Virus record (IMG/VR): IMGVR_UViG_3300002144_000695
Length of the DNA: 64,000 bases
Strand: one strand, 5' to 3'
Source of the DNA: a virus
The notes beneath the pieces were generated by a model. It ran no database searches. It was not told where the DNA came from and saw only the letters and a list, made by a program, of their open reading frames with translations. Shown here piece after piece: positions 1-64,000 of this stretch. Position 1 is the first letter of the stretch, and each line of letters begins with the position of its first letter. The position numbers were made by a program, and so were the translations under genes.

Positions 1-35
1 AACAGTATTAGACGAAGATTAAAAAAATAAAAGTT

Positions 36-215
36 ATGATACTTTACAGCGAAAAATACAGACAAAACGAAATTGAATATCTAAGAGATGAATTTTGTAA
101 GTTAGGAATTTACCACGAATGGAAAAAACAATTTAACAACAAATCTGCGTCCATCTTATGGATAGTATTAGAAAATAAATTAGACATAAAACAAATTTGG
201 TCAGAATGGAAATAA
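36..215 (+). CDS. hypothetical protein (59 aa, below ORF-track cutoff)
   Basis: Read manually: ATG36..TAA215, MILYSEKYRQ...; preceded by AAGTT like the next gene. Confidence 0.6.
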   Translation: MILYSEKYRQNEIEYLRDEFCKLGIYHEWKKQFNNKSASILWIVLENKLDIKQIWSEWK

Positions 216-220
216 AAGTT

Positions 221-505
221 ATGAAGTTTTCAGATTTAGTATTTAAAAAGAATCAATCAGGTATCGGAGCACTTATTAGCTTTGATAATGGATGGCAAGT
301 TAGTGTTGTTGCTGGTGAAGGGATGTACTCAACTCCTAGAGAGAATTTAAGTGAAGCATATAAATTCTCATCATTTGAGGTTGCAATCTTCAATAAAAAC
401 GGAGGCTTTGCAACTAAAGATCTTTTCCAAGCTGATGATGATGTAGTTGGATGGTGTGGACGTGATGATATAGACGACATAATAGCAATGGTAGCAAACC
501 AGTAA
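221..505 (+). CDS. hypothetical phage protein
   Basis: Track ORF 197..505; start moved to ATG221 (aaagttATG) just after the upstream stop. Confidence 0.7.
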   Translation: MKFSDLVFKKNQSGIGALISFDNGWQVSVVAGEGMYSTPRENLSEAYKFSSFEVAIFNKNGGFATKDLFQADDDVVGWCGRDDIDDIIAMVANQ

Positions 506-510
506 TTGTT

Positions 511-566
511 CAAACAAAGTTAACAAAAAATTAGGACTATTGAAATAAAATGCTTATATTTAAGTA
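511..566 (+). promoter_or_regulatory. host-type (Bacteroidota-like) early promoter with upstream AAAGTTAMCAAAA box, copy 1
   Basis: AAAGTTAACAAAA, then TTAGGA(531-536)-N18-TATATTTA(555-562); near-identical layout at 807-860 and 1931-1986. Confidence 0.7.
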
Positions 567-591
567 TTAATAATTTAAATAAATAAGAGAT

Positions 592-792
592 ATGAAAAGA
601 GAACAATTTAAGCAATTAGCATTACAATTAAATTTTAGAGATCTTGTAGATAAATACGCTTATCCGGATATTGAAAACTTACCTAGTCTAGATGATTATT
701 TAGATGAGTGGGAAGATAGTGGTTTTGCTGATGAATTTTTAAACCCTGAAATGTTAAAGCAAGATATAATTGAATACGCAGAATCTTTATAA
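592..792 (+). CDS. small acidic hypothetical protein
   Basis: 66-aa ORF directly downstream of promoter copy 1. Confidence 0.7.
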   Translation: MKREQFKQLALQLNFRDLVDKYAYPDIENLPSLDDYLDEWEDSGFADEFLNPEMLKQDIIEYAESL

Positions 793-806
793 AGAAAAAA
801 AAATTA

Positions 807-860
807 AAAAAAGTTACCAAAAGATTAGGATTCGAAAGATAAAATGCTTATCTTTATATA
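807..860 (+). promoter_or_regulatory. early promoter copy 2
   Basis: AAAGTTACCAAAA, TTAGGA(825-830)-N18-TATCTTTA(849-856). Confidence 0.7.
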
Positions 861-901
861 AGCAGAAAGGGAAAGGCCCAAGACGCATTTTAAATTAAAT
901 C

Positions 902-1861
902 ATGAGAGAGATGATCAAAGTATTTAAACCAGTAAGAGTAAATGGCAAGCTAATGGCAAAAGACGTAAAGTCAGGAGAGATTGCCGGCAAAGATGTAATC
1001 CGTCATATCCAATTGCTTAACGCAGAAAAAGGTCGTCAGTTGTTAATGGTGGCACCAAATGGTAGAGTAACAAGAGTTGACAATCAGTCACCGGCAGAAG
1101 GAGGCACATGTGCAAATAATAAATTGTCATTCCTGTCAGTAGTGGAAAGCAGAGACCCGGAGTCGATGTTTGCAAATTTGGAGCGATTGACTAAAATGGT
1201 AGGTAGAGGAATCCAACCATCATTGGTAATCACAGGAATGGCTGGAGTAGGCAAGACGCACCTTGTCAAAGAGACATTGCGAGGCATGGGCTTAAGAGAG
1301 TCATATGAATTTGAGCATTTCAAAGGCAAAGCAACCGCTGCCGGCTTGTATATGACGCTTTATCAAAACTCCGACAAGATTGTAGTATTAGATGATTGTG
1401 ATTCAGTATTCAAAGATGATGATGCAGTCAATATACTTAAGGCAGCATTAGACAGCTATGACACTCGTCAGATCTCATATATCTCAACTAAGCCTTTAAA
1501 GGATGAATTTGGCGAACCGATCCCATCACGCTTTGAGTTCACCGGCAAGATCATCTTTATCTCAAACATCAACCAAAGCCGATTGGATGCCGCTATCCGC
1601 AGTCGTAGCTTCGTAGCAGACATTAGCATGAACACCGATCAAATGTTTACTAGAATGGAGCAGTTGTTACCGACCATGGAGTCACGTATTCCTTTAGCGG
1701 CCAAGCAACAAGCATTAGATGTAATGAAGGCACTCCACGCTAAGTATGAGGGAGTGGACATCAACCTCAGAAGTTTTATTAAAGCAGCAAGAATTGCAGC
1801 AATGGGCTTCCCGGAGTCAGAGTTAGAAAATTTAATTGCAGAGCAGATCATCGCAGCATAA
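902..1861 (+). CDS. AAA+ family P-loop ATPase
   Basis: Walker A GMAGVGKT, Walker B VVLDDCD, sensor-1 IFISN, Arg finger IRSRS. Confidence 0.85.
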   Translation: MREMIKVFKPVRVNGKLMAKDVKSGEIAGKDVIRHIQLLNAEKGRQLLMVAPNGRVTRVDNQSPAEGGTCANNKLSFLSVVESRDPESMFANLERLTKMVGRGIQPSLVITGMAGVGKTHLVKETLRGMGLRESYEFEHFKGKATAAGLYMTLYQNSDKIVVLDDCDSVFKDDDAVNILKAALDSYDTRQISYISTKPLKDEFGEPIPSRFEFTGKIIFISNINQSRLDAAIRSRSFVADISMNTDQMFTRMEQLLPTMESRIPLAAKQQALDVMKALHAKYEGVDINLRSFIKAARIAAMGFPESELENLIAEQIIAA

Positions 1862-1886
1862 GATATATCATATCTCTCAATATGAA

Positions 1887-1916
1887 AGAGGCCGGCATCG
1901 AAAGGTGTCGGTTTCT
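1887..1916 (+). terminator. stem-loop/probable intrinsic terminator
   Basis: AGAGGCCGGCATC-GAAA-GGTGTCGGTTTCT hairpin after the ATPase; U-tract is short. Confidence 0.55.
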
Positions 1917-1930
1917 GCTAAAAAATAATT

Positions 1931-1986
1931 CAAACAAAGTTACCAAAAGACTAGGACTTGTGGGAAATAAACCTTATATTTATATA
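1931..1986 (+). promoter_or_regulatory. early promoter copy 3 (also contains the late motif)
   Basis: AAAGTTACCAAAA, CTAGGA(1951-1956)-N18-TATATTTA(1975-1982). Confidence 0.7.
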
Positions 1987-2005
1987 AATTAAAAAGATAA
2001 GAGAT

Positions 2006-2272
2006 ATGACAAAAAAAGACATGATTACATTGATTCAAAAGCGTGAGGCTGAGTTGTTTCTAGAGTTGAAGAAAACAGATAACGAGTATGGTGTGGATGC
2101 TGCTTTCACCAAAATGGTTAGAAGCAGATGGTCGGGAGTAAATACATTGATGGGTGATTTAGGAATAAAATCCGATTTACAATTACCTGAGAACCTCGAG
2201 GCGGGCGAAATGGTATTGGAGAGATACAACCAAACCAGCAGCCGCGAAGATGTAACATTGGTTACGGCTTAG
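2006..2272 (+). CDS. hypothetical protein
   Basis: 88-aa ORF after promoter copy 3. Confidence 0.7.
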   Translation: MTKKDMITLIQKREAELFLELKKTDNEYGVDAAFTKMVRSRWSGVNTLMGDLGIKSDLQLPENLEAGEMVLERYNQTSSREDVTLVTA

Positions 2273-2335
2273 TACTAGAATGTAAAGAAGCATATATATA
2301 ACAAGCAATAATATAAACCATAAACAATAGAGAGT

Positions 2336-2596
2336 ATGACAACTGAGAAAAAAATTAATGATGTAATTGCAAGAACATATGTAATTGCAACCCTTAAAGG
2401 TATGGAGGTTGATGGTGAAACAACTCAATACATTCTAAACAAAATTGGAATGGATGAGCAGATGCTTCGACAACTTATTATGACATTTCCAATTGAAGCA
2501 GTTCAACTATTGGTTGATGAGAAGATGGGGTTTGAGAAAGGGATTGACAAACTTACGAGAGACCAGCTGCAGGAACCCGATTCCAAGTTAGTCTAA
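2336..2596 (+). CDS. hypothetical protein
   Basis: 86-aa ORF followed by a terminator. Confidence 0.7.
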   Translation: MTTEKKINDVIARTYVIATLKGMEVDGETTQYILNKIGMDEQMLRQLIMTFPIEAVQLLVDEKMGFEKGIDKLTRDQLQEPDSKLV

Positions 2597-2618
2597 TTAC
2601 CCAGGTACCATGATGCAG

Positions 2619-2647
2619 GGAGTCTATATATACGAGGCTCCTTTTTT
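2619..2647 (+). terminator. intrinsic terminator ending the early cluster
   Basis: GGAGTCT...AGGCTCC stem followed by TTTTTT. Confidence 0.65.
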
Positions 2648-2650
2648 ACT

Positions 2651-2780
2651 GGGGTATAGCCCCCCTATGATAGCCCCCTAGGGGTCACCCCAATTAGCCC
2701 CCCAATGAATAGGGGTAGCCCCCCCGTGGTTTAGGGGGGTGGGGGTGGGTTTCGTTAAGGGGGTAGATGACCCCATCTAG
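2651..2780. repeat. G/C homopolymer-tract element with short inverted repeats
   Basis: Repeated GGGGT-N-CCCC units, five C runs, then GGGGGG-T-GGGGG-T-GGG-N9-GGGGG; hairpin TAGATG-ACCC-CATCTA; no ORF. Confidence 0.85.
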
Positions 2781-3073
2781 GTGAGGATGGTTATATAGAC
2801 TTTTCTAGCGCGGGGAGATTTTTTGCTGAGGGAGAAGACTCTTTATTGTATATGGCGGTGCCATAGAGCTAATTATAATTCATAGTACGTTTCGCCTTGG
2901 CAGGCTCACCGGATCAGCCTCATTTTCTTGCCTCCACATATCAATTGATATGATCAGATTATAATCTTTATTGGAGTCACAAAAAGAACGTGGTCTCATG
3001 GTAATAGGACGTACTCAAATTGACAACAACAAAATCGAAGACGTCCCGATTCAGCAGTTTATCTGACTGAATC

Positions 3074-3081
3074 ATATTTAT
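3074..3081 (+). promoter_or_regulatory. late promoter motif ATATTTAT(A/T), representative site
   Basis: Same motif lies just upstream of gene starts at 3832, 4631, 7309, 7321, 10261, 17723, 19900, 22279, 30729, 32748, 34906, 40847, 40919, 43856, 46543, 50520, 52399, 55601, 58507, 59487, 62948 (+) and at 13391, 14729, 16618 (- strand, before minus genes); a gp55-like sigma is encoded in the window. Confidence 0.8.
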
Positions 3082-3107
3082 ACGAAAGACCATTACAAGG
3101 AAACACA

Positions 3108-3410
3108 ATGAAAAACTTACTAGCAGAAAACATGAGAAGATTTGCAACCAAGAATCTCACTGAACAACTAGATGGTGATGCTAATAACAATGGATACCTG
3201 GATGATACCGAACAAACTGCCGCAACAAACGCAGCAACAAAAATGCATGCAATTACAATGGATCAACTAGCACAACTTGCAAAAATAAGAACCGAACTTA
3301 TCAAAAACTACAATGAAAAACAAGTTGTTAACTACACAACTGTTAGAGATATTGATAATCTCATTGAAGAACTCATACGAGAATCTAGCTTGTACGAATC
3401 AAACAGATAA
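3108..3410 (+). CDS. hypothetical protein with LAENMxRF leader
   Basis: MKNLLAENMRRFATKNLTEQ; late motif and AAGGA upstream. Confidence 0.75.
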   Translation: MKNLLAENMRRFATKNLTEQLDGDANNNGYLDDTEQTAATNAATKMHAITMDQLAQLAKIRTELIKNYNEKQVVNYTTVRDIDNLIEELIRESSLYESNR

Positions 3411-3427
3411 ACAAGGTACATGTACAT

Positions 3428-3796
3428 ATGATACGATTAATTGACTTAATAAGCACGCAACGTGTACATGCGCACAAGATTAGATGCGCATTAAACGAAG
3501 GAGCCAACGCGCCAGCCGTACCCGCTGCGTCTATCCAATCACAGGCAATTAGTCTAATAGGCAGCGACAGTGACTTGGTAGCCACTAATTATATATCTTG
3601 GTTAGAAGACAATCTAGAAGAGTTGGAAGCCGAAGGCGAGTTAACTTCCCGGCAACGCTTTGATACCGTGCTTAAAGCTCGATTTGCTTTAATGGATAGT
3701 GAGGCTGATGATATTGTAGCATACATAATGCGTCAACATGGGGCGTCTATGCATCCCGACGTCGAGTTATTAACTTTTATTCGCAAATTTATGTGA
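3428..3796 (+). CDS. hypothetical protein (MIRL-type N-terminus)
   Basis: 122-aa ORF, co-oriented. Confidence 0.7.
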   Translation: MIRLIDLISTQRVHAHKIRCALNEGANAPAVPAASIQSQAISLIGSDSDLVATNYISWLEDNLEELEAEGELTSRQRFDTVLKARFALMDSEADDIVAYIMRQHGASMHPDVELLTFIRKFM

Positions 3797-3865
3797 TTTA
3801 TGTTTTTAAACCTAGGTTTTGAAGTATAATGATATTTATTTATAAATTACGTAATAAGACAGACC

Positions 3866-4465
3866 ATGATAAAACTAAAATCAATTTTAAACGAGGCTTA
3901 TGCGTGGGAACGTGAAGCGGGTAAACCTTTGCCTACCTTGGCTGACACAACAGCAGCATACGCAGCCAAAATAGCAGAACAAAGCGCTATGCAACCAATC
4001 TCTAATCCAATGGCCAGCAAGCTAGACCCACAAGACGTGCAAGAATCAATGCATGACTTTGATGATGAGAAATTTTCTGATGCCATGAGGCATGCCATGA
4101 TTGTGAGTGGTTCAAATCCTGATCGTGATGATTCGCAACGAGATGAAGTGTTTGATATCATCATGACATACACCAAAGATCCTGATACGGCTGAGGCTGC
4201 TTATGCGGCTTGGGAATCTGGAGCGGATATGTCACCTGAATTGGAAGCCAATGTAACACGTGATCCTCGATGGAAGTATGTACGTAGCCCACAACGTGAA
4301 GCAGCTCGTCCCGACTTTCTAGATCTAGATGGGGATGGCGATGAACAAGAGTCAATGAAATCGGCTGCAGCAAGCAAGGCCAGCCAATCAGAATCATTTA
4401 ATCGTCGATTGATGGGTAACCTCAAGGGGTCTGAATTCATTTTGTCTGAAACATTTCGCAAATAA
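3866..4465 (+). CDS. acidic hypothetical protein with MIKLKSILNE leader; EF-hand-like DLDGDGD motif
   Basis: Late motif at 3832; leader ends in LNE. Confidence 0.75.
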   Translation: MIKLKSILNEAYAWEREAGKPLPTLADTTAAYAAKIAEQSAMQPISNPMASKLDPQDVQESMHDFDDEKFSDAMRHAMIVSGSNPDRDDSQRDEVFDIIMTYTKDPDTAEAAYAAWESGADMSPELEANVTRDPRWKYVRSPQREAARPDFLDLDGDGDEQESMKSAAASKASQSESFNRRLMGNLKGSEFILSETFRK

Positions 4466-4507
4466 ACAACATTTAACGTCGTCTGCTACCTTAGGCGGTT
4501 TAGTTGA

Positions 4508-4538
4508 AGGCTTGGGGTTTCGGCCTCAAGCTTTTTTT
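4508..4538 (+). terminator. intrinsic terminator
   Basis: GCTTGGGGT-TTCG-GCCTCAAGC plus 7 T. Confidence 0.85.
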
Positions 4539-4676
4539 ATGTACGCGCAGGCCGATGAGTTGTAAACGAAGACGTGCCTACCGTACTAGCGTACTATGAT
4601 GTAATAATACTAGGACTTTCTTTTTCGGACATATTTATTAGTATAAGTTATCAATTTTAAATGTGAGATACACACA

Positions 4677-4820
4677 ATGGCAGTAAAAAAGGCAGGAAAC
4701 ACTATTTCTAAATTAACTAAACCCAAAGTAAAACGACCAGGCGTACATGCTAAGACTAAAATTAGTAGAAGCAAGAATGCAACGAATTATACTAAATCAT
4801 ATACAAGTCAGGGACGATGA
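4677..4820 (+). CDS. small very basic protein (47 aa, not in track)
   Basis: MAVKKAGNTISKLTKPKVKRPGVHAKTKISRSKNATNYTKSYTSQGR; late motif at 4631; stop overlaps the next ATG (ATGA). Confidence 0.7.
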   Translation: MAVKKAGNTISKLTKPKVKRPGVHAKTKISRSKNATNYTKSYTSQGR

Positions 4821-6196
4821 TTAAATTAACATCTATATTAAAACAAGTAATTACTGAGCAACAATCGGATAAAAAAATTCGAGTGTTGTTTCTTGGCGAT
4901 TCACAAACGGCAGCTAATTGGAGTTATGCTCGTTTATTATTACAAACAAAACAAATTGTAGGAAATATAGTAGCTAGAAATGGTGCGTCAACAGCCGCAG
5001 TATTAAAAATGTTACAAGATAATATATCTAACAAATATGATGTTGTTTCAATTATGGCTGGTGGCAATGATGGTGCATCTAAGTCACCAAACAATGCCAT
5101 CAAAAATTTTGAAGCCATGTTTAAATTGGTTAGAACAACTGGAGCTAAATTAGTTGTTATAACGAATCCAACTAAAGACTTTGTTAATACTAACGATAAA
5201 TATTATAGAAAAAGTGGGTATCCAGCTAATGATAAAATTTCAGATTGGTTACAACTAAATACGTCAGCTGACGTTGTTATTGATACTGGGGACTTTTCTG
5301 AATTAGATTTCACAAAAGATCATGTACATTTAGATTCAGATGCTCATAAAAAAATTGCTAGTCAGTGGAAACGTCAAGTATTAGAGTTAGTTGATATAAA
5401 TTCAACGAAAGAAATTAAACCAGAAGATTCTGTATTATTACAAATGGGTGATTCGGGTGCTGATGTTATTAAAATGCAAAATGCGTTAGTTAACTTAGGA
5501 TATTCAGTTGGGAAAGAGGGCGTCGATGGTAAATTTGGGCCTCATACTAAAAGCGGCTTAATTAATTTCCAACATGACACTACACAAGATCCAAACGGAA
5601 AATTAGATACAATAACAAAAAATATTTTATTTAAAAAAGCTGGAGAAATTGGAACTAGTTCATCTGCCGGCGAATCAAATACAGACACATCATTATCATC
5701 AATACTCAGCTTAGGCGCAATTTCTGGAGCTAACTATTCTGATCCAGTTATAAAACAATCTGCAGCATTGTTAGCACAATTTGAAGGATATCGATCACAA
5801 CCATATTGGGATGTTAACAATTGGCGTATTGGCTTTGGTAGTAGTACTATAACTGATGCATCAGGTAATATTGAACAACTATCATCTAATAGATTAGATA
5901 AGCCTGATAACACTATTACTACTGCTGATGGTATACGTGATTTATCTCGAAGACTTAACGATGAATTTATTCCAAAAGTAATGAAATACGCTGATGGTTT
6001 AAATAACGGAACAATCTCAGCATTGGTTTCGGTTGCATATAACTATGGAAGCTTACCTAAAAGTGTTATTAGAGCCATGGCTACTGCAGATATTAGTACA
6101 ATTGCATTATCAGTATTAAAATTACAATCAAATAACGGCGGCCAGAATGCAACACGCAGAAAAAAAGAAGCTGCGTATATATTAAATAGTAAATAA
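4817..6196 (+). CDS. SGNH/GDSL esterase + peptidoglycan-binding domain + GH24-like lysozyme fusion
   Basis: GDSQT, GGND and DHVH SGNH blocks; LLQMGDSGADV..Q..L..LGY...VDGKFG..T PG_binding_1 pattern; FEGYRSQPYWDVNNWRIGFG lysozyme motif. Confidence 0.8.
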   Translation: MIKLTSILKQVITEQQSDKKIRVLFLGDSQTAANWSYARLLLQTKQIVGNIVARNGASTAAVLKMLQDNISNKYDVVSIMAGGNDGASKSPNNAIKNFEAMFKLVRTTGAKLVVITNPTKDFVNTNDKYYRKSGYPANDKISDWLQLNTSADVVIDTGDFSELDFTKDHVHLDSDAHKKIASQWKRQVLELVDINSTKEIKPEDSVLLQMGDSGADVIKMQNALVNLGYSVGKEGVDGKFGPHTKSGLINFQHDTTQDPNGKLDTITKNILFKKAGEIGTSSSAGESNTDTSLSSILSLGAISGANYSDPVIKQSAALLAQFEGYRSQPYWDVNNWRIGFGSSTITDASGNIEQLSSNRLDKPDNTITTADGIRDLSRRLNDEFIPKVMKYADGLNNGTISALVSVAYNYGSLPKSVIRAMATADISTIALSVLKLQSNNGGQNATRRKKEAAYILNSK

Positions 6197-6204
6197 AGGT
6201 AAAA

Positions 6205-6579
6205 ATGTTTGAAAAACTAATATCAACTCTAATAGCATCACGTGACCAAGCTCACATTTTCCATTGGCAAACAACAGGTGTAGGATCATTCTCTGCACAT
6301 AAAGCATTAGGTAAATATTATGATGCAATTCCAGACCTAGTAGATGCGTTAGTTGAAGCATATCAAGGAAAACATGGTATTGTTAAAGGATATACACCAG
6401 CTGATAAATTTGACGAATACAATCAATCATCAGTAGTTAAATATTTTAAAGGATTAGCAACATATGTTGATCGAGTATATGATAAATTAGATCCTAAAGA
6501 TACAAATATTATTAATCAAGTAGATACAATTAAAGATCTATTGTATACAACAATTTATAAATTAGAAAATCTCCAATAA
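6205..6579 (+). CDS. ferritin/Dps-like four-helix protein (DUF5856-like)
   Basis: QAHIFHWQT...AHKALGKYYD..PDLVDALVEAYQG pattern. Confidence 0.7.
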   Translation: MFEKLISTLIASRDQAHIFHWQTTGVGSFSAHKALGKYYDAIPDLVDALVEAYQGKHGIVKGYTPADKFDEYNQSSVVKYFKGLATYVDRVYDKLDPKDTNIINQVDTIKDLLYTTIYKLENLQ

Positions 6580-7112
6580 TGAAAATTTTTGATATTAATA
6601 ATCCTAGACACAAACAAATCCTTAAGGAAGAATTAGCACGTGCTAAGCGCCTAATGGAACAAACTTACAATGCTGACGAAATATGGGATTCAATGAATAA
6701 TATGGATCGTAAAGAAGCATTATATGTAGCCAAAGAGCCGAATCCAGATGCTTTATTAGATTCAGTATGGGATAATATACCTGAAGATGTGCAAGATTTA
6801 ATAGATTTAGGTGAATACCAATTGGCTCGTAAGGATCAAGGGGGTAGATCATTATTGCGCGGTATAGAAAGTGCAATCAAAGAAAACCCAGAAGTTTCAT
6901 CATTTATTGATAAGTTCTTAAAAAAAATAGGCCGTGCTAGTATACAAGATATTACAGTGAAACAAGCATATAAACTTAACCCAGCAGTTTGGCAGTATAT
7001 TGCATCAAAAAAACCTATTGCATCAAAAACTCCAGCTGATTCAAATATTGATCCGTATAGTAGAAAAAATCCGTCAACAGGATACATGGGATCTGTATAT
7101 AGAGGTGATTGA
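6579..7112 (+). CDS. hypothetical protein
   Basis: 177-aa ORF, translationally coupled. Confidence 0.75.
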   Translation: MKIFDINNPRHKQILKEELARAKRLMEQTYNADEIWDSMNNMDRKEALYVAKEPNPDALLDSVWDNIPEDVQDLIDLGEYQLARKDQGGRSLLRGIESAIKENPEVSSFIDKFLKKIGRASIQDITVKQAYKLNPAVWQYIASKKPIASKTPADSNIDPYSRKNPSTGYMGSVYRGD

Positions 7113-7309
7113 TGATAAAAACTGATTTCATAAGAATTGTATCAATTGGCTCAGATAATACTGAGTCAATTTTTTATGTTAATCAAAATCAAATTGTTCG
7201 CGTATATGAATTAGACAATAATATTATTATTGAAACTTCTAATTATGAGATATTAACAATATGCGGTTATTCATTAGATACATTTATGGAGCGTTTTATT
7301 AAATCTTGA
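7109..7309 (+). CDS. hypothetical protein
   Basis: 66-aa ORF, overlapping start/stop. Confidence 0.65.
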   Translation: MMIKTDFIRIVSIGSDNTESIFYVNQNQIVRVYELDNNIIIETSNYEILTICGYSLDTFMERFIKS

Positions 7310-7346
7310 TATTTATTAATATATTTATAAACAAATAAAGGTTAAT

Positions 7347-7532
7347 ATGACATCAAAAGAAATCTATGAAGCAATGGAAGCACATTGGTTGGTATTTAAA
7401 GAAAATCACGATCGCTTTCAAGAAAAACAAGTTAAAGCTGCAGGCGTAAGAGCTCGCAAATCAATCAATGAGATGAAAAAATTAGTTAGCAAGTATCGTT
7501 CAACTCAATTAGCAGAATCTAAAGCAGCATAA
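7347..7532 (+). CDS. histone H1-like nucleoid protein (Hc1 family, Bacteroidota type)
   Basis: K(A)AGVRARKS..E.KKL...YR motif typical of Bacteroidota Hc1-like proteins. Confidence 0.7.
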   Translation: MTSKEIYEAMEAHWLVFKENHDRFQEKQVKAAGVRARKSINEMKKLVSKYRSTQLAESKAA

Positions 7533-8353
7533 TGAAATCTAAATATAATATACAAGAAACGTTACGTACTCTGATTGCTGAACAAGCACCTAGTATAGAT
7601 AAAGTTACTGATAATGCGCCTAATGACGCAGTAGACTCACCATTTACACCTGCAGAGGAAAAGTTTTTAGGCAAATTTGATGCTTATGGCACGCGCCATT
7701 TAGGTATATTATATTCTACTAGCGATATCGGAGTTCGTGAATTTATAACAAGAAGTGGAGTGGCATTGAATGTCACACCTGAGATTCTTTTAAATTTAAT
7801 ACGACATAACATTATTAAAGTTGTACCATATACTGGATATGGATTAAATACAGATTATACATTAGAATTACAACTATCATTAAATGATGTATCAGGACTC
7901 GGAGACGCAGACAAAGAAAAAGCACAGACAGGAGCTACGGGTGGTGCCGGTGCTCCTGTATCTGATGATACAATATCGGCACCACCAACGCCAGAACTAG
8001 CTTGGGTTGTTAAATATGGCGATGTTTTAACTGAGACAGTTAATGTTGCAAAACAGTTAATCACTGAAAAAAAAGATAATAAAAAAGATAATAAAAAACG
8101 TGATGCTGAAGTATATGCTTCTAGGTCTCGCGTTTTACGACGATTACCTAAAGTCTATATTCGCCATTTAGAACGAATAATAGACGCAATGCTTCGAAAC
8201 ACTAAAACAACGTTTGAACGAGAGCGTTTAATTGCTGACATTTTAGATAATTTACAAGTGAATTTTAATTTATCAGCAAAACACATTCGTCAATCATATG
8301 ACTATCATCGATCACAGAAGCGTTTACAAAAAGAATTAGAAAAAAATAAATAG
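7532..8353 (+). CDS. hypothetical protein
   Basis: 273-aa ORF; N-terminus ends LIAE|Q. Confidence 0.75.
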   Translation: MKSKYNIQETLRTLIAEQAPSIDKVTDNAPNDAVDSPFTPAEEKFLGKFDAYGTRHLGILYSTSDIGVREFITRSGVALNVTPEILLNLIRHNIIKVVPYTGYGLNTDYTLELQLSLNDVSGLGDADKEKAQTGATGGAGAPVSDDTISAPPTPELAWVVKYGDVLTETVNVAKQLITEKKDNKKDNKKRDAEVYASRSRVLRRLPKVYIRHLERIIDAMLRNTKTTFERERLIADILDNLQVNFNLSAKHIRQSYDYHRSQKRLQKELEKNK

Positions 8354-8359
8354 ATTCAA

Positions 8360-8390
8360 TTTGAATTACACAGTTTTTTTCTTATATTAT
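8360..8390 (+). promoter_or_regulatory. host-type promoter
   Basis: TTTGAA-N17-TATATTAT upstream of the 8423 operon. Confidence 0.5.
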
Positions 8391-8422
8391 AAATAAGTTA
8401 TATATTTACTAAAAAATAAGAA

Positions 8423-8632
8423 ATGAGTTATTACACAGCAAGAATCCAATTGACGGATGAAGTAGACACGCCGAAAGGGGTGAAAATTAAAAAGATTACG
8501 GAAACGTATCTAGTAGAAGCAATGTCTGTAACAGAAGCAGAAGCTAAAGTAGTACAAGACTTTACCGGGTATACGTTTGACTTTGAAGTTAAATCGGTAA
8601 CAGCTAGCAAAATCATCAAAATTTTAGAATAA
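8423..8632 (+). CDS. DUF4494-like protein
   Basis: KK.TE.YLV.A.S.TEAEAK pattern of the Bacteroidota DUF4494 family. Confidence 0.65.
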   Translation: MSYYTARIQLTDEVDTPKGVKIKKITETYLVEAMSVTEAEAKVVQDFTGYTFDFEVKSVTASKIIKILE

Positions 8633-8931
8633 TGGGATTCATAGCAGGAGATGAAGTAATTGTCACAACCGAAGACAACAATCAATTAGCCGTAGTATTA
8701 GCAAAGCGGGTTATCAACAAAATATCAGTATATGATATTCTATTAGAAAGTCGTTCCGCACTAGTAATGGTAGGAACAGCTTCTAGCGCTAGAACTTATA
8801 TCAATAAGGGATTAACATCTAAGTTATGTGATACTGAAGCAATTAAATCTACGATACCTTATAAAGAATTATTAGCAAATGAGCAACTGCCTTTTTTAGA
8901 TGCTTATTCAGCCGGCAAAGCTTCTTGGTAA
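8632..8931 (+). CDS. hypothetical protein
   Basis: Coupled ORF, 99 aa. Confidence 0.7.
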   Translation: MGFIAGDEVIVTTEDNNQLAVVLAKRVINKISVYDILLESRSALVMVGTASSARTYINKGLTSKLCDTEAIKSTIPYKELLANEQLPFLDAYSAGKASW

Positions 8932-9221
8932 TGGTTAAGATAGAATCTATACAAAAACAAGTTAAAAAACAATATCCAGGGGCGATGCTATCAGTGTCGC
9001 CTTTTGGTCGTTACTTTATTGAGTATAACAATTGTAACTTAAATGATATTTTTTTATTTGAAGATTGTGAAACGATAGAACAAGCGTGGAATAATGCACT
9101 TTTAACCGTGCGTACCGAACGTAACATGAACCGTACACATCCTTTAAAGAAAATGATATCAGAAGAAAGAAAACATCAAAATAAAGAACGTATTGCAAAT
9201 CGAATTCACAAAAACAGATGA
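8925..9221 (+). CDS. hypothetical protein
   Basis: Coupled ORF, 98 aa. Confidence 0.7.
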   Translation: MVMVKIESIQKQVKKQYPGAMLSVSPFGRYFIEYNNCNLNDIFLFEDCETIEQAWNNALLTVRTERNMNRTHPLKKMISEERKHQNKERIANRIHKNR

Positions 9222-9871
9222 AACAAGAAGAAGTACAAAACAAGATATCTAGCATACTAGAAGCTCCAGATGAAACTAAACAATATTGGGATATGATGGA
9301 TACAGCTGATCCTGAGTATATGGTATATAGTCCAAAACCAGTCGGGTATCATGATACTAATGAACAATTGTATTTATTTCAAAATTTATTAGTGGGATAT
9401 AATCCACAACAATCAATATTAGATATTGGGTGTGGTAGAGCTGATTTATATAATTTTATCGAAAATTTTTTTGAAGAAAAACCAGTTTATGCTGGAGTTG
9501 ATCATAATCCATTAATGGCACACTTAGCAGAACATAAATATGGAATCAATATTCAAGTAGGTGCATTCGAATCAGCTAAATTAACAACACATGATTGGGT
9601 GGTAGCTTCGGGCTTATTCACACAACGAAGATGTGATACAGAAGACAAAGATCTTCAAAAATTATTCAATGATATTGAATTATTATATGATATTGCAGGA
9701 TCTGTAGTAGCATTTAATTTATTATCTCCAATTAACAATCAACATCACGAAGGCTTCTTTTATGTACATCCGGGCCTGGTAATGGATATGTTAATTGAAA
9801 AATATCGTTATGTCACAGTACGACATAACTACACAAAAGACGTATATACAGTATTAATTTATAAATTTTAA
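9218..9871 (+). CDS. class I SAM-dependent methyltransferase
   Basis: SILDIGCGRADL motif I, YAGVD motif II, DWVVASG motif IV. Confidence 0.8.
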   Translation: MKQEEVQNKISSILEAPDETKQYWDMMDTADPEYMVYSPKPVGYHDTNEQLYLFQNLLVGYNPQQSILDIGCGRADLYNFIENFFEEKPVYAGVDHNPLMAHLAEHKYGINIQVGAFESAKLTTHDWVVASGLFTQRRCDTEDKDLQKLFNDIELLYDIAGSVVAFNLLSPINNQHHEGFFYVHPGLVMDMLIEKYRYVTVRHNYTKDVYTVLIYKF

Positions 9872-9877
9872 TAAAAC

Positions 9878-10270
9878 ATGACAACAAGTATTAATCACCC
9901 ATGGGCAATCAGCGATAAAATAAGAACTCGCCACGGAAATATATGGGCAGACATAGATTTTACATTTGAACCAAAAATATCTGCAGAATTATTCCATGAC
10001 GATCCAATGAATGTATCAATGGGTGAAATTCACATAGTAAATACAGTAATACCTATGCGATATAAAGATCTCATCACATACACAAAAACAATCGGTGTAA
10101 TGGTATCTAATCTATATGCAGAACGTCCTGCTAAAACAGATACATATGAGATATCAGTTAAAGGTAGATCATTTATGTTAAACATGTCAGAAATAATTAG
10201 ACTGTATGAAACTTTGAATGAGTCTGTGAATGTATCAGTTAAAGGATATGCGCTAGGTTTATATTTATAA
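9878..10270 (+). CDS. hypothetical protein
   Basis: 130-aa ORF. Confidence 0.7.
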   Translation: MTTSINHPWAISDKIRTRHGNIWADIDFTFEPKISAELFHDDPMNVSMGEIHIVNTVIPMRYKDLITYTKTIGVMVSNLYAERPAKTDTYEISVKGRSFMLNMSEIIRLYETLNESVNVSVKGYALGLYL

Positions 10271-10288
10271 TAAAATATAGGCCCGATC

Positions 10289-10468
10289 ATGAAAACGTAC
10301 GTATATTATTTTAAATCAAATTCTAATCAAGAAGTAATTGGCCGTGTTCCGGCAAATAATTTGCAAGAAGCTCATGATATGGTTGCATCAATTAAACGTT
10401 TAGAATTAGATGCAGTTGTTAATTTATTTGAAATAAAACAGGTGTGTAGCAATGGAGACTTTATTTAA
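10289..10468 (+). CDS. hypothetical protein (59 aa, not in track)
   Basis: MKTYVYYFKSNSNQEVIGRV...; fills the gap between flanking genes. Confidence 0.6.
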   Translation: MKTYVYYFKSNSNQEVIGRVPANNLQEAHDMVASIKRLELDAVVNLFEIKQVCSNGDFI

Positions 10469-10886
10469 TTTGATTCGAGTTAACTATGCGGAATATAGTT
10501 ACTTTAAAAAACTACCAAAAGCTGAAAAAGTTCAATTTCTATTTGAAATTTATGAATCAGCTGAGATTCGAAACTCAAATGGTATTGATTTGGGACGAGT
10601 ATTTGATATGATTAAAGATTCATTGAATGACTCAAAACAATATGATCAAACTAAAGAATTACCACAAGATGTTGATTATGTTGAAGTTATAGTAGATGAT
10701 GATAATATTATGGTTGAATCTAATAGCATCAAAGCAATTAGGCAAATTGTATATCGATTCTTCGAAGGCGGATATATTCTTCGACGAGATAAAAATATGG
10801 AGAAGATGTTTAAACGTGATAAAATTACCAAATACTTACGTATATTTAGGATAATAGATCAAGTATCATCAATATGCACTAATTAA
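10452..10886 (+). CDS. hypothetical protein
   Basis: 144-aa ORF. Confidence 0.7.
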   Translation: METLFNLIRVNYAEYSYFKKLPKAEKVQFLFEIYESAEIRNSNGIDLGRVFDMIKDSLNDSKQYDQTKELPQDVDYVEVIVDDDNIMVESNSIKAIRQIVYRFFEGGYILRRDKNMEKMFKRDKITKYLRIFRIIDQVSSICTN

Positions 10887-10892
10887 TATAAA

Positions 10893-11474
10893 ATGGCAAA
10901 AAAAATAATATCAGAAGCCATACAAAAAAAGTTTGATAAACCGCAGTTCCAAATAGGGGTAGCGGTTTTCTTTTCTTGGCTCGGACAAAAACAATACGGA
11001 CATGTTACAAATTTTAAGAAAACTAATTGGGGTATTTCATATACAGTCACTACGGCTGTGGGACGCAATTACCCGTGCGGTATATGTATTTCGAATGAAA
11101 CAACCCCATACAAAACCGGACTCATATTTTATGAAGGTACGAAAGCGTTTAAGCAAGAAGACCTTGAGCGACGAATTAACAGTGAGCGAACAAGACCAGG
11201 CACCTCCACACTTCGACCGCTTATCATTACCCCAGGAGATAAGCCCAAGCCTAAGCCAGATATCATCGAGTCAAATGGAGCAGATACTTCAAGTACTAGT
11301 GCAAAAAACACAACGGGCCGATCGAAGCGATCTAGCACACAATTGGCTGCTCGGACTAGCTCTAAGGGAAATGACATCAGCAATAGAGCAACAAGCAAAA
11401 AATCAAAACTAGAACAAGCATTTGAAAAACAACGATCGTTTTTAGATTTTACAAAACCTTTGCAAAAAGATTAA
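10893..11474 (+). CDS. hypothetical protein, beta-rich N-terminus and basic Ser/Thr/Lys-rich tail
   Basis: 193-aa ORF with clean start context. Confidence 0.7.
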   Translation: MAKKIISEAIQKKFDKPQFQIGVAVFFSWLGQKQYGHVTNFKKTNWGISYTVTTAVGRNYPCGICISNETTPYKTGLIFYEGTKAFKQEDLERRINSERTRPGTSTLRPLIITPGDKPKPKPDIIESNGADTSSTSAKNTTGRSKRSSTQLAARTSSKGNDISNRATSKKSKLEQAFEKQRSFLDFTKPLQKD

Positions 11475-11481
11475 CTTTTGG

Positions 11482-11512
11482 TTGGACTTTTGAATTATTC
11501 TTCTTATATTTA
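11482..11512 (+). promoter_or_regulatory. host-type promoter
   Basis: TTGGA-N18-TATATTTA. Confidence 0.65.
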
Positions 11513-11531
11513 AAGTATAAAAAGAGAAGAT

Positions 11532-12077
11532 ATGAAAAAGTTATTATTAGCAACAAGTTTATTCGTTAGTGGTTTAGTATTTAGTCAAACTAAAATATTA
11601 ACATCAACACAAATAAAACGAGCTGCGGATATCGTAGCATCTGATATTGATTTTAAGTCAATTGAATCAGAATTAATTGTTTTAATTAATAAATATAGAT
11701 TATCGTTGAATTTGGATACATTAGTATTTGATTCAAATGTTCAAAAAGCTGCAAAGTTTCAAGTTGATTATAATATTTCTATTAATACATTGACACATAG
11801 TAACTTAGGCTCTATGAATGGCGTATTAGATAGAGTTGAAAAATTTACTCTTACTAGATCGAGAACGGCAGGAGAAGTGTTGGCTAATATGTCACCATTA
11901 TTTTCATCAGTGTATGATCAAACGATTGCTGAATTTATTTTTGCAATGTGGAAAAAAAGCCCTGGGCATAATACAATTTTAATATATCCCGGAATGAAAT
12001 CGATCGGCGTGTCTGTCGGCCGGGAAAATATTAAATCAGGCGCAATTTATGCAGGTGCTGTTTTAAATAGTTTATAG
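11532..12077 (+). CDS. secreted CAP/SCP-domain protein
   Basis: Signal peptide MKKLLLATSLFVSGLVFS|Q; LINKYR, LTH, GEVLA and WKKSPGHN CAP motifs. Confidence 0.8.
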   Translation: MKKLLLATSLFVSGLVFSQTKILTSTQIKRAADIVASDIDFKSIESELIVLINKYRLSLNLDTLVFDSNVQKAAKFQVDYNISINTLTHSNLGSMNGVLDRVEKFTLTRSRTAGEVLANMSPLFSSVYDQTIAEFIFAMWKKSPGHNTILIYPGMKSIGVSVGRENIKSGAIYAGAVLNSL

Positions 12078-12078
12078 T

Positions 12079-12112
12079 AAAAATGGGTAACAACTTAATG
12101 CTACCCATTTTA
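12079..12112. terminator. bidirectional terminator
   Basis: AAAATGGGTA...TACCCATTTT between convergent genes. Confidence 0.75.
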
Positions 12113-12113
12113 A

Positions 12114-13364
12114 TTATATTATACTAAAATCTTCCCATTCCATACATTTCATTGCAGTTGGTCTAGCACTAATTCCTTTTTGTACTGATGGCATAACTTT
12201 CTTAAGATTTATCCACGGCTGCTTCACTGGAAATTTAATTGTTCCTGGTTTTTTATATGCGGTTATTAACATATTATATCCTTTAGATACTATTTCATCC
12301 GGAAGTTCCGGCAATGCGGTTGAATATGTTACATCAGCCGTACATGTTACAACTAAAAATTTAAACTGATCATATGCATCTTTGGAGGCTAAAGTCGCTC
12401 CGAATGAATCACGTTTCGATTCATCATTGTTAACTGCAATGCCATCTGTTGATAAATTATATCCTTTAGGTGGATTCGGACCACTAGTTCCATCTTTAGA
12501 TTGATTAAGTCCACCTTTTAGTGTAATTACATTTGCTGGTACAGTGATACCTAATGATGTTAATTGGCTAACAATTGCATCTCTAACAGCTGAGCCACGT
12601 TTTTGCGAAAGTTGAGCCCATGTATCTTTAGCTGCAACGCCGGTGTTTCTAAATCTAGATGCGCTAGCTGCAATTGTTAAGTCTGTAATAGTAATTTTAG
12701 CATCTGAACCTTGTACAACAGTTAGTGTTTGTTTTGCATCTGATATTAATTGATCAATTGCTTGTTGAATCACCGGTGTAATTGCACTTTGATTGTCAAT
12801 GAATACATCGTTCCCGGAAACATTGATACCTAATGTTATAGGAGGTAATGGATCTTCACCCTGCATCACAATTTTTTCTCTCGTAATTTTGCCTTTTCCT
12901 AATTTAACTAAATACTCATCATCTTGTTTACGTTTCTTTAATGCAGTGATATATGTATTAAATTGCGTAAGGAAAGCAATTCTAGATTCTTGTGTTAGTA
13001 ATCTAAACCATATATCAACATTTGTATCGGTTGTTCTAGACGCGCCACCTCGTTTAGCTAAAGATTGTATGAATTGATCATATCGTTCTTGTCCGAATTT
13101 ATTAACTAATTCTTTTCTCCAAACAGATGCTTGATCAGTTATTAAATCATCAGTTTCAACACGTGTTGTATTTGCTGACTTATTAATTTGTTTAACGGTT
13201 GCTGGGGTTATTTTTAATATAGCTGCTTCAGCATCAGTAATACCATATATTTGCTTTTCGCCACCCACTTGCTGAGTAACTTGTTCTTGCAATTTATCTT
13301 TTAATGCCTCAGATAAATTTTTAGTACCAAATCTAAGCATATTTTCTGCTAATATGTTTTTCAT
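12114..13364 (-). CDS. LAENMxRF-leader protein with OmpA-C-like domain
   Basis: MKNILAENMLRFGTKNLSE; ITI.ASAS....W..LSQKRG.AVRD pattern resembles the OmpA-like PG-binding fold. Confidence 0.6.
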   Translation of the reverse strand: MKNILAENMLRFGTKNLSEALKDKLQEQVTQQVGGEKQIYGITDAEAAILKITPATVKQINKSANTTRVETDDLITDQASVWRKELVNKFGQERYDQFIQSLAKRGGASRTTDTNVDIWFRLLTQESRIAFLTQFNTYITALKKRKQDDEYLVKLGKGKITREKIVMQGEDPLPPITLGINVSGNDVFIDNQSAITPVIQQAIDQLISDAKQTLTVVQGSDAKITITDLTIAASASRFRNTGVAAKDTWAQLSQKRGSAVRDAIVSQLTSLGITVPANVITLKGGLNQSKDGTSGPNPPKGYNLSTDGIAVNNDESKRDSFGATLASKDAYDQFKFLVVTCTADVTYSTALPELPDEIVSKGYNMLITAYKKPGTIKFPVKQPWINLKKVMPSVQKGISARPTAMKCMEWEDFSII

Positions 13365-13421
13365 TTGTATTCCTCTATAGTTTCTTTAATATAAATATCA
13401 GACTATATAAAAACCAATTGA

Positions 13422-13456
13422 TTTGGATATATGCAAAATATTTCTTATTATATTAA
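13422..13456 (+). promoter_or_regulatory. host-type promoter, divergent from the late promoter at 13391(-)
   Basis: TTTGGA-N18-TATTATATTAA. Confidence 0.55.
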
Positions 13457-13485
13457 TATAATTAAACAATTAAACAATTAAAGTT

Positions 13486-14031
13486 ATGAAAAAGTTATTA
13501 TTAGTATTAGCAGTTTTATCAGTCAATTGTGCCATTGCGCAAAATATTTTATCGTTTACCCGGTATGAAAATTATATTTTAGATAGACATGGCATTGATT
13601 ATTGCTCTCCACATACACGTAGAATGGTGGAAAGTGGTGATGTTTATAATTGTGAAAAACATATACAAGATGGTATGTTCGAGGCATATAATCTCTTTAC
13701 TAACTGGAATAAAGGGTATTTTAATTCGATACCGGATACTAATAAAGTGATATCAAATGGCGCTATATATATGGCAGGTAAAAAGTCCATTCCGTTTGTA
13801 AAAGCCGCGTTTAATGAAAGCAGAAAAATTTTAGGGATTTATAGTTTACAAGTTAATGATAAGCTATACGGTATTCGAACAATTGAAGTGCTCGAAGTAT
13901 GGAGTAATACTCCCCAATTGAATGTGATAGAAATCATTGTTATGATCGAAGATTTTGAAGACAATTGGGATATATTAATACCAGAAACATACAATTTTCC
14001 AGTTGATTGTAGCATATGTCCAGCCAATTAA
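13486..14031 (+). CDS. secreted hypothetical protein
   Basis: Signal peptide MKKLLLVLAVLSVNCAIA|Q with Gln at +1; several Cys. Confidence 0.75.
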   Translation: MKKLLLVLAVLSVNCAIAQNILSFTRYENYILDRHGIDYCSPHTRRMVESGDVYNCEKHIQDGMFEAYNLFTNWNKGYFNSIPDTNKVISNGAIYMAGKKSIPFVKAAFNESRKILGIYSLQVNDKLYGIRTIEVLEVWSNTPQLNVIEIIVMIEDFEDNWDILIPETYNFPVDCSICPAN

Positions 14032-14047
14032 ATTAAATATAATCAGT

Positions 14048-14084
14048 AAAAAAGGGGGAGCGATCAAGTTCCCCCTTTTTTTTT
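14048..14084. terminator. bidirectional terminator
   Basis: AAAAAA-GGGGGA...TCCCCC-TTTTTTTTT. Confidence 0.85.
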
Positions 14085-14094
14085 ATGCAAATTA

Positions 14095-14703
14095 TTATGC
14101 AAAAAAGTCTTTGGCATTGCCTGTTAAAGCTACACGTATTTTCTCATTTGTGAACTTTGCAATTCTGGCGTCGTAGTTTGGTTTATTTCTATCTGCGGCG
14201 TATATGGTTCTAAGAACTTTCAATGGAATTGCATTGAACATGGCACTAATAGTATTAGCAACAGTAACTTCAGTATCGTTTTCATCTTTCATTGACTGGC
14301 CAATTGTAGCAACAATTTTAAATGAACTAAATTTAGCTGGCGCGCTGCTCCAAACAAAATAGCCAAGAACACTTGGAATTGGTAATGATATCAATCCAAT
14401 CTTATTTGAGCCGAATTCAATTGGTTCAAAACCATAGAATGAACCGTTATATCCAGCTGATAGGCTAAAGTCTTTCGTGGATTCTGATACTAGATAATAA
14501 GATCCTAGTATACCAGTTACAGTAGGCTTGTTCATGTCATGACTCTGTTTAAAATTCACTGATAAGTTCGCTACCTGTGCTTTGGGCAATTTTGATAAAA
14601 TATCAATTTCAGCCTGTTCTGCCAATCTTTGTAATTTTTCTACTTCAGATTCGTTTAAATTTTTAATTCCAAATCTAAGCATATTTTCTGCTAATGTATT
14701 CAT
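14095..14703 (-). CDS. LAENMxRF-leader hypothetical protein
   Basis: MNTLAENMLRFGIKNLNESE; late motif and AAGGA upstream. Confidence 0.75.
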   Translation of the reverse strand: MNTLAENMLRFGIKNLNESEVEKLQRLAEQAEIDILSKLPKAQVANLSVNFKQSHDMNKPTVTGILGSYYLVSESTKDFSLSAGYNGSFYGFEPIEFGSNKIGLISLPIPSVLGYFVWSSAPAKFSSFKIVATIGQSMKDENDTEVTVANTISAMFNAIPLKVLRTIYAADRNKPNYDARIAKFTNEKIRVALTGNAKDFFA

Positions 14704-14749
14704 ATATTCCTTTAAGGTTTCTTTAATAATAAATATAACATCATTAAAA

Positions 14750-15481
14750 TTAACGATATAATGTCCATATAAACTTCTGCCAGTTATAAGTATTTTGTTC
14801 TCTTTTCGCGTTGTCGTTGATACTTAAGTTGGGTTTTGAACTATATCCTGTTTTTGCTAGCCATTCTTGTTTGGTTGGAAAGACTGCTTTAGTTTTAAAT
14901 GTTATTCCTAATTTTCCAGAATTAAATGCTGTTTCATACATTCCGTAAAGTTTATTAACATCTGCATTTAAGCCATATGTACTTCTAGCAGCTGCTTTAA
15001 ATTCGTTATCTAAAGGCAATAAATTTCCAATTGCTTTTGTCCATGTACTTTTTAACGGGGTCGTTGCGGCTCTTGTGCCTTTTGGCGATATGGATTTGAA
15101 TTTTTTCAACCAATCTTGTTTAGCAGATTCAGGAATAATACCATCTAAATCTTTTATTGCTTGTTCTGGGGTTATTTTACCTGATTTAACTTGCTTAAAG
15201 ACTTCTTTCGAAAGTTGTTTGCCTAAGTCGACTATGGCTGCTCCTCGATTGGCATATAAAGCACGAGCTTCATCATCAGTTACTCCAGCTTGTTTTAATT
15301 TCTTTGGATTTCTTAGTATACTAAAAAACGCCTTAGTATTTTTATAGCTACTACCAAAATACTTAATGACTTTTCTAGTTACTTCCCATGCAACACCGCC
15401 AGCAATTAGTTTTCCAACGGTAAATAATGTTAGATATGTTGATATATCTAGCTCATTTAATGATTGTTTTGAATTCTTCAT
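14750..15481 (-). CDS. hypothetical protein, leader ending LNE followed by a hydrophobic segment
   Basis: MKNSKQSLNE|LDISTYLTLFTVGKLIAGGVAW. Confidence 0.75.
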   Translation of the reverse strand: MKNSKQSLNELDISTYLTLFTVGKLIAGGVAWEVTRKVIKYFGSSYKNTKAFFSILRNPKKLKQAGVTDDEARALYANRGAAIVDLGKQLSKEVFKQVKSGKITPEQAIKDLDGIIPESAKQDWLKKFKSISPKGTRAATTPLKSTWTKAIGNLLPLDNEFKAAARSTYGLNADVNKLYGMYETAFNSGKLGITFKTKAVFPTKQEWLAKTGYSSKPNLSINDNAKREQNTYNWQKFIWTLYR

Positions 15482-15491
15482 TTTTTATTTT

Positions 15492-16613
15492 CTATTTTCT
15501 ATTTTTTATTTCTTGATCATACATTTGTTCTAGATTAGCAAATAATTGTTGTTGTATTTGTTCCGGAGTTGCCATTGTTGCTAAATCATATGCATAATCA
15601 TACGCTACGACTCCAGCTACACTAAATGATGCAGATTTTGCAAATGCAAATAACTTTTGTTTTGTTGATTGTTTAATATTTGATGCAATAATTTGTTTTG
15701 CATTTTTAACAATTCCATTTTTTAAGTAAATTGCAATTTGTTGTTTGATAGCTTTATCATTTTTAGCCATTGCTTCTAGAACTTCTAATTCAATTTTTGA
15801 AAATGCTATACCCGTAGACTTTGCACTCGCACCAACGACTTTTCGGCCTAATATTGTCATGCCTTTTTTGCCCAATTGTTTTATTCCTGGGATTTGAGAT
15901 ATTCCTGGTAATATTGAAAATATTGCCTCAAGTCCTGCAGATTTTTGATCTCCCTCATCATAATACATTTTTGCATTAACTAACCCGATGCCGGCACTAG
16001 CAGCCCATCCTATTACGGGAATAAATGCTGTTACAATTTGCGAAGTAATTAGTATAGTATGCCCATTTTCTTTCCACCATGATTCCCAACGATCTGATGC
16101 GCTTAAATTTGACCACCAATTCCATGCAGATCTATATGGCCCTGCCATCAACTTTAGAATGGCTTTTTCTTCACCTCCCGTGGCTGTTCCTAGTTTCCAT
16201 TTTTCATATACTGAATAATTTCCTGATGCTATTAATTTAAAATCTGCCCAAGGCACTATTTTTTTAATAGTCCATTGCCATTGATCTTTTTTAATAAATG
16301 TCAACAATTGACTAGCAATTATTATTCTAGGATTAATATCTAAAAAGCTACGTAAATATTCGCCAATTCCTCGACCTGAAGTTAGTTTTTGTAATTCTTT
16401 ATTAACTTGATTGTATTGACTGATATTTTTAATAGCTTTGATCGCCGGCAGAACTTTTTCTTCATCATCTGAAAGTATGCCTTTTGCATCATATATTTGT
16501 TTAGCAATACGTTTTGCATTGAATGATCCGGTGATTGCATTTGGGTCCGATGCGCCTTGTTTAAATACCGGAATTGGTTTTTGCTCAACTAATAATGTTT
16601 TTAAATGTATCAT
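15492..16613 (-). CDS. leader-bearing protein with annexin-like repeat and predicted membrane hairpin
   Basis: MIHLKTLLVE|Q; AKQIYDAKGILSDDEE..L.AI; hydrophobic VTAFIPVIGWAASAGIGLV and AIFSILPGI segments. Confidence 0.6.
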   Translation of the reverse strand: MIHLKTLLVEQKPIPVFKQGASDPNAITGSFNAKRIAKQIYDAKGILSDDEEKVLPAIKAIKNISQYNQVNKELQKLTSGRGIGEYLRSFLDINPRIIIASQLLTFIKKDQWQWTIKKIVPWADFKLIASGNYSVYEKWKLGTATGGEEKAILKLMAGPYRSAWNWWSNLSASDRWESWWKENGHTILITSQIVTAFIPVIGWAASAGIGLVNAKMYYDEGDQKSAGLEAIFSILPGISQIPGIKQLGKKGMTILGRKVVGASAKSTGIAFSKIELEVLEAMAKNDKAIKQQIAIYLKNGIVKNAKQIIASNIKQSTKQKLFAFAKSASFSVAGVVAYDYAYDLATMATPEQIQQQLFANLEQMYDQEIKNRK

Positions 16614-16649
16614 ATTAATAAATATTACTTTAATAAAAAATAGCTATAC

Positions 16650-16680
16650 TTTGAATTACGCAATAAATTTCATATAATAT
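16650..16680 (+). promoter_or_regulatory. host-type promoter
   Basis: TTTGAA-N17-TATAATAT. Confidence 0.55.
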
Positions 16681-16694
16681 AAAAAAACCCACAT

Positions 16695-17723
16695 ATGATA
16701 AGATTTGGTTATGCATGCATCAACACAGAGTTAGGCGCAAAAAATATTCGCACGGGACGATCGTTGATTGATAGAAAATTTCAACAAGGAGGCTTAGCAT
16801 TAGCAGGTGAAATTGCCTTAGCAAACGCAATTGATCTAATAAAAATATTTGAATGGAATGAAGCTAATGGCATCACGCTATTTAGACTTGGATCAGAATT
16901 GTTTCCACGATGGAATCATTATTGTTTAGAAGACCTTCCGCAAATTGATGAAATTGCAAAACATCTTCGTGCTGCAGGCGATTATGCTAAGGCGCACGGA
17001 CATCGCATCACAACACATCCTGGTCCATTTCATATCTTGGGTAGTCCTGAAGCGCGAGTTGTTGATAACAGTTTGGTTAGTTTAGAACGACATGCTGAAT
17101 TGTATGATTTGATGGGTTTTGCTCCTAGCTTCGAAAATAAAATTAATATTCATATCGGCTCAACTTATGGCGATAAGGATGCGACTATTGCTAGATGGTT
17201 AACTAATTGGGATAGACTATCAGACTCAGTTAAAGCTCGTCTCGTAATAGAAAATGATGATAAAGCATCTATGTATTCAGTTCGAGACTTATATGAGCGT
17301 GTACATTCTCAAATTGATATTCCAATTACGTTTGATTATTGGCACCATACTTTTAATACCGGCGATTTATCTGAGGAAGAAGCATTCTTCATGGCTCGTA
17401 GCACGTGGAAGAAGCATGGTGTGACTCAATGTACCCATTACTCAGAATCACGTCGTAGAGAGTATCAAACCATGGTAGAACAAATGTTTGAGCATCATGG
17501 TATCTCTATGGAGGATCTAGAAAATTATCCTACCTTTCACAAACAATACAAAGAATTTACCAAGATCAAAGAACAAGCTCATGCTGATTATATTTTAAAC
17601 TTGCCGAATACATATGGCGTTCATGATTTAGATATTGTGGTTGAAGCAAAGGCTAAAGAACAAGCATTAATGCGTGTAGGAGTTGAATGCACTCAAAATA
17701 GAGCATTGATTTTAGAATCTTAA
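16695..17723 (+). CDS. uvsE: UV damage endonuclease (UvsE/UvdE)
   Basis: RFGYACIN, FRLGSELFP, THPGPF, INIHIG, LVIENDDK, FDYWHH and AHADY motifs. Confidence 0.92.
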   Translation: MIRFGYACINTELGAKNIRTGRSLIDRKFQQGGLALAGEIALANAIDLIKIFEWNEANGITLFRLGSELFPRWNHYCLEDLPQIDEIAKHLRAAGDYAKAHGHRITTHPGPFHILGSPEARVVDNSLVSLERHAELYDLMGFAPSFENKINIHIGSTYGDKDATIARWLTNWDRLSDSVKARLVIENDDKASMYSVRDLYERVHSQIDIPITFDYWHHTFNTGDLSEEEAFFMARSTWKKHGVTQCTHYSESRRREYQTMVEQMFEHHGISMEDLENYPTFHKQYKEFTKIKEQAHADYILNLPNTYGVHDLDIVVEAKAKEQALMRVGVECTQNRALILES

Positions 17724-17748
17724 TATTTATATAAAAGGAAATAAAGTT

Positions 17749-17928
17749 ATGGCACATTACAAGTTTAAAGCAAAATTAACAGACGATATCGAAGATGCAA
17801 GGGAAATCGTCCGTAATACAGGTAGAATGTTAGAAGAAGGTAAAATTGATAAACATTCAGCCCTAGACAATTTAGCACGAGCATTAAAGAAATTAGATTC
17901 AGCTCGTTATTATATTGACAGAGAATAA
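17749..17928 (+). CDS. hypothetical protein (59 aa, not in track)
   Basis: MAHYKFKAKLTDDIED...; late motif and AAGGA upstream. Confidence 0.65.
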   Translation: MAHYKFKAKLTDDIEDAREIVRNTGRMLEEGKIDKHSALDNLARALKKLDSARYYIDRE

Positions 17929-17943
17929 TTAAAATTTTAAGTT

Positions 17944-18111
17944 ATGGCAAAAAAAGCAAGAAGTGCTCCCTCATCGCGAGGGTTTAAATCATTGCAATGT
18001 AAATATTGTAATGAAGTACCCGATCGGGTAGATTCGAATGCAACTGCAGTCACGTGTTGGAAATGTACACATCGTTTAGTTAATGGTGAAGTATTGGAAA
18101 TACGAAAATAA
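17944..18111 (+). CDS. small zinc-finger protein (55 aa, not in track)
   Basis: CKYC...CWKC. Confidence 0.65.
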   Translation: MAKKARSAPSSRGFKSLQCKYCNEVPDRVDSNATAVTCWKCTHRLVNGEVLEIRK

Positions 18112-18140
18112 TTCATTATATTATTAGTAAAAACTAATTT

Positions 18141-18926
18141 ATGTTAGAAGCAGAAAAAATAAAATCTAATTGGGAAAGATATCGTGGCTTGGTCGATGAG
18201 TTCTTTCCTACTCGTAAAGATGCATTAAATAAAATGTATGATGATTTTGAAGAACGTATGGTATTTATGCCAGCTTCATCAATGGAACATTTTCACAATG
18301 CATTTGCTGGAGGTTATGTTGATCATGTACTTCGAGTAATGGATTGTGCATTAACATTGCATAATACATGGACTGTATCAGGTGCTGATATGTCAGGCTA
18401 TACCGAAGAAGAATTATTGTTTGCTGCAATGCATCATGATTTAGGTAAAGCAGGATTTCCAGGGGATGGGAACGAAGTATATCAAACAGAGACTTCCGAT
18501 TGGCATCGTAAAAATCAAGGTAAACTTTATAAAACAAATCCAAATATTCCATTTGCAATGGTACCAGATCTTTCAATTTGGTTGTTGCAGGAATATAATG
18601 TAAAAATGTCTTGGGCAGAGTATCAAGCAATTAAAATACATGATGGAATGTATGATGATGCAAATAAACCATACTTTGTTTCTAGATCTCCACAATCTAA
18701 ATTAAAAACAAATTTACCAGTTATATTGCATCATGCAGATCATATGGCTTCTATAATTGAATTTGAACGATGGAGAAATTTCAAAGCAGGAACTCCAGTG
18801 CCAGTTGTTGAAAAATCAAAAGTAACAAAAAGTAATGGATTAAAAAATCTAGCAGAAGCTAATCCAGATGTAGAACAAGCATTAACAGATATATCAAGTA
18901 TCTTTGGCGCATTTAATAACGATTAA
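18141..18926 (+). CDS. HD-domain phosphohydrolase
   Basis: HNAF.GG..DH, HHDLGK, HDG and LHHAD motifs. Confidence 0.85.
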   Translation: MLEAEKIKSNWERYRGLVDEFFPTRKDALNKMYDDFEERMVFMPASSMEHFHNAFAGGYVDHVLRVMDCALTLHNTWTVSGADMSGYTEEELLFAAMHHDLGKAGFPGDGNEVYQTETSDWHRKNQGKLYKTNPNIPFAMVPDLSIWLLQEYNVKMSWAEYQAIKIHDGMYDDANKPYFVSRSPQSKLKTNLPVILHHADHMASIIEFERWRNFKAGTPVPVVEKSKVTKSNGLKNLAEANPDVEQALTDISSIFGAFNND

Positions 18927-19224
18927 TATGATAGTATTAACAATTTTATCTAGTATGTTAACTATAGGCACCGGTTATTTTGGTTATAGAGCTTATTATT
19001 TAGCCGGCGCATTAGCAGAAGCTCAAGAATATATTGAAGAATTAGAAGTTACCAATCAATACATGTTTGGTAAAATTGAAGAAGCATACAACACAATGCA
19101 AGAGATTGATCGTTTAGGAGCGTTTGAATCAGAAGACGAAGCGGGCACAACATTCCAGATGTTGAAAGAAACAATTACAGAATTAAAAGATCTATTCGAT
19201 GGCGAAGCGCAGGAAAAAAAGTAA
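18904..19224 (+). CDS. membrane-anchored coiled-coil protein
   Basis: N-terminal hydrophobic helix; true start may be 18928. Confidence 0.65.
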   Translation: MAHLITINMIVLTILSSMLTIGTGYFGYRAYYLAGALAEAQEYIEELEVTNQYMFGKIEEAYNTMQEIDRLGAFESEDEAGTTFQMLKETITELKDLFDGEAQEKK

Positions 19225-19900
19225 TATATATTTTACAAAAATAACAGATTTAGCAATATCTGCTTATAATGGGATTGATGATGATCGTATAAAACGTGAA
19301 AAAATTTATCGAAGATTTATTTACCCAGCATTTTTAAAATTAGCAGAAAATCTTATTAATAAAGTTAAACCAACTTATATTGATTCATCGTTTGTTGATT
19401 TGCAAACAGACTTAGTAACATATCTTACAGAACGATTAAATAAATTTAAACCAGAGTCTGGTAAAGCATATTCATATTATACTAGAACTTCATTTAATTA
19501 TTTGATTGCAGAAAATCAAAAAGCGTATGCTAAATTAAAAACTGATAAATTAGAGTTAGATATTGATGAACAACGAAATATTATCACTGAAATGCATAAT
19601 GATGATATGCGTGAGACATTGAAATATTTTATGGATGCATATATTGAATATTGTTATGAAAATTTGAATTATATTTTTATAAACGGCACAGATATACATG
19701 TAGCAGACTCAATCCTTCATATTTTTGAAACTAGAGAAAATATCGAAGACTTTAACAAGAAAGCGTTATACATCTTTATACGAGAACGTACGGGATTAGA
19801 AACAAGCAATATCACGCGTGTAATTAAAACACTTAAACAAATATACACAGACAAGTTCCTTGAGTATGAACGTACAAACTTCGTAAATCTACCCTTTTGA
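19199..19900 (+). CDS. T4 gp55-like late-transcription sigma factor
   Basis: FLKLAENL..., KFKPESGKAYSYYTRTSFNYLI matches the sigma region-2 pattern of the gp55 family. Confidence 0.75.
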   Translation: MAKRRKKSNIYFTKITDLAISAYNGIDDDRIKREKIYRRFIYPAFLKLAENLINKVKPTYIDSSFVDLQTDLVTYLTERLNKFKPESGKAYSYYTRTSFNYLIAENQKAYAKLKTDKLELDIDEQRNIITEMHNDDMRETLKYFMDAYIEYCYENLNYIFINGTDIHVADSILHIFETRENIEDFNKKALYIFIRERTGLETSNITRVIKTLKQIYTDKFLEYERTNFVNLPF

Positions 19901-19924
19901 TATTTATATTAAAGGATTTACGAT

Positions 19925-20359
19925 ATGGACAAAACAGATGAATTATTCAAAGGCACCACATTTGCTGACTTAATGTCCGATGTCTATCACAATTCTAAAA
20001 AGAAAGATAGACAAATTAATCAACTTATATCACAGCTACAACCACTTATACGTAATGCATCGGATGCAACAGTTATAGTTCCACTCATTAAAGAATATTT
20101 AGATGTAGCAGTTAAGAATGACGATCATCTCGTTAAACTTACTGCTATTGTTCAACGGTTTATTTCAACTAAACAAACAATTGCAGGTGCTGACGGTTTG
20201 TTAAGTGATGAAGAAAAACAACAATTAATGAAAATTGCTGAAAAAACAATGACTAATGAATTAGAAGACGAGTTAGATCTAATTGATGAAGATGATACTG
20301 TATTGCAAACCCATATTACCGATGTAAAAAATAAATTAGGAAAGGAATTAGGTGCATAA
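19925..20359 (+). CDS. hypothetical protein
   Basis: 144-aa ORF, late motif and AAGGA upstream. Confidence 0.75.
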   Translation: MDKTDELFKGTTFADLMSDVYHNSKKKDRQINQLISQLQPLIRNASDATVIVPLIKEYLDVAVKNDDHLVKLTAIVQRFISTKQTIAGADGLLSDEEKQQLMKIAEKTMTNELEDELDLIDEDDTVLQTHITDVKNKLGKELGA

Positions 20360-21413
20360 TGTCAAATTCGATGTAGCTGAAGTTTTATCTTATGATAATA
20401 CATATCAGCATATTCCGGCGGGGTCAGCCGACTCTAATGTAAATAATTTATTTGCTATCAAAGTTAGATCTTGTAGTACTTACTACAATCATAAGGAATA
20501 TATTGTTAAGCCTAGCAATATTAAATTAAAACAAATACCATTAGTCGGAGAATTTGTTTTAATTTACAAAACATTTAACCAAGAATCTACATCGACAAAG
20601 CCACGAGAACAATGGTATTATCTAGCAACTGTTGATATTCAGTCATCAATCAATGAAAACATGTTGCCGGGTATTTCTAATAATTTAACTCAAACTCAAA
20701 TTGATTTAATTAAGCCGGGGTATACATTCAAACAAAAATCAATATCACCGCTACAACCATATGAAGGCGACTTTTTGTTGGAGGGTCGTTGGAGTAATAG
20801 TATACGTTTTGGTAGTACATTAGATTATATTAATGGAAAATATAGTATTGAACCCATATGGTCGGGCACTTCAATTGGCGATCCTATAATAATATTGTCT
20901 AATGGTCGAATTAATAAACCAAATAAACAATTTGTTAATGAGGATATTGAAAAAGATGCATCGTCAGTTTATTTAACTAGCACGCAAACAATTCCAACAT
21001 TAGCATTAGGCGATAAAAACTCTCCTAATTCATTATCTTGTTTTTTACCAAATGAATCACAATTTGCAAGATCACAATTCATAGGTACCGCAGATCGAGT
21101 TATATTAAAAGCAAAAACAGATGTTGCAATTATTGATTCTCCTCGTGCAATTATATTAAATACTACAGGCGACATAAAATTAGGTAATGATGAAGCAAAT
21201 GAATCTATGGTTCATGGACGTGTATTGTTAAATGTACTGCAAAAAATATTAAATCAACTGAAAGGTCCAATTCAATGTGGCACCATGTTCGGTACATTTA
21301 TCGATCAAGCTAATAGAATTGAGGCTCAACAAGAGTTAAAAAATCTATTAAGTTCAAAATACTTTATACAAAAACATCCATATAAATTAGAATCCGACCA
21401 AGAAAAATTATGA
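20352..21413 (+). CDS. baseplate hub/spike protein (gp5-like, no lysozyme domain)
   Basis: OB-fold-like N-terminus (PLVGEFV), EGD..LEGRWSNSIRFGST, beta-rich C-terminus; position before gp25/gp6. Confidence 0.6.
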   Translation: MHNVKFDVAEVLSYDNTYQHIPAGSADSNVNNLFAIKVRSCSTYYNHKEYIVKPSNIKLKQIPLVGEFVLIYKTFNQESTSTKPREQWYYLATVDIQSSINENMLPGISNNLTQTQIDLIKPGYTFKQKSISPLQPYEGDFLLEGRWSNSIRFGSTLDYINGKYSIEPIWSGTSIGDPIIILSNGRINKPNKQFVNEDIEKDASSVYLTSTQTIPTLALGDKNSPNSLSCFLPNESQFARSQFIGTADRVILKAKTDVAIIDSPRAIILNTTGDIKLGNDEANESMVHGRVLLNVLQKILNQLKGPIQCGTMFGTFIDQANRIEAQQELKNLLSSKYFIQKHPYKLESDQEKL

Positions 21414-22273
21414 GTTCAATAGTTCCACCATTAGATTTTATACCAAAATTACCAGGTAAAGCTGTTTCAGAAGTTATGAGACAACTTGACATACAAACAG
21501 ATAAATTAGCAGCAAAAGTAGCTACTACAGTAGCAGATTCAATTAAACTGCCGGCTGGCATAGAATGTAATGATCCTAGGATTGCTAAAATTAAAAGTCA
21601 ATTAACTGATGTACAAGCTCAAATTGCTAAAGTACAAGAAACTATTCCAAAAATTCAAGATACAATTGACATTGTTAAAAACGTTGTAGCAGTAGCTCAA
21701 GATATTAAAACTTCAATAACAATAGCACAATTGAGTGTGCCGTTAACTGCAGGTGTTTTTATTGCTAATCAATTAATAGCTATACAAGATGCTACGATTG
21801 TGAATGCAATTGAATCATTGAATCAATTTTCGACAATACCTGCAACATTAACTTCAAAATTATCAACAATTGTACCTCCACTTACTAGTGCAATAACTAA
21901 ACTAGTAGTAGCATGCGGTGATAATGACCCAGCTGTAACAGAGTTTTCATTGCCTAGCAATCTAATGCAAGATTCAAATGGTAATAATAACAATACTAAT
22001 TATAATGATTTAGTTGCAACTAATTTTTACAATGAAGATAATGTTTCTGATTCAGATTTACAGGATAGGTCTGATTCAATTAAAGAACTATTAACGCAGC
22101 AAAGAAACTTGCTAACGTCATTGAATGAAGCACCTAGCCAAGTATACCAACAATCAGGAATTCCTGCAGGAGAAGTAGGCAAAATAGGCGATTATTATAT
22201 TGATACACTAGCATCAAACATATATGGGCCGAAGCCTACTTCAAACAATTGGGGAACACCCGTAAATTTATAA
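21410..22273 (+). CDS. virion-associated helical protein
   Basis: Coiled-coil body; C-terminal G..GDYYIDT...IYGPK...WG motif seen in fibre proteins. Confidence 0.55.
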   Translation: MSSIVPPLDFIPKLPGKAVSEVMRQLDIQTDKLAAKVATTVADSIKLPAGIECNDPRIAKIKSQLTDVQAQIAKVQETIPKIQDTIDIVKNVVAVAQDIKTSITIAQLSVPLTAGVFIANQLIAIQDATIVNAIESLNQFSTIPATLTSKLSTIVPPLTSAITKLVVACGDNDPAVTEFSLPSNLMQDSNGNNNNTNYNDLVATNFYNEDNVSDSDLQDRSDSIKELLTQQRNLLTSLNEAPSQVYQQSGIPAGEVGKIGDYYIDTLASNIYGPKPTSNNWGTPVNL

Positions 22274-22301
22274 TTACAATATTTATATAAAAATAAGTAC
22301 A

Positions 22302-22796
22302 ATGGATAACAAAACATTTATATTAGCTCTAAAAAAAATAATTCGCGAAGAATTAAAAACGGTCATTAAACAAGAACTAACTGAAATTTTGAAAGAAGGG
22401 TTAAAACCTACTATTTTAGAGATGACTCAACCAAACAATGTAATCGAGAAACAACGATTGACTACTACAAAAAAACCAATATTCGAAGATAATAAATGGG
22501 CGTCGGTATTAAATGATACAGACATGTTAGTAGAACAACAACCATTTGCAATGAATAGTTTTTCTGATATGATGAATGAATCATATGATGATACTATTGC
22601 AATGACATCACGTGATGCAGCTGGGTTTGGAGTAATGCGACAAAACAATCCCAGCCATACAAGTTCAGTTCCCAAAATAATGGAAGATCCAGAAACGGGT
22701 AACGTTATGAATGTTGCTCCAGAAGTTGCTGCAGCAATGACTCGAGATTATTCTGCGATGATGAAAGCAATTGACAAGAAAAAAGGAATGGCATAA
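22302..22796 (+). CDS. hypothetical protein
   Basis: KKIIREE..VIKQEL.EIL.E N-terminus; late motif upstream. Confidence 0.7.
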   Translation: MDNKTFILALKKIIREELKTVIKQELTEILKEGLKPTILEMTQPNNVIEKQRLTTTKKPIFEDNKWASVLNDTDMLVEQQPFAMNSFSDMMNESYDDTIAMTSRDAAGFGVMRQNNPSHTSSVPKIMEDPETGNVMNVAPEVAAAMTRDYSAMMKAIDKKKGMA

Positions 22797-23230
22797 TGGC
22801 ATATAGATTAGAATCAATCAATGATGTAACTCAACAAAATGAAGTGGGTTTAGGAGTATCTTTTTCTGCTAATACTTCACTGTTTGCTTCTATTTATACA
22901 ACACTGTCCCAGACTAAAGAAAATCTTAAGACATTGTTATTAACTAGAATTGGTGAGCGTGTTATGCAACCAACATATGGTACAAATTTAATTAATATTA
23001 TATTTGAACCAAACTTATCTAGTTTAAAAACAGAAATACAAACACTAATACAAGATCCAATTAATTATTGGCTGCCTTATATTAATATTGAATCGATTGA
23101 TATTATTACAAATGAAGATGACAGTAATATGATTCATAATATACAAATAACAATAAATTATTCAGTGGATAATTTAGATACTAATACAATAACAATTGTT
23201 AGTGATGCTTCTAGCATTAGAATAGAATAA
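22796..23230 (+). CDS. baseplate wedge protein gp25-like
   Basis: NLKTLLLTRIGERVMQPTYGTNL. Confidence 0.9.
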   Translation: MAYRLESINDVTQQNEVGLGVSFSANTSLFASIYTTLSQTKENLKTLLLTRIGERVMQPTYGTNLINIIFEPNLSSLKTEIQTLIQDPINYWLPYINIESIDIITNEDDSNMIHNIQITINYSVDNLDTNTITIVSDASSIRIE

Positions 23231-23238
23231 GGTAAATA

Positions 23239-25119
23239 ATGGAAATAAAAAAAGATGTAACATATCTAGGAAAAGATTTTGGACAATTTAGAACAAATCT
23301 AATAGAGTTTACTAAACAATACTTCCCAAATACATACACAGACTTCAATGAATCGTCGCCTGGGATGTTATTTATCGAACTAGCATCGTATGTAGGGGAT
23401 GTTTTATCATTTTATGCAGATACTAATTTAAAAGAATCTTTGTTAGAACAAGCATCTGAACGAGGCAATATTTATGATATTGCAAAATCACTAGGATATA
23501 AGTCTAGTAATGTTGTTCCAGCATATGTAGATTTAAACGTTTATCAATTAGTTCCATCAATTGGCTCTGGAAATGATGTACGTCCCGATTTTAATTATGC
23601 ATTATCAATTAAGCCAGGATTTCGTGTTAAACAAACAGAAGGAAATGCGGTATTTAGAACTTTTGATTCTATAGATTTTTCATATTCGTCTAGTTTAGAT
23701 ACAACTGAGGTAACTATATATGAAAGTGACCCAACAACTAAAACTCCAACATATTATTTATTAAAAAAATCAGCGCGTGCAGTATCTGGTGAAGTTAAAA
23801 CTGCAACATTTTCATTTAATTCACCAATACCTTATGATAAAGTTGTATTAACAGACACAAATGTAATTGAAGTAATATCTGTTACTGAGTCTGACGGAGA
23901 TAATTGGTTTGAAGTTCCATATTTAGCTCAAGATACAATTTTTGAAGCTGTTTCTAATTTAGCCGAAAATGACCCAGAATTAAGTCAATATCGATCGTCT
24001 TCTCCTAGTTTATTAAAACTTCGCAAGACAGCTAAACGATTTATTACTAGATTACGAAGTGACAATCGTTTAGAATTACAATTTGGTTCAGGCATATCTG
24101 ATAATAACGATGAAGAAATTATTCCAAACCCGGATAATGTTGGTAATGGGTTGGCTGGATTTCGTAAAAATCTAGATGTTGATATTGATCCGTCTAACTT
24201 TTTATATACTAGAACATATGGTCAAGCTCCTTCGAATACAACATTAACTGTAACATATACAATTGGTAATGGCATAACAGATAATGTCCCAGCTGGCGAG
24301 CTTTCTGAAGTTGATTTTATATTATTTAATGAAGATGTTAATTCTACAGTTTCAACCGGCATTGTTAATTTTGTTAAAAATACAGTTGCAGTAACAAATC
24401 CAGCGCCAGCCACGGGAGCAAAAACGTCTGATAGTTTGCAAGATATAAAAAATAATGCCTTAGCAAACTTTGCAACGCAAAATCGTTTAGTAACGAGAGA
24501 TGATTATATAATTCGTGCATATTCAATGCCGCCGAAATTTGGCAGTGTAGCTAAAGCATATATTGTTCCTGACGATCAAATTTCACAGTCTGATTATCAA
24601 GACGCTCGAGTTCCTAATCCATTAGCAATGAATATGTATGTTTTAGGATTTAATTCCTTTAAACAATTAACTAACTTAAATCAAGCAGTTAAAGAAAATC
24701 TAAAAACGTATTTAGACTATTATCGTATGTTAACTGATGCAATCAATATAAAAGATGCATATATTATTAATATTGGAATTGATTTTGAAATTTCAGTATT
24801 ATCTAATTATAATAGTAATGAAGTTTTATTAAATTGTATTAGCAAACTCCGAGAATATTTTAATGTCGACAGATGGCAAATAAATCAACCTATAACAAAA
24901 TCTGATATTACTAATTTAATTGCAAATGTTAAAGGCGTACAGTCAGTAGTAGGAAGTCGTTTTTCTAATTTATATGAAACTGACTTAAATTATTCTGGAA
25001 ATATATATGATTTACAGACAGCTACAAAAAATGGGATAATTTATCCTTCATTGGATCCTAGTATCTTTGAAGTTAAATTTCCAAATCAAGATATTAAAGG
25101 ACGTGTAGTCAATTATTAA
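23239..25119 (+). CDS. baseplate wedge subunit gp6-like
   Basis: DFNESSPGMLFIELASYVGDVLSFY, LQFG.G, QNRLVTRDDY. Confidence 0.9.
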   Translation: MEIKKDVTYLGKDFGQFRTNLIEFTKQYFPNTYTDFNESSPGMLFIELASYVGDVLSFYADTNLKESLLEQASERGNIYDIAKSLGYKSSNVVPAYVDLNVYQLVPSIGSGNDVRPDFNYALSIKPGFRVKQTEGNAVFRTFDSIDFSYSSSLDTTEVTIYESDPTTKTPTYYLLKKSARAVSGEVKTATFSFNSPIPYDKVVLTDTNVIEVISVTESDGDNWFEVPYLAQDTIFEAVSNLAENDPELSQYRSSSPSLLKLRKTAKRFITRLRSDNRLELQFGSGISDNNDEEIIPNPDNVGNGLAGFRKNLDVDIDPSNFLYTRTYGQAPSNTTLTVTYTIGNGITDNVPAGELSEVDFILFNEDVNSTVSTGIVNFVKNTVAVTNPAPATGAKTSDSLQDIKNNALANFATQNRLVTRDDYIIRAYSMPPKFGSVAKAYIVPDDQISQSDYQDARVPNPLAMNMYVLGFNSFKQLTNLNQAVKENLKTYLDYYRMLTDAINIKDAYIINIGIDFEISVLSNYNSNEVLLNCISKLREYFNVDRWQINQPITKSDITNLIANVKGVQSVVGSRFSNLYETDLNYSGNIYDLQTATKNGIIYPSLDPSIFEVKFPNQDIKGRVVNY

Positions 25120-25129
25120 AAGGTAATAA

Positions 25130-26245
25130 ATGTTTAGAATATTTTATGCAACAAAAGATGCAACATTATATGAGTCGGCTCCAGATGTAAATACTGGTCT
25201 TGATGAAATTATAGAGATTGGCAAACGATTAGATACCGCAGGAGATGTGTTATTAAAATCGCGAGGTCTACTAAAATTTGATGTGACGGAAGTATCAGAG
25301 TCATTATCTAAATATGGTAAAACCGTAGAGGAATGTAAATTTATTTTACAATTATATACTAGTCACGCAAAAGAATTGCCGGCTGAATACTCAATTTATT
25401 CTAAACTAGTCGCGCAAGACTGGATTAATGGTACTGGTACTATATCTTATTTAACAAATGATGGAGCATGCTGGAATACGCCATATTCTGGTAGTAACTG
25501 GATATCATCGAGTCAAGCTCAACAAATCGGTACAAGCACGTTATATGTATCTGGATCAGGTGCTGGCGGCAGTTGGATGTATCAATCAGGTTCTGGAGAT
25601 ATTGCTGGACTTATAACATCAGAATCATTTTCATATCGTACAACTGATATAAATTTAGATGTAACCGATTCAATAAAAATTTGGTTGAGTGGTAGTGGTG
25701 GTGAATCGATTCCGAATTACGGATTTTTGATTCAATTTTCAGATGATGATGAACAAGATAGTAATATATCTGGGTATATTTCATATTTTAGTCGAGACAC
25801 ACATACTATATACGTACCTAGATTAACAATGTACTTTGATAATAGTGCGTTTACAACAGGCTCGTTAACTGAGACTAACTTAGAGTCATACATTGTATAT
25901 ACAAACGTAAAACCTACATATAAAGATACTGAAATTGCTAAAGTTAGAATTTATGCACGTGACAAGTATCCTAGAAAATCACCAACAAATTTATTTCCTA
26001 TAGAAACAGTAAAGTATTTACCTACTACTACTTATTATGCAGTTTATGATGCAGCAACTGATGAAGCTATAATTCCGTATGACGATATTTATAATAAAGT
26101 AAGTTGTGATGCTACTAGCAATTATATTCATATTGATATGAATGGATTTATGCCGGAACGAACATATCGTTTAGAATTTAAAATCATTGATGGATTTACT
26201 GAGCAGTATGTTAATGACAACATTTATTTTAAAGTAGTTAGATAA
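25130..26245 (+). CDS. virion structural protein (baseplate region, DNRLRE-like)
   Basis: KDATLYE...NTGLDEIIEI, RGLLKFD, SRDTHTIYVPRL. Confidence 0.6.
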   Translation: MFRIFYATKDATLYESAPDVNTGLDEIIEIGKRLDTAGDVLLKSRGLLKFDVTEVSESLSKYGKTVEECKFILQLYTSHAKELPAEYSIYSKLVAQDWINGTGTISYLTNDGACWNTPYSGSNWISSSQAQQIGTSTLYVSGSGAGGSWMYQSGSGDIAGLITSESFSYRTTDINLDVTDSIKIWLSGSGGESIPNYGFLIQFSDDDEQDSNISGYISYFSRDTHTIYVPRLTMYFDNSAFTTGSLTETNLESYIVYTNVKPTYKDTEIAKVRIYARDKYPRKSPTNLFPIETVKYLPTTTYYAVYDAATDEAIIPYDDIYNKVSCDATSNYIHIDMNGFMPERTYRLEFKIIDGFTEQYVNDNIYFKVVR

Positions 26246-27138
26246 TGGCAAACAGAGAAAATAGCACATCAGAAAGTCCATCGTATCAATTAGAAACATC
26301 GTTGAATGATACTATAGAATTATTAAGTGATCCGGTATCAGCGGATCAACAAGCTCAATATCGTATGAATGGATTAACATATGTGTCAAATAATGAATCA
26401 ATTGTTCCTAGAGATTTAGCAGGAAATATAATACTTAACGAAGGTGCCACAAATAATCCATTACTAATAATTGATGCTGTAACAGAACAAATTACTACAA
26501 AATCTGCATTGAAATTATTAGATACCCGATTTCAATATTATAAATTTCCAGCTACAATACGTGAAACTAATGCTATTGAAGATTTAATAGTGGATATAAA
26601 TTTCGATACCGATATTATATATGCTAGATACAAACCGAGTGAAAATCGCAAAATTGCCGGCGGTTCAGTCAACCCTACATTTTCCGGAATTTTAATGAAT
26701 GAAGTAGAAGAAGGACTTCCACAAAAAAATACAAATGGTTATTATATAACCAAAGCCATTAAAAACTCTGGTGCTGATCTAAGATTTAGAATTAATATCA
26801 ATCATCGTTATGACAGCAGTACCATCACACCAAGAAAAGTTGCGTTTACAATAATAAAACAAGGTCCAAATTATCCATTAAATCGAACATACTTAGGACA
26901 ATATTCAAGATCAGGCTACGATGGAAGATGGAGTTATATAACACCATATGAAGTATGGAATACTTTTATTGATGTTACAATTTCAAATTCGGAAGTTGAA
27001 ATTGGAGATTACTTTAGCATTGGGGCTTTATCAGAAATTAATGATCTAGATAATTATCATACAATTAATTCAGAACAAACATATTGGGTAATTACCGATG
27101 CAAGTAAAAATGTAGATGGCTGGAATCAACCGATATGA
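26245..27138 (+). CDS. virion structural protein
   Basis: Coupled within the baseplate operon. Confidence 0.6.
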   Translation: MANRENSTSESPSYQLETSLNDTIELLSDPVSADQQAQYRMNGLTYVSNNESIVPRDLAGNIILNEGATNNPLLIIDAVTEQITTKSALKLLDTRFQYYKFPATIRETNAIEDLIVDINFDTDIIYARYKPSENRKIAGGSVNPTFSGILMNEVEEGLPQKNTNGYYITKAIKNSGADLRFRININHRYDSSTITPRKVAFTIIKQGPNYPLNRTYLGQYSRSGYDGRWSYITPYEVWNTFIDVTISNSEVEIGDYFSIGALSEINDLDNYHTINSEQTYWVITDASKNVDGWNQPI

Positions 27139-27150
27139 AGATAAAAATAT

Positions 27151-30100
27151 ATGTTAACACAATATAAAAATATCGAACAAATACGAACAGCGGTTAAATC
27201 TACTACTGGCAATAGACTTGAAAAGACTAAAACAGATCTATTAAGTTATTCTGCAGTTGACCGCGTAGTTCGTGTTCCTCAGATAGTTAATGCTAATAAT
27301 GAGTTTCGTACTGAGTTACATATATATTCTTCAGATTCTTGGATAACTGGAAATCATAAAATACAGTTACAATCAAAAATTCCGGAATATCGAGATACTG
27401 TAACTAATCAATTGATTCAATTACCAGGACAACCAATTGCAATTGATTTATATAAAGAATTTGATAATTTAAAATTAACATCTGGTAATTTTAAAATTGC
27501 AATTAATTTCTTTAAAAATTTAATTGGTAACTATGAACAACAGCATTTAAGGATTGATGAAATATCGCCAGACCGTACGGAAATACGTTTACGAGCAATC
27601 GATGATGATAATGTAGACTTTTTACGTGAACTAACAAACTACGTACGTACCGTTAATCATACGTCTCGAATACCATATCATAAAACATATATACTAAATT
27701 TTAGTAGAAATCAAACATTGATGTTTGTTAATAGTGTTGTTATAGGAGAATATGTATATATTAAATTATATGAACCTTTACCTACTACAATTGATGTTAA
27801 TTTTAAATGTTGGATTGTAGAAGAATTAAAAAGTCCATATATTGATAATGTTTCAGTACGTGTCGGGCAATTATTAAAACAATTTAATAAATTATCAAAC
27901 CCTAATTGGTATGCAAACTCGTCATATACTACGTCAACTGAAACGGGATTACGTAATTGGAATGATTTATTAGGATCATCTGTACAAACATCACAGCAAA
28001 TTGTTGATGCATATTTTTCTGGAAGTTTATCTGGTGTTAAATTAAATATTGATTATTCAGATTTCAATAATTTTATATTTTATAGTTCTGCAACAGAACG
28101 TTTAGAAAACTTTCGTTATAAGTTAGAATTATTAGAATATTATACATCACAGTCGTTATTAGTATCTGAATTATCAGGAAGTGTTGCAACTACGAATGTA
28201 GCTGATTACGAACTAAGTCGAACTACATTAATTAGTGGGTTCGACTCATTTGAACAATATTTATATTATCAATCATCATCTATATTAACTACAAATGCAA
28301 TACCACACGAATCTCCAAATGTAGCACAAATAACTGGAAGTTATATAACGCCAGTTCCTAAAACTAATTTAACTATACCATACACATTATCAGCAACTAC
28401 TAGTACACAATTTAATAATTGGTTTGACTTATTAATAAGCAGTGCGTCTTTATATGATCAATTAAATATTAACTCGTTAGTCTATACAATACCAGAATAT
28501 ATTCGTTATGATGTACGTAACGAAGAACTATCTACATTTGTTAATATGTTAGGGCATCATTATGATATACTTTATACGTATATTAATCATATGTCTAAAA
28601 TACATAAACGAGATGAAAACCCGAAGTTGGGTATGCCAAATGAATTGTTGTATTCTGTAGCAAAACAGTTTGGATGGAATTTAACTGATGGGAATCAATA
28701 TCAGGATTTATGGCAATATGTTTTAGGAACTAATGAGACTGGCACGCCATTAACTGGATCAAATACTGTCGGCGATCCTAGTGTTGCTGGTAGAGATATG
28801 ACGTATGCTGTTTGGCGACGCATTGTTAACAATTTACCTTTATTGTTGAAAAGTAAAGGAACAAAAAGAAGTGTGCAGGCTTTATTAAGTTGTTATGGAA
28901 TTCCACAGTCAATGATATCAATCAATGAATATGGCGGACCTAGACTAGACAGAATGCCAGTTTATGAAAAATTAAACTTTGATTATGCATTAGATTTAAT
29001 TGCAAATACAGCTGGAACAGTTACTGTCAATTATACGCAACCAATAAACACCGTAGAGCTACGTTTTAGAACGGATAATGTAGTAACTAATCCTACGATA
29101 CCAAGCACCATGAACTTATTTAATATAGGTTCTAACGCAGTAACATTGGATTATAGTAGCGGTACTATGGGTACGATACAAATTAATGGTACTGGATCTG
29201 CAAATATAGAAATGTTTGACGGAGGATGGCTAACAACTATATTAAAAACGTCGGGGTCTGCATTACAGGTTGTTGTTAAACGATCAAAACACGGAAAAAT
29301 TGTTGCAGCAGTATCGGCTTCAGCTACCGCATCATTTGCTGGCACAGGAACACTTACTTTAGGCGGTACTAGTGCAGGCGCTAGTCGTCTTCAAGGTAAA
29401 CTTCAAGAATTAAGATTATGGACATCTAGTTTAGAAAATATTGCATTTGATAATCATGTAAAAGCACCAGCAGCGTATGATGGCAACGTTGATACATATT
29501 CTGAATTAATATTTAGATTGCCATTAACACAAAAAATTAATCATAATTTAACTTCGAGTTTAATTGGTGTTGAGCCCAATGCCTCAAATATATCTGCTTC
29601 ATTTGACAATTGGACAAATGATACTCCATACGATTCAATCGAAGAAACATATTATTATAATGCACCATCACTTGGTGCAGGAACATTTGATGATAATAAA
29701 ATACGATTAGAAGATAATAACTTAGTTGGAACATTAGATGTTAAAACTAGAGCAGAGCGCAGTGAGTTTGACAAATCGCCATTAGATAGTAAAAAATTAG
29801 GAGTATATTTTTCTCCGCAAACAATGATTGATGAAGATATTATTGCTCACTTTGGATATGAAGAATTAGATCAATATATTGGCGATCCTGGAACAGTTGA
29901 AAATAAATCATACCCTAGATTAATTCAAGTAGCTCAAAATTATTGGAAAAAATATTCTGACAGAAATGATATGAATGCATATATTAACATGTTTACATTG
30001 TTTGATTTGTCATTCTTTAAACAACTAGAACAATTGTTGCCAGCCCGGGCTGATAAATTATTAGGCATATTAATTCAACCTAATCTTTTAGAGCGTAGCA

Positions 30101-30708
30101 AAGATAAAATATTGCCGGATATAAAAAGATATGATTCTGCGTACGCAGTTGTTATTCATGAAATGTATCCAACAAGCTCAGGAGATTATCTTCAATATGT
30201 TGGCTCAATTGAAGGTAAAATATTAGACATTGTTGCATCTGATGACGACCAATGGCAAATGTATGTAACTGCTTCTGCAGAGAAAAAATATAATGGTACT
30301 ACGTATTCATATGAATATTTAATTCATTCTGGTAGTACATGGATAACAGGCTCTACACCATATTGGAGAAGTGAAGCAGTATCGCCAGTAATAATATCTG
30401 CAGTAACATCTGAATACTTATTCAAATCTGGTTCATTCACATCTGTCACGGCATCTTATGGTGTTGGTAGTTACGGATCGTCTGTATATGGAGTTGACCT
30501 TGTAAATAACTTAGCTCAAGTGCAAGACTATCTGCCGGCCGGCATACGAAATCAAAGATATGATGGAACTAAAATTTCTAGTCCTAGATTTAATATTGAT
30601 TCAAGACAAACTGTCGACGGTGGCCCAGTTGTTGAATTTAGATCAGCAAATGCAAATCAATTGATATATCAACAAAATGGAGAACAAGGTAGTTTTGTAT
30701 TAGTTTAA
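27151..30708 (+). CDS. large baseplate protein (gp7/gpI-like with LamG-like insert)
   Basis: 1185 aa; LLKSKGTKRSVQALL.CYGI pattern; LQELRLW LamG-type motif. Confidence 0.65.
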   Translation: MLTQYKNIEQIRTAVKSTTGNRLEKTKTDLLSYSAVDRVVRVPQIVNANNEFRTELHIYSSDSWITGNHKIQLQSKIPEYRDTVTNQLIQLPGQPIAIDLYKEFDNLKLTSGNFKIAINFFKNLIGNYEQQHLRIDEISPDRTEIRLRAIDDDNVDFLRELTNYVRTVNHTSRIPYHKTYILNFSRNQTLMFVNSVVIGEYVYIKLYEPLPTTIDVNFKCWIVEELKSPYIDNVSVRVGQLLKQFNKLSNPNWYANSSYTTSTETGLRNWNDLLGSSVQTSQQIVDAYFSGSLSGVKLNIDYSDFNNFIFYSSATERLENFRYKLELLEYYTSQSLLVSELSGSVATTNVADYELSRTTLISGFDSFEQYLYYQSSSILTTNAIPHESPNVAQITGSYITPVPKTNLTIPYTLSATTSTQFNNWFDLLISSASLYDQLNINSLVYTIPEYIRYDVRNEELSTFVNMLGHHYDILYTYINHMSKIHKRDENPKLGMPNELLYSVAKQFGWNLTDGNQYQDLWQYVLGTNETGTPLTGSNTVGDPSVAGRDMTYAVWRRIVNNLPLLLKSKGTKRSVQALLSCYGIPQSMISINEYGGPRLDRMPVYEKLNFDYALDLIANTAGTVTVNYTQPINTVELRFRTDNVVTNPTIPSTMNLFNIGSNAVTLDYSSGTMGTIQINGTGSANIEMFDGGWLTTILKTSGSALQVVVKRSKHGKIVAAVSASATASFAGTGTLTLGGTSAGASRLQGKLQELRLWTSSLENIAFDNHVKAPAAYDGNVDTYSELIFRLPLTQKINHNLTSSLIGVEPNASNISASFDNWTNDTPYDSIEETYYYNAPSLGAGTFDDNKIRLEDNNLVGTLDVKTRAERSEFDKSPLDSKKLGVYFSPQTMIDEDIIAHFGYEELDQYIGDPGTVENKSYPRLIQVAQNYWKKYSDRNDMNAYINMFTLFDLSFFKQLEQLLPARADKLLGILIQPNLLERSKDKILPDIKRYDSAYAVVIHEMYPTSSGDYLQYVGSIEGKILDIVASDDDQWQMYVTASAEKKYNGTTYSYEYLIHSGSTWITGSTPYWRSEAVSPVIISAVTSEYLFKSGSFTSVTASYGVGSYGSSVYGVDLVNNLAQVQDYLPAGIRNQRYDGTKISSPRFNIDSRQTVDGGPVVEFRSANANQLIYQQNGEQGSFVLV

Positions 30709-30757
30709 CGGCAAAATTAACAATATGTATATTTATATTAAATAAGGTTAAAACACT

Positions 30758-31408
30758 ATGGGATATTTAGATAATACAAGCGTAACAATTGACGCTATAT
30801 TAACATTAAAAGGTCGTGAGTTGCTAGCTAAAGGTGGAAATGCTTTTAGTATTACTCAATTTGCAGTAGGAGATGATGAAGTTGATTATTCATTATGGAA
30901 TCCAGATCATCCACTCGGAACAAACTATTATGGTACTATTATTGAAAATATGCCAATAACTGAAGCAATACCGGATGAAACTCAAGCGCTTAAATATAAA
31001 TTAATTACATTACCTAAACAAACTACAAATATACCGGTTATTACTGTTGGTAATACATTGATTACATTATTAGCTCCAGGAGATGGTGCAGTTATTGCAC
31101 CTAATACAAGCAATTTCCAAGGAGGAAATTCTAACTTAGGATATACAGCAATATTATCTGACTCAACAGTTGCAGACATACAAGTTACTAAAGCGTTACA
31201 AAATTCAGTGCTTCCAACTACGCCTAGATTTATTGGGGATAATGAAGATGCACAAAGTGTAGCAGTAGCAGGATTTGAATTCCGAATTGTTGCTAAGACA
31301 CAAATGTTGGAAGATAAAACAGCATCAATTACTATTATAGCTAACGAAACTGGTGGTAGTGTGACAGTTAATTTGACAGTTAAACGCGTAACAACAGCAA
31401 CTAATTAA
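30758..31408 (+). CDS. tail collar/baseplate protein
   Basis: DAILTLKGRELLA...ITQFAVGDDEVDY N-terminus. Confidence 0.6.
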   Translation: MGYLDNTSVTIDAILTLKGRELLAKGGNAFSITQFAVGDDEVDYSLWNPDHPLGTNYYGTIIENMPITEAIPDETQALKYKLITLPKQTTNIPVITVGNTLITLLAPGDGAVIAPNTSNFQGGNSNLGYTAILSDSTVADIQVTKALQNSVLPTTPRFIGDNEDAQSVAVAGFEFRIVAKTQMLEDKTASITIIANETGGSVTVNLTVKRVTTATN

Positions 31409-31419
31409 TAGGCAAAGAA

Positions 31420-32721
31420 ATGAATAATATAATGATTAACAGTTTAAAACAACAACCTAGACATGGTCAAACTCCGGACGCACGAAATGCACCAAATGGA
31501 ACTAGTCCAGCGCGTATCGACACAGCATTCAATGTACCGGTAGTACCTGGAGCAAATAATGCAGCTGCTTCAGTAACAGAGCAAGTTCAACAATTGGCCA
31601 TGGCTCTAGCTAATCAAATGATTGCTGAACAACAACAAAGTCAAATATTATCTAGGAACGGCCGAGTTTTTACAAAATTTGATTCTGTTAATGACATAGT
31701 CTCTAATCAAGCTGAGATTGTAACAAGTGGATTATGGTCTGATAACGTTGCTAATTTAACAACTTATTTTACTTCGTCAACTGCTACATTATCACAACGT
31801 AGATATTATATTGATGTTTATCAAGATGCTCCAGCAAATGAAGGTGCGGCTGTACAATATGCGTTAGCATATGGACATGCATTAGGTAGTGGATCTGATT
31901 CGCAGGGGCAATTAAATGATTCTCCTAGTAAAGCTATTTATTCTCAATATCGTCAATTGTTACTTAATCCGTCTGATACTAGATTTGCAACTGCAGGTAG
32001 TGGAAGTACTGATTCAGTATATGTTGTTAATTTTAAACGCAATCGTTTGAAAGAACGTTTAGATGCAGGAAATTTTGAAGTACCATTCGTTAAGATTAGT
32101 TCACGTACAACTAATGCAACGGGGTCAGTAGCAACTGGTTCAGGTATAGTCACATTAATTGATGATTCATCAATTGCTGCAGCAACATTAGTAGGGTCAG
32201 GTAAAGTATATAATATTGTCTCAGGATCGATTGCATCAGGTGTACATAATCCAACAGCACCAGTTTATTATGGATTAGTTTATCCAGATTATGGTACATT
32301 GATTTTAGACGGTAAAATGATGGATCAACAATTAGGATTTGCGACAGTAACTGGTTCTAGTGTTGAAGGAAATAATCATTTCGTATTGCATCATTCAATA
32401 TCAGGCTCAGCTTATTTTACCAATCCATTAACATCTGATCCATATGGTTTCCAAGCACGTAGCTCAGAAAAAATTACAAGCACACATTATTTTGTAAGAA
32501 TTAAAAATGCTGAATATAACTTTTCAAATAATCCATCATATGTTACAGGTAGTGTCGGTGAATTATCGCAGACATCATTTGTAGGAGATCCTAAAACATA
32601 TATTACAACGGTTGGGCTATATAATGATCGTCAAGAATTATTAGCAGTAGCTAAATTGAGTCAAGCATTATTAAAAACATTCCAACGAGAAGCATTGATC
32701 CGAGTTAAATTAGATTTCTAA
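31420..32721 (+). CDS. virion structural protein
   Basis: C-terminal YITTVGLYND..ELLAVAKLS motif shared with the next gene. Confidence 0.65.
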   Translation: MNNIMINSLKQQPRHGQTPDARNAPNGTSPARIDTAFNVPVVPGANNAAASVTEQVQQLAMALANQMIAEQQQSQILSRNGRVFTKFDSVNDIVSNQAEIVTSGLWSDNVANLTTYFTSSTATLSQRRYYIDVYQDAPANEGAAVQYALAYGHALGSGSDSQGQLNDSPSKAIYSQYRQLLLNPSDTRFATAGSGSTDSVYVVNFKRNRLKERLDAGNFEVPFVKISSRTTNATGSVATGSGIVTLIDDSSIAAATLVGSGKVYNIVSGSIASGVHNPTAPVYYGLVYPDYGTLILDGKMMDQQLGFATVTGSSVEGNNHFVLHHSISGSAYFTNPLTSDPYGFQARSSEKITSTHYFVRIKNAEYNFSNNPSYVTGSVGELSQTSFVGDPKTYITTVGLYNDRQELLAVAKLSQALLKTFQREALIRVKLDF

Positions 32722-32738
32722 AATAATACACTGAATTA

Positions 32739-32776
32739 GACCCTGTTATATTTATATTAAATGTAGCAGGGTTTTT
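32739..32776 (+). terminator. terminator-like hairpin whose loop is the late promoter motif
   Basis: GACCCTGTTA-[TATTTATATTAAATG]-TAGCAGGGTT-TTT. Confidence 0.6.
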
Positions 32777-32783
32777 ACTGAAT

Positions 32784-34355
32784 ATGGCAGAATCTAAAAT
32801 AAAAAACGACGAACAATCATATCAAGGCATATATCCATCTGTTTTTAAAAAAATTGATGGCGCCGACGTTATGATTAATCCTTTCCAAGTATTTAAACCT
32901 TGGTCTGTTATTTCTGGTAGCAGTACTAGTAGTGTATTACCACTACAAGCTATTTATTCTGATATTAATTATTTGCCAGCATTGGGGTCTGAATTAACAT
33001 TTAATGATGCTAAAAACATTGATGATAGTTTGCAAACTATATCATATTGGAGTATCAATCATTTATACTATAAATACAAAGAATCACCAGCATTAACATT
33101 CGGCCCGACAGATTTAACTCGTACAAAAAAAGCATTATATTTAACGGCTTCGATACTATCATTTCCACAAAATAAAATTGGAGAAGGAATTAAACCAAAC
33201 TCATTTACATTGAATGGATCTGTTACATTAGCATCTGATCGATATAGCAATTTGTATGATGTTGCATTTGATACTAGTTCAATTGTTAATGATGTAAAAT
33301 GGTATGACGGATTCAATGAATATTTTGATGTTTCGAGATTTACTAGTATAAATTCGGGAGTATCTTTTATATCCGGAGTGCCTAGCACCGACGGGGCTCA
33401 ATTACCTATAGGATATGCTGCTAAGTTTGATGGTGCTGGCTATATTGAATCAACATTGAATGGATTTTATGATCGAGATCATGATTATGCAATTTCATTT
33501 TTTATTTCAGGATCAAATACAGATTTACAAGATCAGTTGATTTTAGCAAAAGCATCTAGTAGTTTATCTACATCATATCCATTTAAAATTGAATTGAGTG
33601 GCAGCAATCAATTGATTTTTACAGCTGCTGGCAGTACTACGTTTAAAACACAGATAACATCATCTACTGCAGTTGCAACTTGGCAACATGTTGTATGTCA
33701 AAAAACAGGTAGTAGTTTAGAATTGTATATTGACGGAGTTTTAGAATCTTCTGTAACGGATACGTTACTAGTTAATACATTATCTCCATTTACAGCATCT
33801 GCTAGGATAGATAATACAAACAATTTGTTTATAGGCGGTTTTAATACCCAAAGCTCAAATTTACAAGGTGTTCTAGATGAAGTTAGAATATTTAATAAGT
33901 CTCTTACCACTAGCAACATAAGTTCTCTTAAGGACCGTAGCGAAGGCGGCACGTTTTTGCAGACAGCAAATGTTGGCAATGTATTTAGCAAACATGGCGT
34001 TGTTGTAATATCATCGCCAGACTATCGATATAATAATATTTTAAATACTCCATTTACATCAAGTTATCGTAGCACAGTAACTATCAATGAATTTAGTGTA
34101 TTAACCAAATTAGATGCTGGCGATTTTAATATGTCGACCAATTTAACATTGACTCGAGATGATGATTCTACATATCTTCCATTTGTAAGTGGTAGTGACT
34201 TTGCGCCATATATTACTACAATTGGATTATATAATGACTCAGGACAATTATTAGCAATTGGAAAATTAGCACAACCAATTAAAAAGCGAAATGATGTAGA
34301 TATGAATTTTTTAATTCGTATTGATTTAGATAAAAATATTTCATTTAAAGGATAA
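32784..34355 (+). CDS. LamG/concanavalin-domain virion protein
   Basis: WQHVVCQK, LYIDG, LDEVRIFNKSL; C-terminal YITTIGLYND. Confidence 0.75.
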   Translation: MAESKIKNDEQSYQGIYPSVFKKIDGADVMINPFQVFKPWSVISGSSTSSVLPLQAIYSDINYLPALGSELTFNDAKNIDDSLQTISYWSINHLYYKYKESPALTFGPTDLTRTKKALYLTASILSFPQNKIGEGIKPNSFTLNGSVTLASDRYSNLYDVAFDTSSIVNDVKWYDGFNEYFDVSRFTSINSGVSFISGVPSTDGAQLPIGYAAKFDGAGYIESTLNGFYDRDHDYAISFFISGSNTDLQDQLILAKASSSLSTSYPFKIELSGSNQLIFTAAGSTTFKTQITSSTAVATWQHVVCQKTGSSLELYIDGVLESSVTDTLLVNTLSPFTASARIDNTNNLFIGGFNTQSSNLQGVLDEVRIFNKSLTTSNISSLKDRSEGGTFLQTANVGNVFSKHGVVVISSPDYRYNNILNTPFTSSYRSTVTINEFSVLTKLDAGDFNMSTNLTLTRDDDSTYLPFVSGSDFAPYITTIGLYNDSGQLLAIGKLAQPIKKRNDVDMNFLIRIDLDKNISFKG

Positions 34356-34357
34356 CA

Positions 34358-34900
34358 ATGATACGATTAAAATCATTATTAGAAATAGTTGACGACGAAT
34401 TGCGAAGATTGCTAGATAAAATAAAAAATAAACAATTTAGATATATTGGATCTGGAGATAATGGGCGTGTATATGAAATTGATGGTGAAGACCGCGTATT
34501 TAAAATTACACAAGAACGCGATGAATTTGAAGTGGCTGAGGTAATTGTTGGGCGCTCAAGCGAATTTACAACATTTATACCAGTTTATTATGTTAATCCA
34601 GAAAAACGTTTATATATAATGGCTAACGCAGAACCAATATCTAGTTCAACTCGAGTTATGGTAGAAAAGTTTATGCAAAGTTTTGCTCAGTATGCTAGAT
34701 CAGAAGGCGGCGAAGTTAGTATATTTGAATTTTTAGATAATGACGGAGCTAGAAATATTGATACGAAACTAGTTAATTTTTTACGCGCGTTACAACAAGA
34801 TGTTCAAAGAACAGGCATAGCTGAATTTGATTTAGATTTAGATTTTAGTTCAAATAACATCATGATGTGGGATAATAAAATGGTGCTAGTTGACTGGTAA
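34358..34900 (+). CDS. minimal protein-kinase-like protein with MIRLKSLLE leader
   Basis: Gly loop IGSGDNG, VFK lysine, DFSSNN catalytic loop, VLVD. Confidence 0.7.
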   Translation: MIRLKSLLEIVDDELRRLLDKIKNKQFRYIGSGDNGRVYEIDGEDRVFKITQERDEFEVAEVIVGRSSEFTTFIPVYYVNPEKRLYIMANAEPISSSTRVMVEKFMQSFAQYARSEGGEVSIFEFLDNDGARNIDTKLVNFLRALQQDVQRTGIAEFDLDLDFSSNNIMMWDNKMVLVDW

Positions 34901-34928
34901 AATTAATATTTATAATAAATGGAACAAG

Positions 34929-36086
34929 ATGAGTAAATTATTAGAACAAATAATTAAAAACGTATTAGTAGAACAATTGGATACTAAATATGTAGTAATA
35001 AAACCAATGTCAAAATCAAAGCGTCAACTAGTTGTTGCTGCAGGCGGAGTAACTGGATTTGAAGTTATTATAAAATTTAGAGGTGAACAACCTAACGTTA
35101 GCACCATAATTAGCAATATTAAAACATATATACAAGCAGATGTTAGAGTTGGAGAAAACAGCGCCTATGACATTTTTGATGACATATCTAATACTCCTAG
35201 ATACATGTATGTTATTGGAGATGATATTGCAAAATCTAATCGTCGTATAAAATTGAATGTATGGATTATTGCTATTAGTCCACTGGATTATCTAGCAGAT
35301 AAGATTGATGAGTTAGATAACAATAATGATAGATATCAAAAACAAATAGATTCTTTACGAGAATTCTTCATAGGAGACAATATTTCAGTCTTCCGAGCAG
35401 CTGACGCTAAGAAATGGATTGCTATATTAAAATTACAAGCTACAAATCGAGACCTAGAATTATTTGATCCTCAACTTAAAAGAAAAGTCATGTTTCCAGA
35501 CCTTTCTACTATTAATAAACAAGAATTAGACGATCCAGACATAGAAACTGGTATAGTAAAAATTGATAGTACAAATCAAAAAGAATATAATACTACATTT
35601 ACAGGCACTGCAGAAGTTTCATATGATTCATATGGAAATAAAAAACTAACATATGTTAATGGATATTTGCCCCGCGTCTATCGTATTACCGATAAAATGC
35701 CTGCAACATATACTGGAGAATTTATAGATGGTATGCCTAGCAATGGAAAAGTAGTTTACAATGATGGTGAAACTTGGGAAGGCGAAATAACGTCGACTGC
35801 CGTAAGAAATGAAGCTGGAAAAATTGTGAGCTTTCAATTTATTAAAACTAAAAATACAAAAGTATCGAATTTGAAAATAAAATATCCATATACAAAAGGC
35901 AAAAATATCGTTTATACAATGTCTGATTCAGATCCACAAGTATATGTTAAAGTTAATGATCAGTGGTTTGCTACAAAAAAATCTGAATTTGAGTTATCTT
36001 TAAACGGCGGGCCAGAGCCTGCACCTATTACAATACCAAAAACAAATACAGATGTATATAATAAACTAGATGCATTAATTAAATAA
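34929..36086 (+). CDS. hypothetical protein, MORN-like segment
   Basis: Track start 34890; ATG34929 follows the late motif at 34906; YTGEFIDG..NGKVVY..GETWEGE. Confidence 0.65.
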   Translation: MSKLLEQIIKNVLVEQLDTKYVVIKPMSKSKRQLVVAAGGVTGFEVIIKFRGEQPNVSTIISNIKTYIQADVRVGENSAYDIFDDISNTPRYMYVIGDDIAKSNRRIKLNVWIIAISPLDYLADKIDELDNNNDRYQKQIDSLREFFIGDNISVFRAADAKKWIAILKLQATNRDLELFDPQLKRKVMFPDLSTINKQELDDPDIETGIVKIDSTNQKEYNTTFTGTAEVSYDSYGNKKLTYVNGYLPRVYRITDKMPATYTGEFIDGMPSNGKVVYNDGETWEGEITSTAVRNEAGKIVSFQFIKTKNTKVSNLKIKYPYTKGKNIVYTMSDSDPQVYVKVNDQWFATKKSEFELSLNGGPEPAPITIPKTNTDVYNKLDALIK

Positions 36087-36090
36087 AGTT

Positions 36091-36573
36091 ATGGCGAAAA
36101 ATCATTGGCACAGTGCAGGGAACACAAAACGTTCTGAAGCATATAAATACGGTTATAAATCAGGATTAGAACATACAGTTGCAGAAACAATAAAAAGTTT
36201 AAATTATCCTTTGAATTATGAGACAGAAACATTAAATTATATAGTTCCTGAGCGTAAAGCAAAATATACGCCAGACTTTGTATTTACTAAAAAAGATGGT
36301 ACATTGATGTTGATTGAAACAAAAGGTCGATGGACCAGTATAGATCGACTTAAAATGAAACATGTATTAACATCAAATCCTGGTGTTGATATAAGAATGG
36401 TATTTCAATCTCCTACACAAAAAATATCAAAATCTAGCAAAACTACATATGAAACATATGCAAATAAATTAGGCATAACTCATGTTGCCAAAAAAGATAT
36501 TCCAGCAGAATGGTATGAAGAATGTTTGAAAAATGGCGAAGATCCAAAGACAATTAAAACTTTTTTTGGATAA
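36091..36573 (+). CDS. endonuclease I-type Holliday junction resolvase (T7 gp3-like)
   Basis: YKSGLE, YTPDF, IETKGRW...DR.K. Confidence 0.88.
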   Translation: MAKNHWHSAGNTKRSEAYKYGYKSGLEHTVAETIKSLNYPLNYETETLNYIVPERKAKYTPDFVFTKKDGTLMLIETKGRWTSIDRLKMKHVLTSNPGVDIRMVFQSPTQKISKSSKTTYETYANKLGITHVAKKDIPAEWYEECLKNGEDPKTIKTFFG

Positions 36574-36576
36574 AGG

Positions 36577-36762
36577 TTTGATTTGTGAAAAATATTTAAT
36601 ATATTCATGAATAATTAATGAAAGCATTTTATTAATAGATTATTTGAAAATTTATTTTTAAATGATCGTTATGCCAGGAATGAAATGTATGTGCATAACT
36701 AAATAATTTAGTTATATATTATAATATTAAATTGGAATCGAACTAGAATTTCATTATATTAA
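36577..36762 (+). promoter_or_regulatory. tandem host-type promoters flanking a structured leader
   Basis: TTTGAT-N17-TATATTCA(36600) and TTGGA-N18-TATATTAA(36755). Confidence 0.5.
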
Positions 36763-36767
36763 TATTA

Positions 36768-37712
36768 ATGAAGAATCTCAAGTTACTACAATTATTAGAA
36801 TCGGTATTAGGTAAAGGAAAATCTACATCTGGTGACAATATAGCATTCTTCTCCCCATTTGTTTCTCATTATAAACCTAAATTAGAAATTAATATCAATA
36901 CCAATCATGCTGGAGAAAATACTTGGCATTGTTGGATATCAGATAAAAAAGGTCGTAGTATTGGTACTTTATTTAAACAATTAAATTTATCTAAAGAAAA
37001 GTTTGAACAACTTAACCGTATCATTGAAACAACCCGTTATCGATCAAAAGATACTTCTGCAGAAAAAATTGAAGTAATTCAACTTCCAGAAGATTATCGT
37101 CCCTTGTGGATTAAAAAATTAACACCTGATTATAGAAATGCAATTCACTATTTAACCAATCGAGGTATAACTATTTTTGATATTATCAAATATAGAATTG
37201 GATATTGTGAAAATGGAGAATATGCAGGAAAAATTATAATTCCAAGTTATAATTCGGCTGGACAGCTAAATTATTTTGTTAGTAGAGCATTTTATAAAAA
37301 TGATAAATTTAAACATAAAAATCCTAAAATATCAAAAGACATTATTGGGTTTGAAATGTTTATCAATTGGGCCGAGCCAATAATTTTATGTGAAGGATCA
37401 TTTGATGCTATTTCAATTAAAAGAAATGCAATACCACTTTTTGGAAAAATTATTCAACCTGCATTGCAAAAGAAAATAATTGAAGAACATGTACGAAACA
37501 TTTATATTTGTTTAGATGCAGATGCTTTAAAGAATGCAATTCAAATTGCTCAGCGGTTTATGGGTGAAGGATTAAATGTATATTTTGTTGAGTTAAAAGA
37601 CGAAGATGCATCAGAATTAGGATTTAAAAAAATTACAGAAATATTGTCAAATGTTGAGGTATTAACCTTTGAAGGTTTGATGCAATTAAAAATGGGAATG
37701 CTATGGGCATAA
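36768..37712 (+). CDS. DNA primase (DnaG/Toprim type)
   Basis: KIIIP, LCEGSFDA, CLDADA Toprim motifs; degenerate zinc-binding N-terminus. Confidence 0.88.
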   Translation: MKNLKLLQLLESVLGKGKSTSGDNIAFFSPFVSHYKPKLEININTNHAGENTWHCWISDKKGRSIGTLFKQLNLSKEKFEQLNRIIETTRYRSKDTSAEKIEVIQLPEDYRPLWIKKLTPDYRNAIHYLTNRGITIFDIIKYRIGYCENGEYAGKIIIPSYNSAGQLNYFVSRAFYKNDKFKHKNPKISKDIIGFEMFINWAEPIILCEGSFDAISIKRNAIPLFGKIIQPALQKKIIEEHVRNIYICLDADALKNAIQIAQRFMGEGLNVYFVELKDEDASELGFKKITEILSNVEVLTFEGLMQLKMGMLWA

Positions 37713-40700
37713 AAAAAATTGATATTGGAATTGATAAAATTGATAAAATTTTCCATATTTCAGATATACATATTAGAACATTAAAAAGACATACTGAATA
37801 TCGAGAAGTATTCCAAAACATGTTTGATTATATTGCAACGAATAGTACTGTAAATAGTATTGCAGTTGTAACTGGAGACATTGTTCACAGTAAATTAGAC
37901 ATGTCCCCAGAGTTGATTCAAATGTTAGTTGAATTCTTTAATGGATTTGATATTCCTACAATTGTTATACTAGGTAATCATGATATGAATTTGAATAATA
38001 TGCATCGAATAGATGCTGTTAGTCCAATTCTAGATGTTATTAATAATAAGAATATTGTCTTTATAAAAGATAACGGATTGTTTGAATGTGGGGGAGTAAC
38101 CTGGAATCATATGGCAGTCGATGTTGCACCAACTGAATATATTTTTGCAAAAGATTTTGATGCAACATATAAAATAGCAATGCATCATGGTGCTGTTAAT
38201 ACTGCTAAGACTGACATTGGATATCAAATTTCAAATGAACATGTAACTACAGAATTATTTGCTGGTCATGATATTACATTGTTAGGAGATATACATAAGC
38301 CAGCACAATTTTTAGATGAAGCAAAAACAATTGCATATCCAGGCTCATTGATTCAACAAAATCATGGGGAAGCATTAGATCATGGAATTTTAGTGTGGGA
38401 TGTAGAAAGCCGACGTGCTGATTTTGTTGAAATTCAAAATGATTATGGATATGTTACATTGGAAGTGGATGGCACAAAAATAATAAAGTCTCCACACCGA
38501 ATGCCTAATAAACCTAGAATCAGAATTAAATTTAATGAGACTACTGCGGCAGATATGAAAAAGTTGATTGCAACTATTCGTAAAAATTACAATGTACAAG
38601 ATATTACAATTCAGCGTAGTTCGACCGGCCCAGATACATCTATATCATCATCATTTACTATTGGCAATGTACGAGATGTAGAATATCAAAATACATTGAT
38701 TACTGATTATATTTCTATTAATCATCCACAAGCAACCTCAGATGAAACAGATGCTATTAGACATATTAATAGAACAATAAATTCAAAGTTGCCTGCAGTT
38801 GAATCAGTCCGTCATATGACATGGCATCCAATTCAATTTGAATTTGAGAATATGTTTTCATATGGTGATAACAACATTATTAATTTTGAAAATTTACAAG
38901 ATGTATGCGGTTTATTTGCGGCAAATACTAGTGGTAAATCTTCATTGTTAGATGCAATTACATATACAATATTTGATAAATGTAGTAAAACTGGTAAGGC
39001 TCATGAAGTTTTAAATAATAAACGCAATCGTTTTAAAGGTAAATTTACTTTTGAGATGAATGGCATAAATTATACAATTGAACGTACTGGTATCAAACAA
39101 AAAAATGGCCATGTTAAAGTATTAGTAGAGTTTTATACAGACACTGAAAACTTGAATGGCGAAGAGCGAAGTGATACTAATAAATCAATTCGTCGTTATT
39201 TAGGAACATATGATGATTTTATTTTAACAGCATTTTCGTTGCAAGCTGATAACAATAACTTTATAGAAAAGTCTCAACGAGAACGAAAAGATTTGCTATC
39301 ACAATTTTTAGATATTACGGTATTTGAACAACTATATCAATTAGCTGCTGACGAAATTAAAGAAACAGCTGGAAAATTAAAATCATACAAGAAAACAGAT
39401 TTTGATGTAATCATAAATGATGCTGATACAATTATTACAAACAATCAACAAGACATCACAACTTTAGAAACACAAGAAACTGAGTTGCATGAACAAAGAA
39501 ATAATTTTCAAAATGAAATTGTTGATTTAATTCAAACAAAACAACCTACAACATATAACGGCCCAGACATTGCTGAATTGATTAAAATAGAAACTACATT
39601 AACTAAAAAAATATCACAATTACAAACAGATATTGAAACTGCAGAATCTACTTTAGACAAATCAACAACTGATTTATTGGTTATTAAAAAAGATAAACGC
39701 CAATACAATGAAACAAATTTACTAAACAAACTTCAACAATTAGAAATACTTGAAACAGAATTAAACAAAATAGATTTAAGTATTAAAAAACAACTAGGAA
39801 TAGTCAATGCAAAGCAAGAAAAAATTAATCACCTTTCCGACCATGAATATGATCCGGAGTGCCAATACTGTACATCTAACGTTTTTGTGCAAAACGCAAT
39901 CGAAGCGCAGAATACAATTGTCGCAGATAAACAAATATTAATAGATTTACAATTAGATCAAAAAACATTAAATGAATCTATTTCTAAATATTCCACAGTG
40001 CGAGATGATAATAATTTATTAAATGTATTAAAACAAAACCACGAAACAAAACGTTTATCAATTGAAAAACAAGAATTACAAATTCAAATTATTGAAAATG
40101 AATTGCAAACTCGAGAATCGGAATTAGAAACATGTTTAGAACGTCAAGAACTTTTTAAATCTAACGAAACGTCAATAACTCACAATCAAATAATTGACAA
40201 ATCAATTAACATACTCAAAACAAATATTGATTCTGCTACAATAAAAATTAAAACTATTACTGATACAATTCGAAGCAAACACGGCATGATAGAAGTTGCA
40301 AAAACAACAAAAAAATCAGCAATTGAATCATTAGACAAATACAAAGAACTAGAAACGGAATATAAAGCATATGAATATTATTTAGATTCTGTTAAGCGTG
40401 ATGGTGTTCCATATGAATTAATTGCAAAAGCTATGCCTAAAATTGAATCTGAAATAAACAATGTATTGAATCAAGTTGTTGATTTCAATATGGTATTACA
40501 AAGTGATGGCAAAAATATTAATGGTTATATCATTTATGATGATGAAAATTATTGGCCTTTAGAATTAACAAGCGGAATGGAACGATTTATTAGTTCATTA
40601 GCAATACGAATTGCATTAATTAATGTATCAGCATTGCCTCGTCCTAATTTCATTGCAATCGATGAAGGCTTTGGAACATTAGATTCTAATCATATAACTG

Positions 40701-40843
40701 CATTAGTAAATTTATTTGATTATTTGCGAGTTAAATTTGATTTTTCAATTATCATATCACACGTTGATACTATGCGAGATATGGTTGATAATTTAATAGA
40801 AGTTAATAAAATTGATGGATATAGTTATATTAATCATAAATAG
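37703..40843 (+). CDS. fused Mre11/SbcD nuclease-Rad50/SbcC ATPase (gp47-gp46 fusion)
   Basis: HISDIH, TGD, GNHD, GDIH; Walker A AANTSGKS; zinc hook CQYC; signature TSGME; Walker B IAIDEGFG. Confidence 0.9.
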   Translation: MGIKKIDIGIDKIDKIFHISDIHIRTLKRHTEYREVFQNMFDYIATNSTVNSIAVVTGDIVHSKLDMSPELIQMLVEFFNGFDIPTIVILGNHDMNLNNMHRIDAVSPILDVINNKNIVFIKDNGLFECGGVTWNHMAVDVAPTEYIFAKDFDATYKIAMHHGAVNTAKTDIGYQISNEHVTTELFAGHDITLLGDIHKPAQFLDEAKTIAYPGSLIQQNHGEALDHGILVWDVESRRADFVEIQNDYGYVTLEVDGTKIIKSPHRMPNKPRIRIKFNETTAADMKKLIATIRKNYNVQDITIQRSSTGPDTSISSSFTIGNVRDVEYQNTLITDYISINHPQATSDETDAIRHINRTINSKLPAVESVRHMTWHPIQFEFENMFSYGDNNIINFENLQDVCGLFAANTSGKSSLLDAITYTIFDKCSKTGKAHEVLNNKRNRFKGKFTFEMNGINYTIERTGIKQKNGHVKVLVEFYTDTENLNGEERSDTNKSIRRYLGTYDDFILTAFSLQADNNNFIEKSQRERKDLLSQFLDITVFEQLYQLAADEIKETAGKLKSYKKTDFDVIINDADTIITNNQQDITTLETQETELHEQRNNFQNEIVDLIQTKQPTTYNGPDIAELIKIETTLTKKISQLQTDIETAESTLDKSTTDLLVIKKDKRQYNETNLLNKLQQLEILETELNKIDLSIKKQLGIVNAKQEKINHLSDHEYDPECQYCTSNVFVQNAIEAQNTIVADKQILIDLQLDQKTLNESISKYSTVRDDNNLLNVLKQNHETKRLSIEKQELQIQIIENELQTRESELETCLERQELFKSNETSITHNQIIDKSINILKTNIDSATIKIKTITDTIRSKHGMIEVAKTTKKSAIESLDKYKELETEYKAYEYYLDSVKRDGVPYELIAKAMPKIESEINNVLNQVVDFNMVLQSDGKNINGYIIYDDENYWPLELTSGMERFISSLAIRIALINVSALPRPNFIAIDEGFGTLDSNHITALVNLFDYLRVKFDFSIIISHVDTMRDMVDNLIEVNKIDGYSYINHK

Positions 40844-40947
40844 TCGATATTTATATACGTAGAGTTGAGGCTACAATGTAAAATTTTAAATTAAAAATTG
40901 TAAGATTCAACACACTTGATATTTATATAAAAGAATATTAAGGTGTA

Positions 40948-43380
40948 ATGAAACGTAAAGAAGCAGTTTATAAAGGTTTACAATTTAACAATGTATATTT
41001 TACTGATACATCGCTAACATCTCCTAATTATTTTCAAATTTCAGAATTTCCAAACAAACTTACAGCAGGTAAAAATTTATTTAAGCTACGAGGACATCCT
41101 ACAAATTTAAAAATCGGCGGATACTTAAATGTTGAGGTTTTAGATTATAATGGAGATCCTATTTATCATGAAATAGTTAACTATATTGATGAAGATAAAA
41201 GTCGTGTTATTGCAATTTATATTTATGAAAATACATCGCCCGGAGACTGTGTAGTAACACTTACAGCTGAAGCTATCAATGTTCCGCAAGAATGGCAAGG
41301 TCGGGCAAATATAAAATGGTCTAGACAAGTTCCAGTTAATCCAAGTATATCAAATGATTCAGAGATTATTTTTGAAACAGATCCAATTATACTTATTACA
41401 GAACAAGTAGGAACTCAGTTAGCAAGGACATATCTAAATGATGAACAATTTCCAATATACTCAACTGGCACAATAAAGTATTATTTATATAATAATCAGC
41501 CAGCAATAGAATTAATCGGCGGAAATTTTATTGCAGATATGTCTACTGGTACAATAACAGTATCTACACCACAGAATGCAACCCCTACACCTATATATAC
41601 TCCGTCTACGACCGCGTATAGCTCAACAATTAAAAAGATATTATCTCCTAGTTTAGCTTTATTAGATTCAGAGTATACAGTATATAGCAGCCAAAGCATA
41701 TCAGCTCATACATATTCTTCATTTACAGATTCATCATTTTCTTTAGCATATCAAGCATCTCCAACTTATACTCCAACTGAAAACTCAGAGTCATTTGCAT
41801 TAATACAAATATCAGGATTACAACCAGCTACTGGCGATGTTTCTCGTATTAAAACTTTTATGAGTAACAATGGACAAGTTGGAACTTGGGAATTGATCAA
41901 TGATATTGAATTGGTTGAAACAGAAATATTTGTTGCTAACACAGCATCACTGTATCCTGATACTAGTATTGGTATATTTGTAACACAAAGTACTATTGAT
42001 ACATATTGGGAAGCTCATACATATCAAGGGTTGTCAGAAACAACCGCACCTACATTAACTTGGACAACTGCATCAATAAGCAATGCAATGTCAATTGTTA
42101 GTGCAACTAATATAACAGCAACAAATGCGGTACATGCCGTACAAATTAAAGATGAATTTAAAGGGATATTTGTAAAAAATAGTTCATATAAAATTACATT
42201 AGATGCTTTAGGTACAAAAACCGGAAATATCAATGCAAAATTATCATTATATTTATCCGGTAGTGCATTTGATTATGAAGCAACTGATTATTTCAATCAA
42301 GAATTGCCTAACATATTAGGAAAACGAATAGGAGAAATTTCGGTTAGTACGATTGAACAACGTTTTGATGACTATGTTTTTAATTTTGAGTCAGATAATG
42401 ATGGTACTGCAGTATTAATTTTAGTAGTAGAGGCAGGAACATGGCAAGTAGGTGATATACGAACTACGTCAGACAATGATCCTGGATATACTCCTGATTA
42501 TACTAGAATACGAAGTTTGGTACCAACTGCACATAAAGCAAATAATCAACTTTCATTTAAAATTGAATATTATAATTTTGCTGGAGTTATAAGCAAACAA
42601 ATAAGCTATATAAACAATTTGTATTGGGAAGGTGGAAATCGTTATATCGATGGCGAATATTCCATGTTAACAGGTTCGCTGTATGTAGCAGACTCATTAT
42701 CTTCAGGTATTGCAATTTCCGGATATTCAAATAGTGGTTTTGTTCGTTCATTAGGATATGAAGGCTTTGATGCTGGATTTCCTGGATTTTTATTATGGTC
42801 TGGATCTGCATTAAATGGTCAATTAACAAAATATGGAAATGCATATTCCGGCACCGGATTAGAGTTATATCTAAATACATCAAGCTATTTTAGATATTCA
42901 ACATCAGATAGTGAAATTGATATCCGAACGAAAACGTTTTTCTTTGGAGACCCTGCAACAACATATATAAGTGGAAGTAATGGATTATTAGAAATTTCTT
43001 CTAGTAATTTTGTAGTGTCGCAACAAGGTAATGTTACTGCTAGTAATGCATTATTTTCTGGAGTTGCAACGTCTAATGTAATTCGACAAAAATCAATAAC
43101 AATAACTTCAGCAAATTCTTCTAGTTATTTACAAGCGTTAGGGAATGGTACAGTTGGTAATGAATATCGTTATAATATACGATTAGATGGAGCTTTAGGC
43201 GGAGAAAAAGTTCAACGAGTAATATTAGATGTTGATATTCCTAGTACTAGGCCAATAGCTGGGATCAATTTGCCAAATATCATATCAAATGAATCTGCAA
43301 TATGCTATTTAGAAGTCGATGCAGGACGTACAATATATATTAACGACTCAATTGGTGATATGGGTAGTGCATTAAGATAA
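40948..43380 (+). CDS. virion structural/tail-associated protein
   Basis: 810 aa, Ser/Thr-rich beta composition, late motif upstream. Confidence 0.6.
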   Translation: MKRKEAVYKGLQFNNVYFTDTSLTSPNYFQISEFPNKLTAGKNLFKLRGHPTNLKIGGYLNVEVLDYNGDPIYHEIVNYIDEDKSRVIAIYIYENTSPGDCVVTLTAEAINVPQEWQGRANIKWSRQVPVNPSISNDSEIIFETDPIILITEQVGTQLARTYLNDEQFPIYSTGTIKYYLYNNQPAIELIGGNFIADMSTGTITVSTPQNATPTPIYTPSTTAYSSTIKKILSPSLALLDSEYTVYSSQSISAHTYSSFTDSSFSLAYQASPTYTPTENSESFALIQISGLQPATGDVSRIKTFMSNNGQVGTWELINDIELVETEIFVANTASLYPDTSIGIFVTQSTIDTYWEAHTYQGLSETTAPTLTWTTASISNAMSIVSATNITATNAVHAVQIKDEFKGIFVKNSSYKITLDALGTKTGNINAKLSLYLSGSAFDYEATDYFNQELPNILGKRIGEISVSTIEQRFDDYVFNFESDNDGTAVLILVVEAGTWQVGDIRTTSDNDPGYTPDYTRIRSLVPTAHKANNQLSFKIEYYNFAGVISKQISYINNLYWEGGNRYIDGEYSMLTGSLYVADSLSSGIAISGYSNSGFVRSLGYEGFDAGFPGFLLWSGSALNGQLTKYGNAYSGTGLELYLNTSSYFRYSTSDSEIDIRTKTFFFGDPATTYISGSNGLLEISSSNFVVSQQGNVTASNALFSGVATSNVIRQKSITITSANSSSYLQALGNGTVGNEYRYNIRLDGALGGEKVQRVILDVDIPSTRPIAGINLPNIISNESAICYLEVDAGRTIYINDSIGDMGSALR

Positions 43381-43389
43381 AGTAAAATT

Positions 43390-43854
43390 ATGGGAAATGT
43401 TAAATTACAACAAGGTGGTGTATATATAATTACAACACAAGGCGGATCTAGTACTAGTCCTAGATCATTAACCGGTACAGAAGAAATATTCGAAAAAACA
43501 TTTTTAGAAGGAATTAATAATTTCGGGTCCATGAAAATTGGCGCAACTCGTTTTATTAGCGGTTCTGGTACTAAATATGTAACTTCAATTGATACGAATT
43601 TATTTATTGACACGACTTCTGGTACTATAACTTTACAATTACCTAACACAAACAATAGTTCTGGACAAATTTTTAATATTAAAAAAATAGGCGGCACTAA
43701 TACATTAACATTAGATCCGATCGGGTCAACAATAAAAATTGATGGAGCTTTAACAAAAACAACAACTGACGCGTCAGCATCGATACAATTAATAAGTTCA
43801 GGCGATATTACTAATGGTTATTATATTTTATCAACATATGGAACTTGGACATAA
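43390..43854 (+). CDS. tail fibre-like protein
   Basis: TITLQLP.....GQIFNIKK...N.LTL fibre-tip pattern. Confidence 0.55.
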   Translation: MGNVKLQQGGVYIITTQGGSSTSPRSLTGTEEIFEKTFLEGINNFGSMKIGATRFISGSGTKYVTSIDTNLFIDTTSGTITLQLPNTNNSSGQIFNIKKIGGTNTLTLDPIGSTIKIDGALTKTTTDASASIQLISSGDITNGYYILSTYGTWT

Positions 43855-43878
43855 TATATTTATATATAAAGAAACGAA

Positions 43879-46500
43879 ATGGATAAAATAACAGTACTTT
43901 TTCCTGGCGGATTTAAACCATTAACTGGCGCACATCTCGAACTAGCAAATAGATATGCACAAGCTGCAGACGTAGAAAAAGTAATTTTATTGATAGGCGA
44001 AAAACCTAGAGAAGAAATTACACGTGAAAAAACTATAGAAATTTTTAATTTGTTAAATTCAAATCCACAAATTGTAATACAACCTACACAATTCAATTCT
44101 CCAATCATGGCTGCATATGAATATTTATTTGCCTTACCAGAAGATGCTCAAGGTCGTTACGCTATGGCTGCATCAACAAAAGGAGATGATTACGTACGAG
44201 CAAAAGATTTTGTTCCTAATGTTGATAAATATATAACAATTGGAGATAAAAAAGGTCGTATAATTCCTCCGGGAGTTGACGCGATAGAATTAAGTATAGA
44301 CATTGATCCATTACTTTATCCAAACGGAGAACCTATTTCAGCATCAACAATTAGAGCTGCATTAGCTAACAATGATTATGCAACATTTCGTGCTTCATAT
44401 CCAATGCAAACCGATGCTGAAGTTAAAAATGTTTGGCAAATATTAAAAGGCGTACAAGAATCTAAACTGTTTAGCACAGATTGGTGGGTATCATCATTAT
44501 CTGAAGATGTTACTGAAGTAGTTGAAGCTATAATGAATCCTAAGGAAAAAACTCGTCATACATCTAAAATAAAAAATTTAAGATCATTTTTAGAAAAACA
44601 TCGAGGCCAATCATTTGTATACGACTTTGATCAGTTTGCTAAAACAGTTGCAGGTGCTAAATTAATTGAAAATGTAATTACAGAAAATTATATTACGCGT
44701 GAAGAATTAGCAGCAATTGAGCCTGCAATAGATAGTTTCTTTAAAGAATATGGAATAGATGTAGACTTTCAAGGTAAATTTACTCACTTTATTGATCGAT
44801 TAAATGATCCTAGAAATGAAGCTCCTATTTATATGGACGAATTGAAAGATTTATTCCAAGATTTAGCAGATGAATATGGAAGTCAAATTGCACAACAATT
44901 ACAAGCAAAACGTCCAACAGCAATAGGATCAGATTATCAATTTGATATTCCAATACATATGCCATTCATGTTGCAATGGAATTCACGTAAAAATATAATT
45001 GAACTAATACCTAGAACAATTAAGAAACAACGCAAGACTTGGCAACAAAACGACCCGAATGATGTTATATATAAAATTGAGTCATTGATGCGAGAAGCAG
45101 TACGCAATGGCAAAATTTATTGTGATAACTGCCCATGGAATTGGGACATAAAAAAAGGCGGAAAAGATTTATATATATGTCACAAATGTGGGCATGATAA
45201 TAATCCAGCATTAACTGAATCTATACTAATGACAGAAGGTGGCGCCGCAGGGCATATGGCACACCCATGGGATGATTATGGATTAACATTTAATGATATA
45301 AAAGAAATTGTTAGTCGTGCGTTAGCCGGCCGTCTAGATATTGAACAAGCAGTAACTGAAAAAACAGACGGCCAGAACATTCAGATTACTTGGAAGAATG
45401 GAGAAATAGGATTTGCTAGAGGTAAAGGGACTATTATTAATCCAATGACAACACCTGAAATTATTGCAGATTTCCTTCGTAAACAACAAAAAGCTATAGA
45501 CGAAAGAGGTGCTGCAGCCGGCGAAGATTATCAAAGAGTAGTAGATGCATATCAGGCTTGTGCTGAAGACTTAACAGAATCACTACGAAGTATCCCAGAA
45601 GCTACATTGAATCAAATATTCAAAAACGGACGAGTATTTGCTAACATGGAAATTATTTATCCAGCAACAAAAAATGTAATTGCGTATGATAAAGCCCATT
45701 TACAATTTCATAACTTAGTCGAATATGATGAAAAAGGCAATCTAGTTGAAACTGATTTAACCGGGGGCGCATTAATGCAAAATGTTATTCAAGATGCAAA
45801 TGCACATTTACAAAAAACGTTTTCATTTATTCCACCACAGCAAATTAAATTAGGTAGAGTCCATGACTTTGAAGATCAACAAGCTGCATTTATAAATGAA
45901 ATAAATCAACTGCAACAAAAGTTTAATCTTAAAGAAACAGACATGATCAGCGAATATCATAAATCATGGTGGGCTGACATAATTTCAACCAAAGCTCAGC
46001 AACTAGGTTATGATATACCAAATGATCTATTAACTACATTGATATATCGTTGGTCATTTAATGATAAGTCAAAAAATATTACATTGATAAAAAAAGAAAT
46101 TGACAATCCAGAATTTTTAGCTTGGGTTGCTGAATTTGATAAAAAAGATTTTAAACAATATCAAAAGCAAAATTTAGAACCATTTGAATCAATCTTTTTA
46201 AGATTAGGAGTAGTTGTATTGCAAAATGCTTCTAATTTCTTAGCAGCAAACCCAGATAAAACGGTACAGGATATTAAAACTGAATTAGCTCAACTAATTA
46301 AAGATCTTCAAGCAAAAGCTGATCCAAATACATTAAAACAACTAGAAATACAATTACGCAGAATTCAAAAATTAGGCGGATTTAATTCAATTGTGCCGAC
46401 AGAAGGTATTGTATTTACATTTCGAGGTAACACATATAAGATGACAGGAGCTTTCGCGCCAGTTAATCAAATATTAGGCACGCTAAAGTATGCGAGATAA
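43879..46500 (+). CDS. multidomain protein: HIGH-family nucleotidyltransferase + unknown domains + Zn ribbon + ATP-dependent ligase-like domain
   Basis: FPGGFKPLTGAH and ISASTIR; CDNC..CHKC; EGGAAGHM.HP; EKTDGQN (KxDG motif I). Confidence 0.7.
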   Translation: MDKITVLFPGGFKPLTGAHLELANRYAQAADVEKVILLIGEKPREEITREKTIEIFNLLNSNPQIVIQPTQFNSPIMAAYEYLFALPEDAQGRYAMAASTKGDDYVRAKDFVPNVDKYITIGDKKGRIIPPGVDAIELSIDIDPLLYPNGEPISASTIRAALANNDYATFRASYPMQTDAEVKNVWQILKGVQESKLFSTDWWVSSLSEDVTEVVEAIMNPKEKTRHTSKIKNLRSFLEKHRGQSFVYDFDQFAKTVAGAKLIENVITENYITREELAAIEPAIDSFFKEYGIDVDFQGKFTHFIDRLNDPRNEAPIYMDELKDLFQDLADEYGSQIAQQLQAKRPTAIGSDYQFDIPIHMPFMLQWNSRKNIIELIPRTIKKQRKTWQQNDPNDVIYKIESLMREAVRNGKIYCDNCPWNWDIKKGGKDLYICHKCGHDNNPALTESILMTEGGAAGHMAHPWDDYGLTFNDIKEIVSRALAGRLDIEQAVTEKTDGQNIQITWKNGEIGFARGKGTIINPMTTPEIIADFLRKQQKAIDERGAAAGEDYQRVVDAYQACAEDLTESLRSIPEATLNQIFKNGRVFANMEIIYPATKNVIAYDKAHLQFHNLVEYDEKGNLVETDLTGGALMQNVIQDANAHLQKTFSFIPPQQIKLGRVHDFEDQQAAFINEINQLQQKFNLKETDMISEYHKSWWADIISTKAQQLGYDIPNDLLTTLIYRWSFNDKSKNITLIKKEIDNPEFLAWVAEFDKKDFKQYQKQNLEPFESIFLRLGVVVLQNASNFLAANPDKTVQDIKTELAQLIKDLQAKADPNTLKQLEIQLRRIQKLGGFNSIVPTEGIVFTFRGNTYKMTGAFAPVNQILGTLKYAR

Positions 46501-46569
46501 TTTAGCAATAGATTACAAAAAGCAATTAAATCTATTTAACTAATATTTATATAAAATAAGGATATTAAC

Positions 46570-47565
46570 ATGGCTGAAAAACATAAAAGCAAATACAAAA
46601 AACCAGAAAATACTAAATACAAGTCCCGTAAAGATTTAAAAGATTATACAATGGACGATAAAGAGGGAAATTTAAACCCTAAATCTACAGGCGAAAAACA
46701 AAGCAATGTTTTACGTAAAACTGATAAAGAAGTAATAGATAATGGTAGTTTGGTTCCTAAATATGATGCAAATGATCGTCTTTATAAAGATTTAGAAGAT
46801 GGCGATTATGATCCAAAACATGCAGCTAAAGTGTTTAAAAAACGCCAAGATGATGGAGAAAAGTCGTCTGAAAAAAATCTTAAAGATAAAGATTATAATC
46901 TAACTCGAGAACAAAAAGAAGAACTAGTTAGAAAATATGTACGTCGTAAGATTGAAAAAGTTTTATCTGAACAAACAATTGATACAACAGAAACGTCACA
47001 ATTATCAGCTAGTTTAGACGATGTGTTAGCAAATTTAAAAAAAGCTACAAAAGAAGCACAAAGAATTTCACAAGAAGATAGCGTATCTCAACATGTAAAT
47101 CATATTGGCAAAGGCCAGTTCGATGTATCAAATTGGTATGATTCAGATAATACCGTCTCGTCATTTGCAAATGGTCGTAGAATTAATGAACAAGTAGAAA
47201 ATCCTGTGCCAGAAGAAACACCAGAAGAAACACCAGCACCTGAAGAAGCTCCTATTCCAAACGCAGAAACTCCGGCACCAGCAGAAGCCCCAGCTCCAGC
47301 AGAAGCCCCAGCTCCAGCTCCCGCAGATCAACAAATTGATACTGAGTTATCTCCCGAATCAAAAGTAGCTGTTTCAATTGAAAAATTTGTTAAACAATTA
47401 CAAGCTGAAGGAGGCAATATTTCTAGAATTAAAACATTAGCAAAAGTATTTAATTTAACAATGAAAGATGTTGATATTGAGGATAAAGTTAATTTTTATA
47501 AACTATTAAAACAATTAGCATCAAAAAAATTAAGTATTGTAGAAATTCCACACGAAAATAAATAA
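46570..47565 (+). CDS. hypothetical protein with Pro/Glu/Ala-rich linker
   Basis: EETPEETPAPEEAP...PAEAPAPAEAPAPAPA. Confidence 0.75.
   Translation: MAEKHKSKYKKPENTKYKSRKDLKDYTMDDKEGNLNPKSTGEKQSNVLRKTDKEVIDNGSLVPKYDANDRLYKDLEDGDYDPKHAAKVFKKRQDDGEKSSEKNLKDKDYNLTREQKEELVRKYVRRKIEKVLSEQTIDTTETSQLSASLDDVLANLKKATKEAQRISQEDSVSQHVNHIGKGQFDVSNWYDSDNTVSSFANGRRINEQVENPVPEETPEETPAPEEAPIPNAETPAPAEAPAPAEAPAPAPADQQIDTELSPESKVAVSIEKFVKQLQAEGGNISRIKTLAKVFNLTMKDVDIEDKVNFYKLLKQLASKKLSIVEIPHENK
47209..47325 (+). repeat. coding tandem repeats
   Basis: CCAGAAGAAACA x2 (47209-47232); CCAGCAGAAGCCCCAGCT x2 (47278-47313). Confidence 0.85.
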
Positions 47566-47570
47566 GTTAT

Positions 47571-48221
47571 ATGTCAAAAAAGTTACAAAATGTTAAAGCT
47601 ATTCAACAAATGTTGGATGGTACCCATAAATTTCAAACAAAAAAATCTATTGGATTTAGTGATGCTGAAATTAAAGGAAAACAAAATGAGCGACATGATG
47701 TTGGCGATATATGGGAAGAAACAGACTCAACAACTGGATCTACATATATTATAGAACAACATGATGGGTTTCGCATTAAAAAATCAAAAAACTCTGATAC
47801 ATTCCAATCAGTTCGAGATGAAATGAGATCTTTCCCGAACTGCAAGAAAGATATATGTACATGTTCAGGCGTAAATCAAGCTGACGTCAAGATGCGTAAA
47901 ATACATGGAATGTGTTTAGATTGTGTTATAGACATGGAACACGAACTAAAAAAATCAGGCAACTACGAAGAATATGAACAAAATAAAATTCGTGAAAATG
48001 CAATAGCATGGTTAGCATCTGCAGAGCGAGATGTTAAAATGTTAAAACAAGCATATACTGAATCTAGCAAATTTGTTAGTAGTACAAATGGCGATGTAGA
48101 AACATGGTCTGCAAAAATGACCCCAGATGAGTTTAATGATACAGTACAAAAACAATTTGATAAATTTAAAGAAGAATTTTTAACCAACCTAAATAAAAAG
48201 GAAATCAATGAAATTAATTAA
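47571..48221 (+). CDS. hypothetical protein with Cys cluster
   Basis: CKKDICTC...HGMCLDC. Confidence 0.7.
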   Translation: MSKKLQNVKAIQQMLDGTHKFQTKKSIGFSDAEIKGKQNERHDVGDIWEETDSTTGSTYIIEQHDGFRIKKSKNSDTFQSVRDEMRSFPNCKKDICTCSGVNQADVKMRKIHGMCLDCVIDMEHELKKSGNYEEYEQNKIRENAIAWLASAERDVKMLKQAYTESSKFVSSTNGDVETWSAKMTPDEFNDTVQKQFDKFKEEFLTNLNKKEINEIN

Positions 48222-48540
48222 AAAATATTGGCTAGTTATTGCTGGAGCAATAGCAACAATTATTGGATTCATTACATTATCTAATACAAAATCTAAAAAC
48301 GTAAAAATTATAGATAAAAAAATCAAAGACAACAAAAAAGAAATTGACGTTCTCGAAGAAAAAATTGAAGTAATAGAAAAAACTCGAGTTAAAACAAATA
48401 AAAAAATTGTAAAACAAGAAGTTGTAATTGAAGCATTAGAAACAAAAAAAGAAAATATTGTTGTAGAAGACGTTCCGATTAATGAAGCAAAAGCTAATAT
48501 TATAGCAAAAACAGGCCGCGGAAGAAAATCAAAAAAATGA
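48208..48540 (+). CDS. membrane-anchored coiled-coil protein (i-spanin-like)
   Basis: N-terminal TM helix plus Lys-rich coiled coil. Confidence 0.45.
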   Translation: MKLIKKYWLVIAGAIATIIGFITLSNTKSKNVKIIDKKIKDNKKEIDVLEEKIEVIEKTRVKTNKKIVKQEVVIEALETKKENIVVEDVPINEAKANIIAKTGRGRKSKK

Positions 48541-58530: not shown

Positions 58531-58806
58531 ATGGCAGTACCACATAACAAATATTCAATGCAAACTATTATTCGATATAATGGACGATTAGTAGATGTAT
58601 TAGATCGCATTCGGGCAATTGAATTGATATTAATGGTTCATATCGAACAAGATCTAGGCAAAGATAAAGAATTGGTTACAATAAAAATAATGACACCAAT
58701 GCCGCCTCGAGATACATTTTATAATATTAGAAAAGAGTGTTTAGGTAAAATTGAAACACTTAACGATATGACATTACAAGATTCTACACTTACAAAATTA
58801 TTTTAA
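58531..58806 (+). CDS. hypothetical protein
   Basis: ATG58531 after the late motif at 58507 (track uses GTG58501). Confidence 0.7.
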   Translation: MAVPHNKYSMQTIIRYNGRLVDVLDRIRAIELILMVHIEQDLGKDKELVTIKIMTPMPPRDTFYNIRKECLGKIETLNDMTLQDSTLTKLF

Positions 58807-58821
58807 TTTAAAAAGGTTATC

Positions 58822-59481
58822 ATGGCTATATCAAACAAGGAGAAAACTCCGCCAAAGAATGACATTAAATTTTCAATTACATTATCGCCAGAACAAAAAG
58901 AAGCAAAATCAAAAATAATTAATACACCATTTAATTTTATATTAGGTAAAGCTGGTTCGGGTAAAACATTGCTAGCAGTACAAGTAGCATTGGATTTATT
59001 TTTTAAACGACAAGTAAATAAAATTATTATAACACGACCGACAGTGTCAAATGAAGATAACGGATTCTTACCAGGAACACTAACTGAAAAAATGGAACCA
59101 TGGTTAGTTCCAATTCGTAGCAATATGCGTAAAGTGTATAACAAACCTGAGTTGCTAGAAAAACTAGAAAAAGATGAAAGTATTGAATTGGTTTCATTAG
59201 CACATTTTAGAGGGCGAACATTTGATACTGCAGTTTGTATAGTTGACGAATTTCAAAATTTAACAAAACAACAATTGCAAATGGTATTGTCTAGACTCGG
59301 AAAAGATAGTATCATGATTCTATGTGGCGACAAATATCAAGTAGATTTAAAATTTAAAAATGATTCAGCAACACACGAAGTTCCTAAATTAAGAGATTCA
59401 AAATGGGTTAATGAAATTATTTTGTTAGATAATCACAGACATGAAGCATTGGATGATATATTATCTAGATTAATTGATTAA
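58822..59481 (+). CDS. phoH: PhoH-family ATPase
   Basis: GKAGSGKT, RP.V, GFLPG, RGRTF, IVDEFQN, GD..Q.D. Confidence 0.92.
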   Translation: MAISNKEKTPPKNDIKFSITLSPEQKEAKSKIINTPFNFILGKAGSGKTLLAVQVALDLFFKRQVNKIIITRPTVSNEDNGFLPGTLTEKMEPWLVPIRSNMRKVYNKPELLEKLEKDESIELVSLAHFRGRTFDTAVCIVDEFQNLTKQQLQMVLSRLGKDSIMILCGDKYQVDLKFKNDSATHEVPKLRDSKWVNEIILLDNHRHEALDDILSRLID

Positions 59482-59512
59482 CGTGTATATTTATATATAA
59501 AAGGAAACAACA

Positions 59513-60784
59513 ATGGATTACAGTGAAAATAAACCAATATGGCCCGGAAGTTCATCATTCACAGTAGGGGCTACGCCATGGGGTATTTTTGACAATGATT
59601 TATTGTTTCAAACACATTCAGATAGTTTTGCTCAATATGCAGCACAACATTTAGGATATCCTATAATGGATGTTGAGTTGCAAGATATCAATTTTTATAC
59701 TGCATTTGAAGCTTCTATAATGGAATATTCCAATCAAGTTAATCAAGTTAATATTGTTAACAACTTGATGAGTACGTTGGGCATACAAACAGGTTCAGAC
59801 TTTTTATCAAACAATGGATTTACCGGCCAACTAGTTGGTAGTTCGTTTGGATATATATCAAAACTATCAAAAGCATATGGAACCGAAGCAGATTCTGGTG
59901 GTACTACTACATGGAAAAAAGCTAAGATTAATATGATCCCAGGCCAACAAACATATAGTATTAGAGATGCAATATCAGCATCATTAGGATATGAACTTTC
60001 AAATACTAGTTCAATTGAAATTAAACGAGTACTTCATAATCCTCCGCCAGCAATAACACGATACTTTGATCCATTTGTAGGAACTGGTTTAGGATCAACT
60101 CAATTATTAGACTCATTTAACTTTGGAGGATTTTCGCCATCAATTAGTTTCATGATGATGCCAATACATGCAGATTTATTAAGATTGCAATCAATTGAGT
60201 TTAATGATCAAATACGAAAGTCTCATTATACATTTGAGATTCATGGGGATGATATTAAATTTTATCCGATTCCAACATCAGGCACAGGCAGTCAAGCATC
60301 TAGTATATTTTATAGTGGTGTTTGGATTGACTATATCTTTGAAGATCAAAAAAATGAGGACGCACTTTTATTCGGTAATACAGCACTTATAAACGGTGCG
60401 GTAAGTGACGCATCCAATATACCATATACATATCAAAAATACACTAGCATTAATGATATGGGGCGCGCGTGGATTATTAAATATGCAACGGCTTTAGCTA
60501 AAGAAATGTTAGGATATGTTCGAGGAAAATATAGTTCAGTTCCTATTCCTAATTCAGAAGTAACATTGAATGGATCAGACTTAGTAAGTCAGGGTCAATC
60601 TGAAAAAGAATCATTAATAAATCAATTACGTGAATTTTTAGATAAAATGACCCGCGAGGCGATGATAACAAGACAAAATGCAGAATCAACTCAAATGAAC
60701 GAAATTCTAGCAAAAGTCCCATTAAAAATTTATGTTGGTGCTCTCGTACCATTTATATTATTATTAGGAAATGGGTTATGGTAA
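59513..60784 (+). CDS. neck protein (gp13-like)
   Basis: LGYPIMDVEL, WIIKYATALAKEMLG.VRGKY, VTLNG. Confidence 0.8.
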   Translation: MDYSENKPIWPGSSSFTVGATPWGIFDNDLLFQTHSDSFAQYAAQHLGYPIMDVELQDINFYTAFEASIMEYSNQVNQVNIVNNLMSTLGIQTGSDFLSNNGFTGQLVGSSFGYISKLSKAYGTEADSGGTTTWKKAKINMIPGQQTYSIRDAISASLGYELSNTSSIEIKRVLHNPPPAITRYFDPFVGTGLGSTQLLDSFNFGGFSPSISFMMMPIHADLLRLQSIEFNDQIRKSHYTFEIHGDDIKFYPIPTSGTGSQASSIFYSGVWIDYIFEDQKNEDALLFGNTALINGAVSDASNIPYTYQKYTSINDMGRAWIIKYATALAKEMLGYVRGKYSSVPIPNSEVTLNGSDLVSQGQSEKESLINQLREFLDKMTREAMITRQNAESTQMNEILAKVPLKIYVGALVPFILLLGNGLW

Positions 60785-60872
60785 AATGTAATATTTGTGA
60801 TAAATATTTTAAAAGAATTGACGCAGTTAGAATAAGACAATCCGGATCAGATAAAATAACGGAGATCAAGTA

Positions 60873-61394
60873 ATGGCACTATTTGGTGGAAAACGAGATG
60901 CAAGATTTTTAGCAGCAATTAACTCAGAATTAATTAATGCAATAGTTGATACAGAAATTGAATTTTTTAAATTGATTGTTGAACAAAGCAATTCTAATTT
61001 ATATGGAGAGTCAACTAAAAAAGCATTTTTTGATTCGATATTGATTCCTTGTTTGATTACTAAAGAAGGAAAAACTTCTAATATGGATGATTACGGACAT
61101 TCTTATACTAGAACAGCTCAATTTGGAATATCACGTGATATATTAGAACGAGCAGATTTCTACCCAGAAGTAGGTGATATAATATTTTGGGACAATGAAT
61201 ATTATGAAATTGATAATACTGACGCAAATCAATATTTTACAGGTAAAAATCCAGACACTTGGCCGAATGGGTCAGAACACGGATATAGTGTGTCAGTAAT
61301 ATGTGATGCACATGCAACAAGACAAACACCACAAGGTATAACAGACATTAGACGAGGCGGAAACAATAATGCTCCAGCATATAAAGGATATTAA
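60873..61394 (+). CDS. neck/head-completion protein (gp14-like)
   Basis: FYPEVGDIIFW...YYEI; position after gp13. Confidence 0.7.
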   Translation: MALFGGKRDARFLAAINSELINAIVDTEIEFFKLIVEQSNSNLYGESTKKAFFDSILIPCLITKEGKTSNMDDYGHSYTRTAQFGISRDILERADFYPEVGDIIFWDNEYYEIDNTDANQYFTGKNPDTWPNGSEHGYSVSVICDAHATRQTPQGITDIRRGGNNNAPAYKGY

Positions 61395-62617
61395 TGCCTA
61401 AATTGAATAGACAAAATATTGATCGTAAAACAAATAAACCTGAGTTAAGTCAAACAGAGGGTCTAACTCCAGATGTATTATTAAATCGTGCATTACAAGT
61501 ACGACGTGATGATGATATCGTACGAAATCAACAACGAACGATATATGATATTGACTATGCAATTAAATGGTTCATTGACAATGACATCCAGCCGCAAATA
61601 ACAGCAAATGAACAATTAGTTCCAGTCCCGGTGATATTTGCAAATGGAGAAAAATGGGATAATGTACGACGTCTAGGATATTTGCGAGATGAAAAAGGCA
61701 TGCTACAATCTCCAATTATCATGTTAAAAAGAAATAGTGTTGCTGAACGAGATTCACAAAGAACGTTAGATGTCAATCGACCACAATCTTCAAATCAATT
61801 AATTTATAAAAGTAAGTATAATGAAAGAAATAGATATGAAGATCAATTCTTTCCTATTTCAACAAATCAATCAAACTCATCACAACAAATATATGTAGTA
61901 GATATTCCTAAATATGTTATTGTAGAGTATGAATTATTAATATGGTGTGATTTTACAGAACAACTTAATGAATTAGTAGATCAAATTATGCCGTACGGCC
62001 GGTATTCTTGGGGTAATGGCGGGAATAAATTTCCGACGTCAATTGGCAGCATTAATTTTGAAACAGTTAATACGGTAGGAGACGATCGATTAGTTCGAGC
62101 GACAATTCCATTAACTGTGCAAGGAACATTATTATCAGCACAAGAAGCTCGACGATCAACCATACAAAAAATGTACTCTGTTAAAAAAGTATCATTCAAT
62201 ACCGTTGTAGATGTTACAAGTGATTTATTTAGTAGTACAACAATTCCGCAAAGCTTATTAAATGCGCGATCATTTATTTTGAATGGGGGCAATGTAACAG
62301 TAAATAATGGCGGCACAACAACAAATGTTAATGCTAACATACTAGAATATTTAACTCAGTTAACAGATCAAATTGCGACGTATTTAGATTCAACAACTAT
62401 AACAATATCCGCCGCGGCAAAAATAAACCCAACTACATTTCAAACGGCCACTAAAAATGAATTTGATGTTTATATAAACGGTCAATATATTGACCAATTT
62501 GCATATGACTGGATTCCGAGTGATATAACTACACAAACAATAATATTTGATACATCAATATTAGGATATTCAATTGAACCAGCAGACACAATAATTATTA
62601 ATGGAAGGTGGGCATAA
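61394..62617 (+). CDS. tail terminator/sheath stabiliser (gp15-like)
   Basis: VPVIFANGEKW, P.IML.R, IP.YV...Y. Confidence 0.7.
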   Translation: MPKLNRQNIDRKTNKPELSQTEGLTPDVLLNRALQVRRDDDIVRNQQRTIYDIDYAIKWFIDNDIQPQITANEQLVPVPVIFANGEKWDNVRRLGYLRDEKGMLQSPIIMLKRNSVAERDSQRTLDVNRPQSSNQLIYKSKYNERNRYEDQFFPISTNQSNSSQQIYVVDIPKYVIVEYELLIWCDFTEQLNELVDQIMPYGRYSWGNGGNKFPTSIGSINFETVNTVGDDRLVRATIPLTVQGTLLSAQEARRSTIQKMYSVKKVSFNTVVDVTSDLFSSTTIPQSLLNARSFILNGGNVTVNNGGTTTNVNANILEYLTQLTDQIATYLDSTTITISAAAKINPTTFQTATKNEFDVYINGQYIDQFAYDWIPSDITTQTIIFDTSILGYSIEPADTIIINGRWA

Positions 62618-62931
62618 TGTCTAGACAATTAAGACCCGGCCAAATACGAACAGGCTCATTATATGATATTACTGCCTCATTTGCTGTTAGTTCATCATGG
62701 TCGCCTAGTACATTTCCATTTTCCGGAAGTGCTGTAATTACAGGTTCATTAACAATTAAAAGTGATGTTCAAGACATATTCATCATAAAGAATTTTGATA
62801 ACCAACCAATATTAACAGTATCACAAAGTGGCGTAATAACCATAGCAACTCAAAGTGCAGAACTAGTTAGTCCCGCTCCAAATGGAGGCCTATATTTTAC
62901 TTCTACGGCTTTTTGGGTAGGATTAGATTGA
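62617..62931 (+). CDS. small virion protein
   Basis: ATG62617 overlapping the upstream stop. Confidence 0.6.
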   Translation: MSRQLRPGQIRTGSLYDITASFAVSSSWSPSTFPFSGSAVITGSLTIKSDVQDIFIIKNFDNQPILTVSQSGVITIATQSAELVSPAPNGGLYFTSTAFWVGLD

Positions 62932-62977
62932 TTTTAACACAACACATATATTTATATTAAACAATAAGGAAAATAAA

Positions 62978-64000
62978 ATGGCAGAATGGAAAAAAGTTGT
63001 TGTCTCCGGCAGTAACGTTTCACAATTAAATAATGATGCGGGATATTTAACAAGTGTATCCGGCACAAATTCATTTGAAACAATATCTGTTAATGGCGTA
63101 AGTGTAGTAGCCGACAATGCATCCGACACATTAACAGTTGCATCTGGTTCAGGAGCAGGGTTAAGTATAGTTGGAAATGCTGGAGCTGATTCAATTACAT
63201 TTACATTAGGTGGAATTCCTAATGCTAGTTTAGCAAATTCAACAATCAGTGGAGTTTCTTTAGGCGACACATTGAATGCATTGACAGCTGGATCAGGCCT
63301 AAACAATGGCGGCGGAACTTTCACCGGTGCAGCAACAAGAACATTCTCAGTTGATTCCGGGTCAATGTTACCATATTACTCAAGTTCAATCTTTGCAACA
63401 GTATCGGGTGATGTTACAATTGACTCATCAGGTGTAGCTTCAATACAAACCAATGCAGTAACACTAGGTACTGATACAACAGGTGACTATGTTGCTACTT
63501 TAGGCTCCGGTACCGGTGTAACAATTGGATCAAATACAGGCGAAGGAAGTACCCCAACAATAACAGTTGATTATGGTTCAACCGCAAACACAGCAGTTCA
63601 AGGTAATACAACAATATCATTAACTGGAACTGCAAATGAAGTTGAAATTACAGGTACAACCGCACAAGCATTAGGAGGAGCTCCTTCATATACAATTGGA
63701 TTACCAGACAACGTTACAATTGGAGCCAATTTGACTGTAACTGGAGATTTATTTGTAAATGGTACAACAACAACAATTAACACGACTGATTTATATATTG
63801 AAGACAAGTTCATTGTATTGGCATCAGGATCAGCAACAGCCGGCGATGGTGGTATTATTATTGACCGAGGCGGCGACGCAGCTGGAAATATTGCATTTGG
63901 ATATGACTCAACAACAGATCGTTGGGGATACCAAAATGGATTAACAGATTCAACTAACGCAATAGTAATAGGTACAAACGGTAACTCAGCATTTGCTGGA
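62978..64000 (+). CDS. tail fibre protein, truncated by window end (not in track)
   Basis: ATG62978 MAEWKKVVVSGS...; open Gly/Ser/Thr-rich frame to the end, including LTVTGDLFVNGTTTTINT..L.IED. Confidence 0.75.
   Translation, partial: MAEWKKVVVSGSNVSQLNNDAGYLTSVSGTNSFETISVNGVSVVADNASDTLTVASGSGAGLSIVGNAGADSITFTLGGIPNASLANSTISGVSLGDTLNALTAGSGLNNGGGTFTGAATRTFSVDSGSMLPYYSSSIFATVSGDVTIDSSGVASIQTNAVTLGTDTTGDYVATLGSGTGVTIGSNTGEGSTPTITVDYGSTANTAVQGNTTISLTGTANEVEITGTTAQALGGAPSYTIGLPDNVTIGANLTVTGDLFVNGTTTTINTTDLYIEDKFIVLASGSATAGDGGIIIDRGGDAAGNIAFGYDSTTDRWGYQNGLTDSTNAIVIGTNGNSAFAG

What the first reader, a model, noticed from the sequence alone, without database searches (positions are those of the whole stretch)
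3108..34900. Reusable N-terminal leaders on unrelated cargo proteins: candidate capsid-loaded effector payload
Seen: two leader families sit on otherwise unrelated late proteins. Type A is MI(K/R/H)Lxx(I/L)L..E: 3866 MIKLKSILNE, 4817 MIKLTSILKQVITE, 15492(-) MIHLKTLLVE, 34358 MIRLKSLLE, and loosely 3428. Type B is LAENMxRFxxKNLxE: 3108, 12114(-) and 14095(-). Others end similarly: 14750 SLNE, 7532 LIAE, 34929 VLVE, 54393 MITE, 54811 GLTE, and the protease itself LLVE. Established: T4 internal proteins carry a ~10-aa capsid-targeting sequence removed by gp21 after (I/L)-x-E, and this MCP has a fitting LVKE|A site. Inference: these leaders load diverse cargo into the prohead for ejection at infection. 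The cargo includes an esterase-lysozyme, a kinase, an OmpA-like protein and an annexin/membrane protein, far broader than T4 IPI-III.
Basis: partly seen in the sequence, partly recalled or inferred. Interest (0 to 1): 0.85.

Follow-up and report, generated by a model that had tools for sequence, protein, structure and literature searches.

The report
Capsid-address leaders on phage cargo proteins
An uncultured T4-like phage of aquatic Bacteroidota puts a short detachable N-terminal tag, ending in the cut site of its head-maturation protease, on many unrelated proteins, most likely to load them into the capsid as T4 does with its internal proteins, but with a longer modular tag and far more varied cargo.

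Summary
Leaders MI(K/R/H)LxxLLxE (3866, 4817, 15492-16613(-), 34358; degenerate at 3428) and LAENMxRFxxKNLxE (3108, 12114-13364(-), 14095-14703(-)) occur only at ORF starts. The extra list of "similar endings" is not above chance.

The two types are pieces of one modular leader. Environmental copies read MIKLKNILAE-NMRRFGTKNLxE, and the ENMLRF subtype adds a third segment. Every segment ends in L-x-E.

Both types are widespread in IMG/VR: each scan hit its 120-contig limit, and type B cargo forms at least 47 BLAST-unrelated clusters. All 4 complete leader-bearing genomes tested encode a T4 gp21-type (S77) protease.

Indirect support for capsid loading and cleavage:
- The conserved positions 4, 7, 8 and 10 match the functional residues of the T4 capsid-targeting sequence.
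- The junction L-x-E is conserved, or replaced by the next one downstream.
- Cargo is specifically depleted of [LI]xE (ratio 0.59), while scaffold-module proteins are enriched.
- About 72% of type B genes have the late-promoter motif upstream, against 15% of neighbouring genes.
- The leader genes sit in hypervariable islands between conserved flanks.

Packaging, cleavage and ejection remain untested. This is a new variant of a known kind. The scan has noted similar MIKLK-type leaders on other DNA; the LAENM module is new.

The parts
3108..3410 (+). Type B-R leader gene (MKNLLAE|NMRRFATKNLTE|Q). The cargo has a D-x-NNNGY-x-D motif.
   Evidence: The cargo belongs to the largest environmental cargo cluster (24 members). 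A late-promoter motif lies at 3074-3081.
3428..3796 (+). Degenerate type A leader gene (MIRLIDLIST, no Glu-10; next site LNE|G at residue 24).
   Evidence: There is a weak hit to the PhiKZ gp85 / virion structural protein profile, below cut-off.
3866..4465 (+). Type A leader gene (MIKLKSILNE|A), acidic cargo of unknown function.
   Evidence: Environmental homologues keep the leader (L221, L230, L244). A promoter motif lies at 3832-3839.
4817..6196 (+). Extended type A leader (MIKLTSILKQVITE|Q) on an SGNH esterase + PG_binding_1 + phage lysozyme protein.
   Evidence: Pfam domains. The only [LI]xE site in its 459 residues is the one at the leader end. No homologue in the syntenic relative G001.
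12114..13364 (-). Type B-L three-segment leader (MKNILAE|NMLRFGTKNLSE|ALKDKLQE|Q) on cargo with an OmpA-like peptidoglycan-binding fold.
   Evidence: The E27-Q28 junction is at least 90% conserved across the 27 aligned family sequences (of 33 hits). AF2 plus Foldseek match OmpA C-terminal domains, E 5e-5.
14095..14703 (-). Type B-L three-segment leader (MNTLAE|NMLRFGIKNLNE|SEVEKLQRLAE|Q), cargo unknown.
   Evidence: All three [LI]xE sites lie in the leader and none in the 173-residue cargo. A promoter motif lies at 14729-14736(-).
14750..15481 (-). Possible leader (MKNSKQSLNE|L) followed by a hydrophobic helix. It lies directly downstream of 15492-16613 on the same strand, with no promoter motif of its own.
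   Evidence: Not significant on its own.
15492..16613 (-). Type A leader gene (MIHLKTLLVE|Q). The cargo has Gly-rich hydrophobic segments.
   Evidence: A partial homologue with the leader is in G001 at 38054. A promoter motif lies at 16618-16625(-).
34358..34900 (+). Type A leader (MIRLKSLLE|I) on a 180-residue protein with a protein-kinase-like fold. It is a conserved gene at the end of the baseplate operon.
   Evidence: 754 homologues, with MIRLK[QS]LL(x)E conserved among the 120 best that were read. AF2 pLDDT 85. Foldseek matches APH, CK2 and Rio kinases, E 5e-4.
53765..54391 (+). Prohead protease of the T4 gp21 family (MEROPS/Pfam S77). Its own N-terminus is MSKLLVE|Y.
   Evidence: PF03420, E 7e-31. 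35% identity to T4 gp21, with the GELDHP and SSRG motifs aligned.
55719..56768 (+). Acidic scaffold (gp22 analogue), N-terminus MAKSDLLKE|A. It has 13 [LI]xE sites.
   Evidence: 13 observed, 7.9 expected. T4 gp22 starts MLKEQLIAE|A.
56794..58437 (+). Major capsid protein with a ~58-residue propeptide ending LVKE|A.
   Evidence: 56% identity to the Flavobacterium phage immuto MCP. The block from residue 60 aligns with the mature N-terminal region of T4 gp23.
52433..55260 (+). Head-module proteins with leader-like N-termini and many [LI]xE sites: 52433, 53281 (MRSLLRE|M), 54393 (..KYILE|MITE|D) and 54811 (..GLTE|E).
   Evidence: 53281: 8 sites against 3.1 expected; 52433: 9 against 3.8. They parallel T4 gp67, gp68 and gp24.
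11532..16613 (.). Hypervariable island between conserved flanks (10893-11474 and 16695-17723). It holds two type B genes, one type A gene and two signal-peptide genes.
   Evidence: In G001 the same flanks enclose three type B genes with unrelated cargo; only the leader matches.
2950..2976 (+). Stop-interrupted leader relic, MIRL*SLLE (TAA where the intact leader at 34358 has AAA).

Best explanation
The leaders are capsid-targeting propeptides of the T4 type.

Proposed mechanism:
1. The leader-bearing genes are transcribed late, from ATATTTAT-type promoters, together with the head genes.
2. The N-terminal amphipathic helix binds the assembling scaffolding core (scaffold 55719-56768 and neighbouring core proteins). 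The cargo is thereby enclosed when the MCP shell forms.
3. The gp21-family S77 protease (53765-54391) cuts after Glu of every exposed (L/I)-x-E. This removes the leader in one to three ~10-residue pieces, degrades the scaffold and trims the MCP at LVKE|A.
4. Leader and scaffold fragments leave the head. The mature cargo stays with the DNA and is probably expelled through the tail at infection.

The leader is modular:
- Segment 1: M(I)K(LK)x[IL]L-x-E. This is 'type A' when it stands alone.
- Segment 2: NMxRFGTKNL-x-E.
- Segment 3: ..K.L..L-x-E-Q, in the ENMLRF subtype.

Shown here: the motif, its modularity, its exclusively N-terminal position, its spread on unrelated cargo, its co-occurrence with S77, the pattern of junction conservation, the [LI]xE depletion in cargo, the link to the late motif, and the hyperplastic loci.

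Inferred: binding to the core, cleavage, retention in the capsid and ejection.
For: (1) The phage is T4-type. It has an S77 protease and a gp23-like MCP. Its core proteins start like those of T4: MAKSDLLKE, MSKLLVE and MRSLLRE here, against T4 gp22 MLKEQLIAE, gp21 MNEPQLLIE and gp24 MAKINELLRE.

(2) In the T4 CTS MKTYQEFIAE, residues 4 and 7 direct targeting and residues 8 and 10 direct processing (PMC9026906). Type A conserves these same four positions: L4, [IL]7, L8, E10.

(3) PF03420 is found in 4 of 4 complete leader-bearing IMG/VR genomes and in 4 of 10 incomplete ones.

(4) Junction logic. Glu at +2 after KNL is present in 85% of copies although the search pattern did not impose it. In the ENMRRF subtype it is 51 of 51. 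In the ENMLRF subtype it is 24 of 36, but 34 of 36 carry a further [LIVM]xE site (mostly L-x-E) in the next 20 residues, typically about 10 residues on, against 2 of 51 in ENMRRF. In the 12114 family the E27-Q28 junction is at least 90% conserved, and distant homologues with quite different leaders keep hydrophobic-x-E-Q at the aligned junction.

(5) [LI]xE observed/expected is 0.78 in type B cargo against 1.34 in the other genes of the same loci. The ratio is 0.59 (cluster-bootstrap CI 0.44-0.72). For type A the ratio is 0.77 (CI 0.57-1.00). Most control motifs stay between 0.85 and 1.22, with [LI]xD at 0.97; only the related [VM]xE also falls, to 0.73 and 0.90. In the window, 4817 has its single site at the leader end and 14095 has all three in the leader, whereas scaffold-module proteins are enriched.

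(6) 71-73% of type B genes have ATATTTAT within 70 nt upstream, against 15-16% of neighbouring genes. In the window that motif precedes portal, terminase, baseplate and tail genes.

(7) Cargo is modular. There are 47 BLAST-unrelated clusters among 100 type B proteins, none with a Pfam, PHROG or NCBIfam hit. Type A sits on ADP-ribosyltransferase (as in T4 Alt), Zeta-like kinases, cell-wall hydrolases, NUDIX, exonuclease, HD and ATP-grasp domains.

(8) Between the same conserved flanks, the window and G001 hold different cargo behind the same leader. This parallels T-even internal proteins, which are highly diverse apart from a conserved CTS (PMC3012670).

(9) Synonymous codons vary freely, so selection acts on the peptide.

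(10) Two cargo proteins target peptidoglycan yet lack any secretion signal.
Against: There is no direct evidence of packaging, cleavage or ejection. No cultured phage has homologues of the two cargo genes searched, 3866 and 34358, and no paper mentions these leaders.

The co-fold of leader, scaffold and protease gave no verdict.

Type A genes from the broad IMG/VR scan show no enrichment of the late motif, although they come from other lineages. Their [LI]xE depletion is marginal (CI reaches 1.00; per-cluster p = 0.12).

S77 co-occurrence rests on few complete genomes, and T4-like phages are common among large aquatic contigs.

The number and variety of tagged proteins (13 in G001; kinases, NUDIX, nucleases) is much larger than any documented capsid cargo set.

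The ORF at 3428 lacks Glu-10.

An earlier scan case (e1-127136) shows that a shared N-terminal tag can turn out to be linked to a neighbouring enzyme (there a radical-SAM enzyme) rather than to capsid sorting.
Confidence: 0.68

Rival explanations
1. The leader is the recognition tag of some other enzyme or chaperone, in the manner of a RiPP leader. The tagged proteins would be modified, folded or regulated in the cytoplasm and never enter the capsid.
For: Earlier scan case e1-127136: a shared phage N-terminal tag proved to be linked to a radical-SAM enzyme. The cargo list includes ordinary cytoplasmic enzymes such as NUDIX, HD and ATP-grasp.
Against: There is no conserved neighbour. Leader genes lie at four or more separate places in the window with different neighbours. 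This reading explains neither the invariant L-x-E junction with its compensation, nor the specific [LI]xE depletion of cargo, nor the likeness to the N-termini of the phage's own core proteins.
Confidence: 0.1
2. The leader is a cleavable inhibitory propeptide or a generic amphipathic helix, for membrane association or oligomerisation. It does not itself direct capsid entry, and the L-x-E ending serves some other protease or none.
For: The leaders are predicted to be short, low-confidence helices set off from the body. Several cargo proteins are potentially harmful enzymes: lysozyme, Zeta-like kinase, ADP-ribosyltransferase.
Against: The only E-specific protease evident in the window is the prohead protease. 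In T4 this protease acts inside the prohead (PMC5694885), so cleavage by it would imply capsid residence. The match to the T4 CTS targeting positions 4 and 7 would be unexplained.
Confidence: 0.12
3. The shared N-termini reflect DNA or RNA-level function (translation start optimisation, or recombination handles for cassette exchange), or simple paralogy. They would not be a protein signal.
For: The leader coding DNA is A/T-rich. The leader genes lie in recombining islands, and a conserved 5' end could help cassette swapping as a side effect.
Against: Synonymous codons vary freely: Arg uses six codons and Leu uses six. Hydrophobic positions and the terminal Glu are conserved at the peptide level. 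Cargo includes unrelated Pfam domains, so paralogy is excluded. This reading cannot explain the [LI]xE depletion in cargo.
Confidence: 0.05

Closest known systems
T4 capsid-targeting sequence (CTS) of internal proteins IPI, IPII, IPIII and Alt, removed by prohead protease gp21 (Mullaney & Black 1996; reviews PMC9026906, PMC3012670, PMC5694885)
   Same: Both are N-terminal propeptides of 10-19 residues ending in (L/I)-x-E. Hydrophobic residues sit at positions 4, 7 and 8, and Glu at position 10. Both are portable across unrelated cargo. The genome has a gp21-family protease and a gp22-like acidic scaffold. The phage's own core proteins carry similar N-termini. One environmental cargo class is an ADP-ribosyltransferase, as Alt is.
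   Different: There is no sequence similarity to MKTYQEFIAE beyond the pattern. The leader is modular, with up to three segments and three cut sites over 27-30 residues. Leader genes per genome are many more: at least 8 in this 64 kb window and 13 in G001. The cargo is mostly dark matter and includes peptidoglycan-directed proteins. The host is Bacteroidota-like. Nothing has been shown biochemically.
Diverse internal proteins of T-even phages that share only a conserved CTS (PMC3012670; PMC9026906 section 3.1)
   Same: Diverse cargo sits behind one conserved leader. Here, in addition, the same conserved flanks enclose different cargo genes in related genomes.
   Different: There are several islands rather than one locus. 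Some leader genes (34358) are conserved core genes rather than variable ones.
Processed ejection and inner-body proteins of phiKZ-like giant phages (SPN3US gp53/gp54 share an identical 15-residue N-terminus with several cleavage motifs; PMC5694885)
   Same: Diverged head proteins share an N-terminal propeptide. Multiple protease motifs lie inside the propeptide, which the SPN3US authors suggest would give small fragments that clear the capsid more easily.
   Different: The protease family and site differ (S80 cutting at A/S/G-x-E, against S77 cutting at L/I-x-E). There the tag is shared by paralogues, not by dozens of unrelated families.
Earlier notes of this scan on MIKLK-type leaders in other uncultured T4-like phages (e1-3862018, e1-4036318, e1-3018276)
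   Same: The type A decapeptide (MIKLKDLLKE and relatives) and the reading given to it are the same.
   Different: New here are the LAENMxRFGTKNLxE module, its fusion to type A, the third segment, the site-compensation test and the cargo-depletion test.

Membership tests
T4-type capsid-targeting propeptide (CTS) | Located at the extreme N-terminus, about 10-19 residues long | tested here: met
   All window copies, and about 95% of more than 260 environmental copies, start the ORF. Lengths are 9-14 residues (type A), 19-22 (type B-R) and 27-30 (type B-L).
T4-type capsid-targeting propeptide (CTS) | Ends in the gp21 cleavage motif (L/I)-x-E | tested here: met
   Where one site is lost, the next one downstream is kept (34 of 36 against 2 of 51).
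T4-type capsid-targeting propeptide (CTS) | Hydrophobic residues at positions 4 and 7 (targeting) and determinants at positions 8 and 10 (processing) | tested here: met
   Type A conserves L4, [IL]7, L8 and E10. The roles of these positions in T4 come from PMC9026906. This is a pattern match only, not a functional test.
T4-type capsid-targeting propeptide (CTS) | The genome encodes a gp21-family protease and a scaffolding core | tested here: met
   PF03420, E 7e-31. 4 of 4 complete leader-bearing genomes have it. The acidic scaffold is at 55719-56768.
T4-type capsid-targeting propeptide (CTS) | Portable: the same leader on unrelated mature proteins | tested here: met
   47 unrelated type B cargo clusters. 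Unrelated Pfam domains sit behind type A.
T4-type capsid-targeting propeptide (CTS) | The tagged protein is physically incorporated into the prohead or virion | not testable with these tools
   No proteome of any leader-bearing phage was found.
T4-type capsid-targeting propeptide (CTS) | The leader is removed by the prohead protease | tested here: inconclusive
   There is only indirect support: specific [LI]xE depletion in cargo and enrichment in scaffold proteins. The co-fold with the protease gave no verdict.
T4-type capsid-targeting propeptide (CTS) | Sequence homology to the T-even CTS MKTYQEFIAE | tested here: not met
   Only the spacing pattern is shared. It works like a CTS but is not a sequence relative of it.
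Sec/Tat/lipoprotein signal peptide | Hydrophobic h-region of about 10-20 residues after a basic n-region | tested here: not met
   The leaders are charged amphipathic helices. True signal peptides in the window look different (11532 and 13486: MKKLLL...).
RiPP-like or enzyme-recognition leader | A dedicated modifying enzyme encoded next to the tagged genes | tested here: not met
   Neighbours differ at each locus, and between the window and G001. No systematic co-occurrence screen was run.

The most novel reading that the evidence does not exclude
A large clade of aquatic T4-like phages uses a modular, multi-segment 'address code' in which each segment ends in the protease site. The code would load dozens of unrelated, mostly unannotated proteins into the capsid, including peptidoglycan binders and hydrolases, kinases and ADP-ribosyltransferases, for delivery with the DNA. 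Different lineages attach their own leader to the same cargo. If so, the leader is a sequence key that picks out the injected effector repertoire of uncultured phages directly from metagenomes.
Probability: 0.45. Interest if true: 0.75.

Novelty: new variant of a known kind. Interest (0 to 1): 0.6.

Why it matters
If the reading is right, a simple sequence motif marks the proteins that a very abundant group of uncultured aquatic phages injects together with its DNA.

That would turn hundreds of dark-matter gene families into candidates for first-minute host takeover, cell-wall passage or anti-defence functions. None of the 47 type B cargo clusters has a Pfam, PHROG or NCBIfam hit.

It would show that the T4 internal-protein strategy is old and widely used, on a much larger scale than in T4 itself.

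It would also offer new packaging tags for loading foreign proteins into phage heads. The multi-segment design, in which each ~10-residue piece ends in a cut site, gives a testable model of how long propeptides are cleared from the capsid.

The [LI]xE depletion test is a general way to ask from sequence alone whether a protein shares a compartment with a site-specific protease.

Tried and rejected
- **Co-fold.** Scaffold, S77 protease and residues 1-40 of the 12114 protein scored 0.00, which is no verdict and counts neither for nor against binding.
- **tblastn of a 24-residue fused leader against cultured phages:** no match; the query was probably too short. An earlier attempt had wrong coordinates.
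- **tblastn of the 34358 and 3866 proteins against cultured phages:** no match. No proteomic link could therefore be made.
- **Type B pattern in Flavobacterium phage immuto and phage Mel-JY01:** absent. Only type A occurs there.
- **Literature search** for the leader strings and for Mel-JY01: nothing found.
- **Whole genome for the window:** not held.
- **Generic 'any N-terminal L/I-x-E' as a marker of cargo:** rejected, because it is at chance level.
- **Basic charge of cargo, as in T4 internal proteins:** only a weak shift for type A (64% against 49% with pI above 8) and none for type B. It was not used as evidence.
- **Late-motif enrichment for type A genes of the broad IMG/VR scan:** none.
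- **Annexin reading of 15492-16613:** no family hit.
- **Protein atlas look-up of the 12114 cargo:** only a sub-threshold OmpA lead. The fold search settled the question.
- **Naming the ADP-ribosyltransferase cargo loci:** ten type A proteins were scanned, but the two ART members were not among them.

Full report
**What the window is.** It is part of a ~160 kb T4-superfamily myophage.
- The major capsid protein (56794-58437) is 56% identical to those of Flavobacterium phage immuto and of phage Mel-JY01, and more distantly related to T4 gp23.
- The gene at 53765-54391 is a Pfam S77 (T4 gp21-type) prohead protease, E 7e-31. It is 35% identical to gp21, with the GELDHP and SSRG motifs aligned.
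- An IMG/VR genome with terminal repeats, G001 (159.6 kb, MCP 77% identical), is syntenic with the window.

**Checking the observation.**
- The eight leader-bearing ORFs are real.
- A six-frame scan finds MI[KRH]L..[IL]L four times and LAENM.RF..KNL three times, always at an ORF start and never internally. There is also a stop-interrupted relic at 2950.
It gave 134 ORF matches, virtually all with the start Met 5-10 residues upstream.
- The pattern MIKLKx[IL]LxE did the same: 120 of 133 matches start an ORF of at least 50 residues with no upstream in-frame Met.
An N-terminal [LI]xE occurs in 23 of 78 genes, against 26% expected from internal windows (p = 0.29). Only the head-module genes in that list are credible, because they mirror T4.

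**The two types are one modular leader.**
- In 15 of 100 unique type B proteins the residues before AENM are a complete type A leader (MIKLKNIL-AE...). The L-A-E of 'LAENM' is then the L-x-E of type A.
- G001 carries such a fused copy on the homologue of the window's 3108 gene.
- Type B splits into two subtypes.
  - ENMRRF: 51 of 51 have Glu at +2 after KNL. Only 2 of 51 have another [LIVM]xE in the next 20 residues.
  - ENMLRF: only 24 of 36 have that Glu. However, 34 of 36 carry a third segment (..K.L..L-x-E-Q/G) with a further site 8-13 residues on.
- Loss of one cut site is therefore compensated by the next.
- In the family of the 12114 protein the E27-Q28 junction is at least 90% conserved. 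Distant homologues with entirely different N-termini (MKRFILE..EKNRI....ITESDRRSILSMYGIMVEQ..RLTENDLVVIIQKVISEQ) keep hydrophobic-x-E-Q at the aligned junction.
- Synonymous codons vary freely across copies, so selection acts on the peptide.

**Comparison with T4.**
- Read from the T4 record, the core and shell proteins start MLKEQLIAE (gp22), MNEPQLLIE (gp21), MAKINELLRE (gp24) and MEGLIE (gp67).
- The window's scaffold, protease and neighbouring core protein start MAKSDLLKE, MSKLLVE and MRSLLRE.
- The T4 CTS is MKTYQEFIAE (PMC8442874). Suppressor genetics place targeting at residues 4 and 7 and processing at residues 8 and 10. T4 propeptides are 10-19 residues long (PMC9026906).
- Type A conserves these same four positions: L4, [IL]7, L8, E10. 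Among the 120 best-scoring of the 754 homologues of 34358 these are nearly invariant.
- T-even internal proteins are already described as 'a highly diverse set ... with only a conserved CTS' (PMC3012670).
- SPN3US paralogues share a propeptide with several cut sites, which its authors suggest would aid clearance from the capsid (PMC5694885).

**Independent tests of the capsid and protease reading.**
1. *Protease co-occurrence.* PF03420 is present in 4 of 4 leader-bearing IMG/VR genomes that are at least 90% complete, and in 4 of 10 incomplete ones. The 50-60 kb contigs are ~31-36% complete pieces of ~160 kb genomes.
2. *Site depletion in cargo.* If cargo shares the prohead with an (L/I)-x-E protease, it should avoid that motif.
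   - [LI]xE observed/expected is 0.78 in type B cargo against 1.34 in the other genes of the same loci. The ratio is 0.59 (cluster-bootstrap 95% CI 0.44-0.72; per-cluster p = 1.6e-5).
   - For type A the ratio is 0.77 (CI 0.57-1.00).
   - Eight of the ten control motifs, including [LI]xD (0.96-0.99), [LI]xK, ExL and [LI]E, stay between 0.89 and 1.22. [LI]..E gives 0.91 and 0.85. The related [VM]xE also falls, to 0.73 and 0.90.
3. *Site pattern in the window's own proteins.*
   - The 459-residue esterase-lysozyme has a single [LI]xE, at the leader end.
   - The 14095 protein has all three sites in its leader.
   - The 12114 protein has three of its four sites in its leader.
   - By contrast, the scaffold has 13 sites (7.9 expected), 53281 has 8 (3.1 expected) and 52433 has 9 (3.8 expected).
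4. *Timing.* ATATTTAT lies 22-37 nt upstream of portal, terminase, baseplate and tail genes in the window (40 copies against 22.5 expected). It lies within 70 nt upstream of 71-73% of type B genes, against 15-16% of their neighbours. All window leader genes sit in such transcription units.
5. *Hyperplastic loci.* Between the conserved flanks 10893-11474 and 16695-17723 the window has two type B genes and one type A gene. Between the same flanks G001 has three type B genes with unrelated cargo, and only the leader aligns.

**Cargo.**
- 100 unique type B proteins fall into 47 BLAST-unrelated clusters. None of the 47 representatives hits Pfam, PHROGs or NCBIfam.
- Of 119 type A proteins from IMG/VR, a few hit clearly unrelated families: Zeta-toxin/AAA_33 kinases, ADP-ribosyltransferase exoenzyme (the class of T4 Alt), cell-wall hydrolase, NUDIX, RNase T, HD, ATP-grasp and metallopeptidase.
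- In the window:
  - 4817 is SGNH esterase + PG_binding_1 + lysozyme.
  - 12114 has an OmpA-like peptidoglycan-binding fold (AF2 pLDDT 74; Foldseek 4rha, E 5e-5, with consistently OmpA, MotB and PorE hits).
  - 34358 has a protein-kinase-like fold (pLDDT 85; APH, CK2 and Rio hits, E ~5e-4).
  - The annexin reading of 15492 has no support.
- Two peptidoglycan-directed proteins without any secretion signal would fit delivery from outside through the tail, but that is inference.

**What is not shown.** Nothing here demonstrates packaging, cleavage or ejection.
- The co-fold of leader, scaffold and protease gave no verdict.
- No cultured phage carries homologues of the two cargo genes searched, 3866 and 34358.
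- No paper mentions the leaders.
- Support is weaker for type A from other lineages.
- A tag recognised by another enzyme remains possible, as in earlier scan case e1-127136. However, no conserved neighbour exists, and that reading would not explain the junction logic or the site depletion.

**Verdict.** I put about 0.68 on 'prohead-targeting propeptides cut by the S77 protease' and somewhat less on ejection as effectors.
- The principle is known from T4. The scan has already met MIKLK-type leaders on other DNA (e1-3862018, e1-4036318, e1-3018276).
- New here are the LAENMxRFGTKNLxE module, the multi-segment architecture with site compensation, the leader swapping on one cargo family, and the cargo-depletion evidence.
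- I class it as a new variant of a known kind, interest 0.6.

Noticed in passing
window 2950-2976: A stop-interrupted leader, MIRL*SLLE, lies in the non-coding stretch upstream of 3108. It has TAA where the intact leader at 34358 has AAA. It is probably the relic of a lost leader gene at the edge of a hypervariable island.
   Followed up: partly
window 43879-46500 (residues 399-447 of the 873-residue protein); L153:2312-3232: An environmental type A protein (MIKLKHILTE|AIIGNSIKCDNCGWSW...) aligns, leader included, with an internal stretch KIESLMRE|AVRNGKIYCDNCPWNW of the window's 873-residue protein (59% identity, E 5e-19). That junction looks like an internalised leader plus cut site, which fits the polyprotein idea noted separately (e1-5348817).
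   Followed up: partly
P0021, P0025, P0032, P0033 (homologues of window 12114-13364): The same OmpA-like cargo family carries other N-terminal leaders in more distant phages: MKRFILE..EKNRI.., VKRFVITESDRRSILSMYGIMVEQ and ..RLTENDLVVIIQKVISEQ. All end in hydrophobic-x-E-Q at the aligned junction. This suggests lineage-specific address labels and further leader families worth a survey.
   Followed up: partly
window 11532-12077 and 13486-14031: Two genes with classical signal peptides (MKKLLL...) each lie convergent to a type B leader gene inside the hypervariable island. G001 has no homologue of either. Their relation to the cargo genes is unknown.
   Followed up: no
window, 40 sites (for example 50520, 52399, 30729, 22279): ATATTTAT is over-represented (40 sites against 22.5 +/- 5 expected). 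It lies in sense orientation 22-37 nt upstream of structural genes, so it is a likely late promoter element for this phage clade.
   Followed up: partly
window 55280-55525: A ribosomal protein bS21-like gene sits inside the head module between the core proteins and the scaffold. Phage Mel-JY01 has one in the same place, annotated RpsU.
   Followed up: no
window 20352-21413: The ORF at the start of the baseplate gene block is only 353 residues long. It was not scanned against any family here, so whether it is the hub or spike protein and whether it lacks a lysozyme domain is untested. If it does, the leader-tagged esterase-lysozyme (4817) could supply a virion-borne cell-wall hydrolase.
   Followed up: no
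window 2650-2770: A G/C homopolymer-tract element lies in the otherwise AT-rich intergenic region upstream of the first leader island (seen).
   Followed up: no
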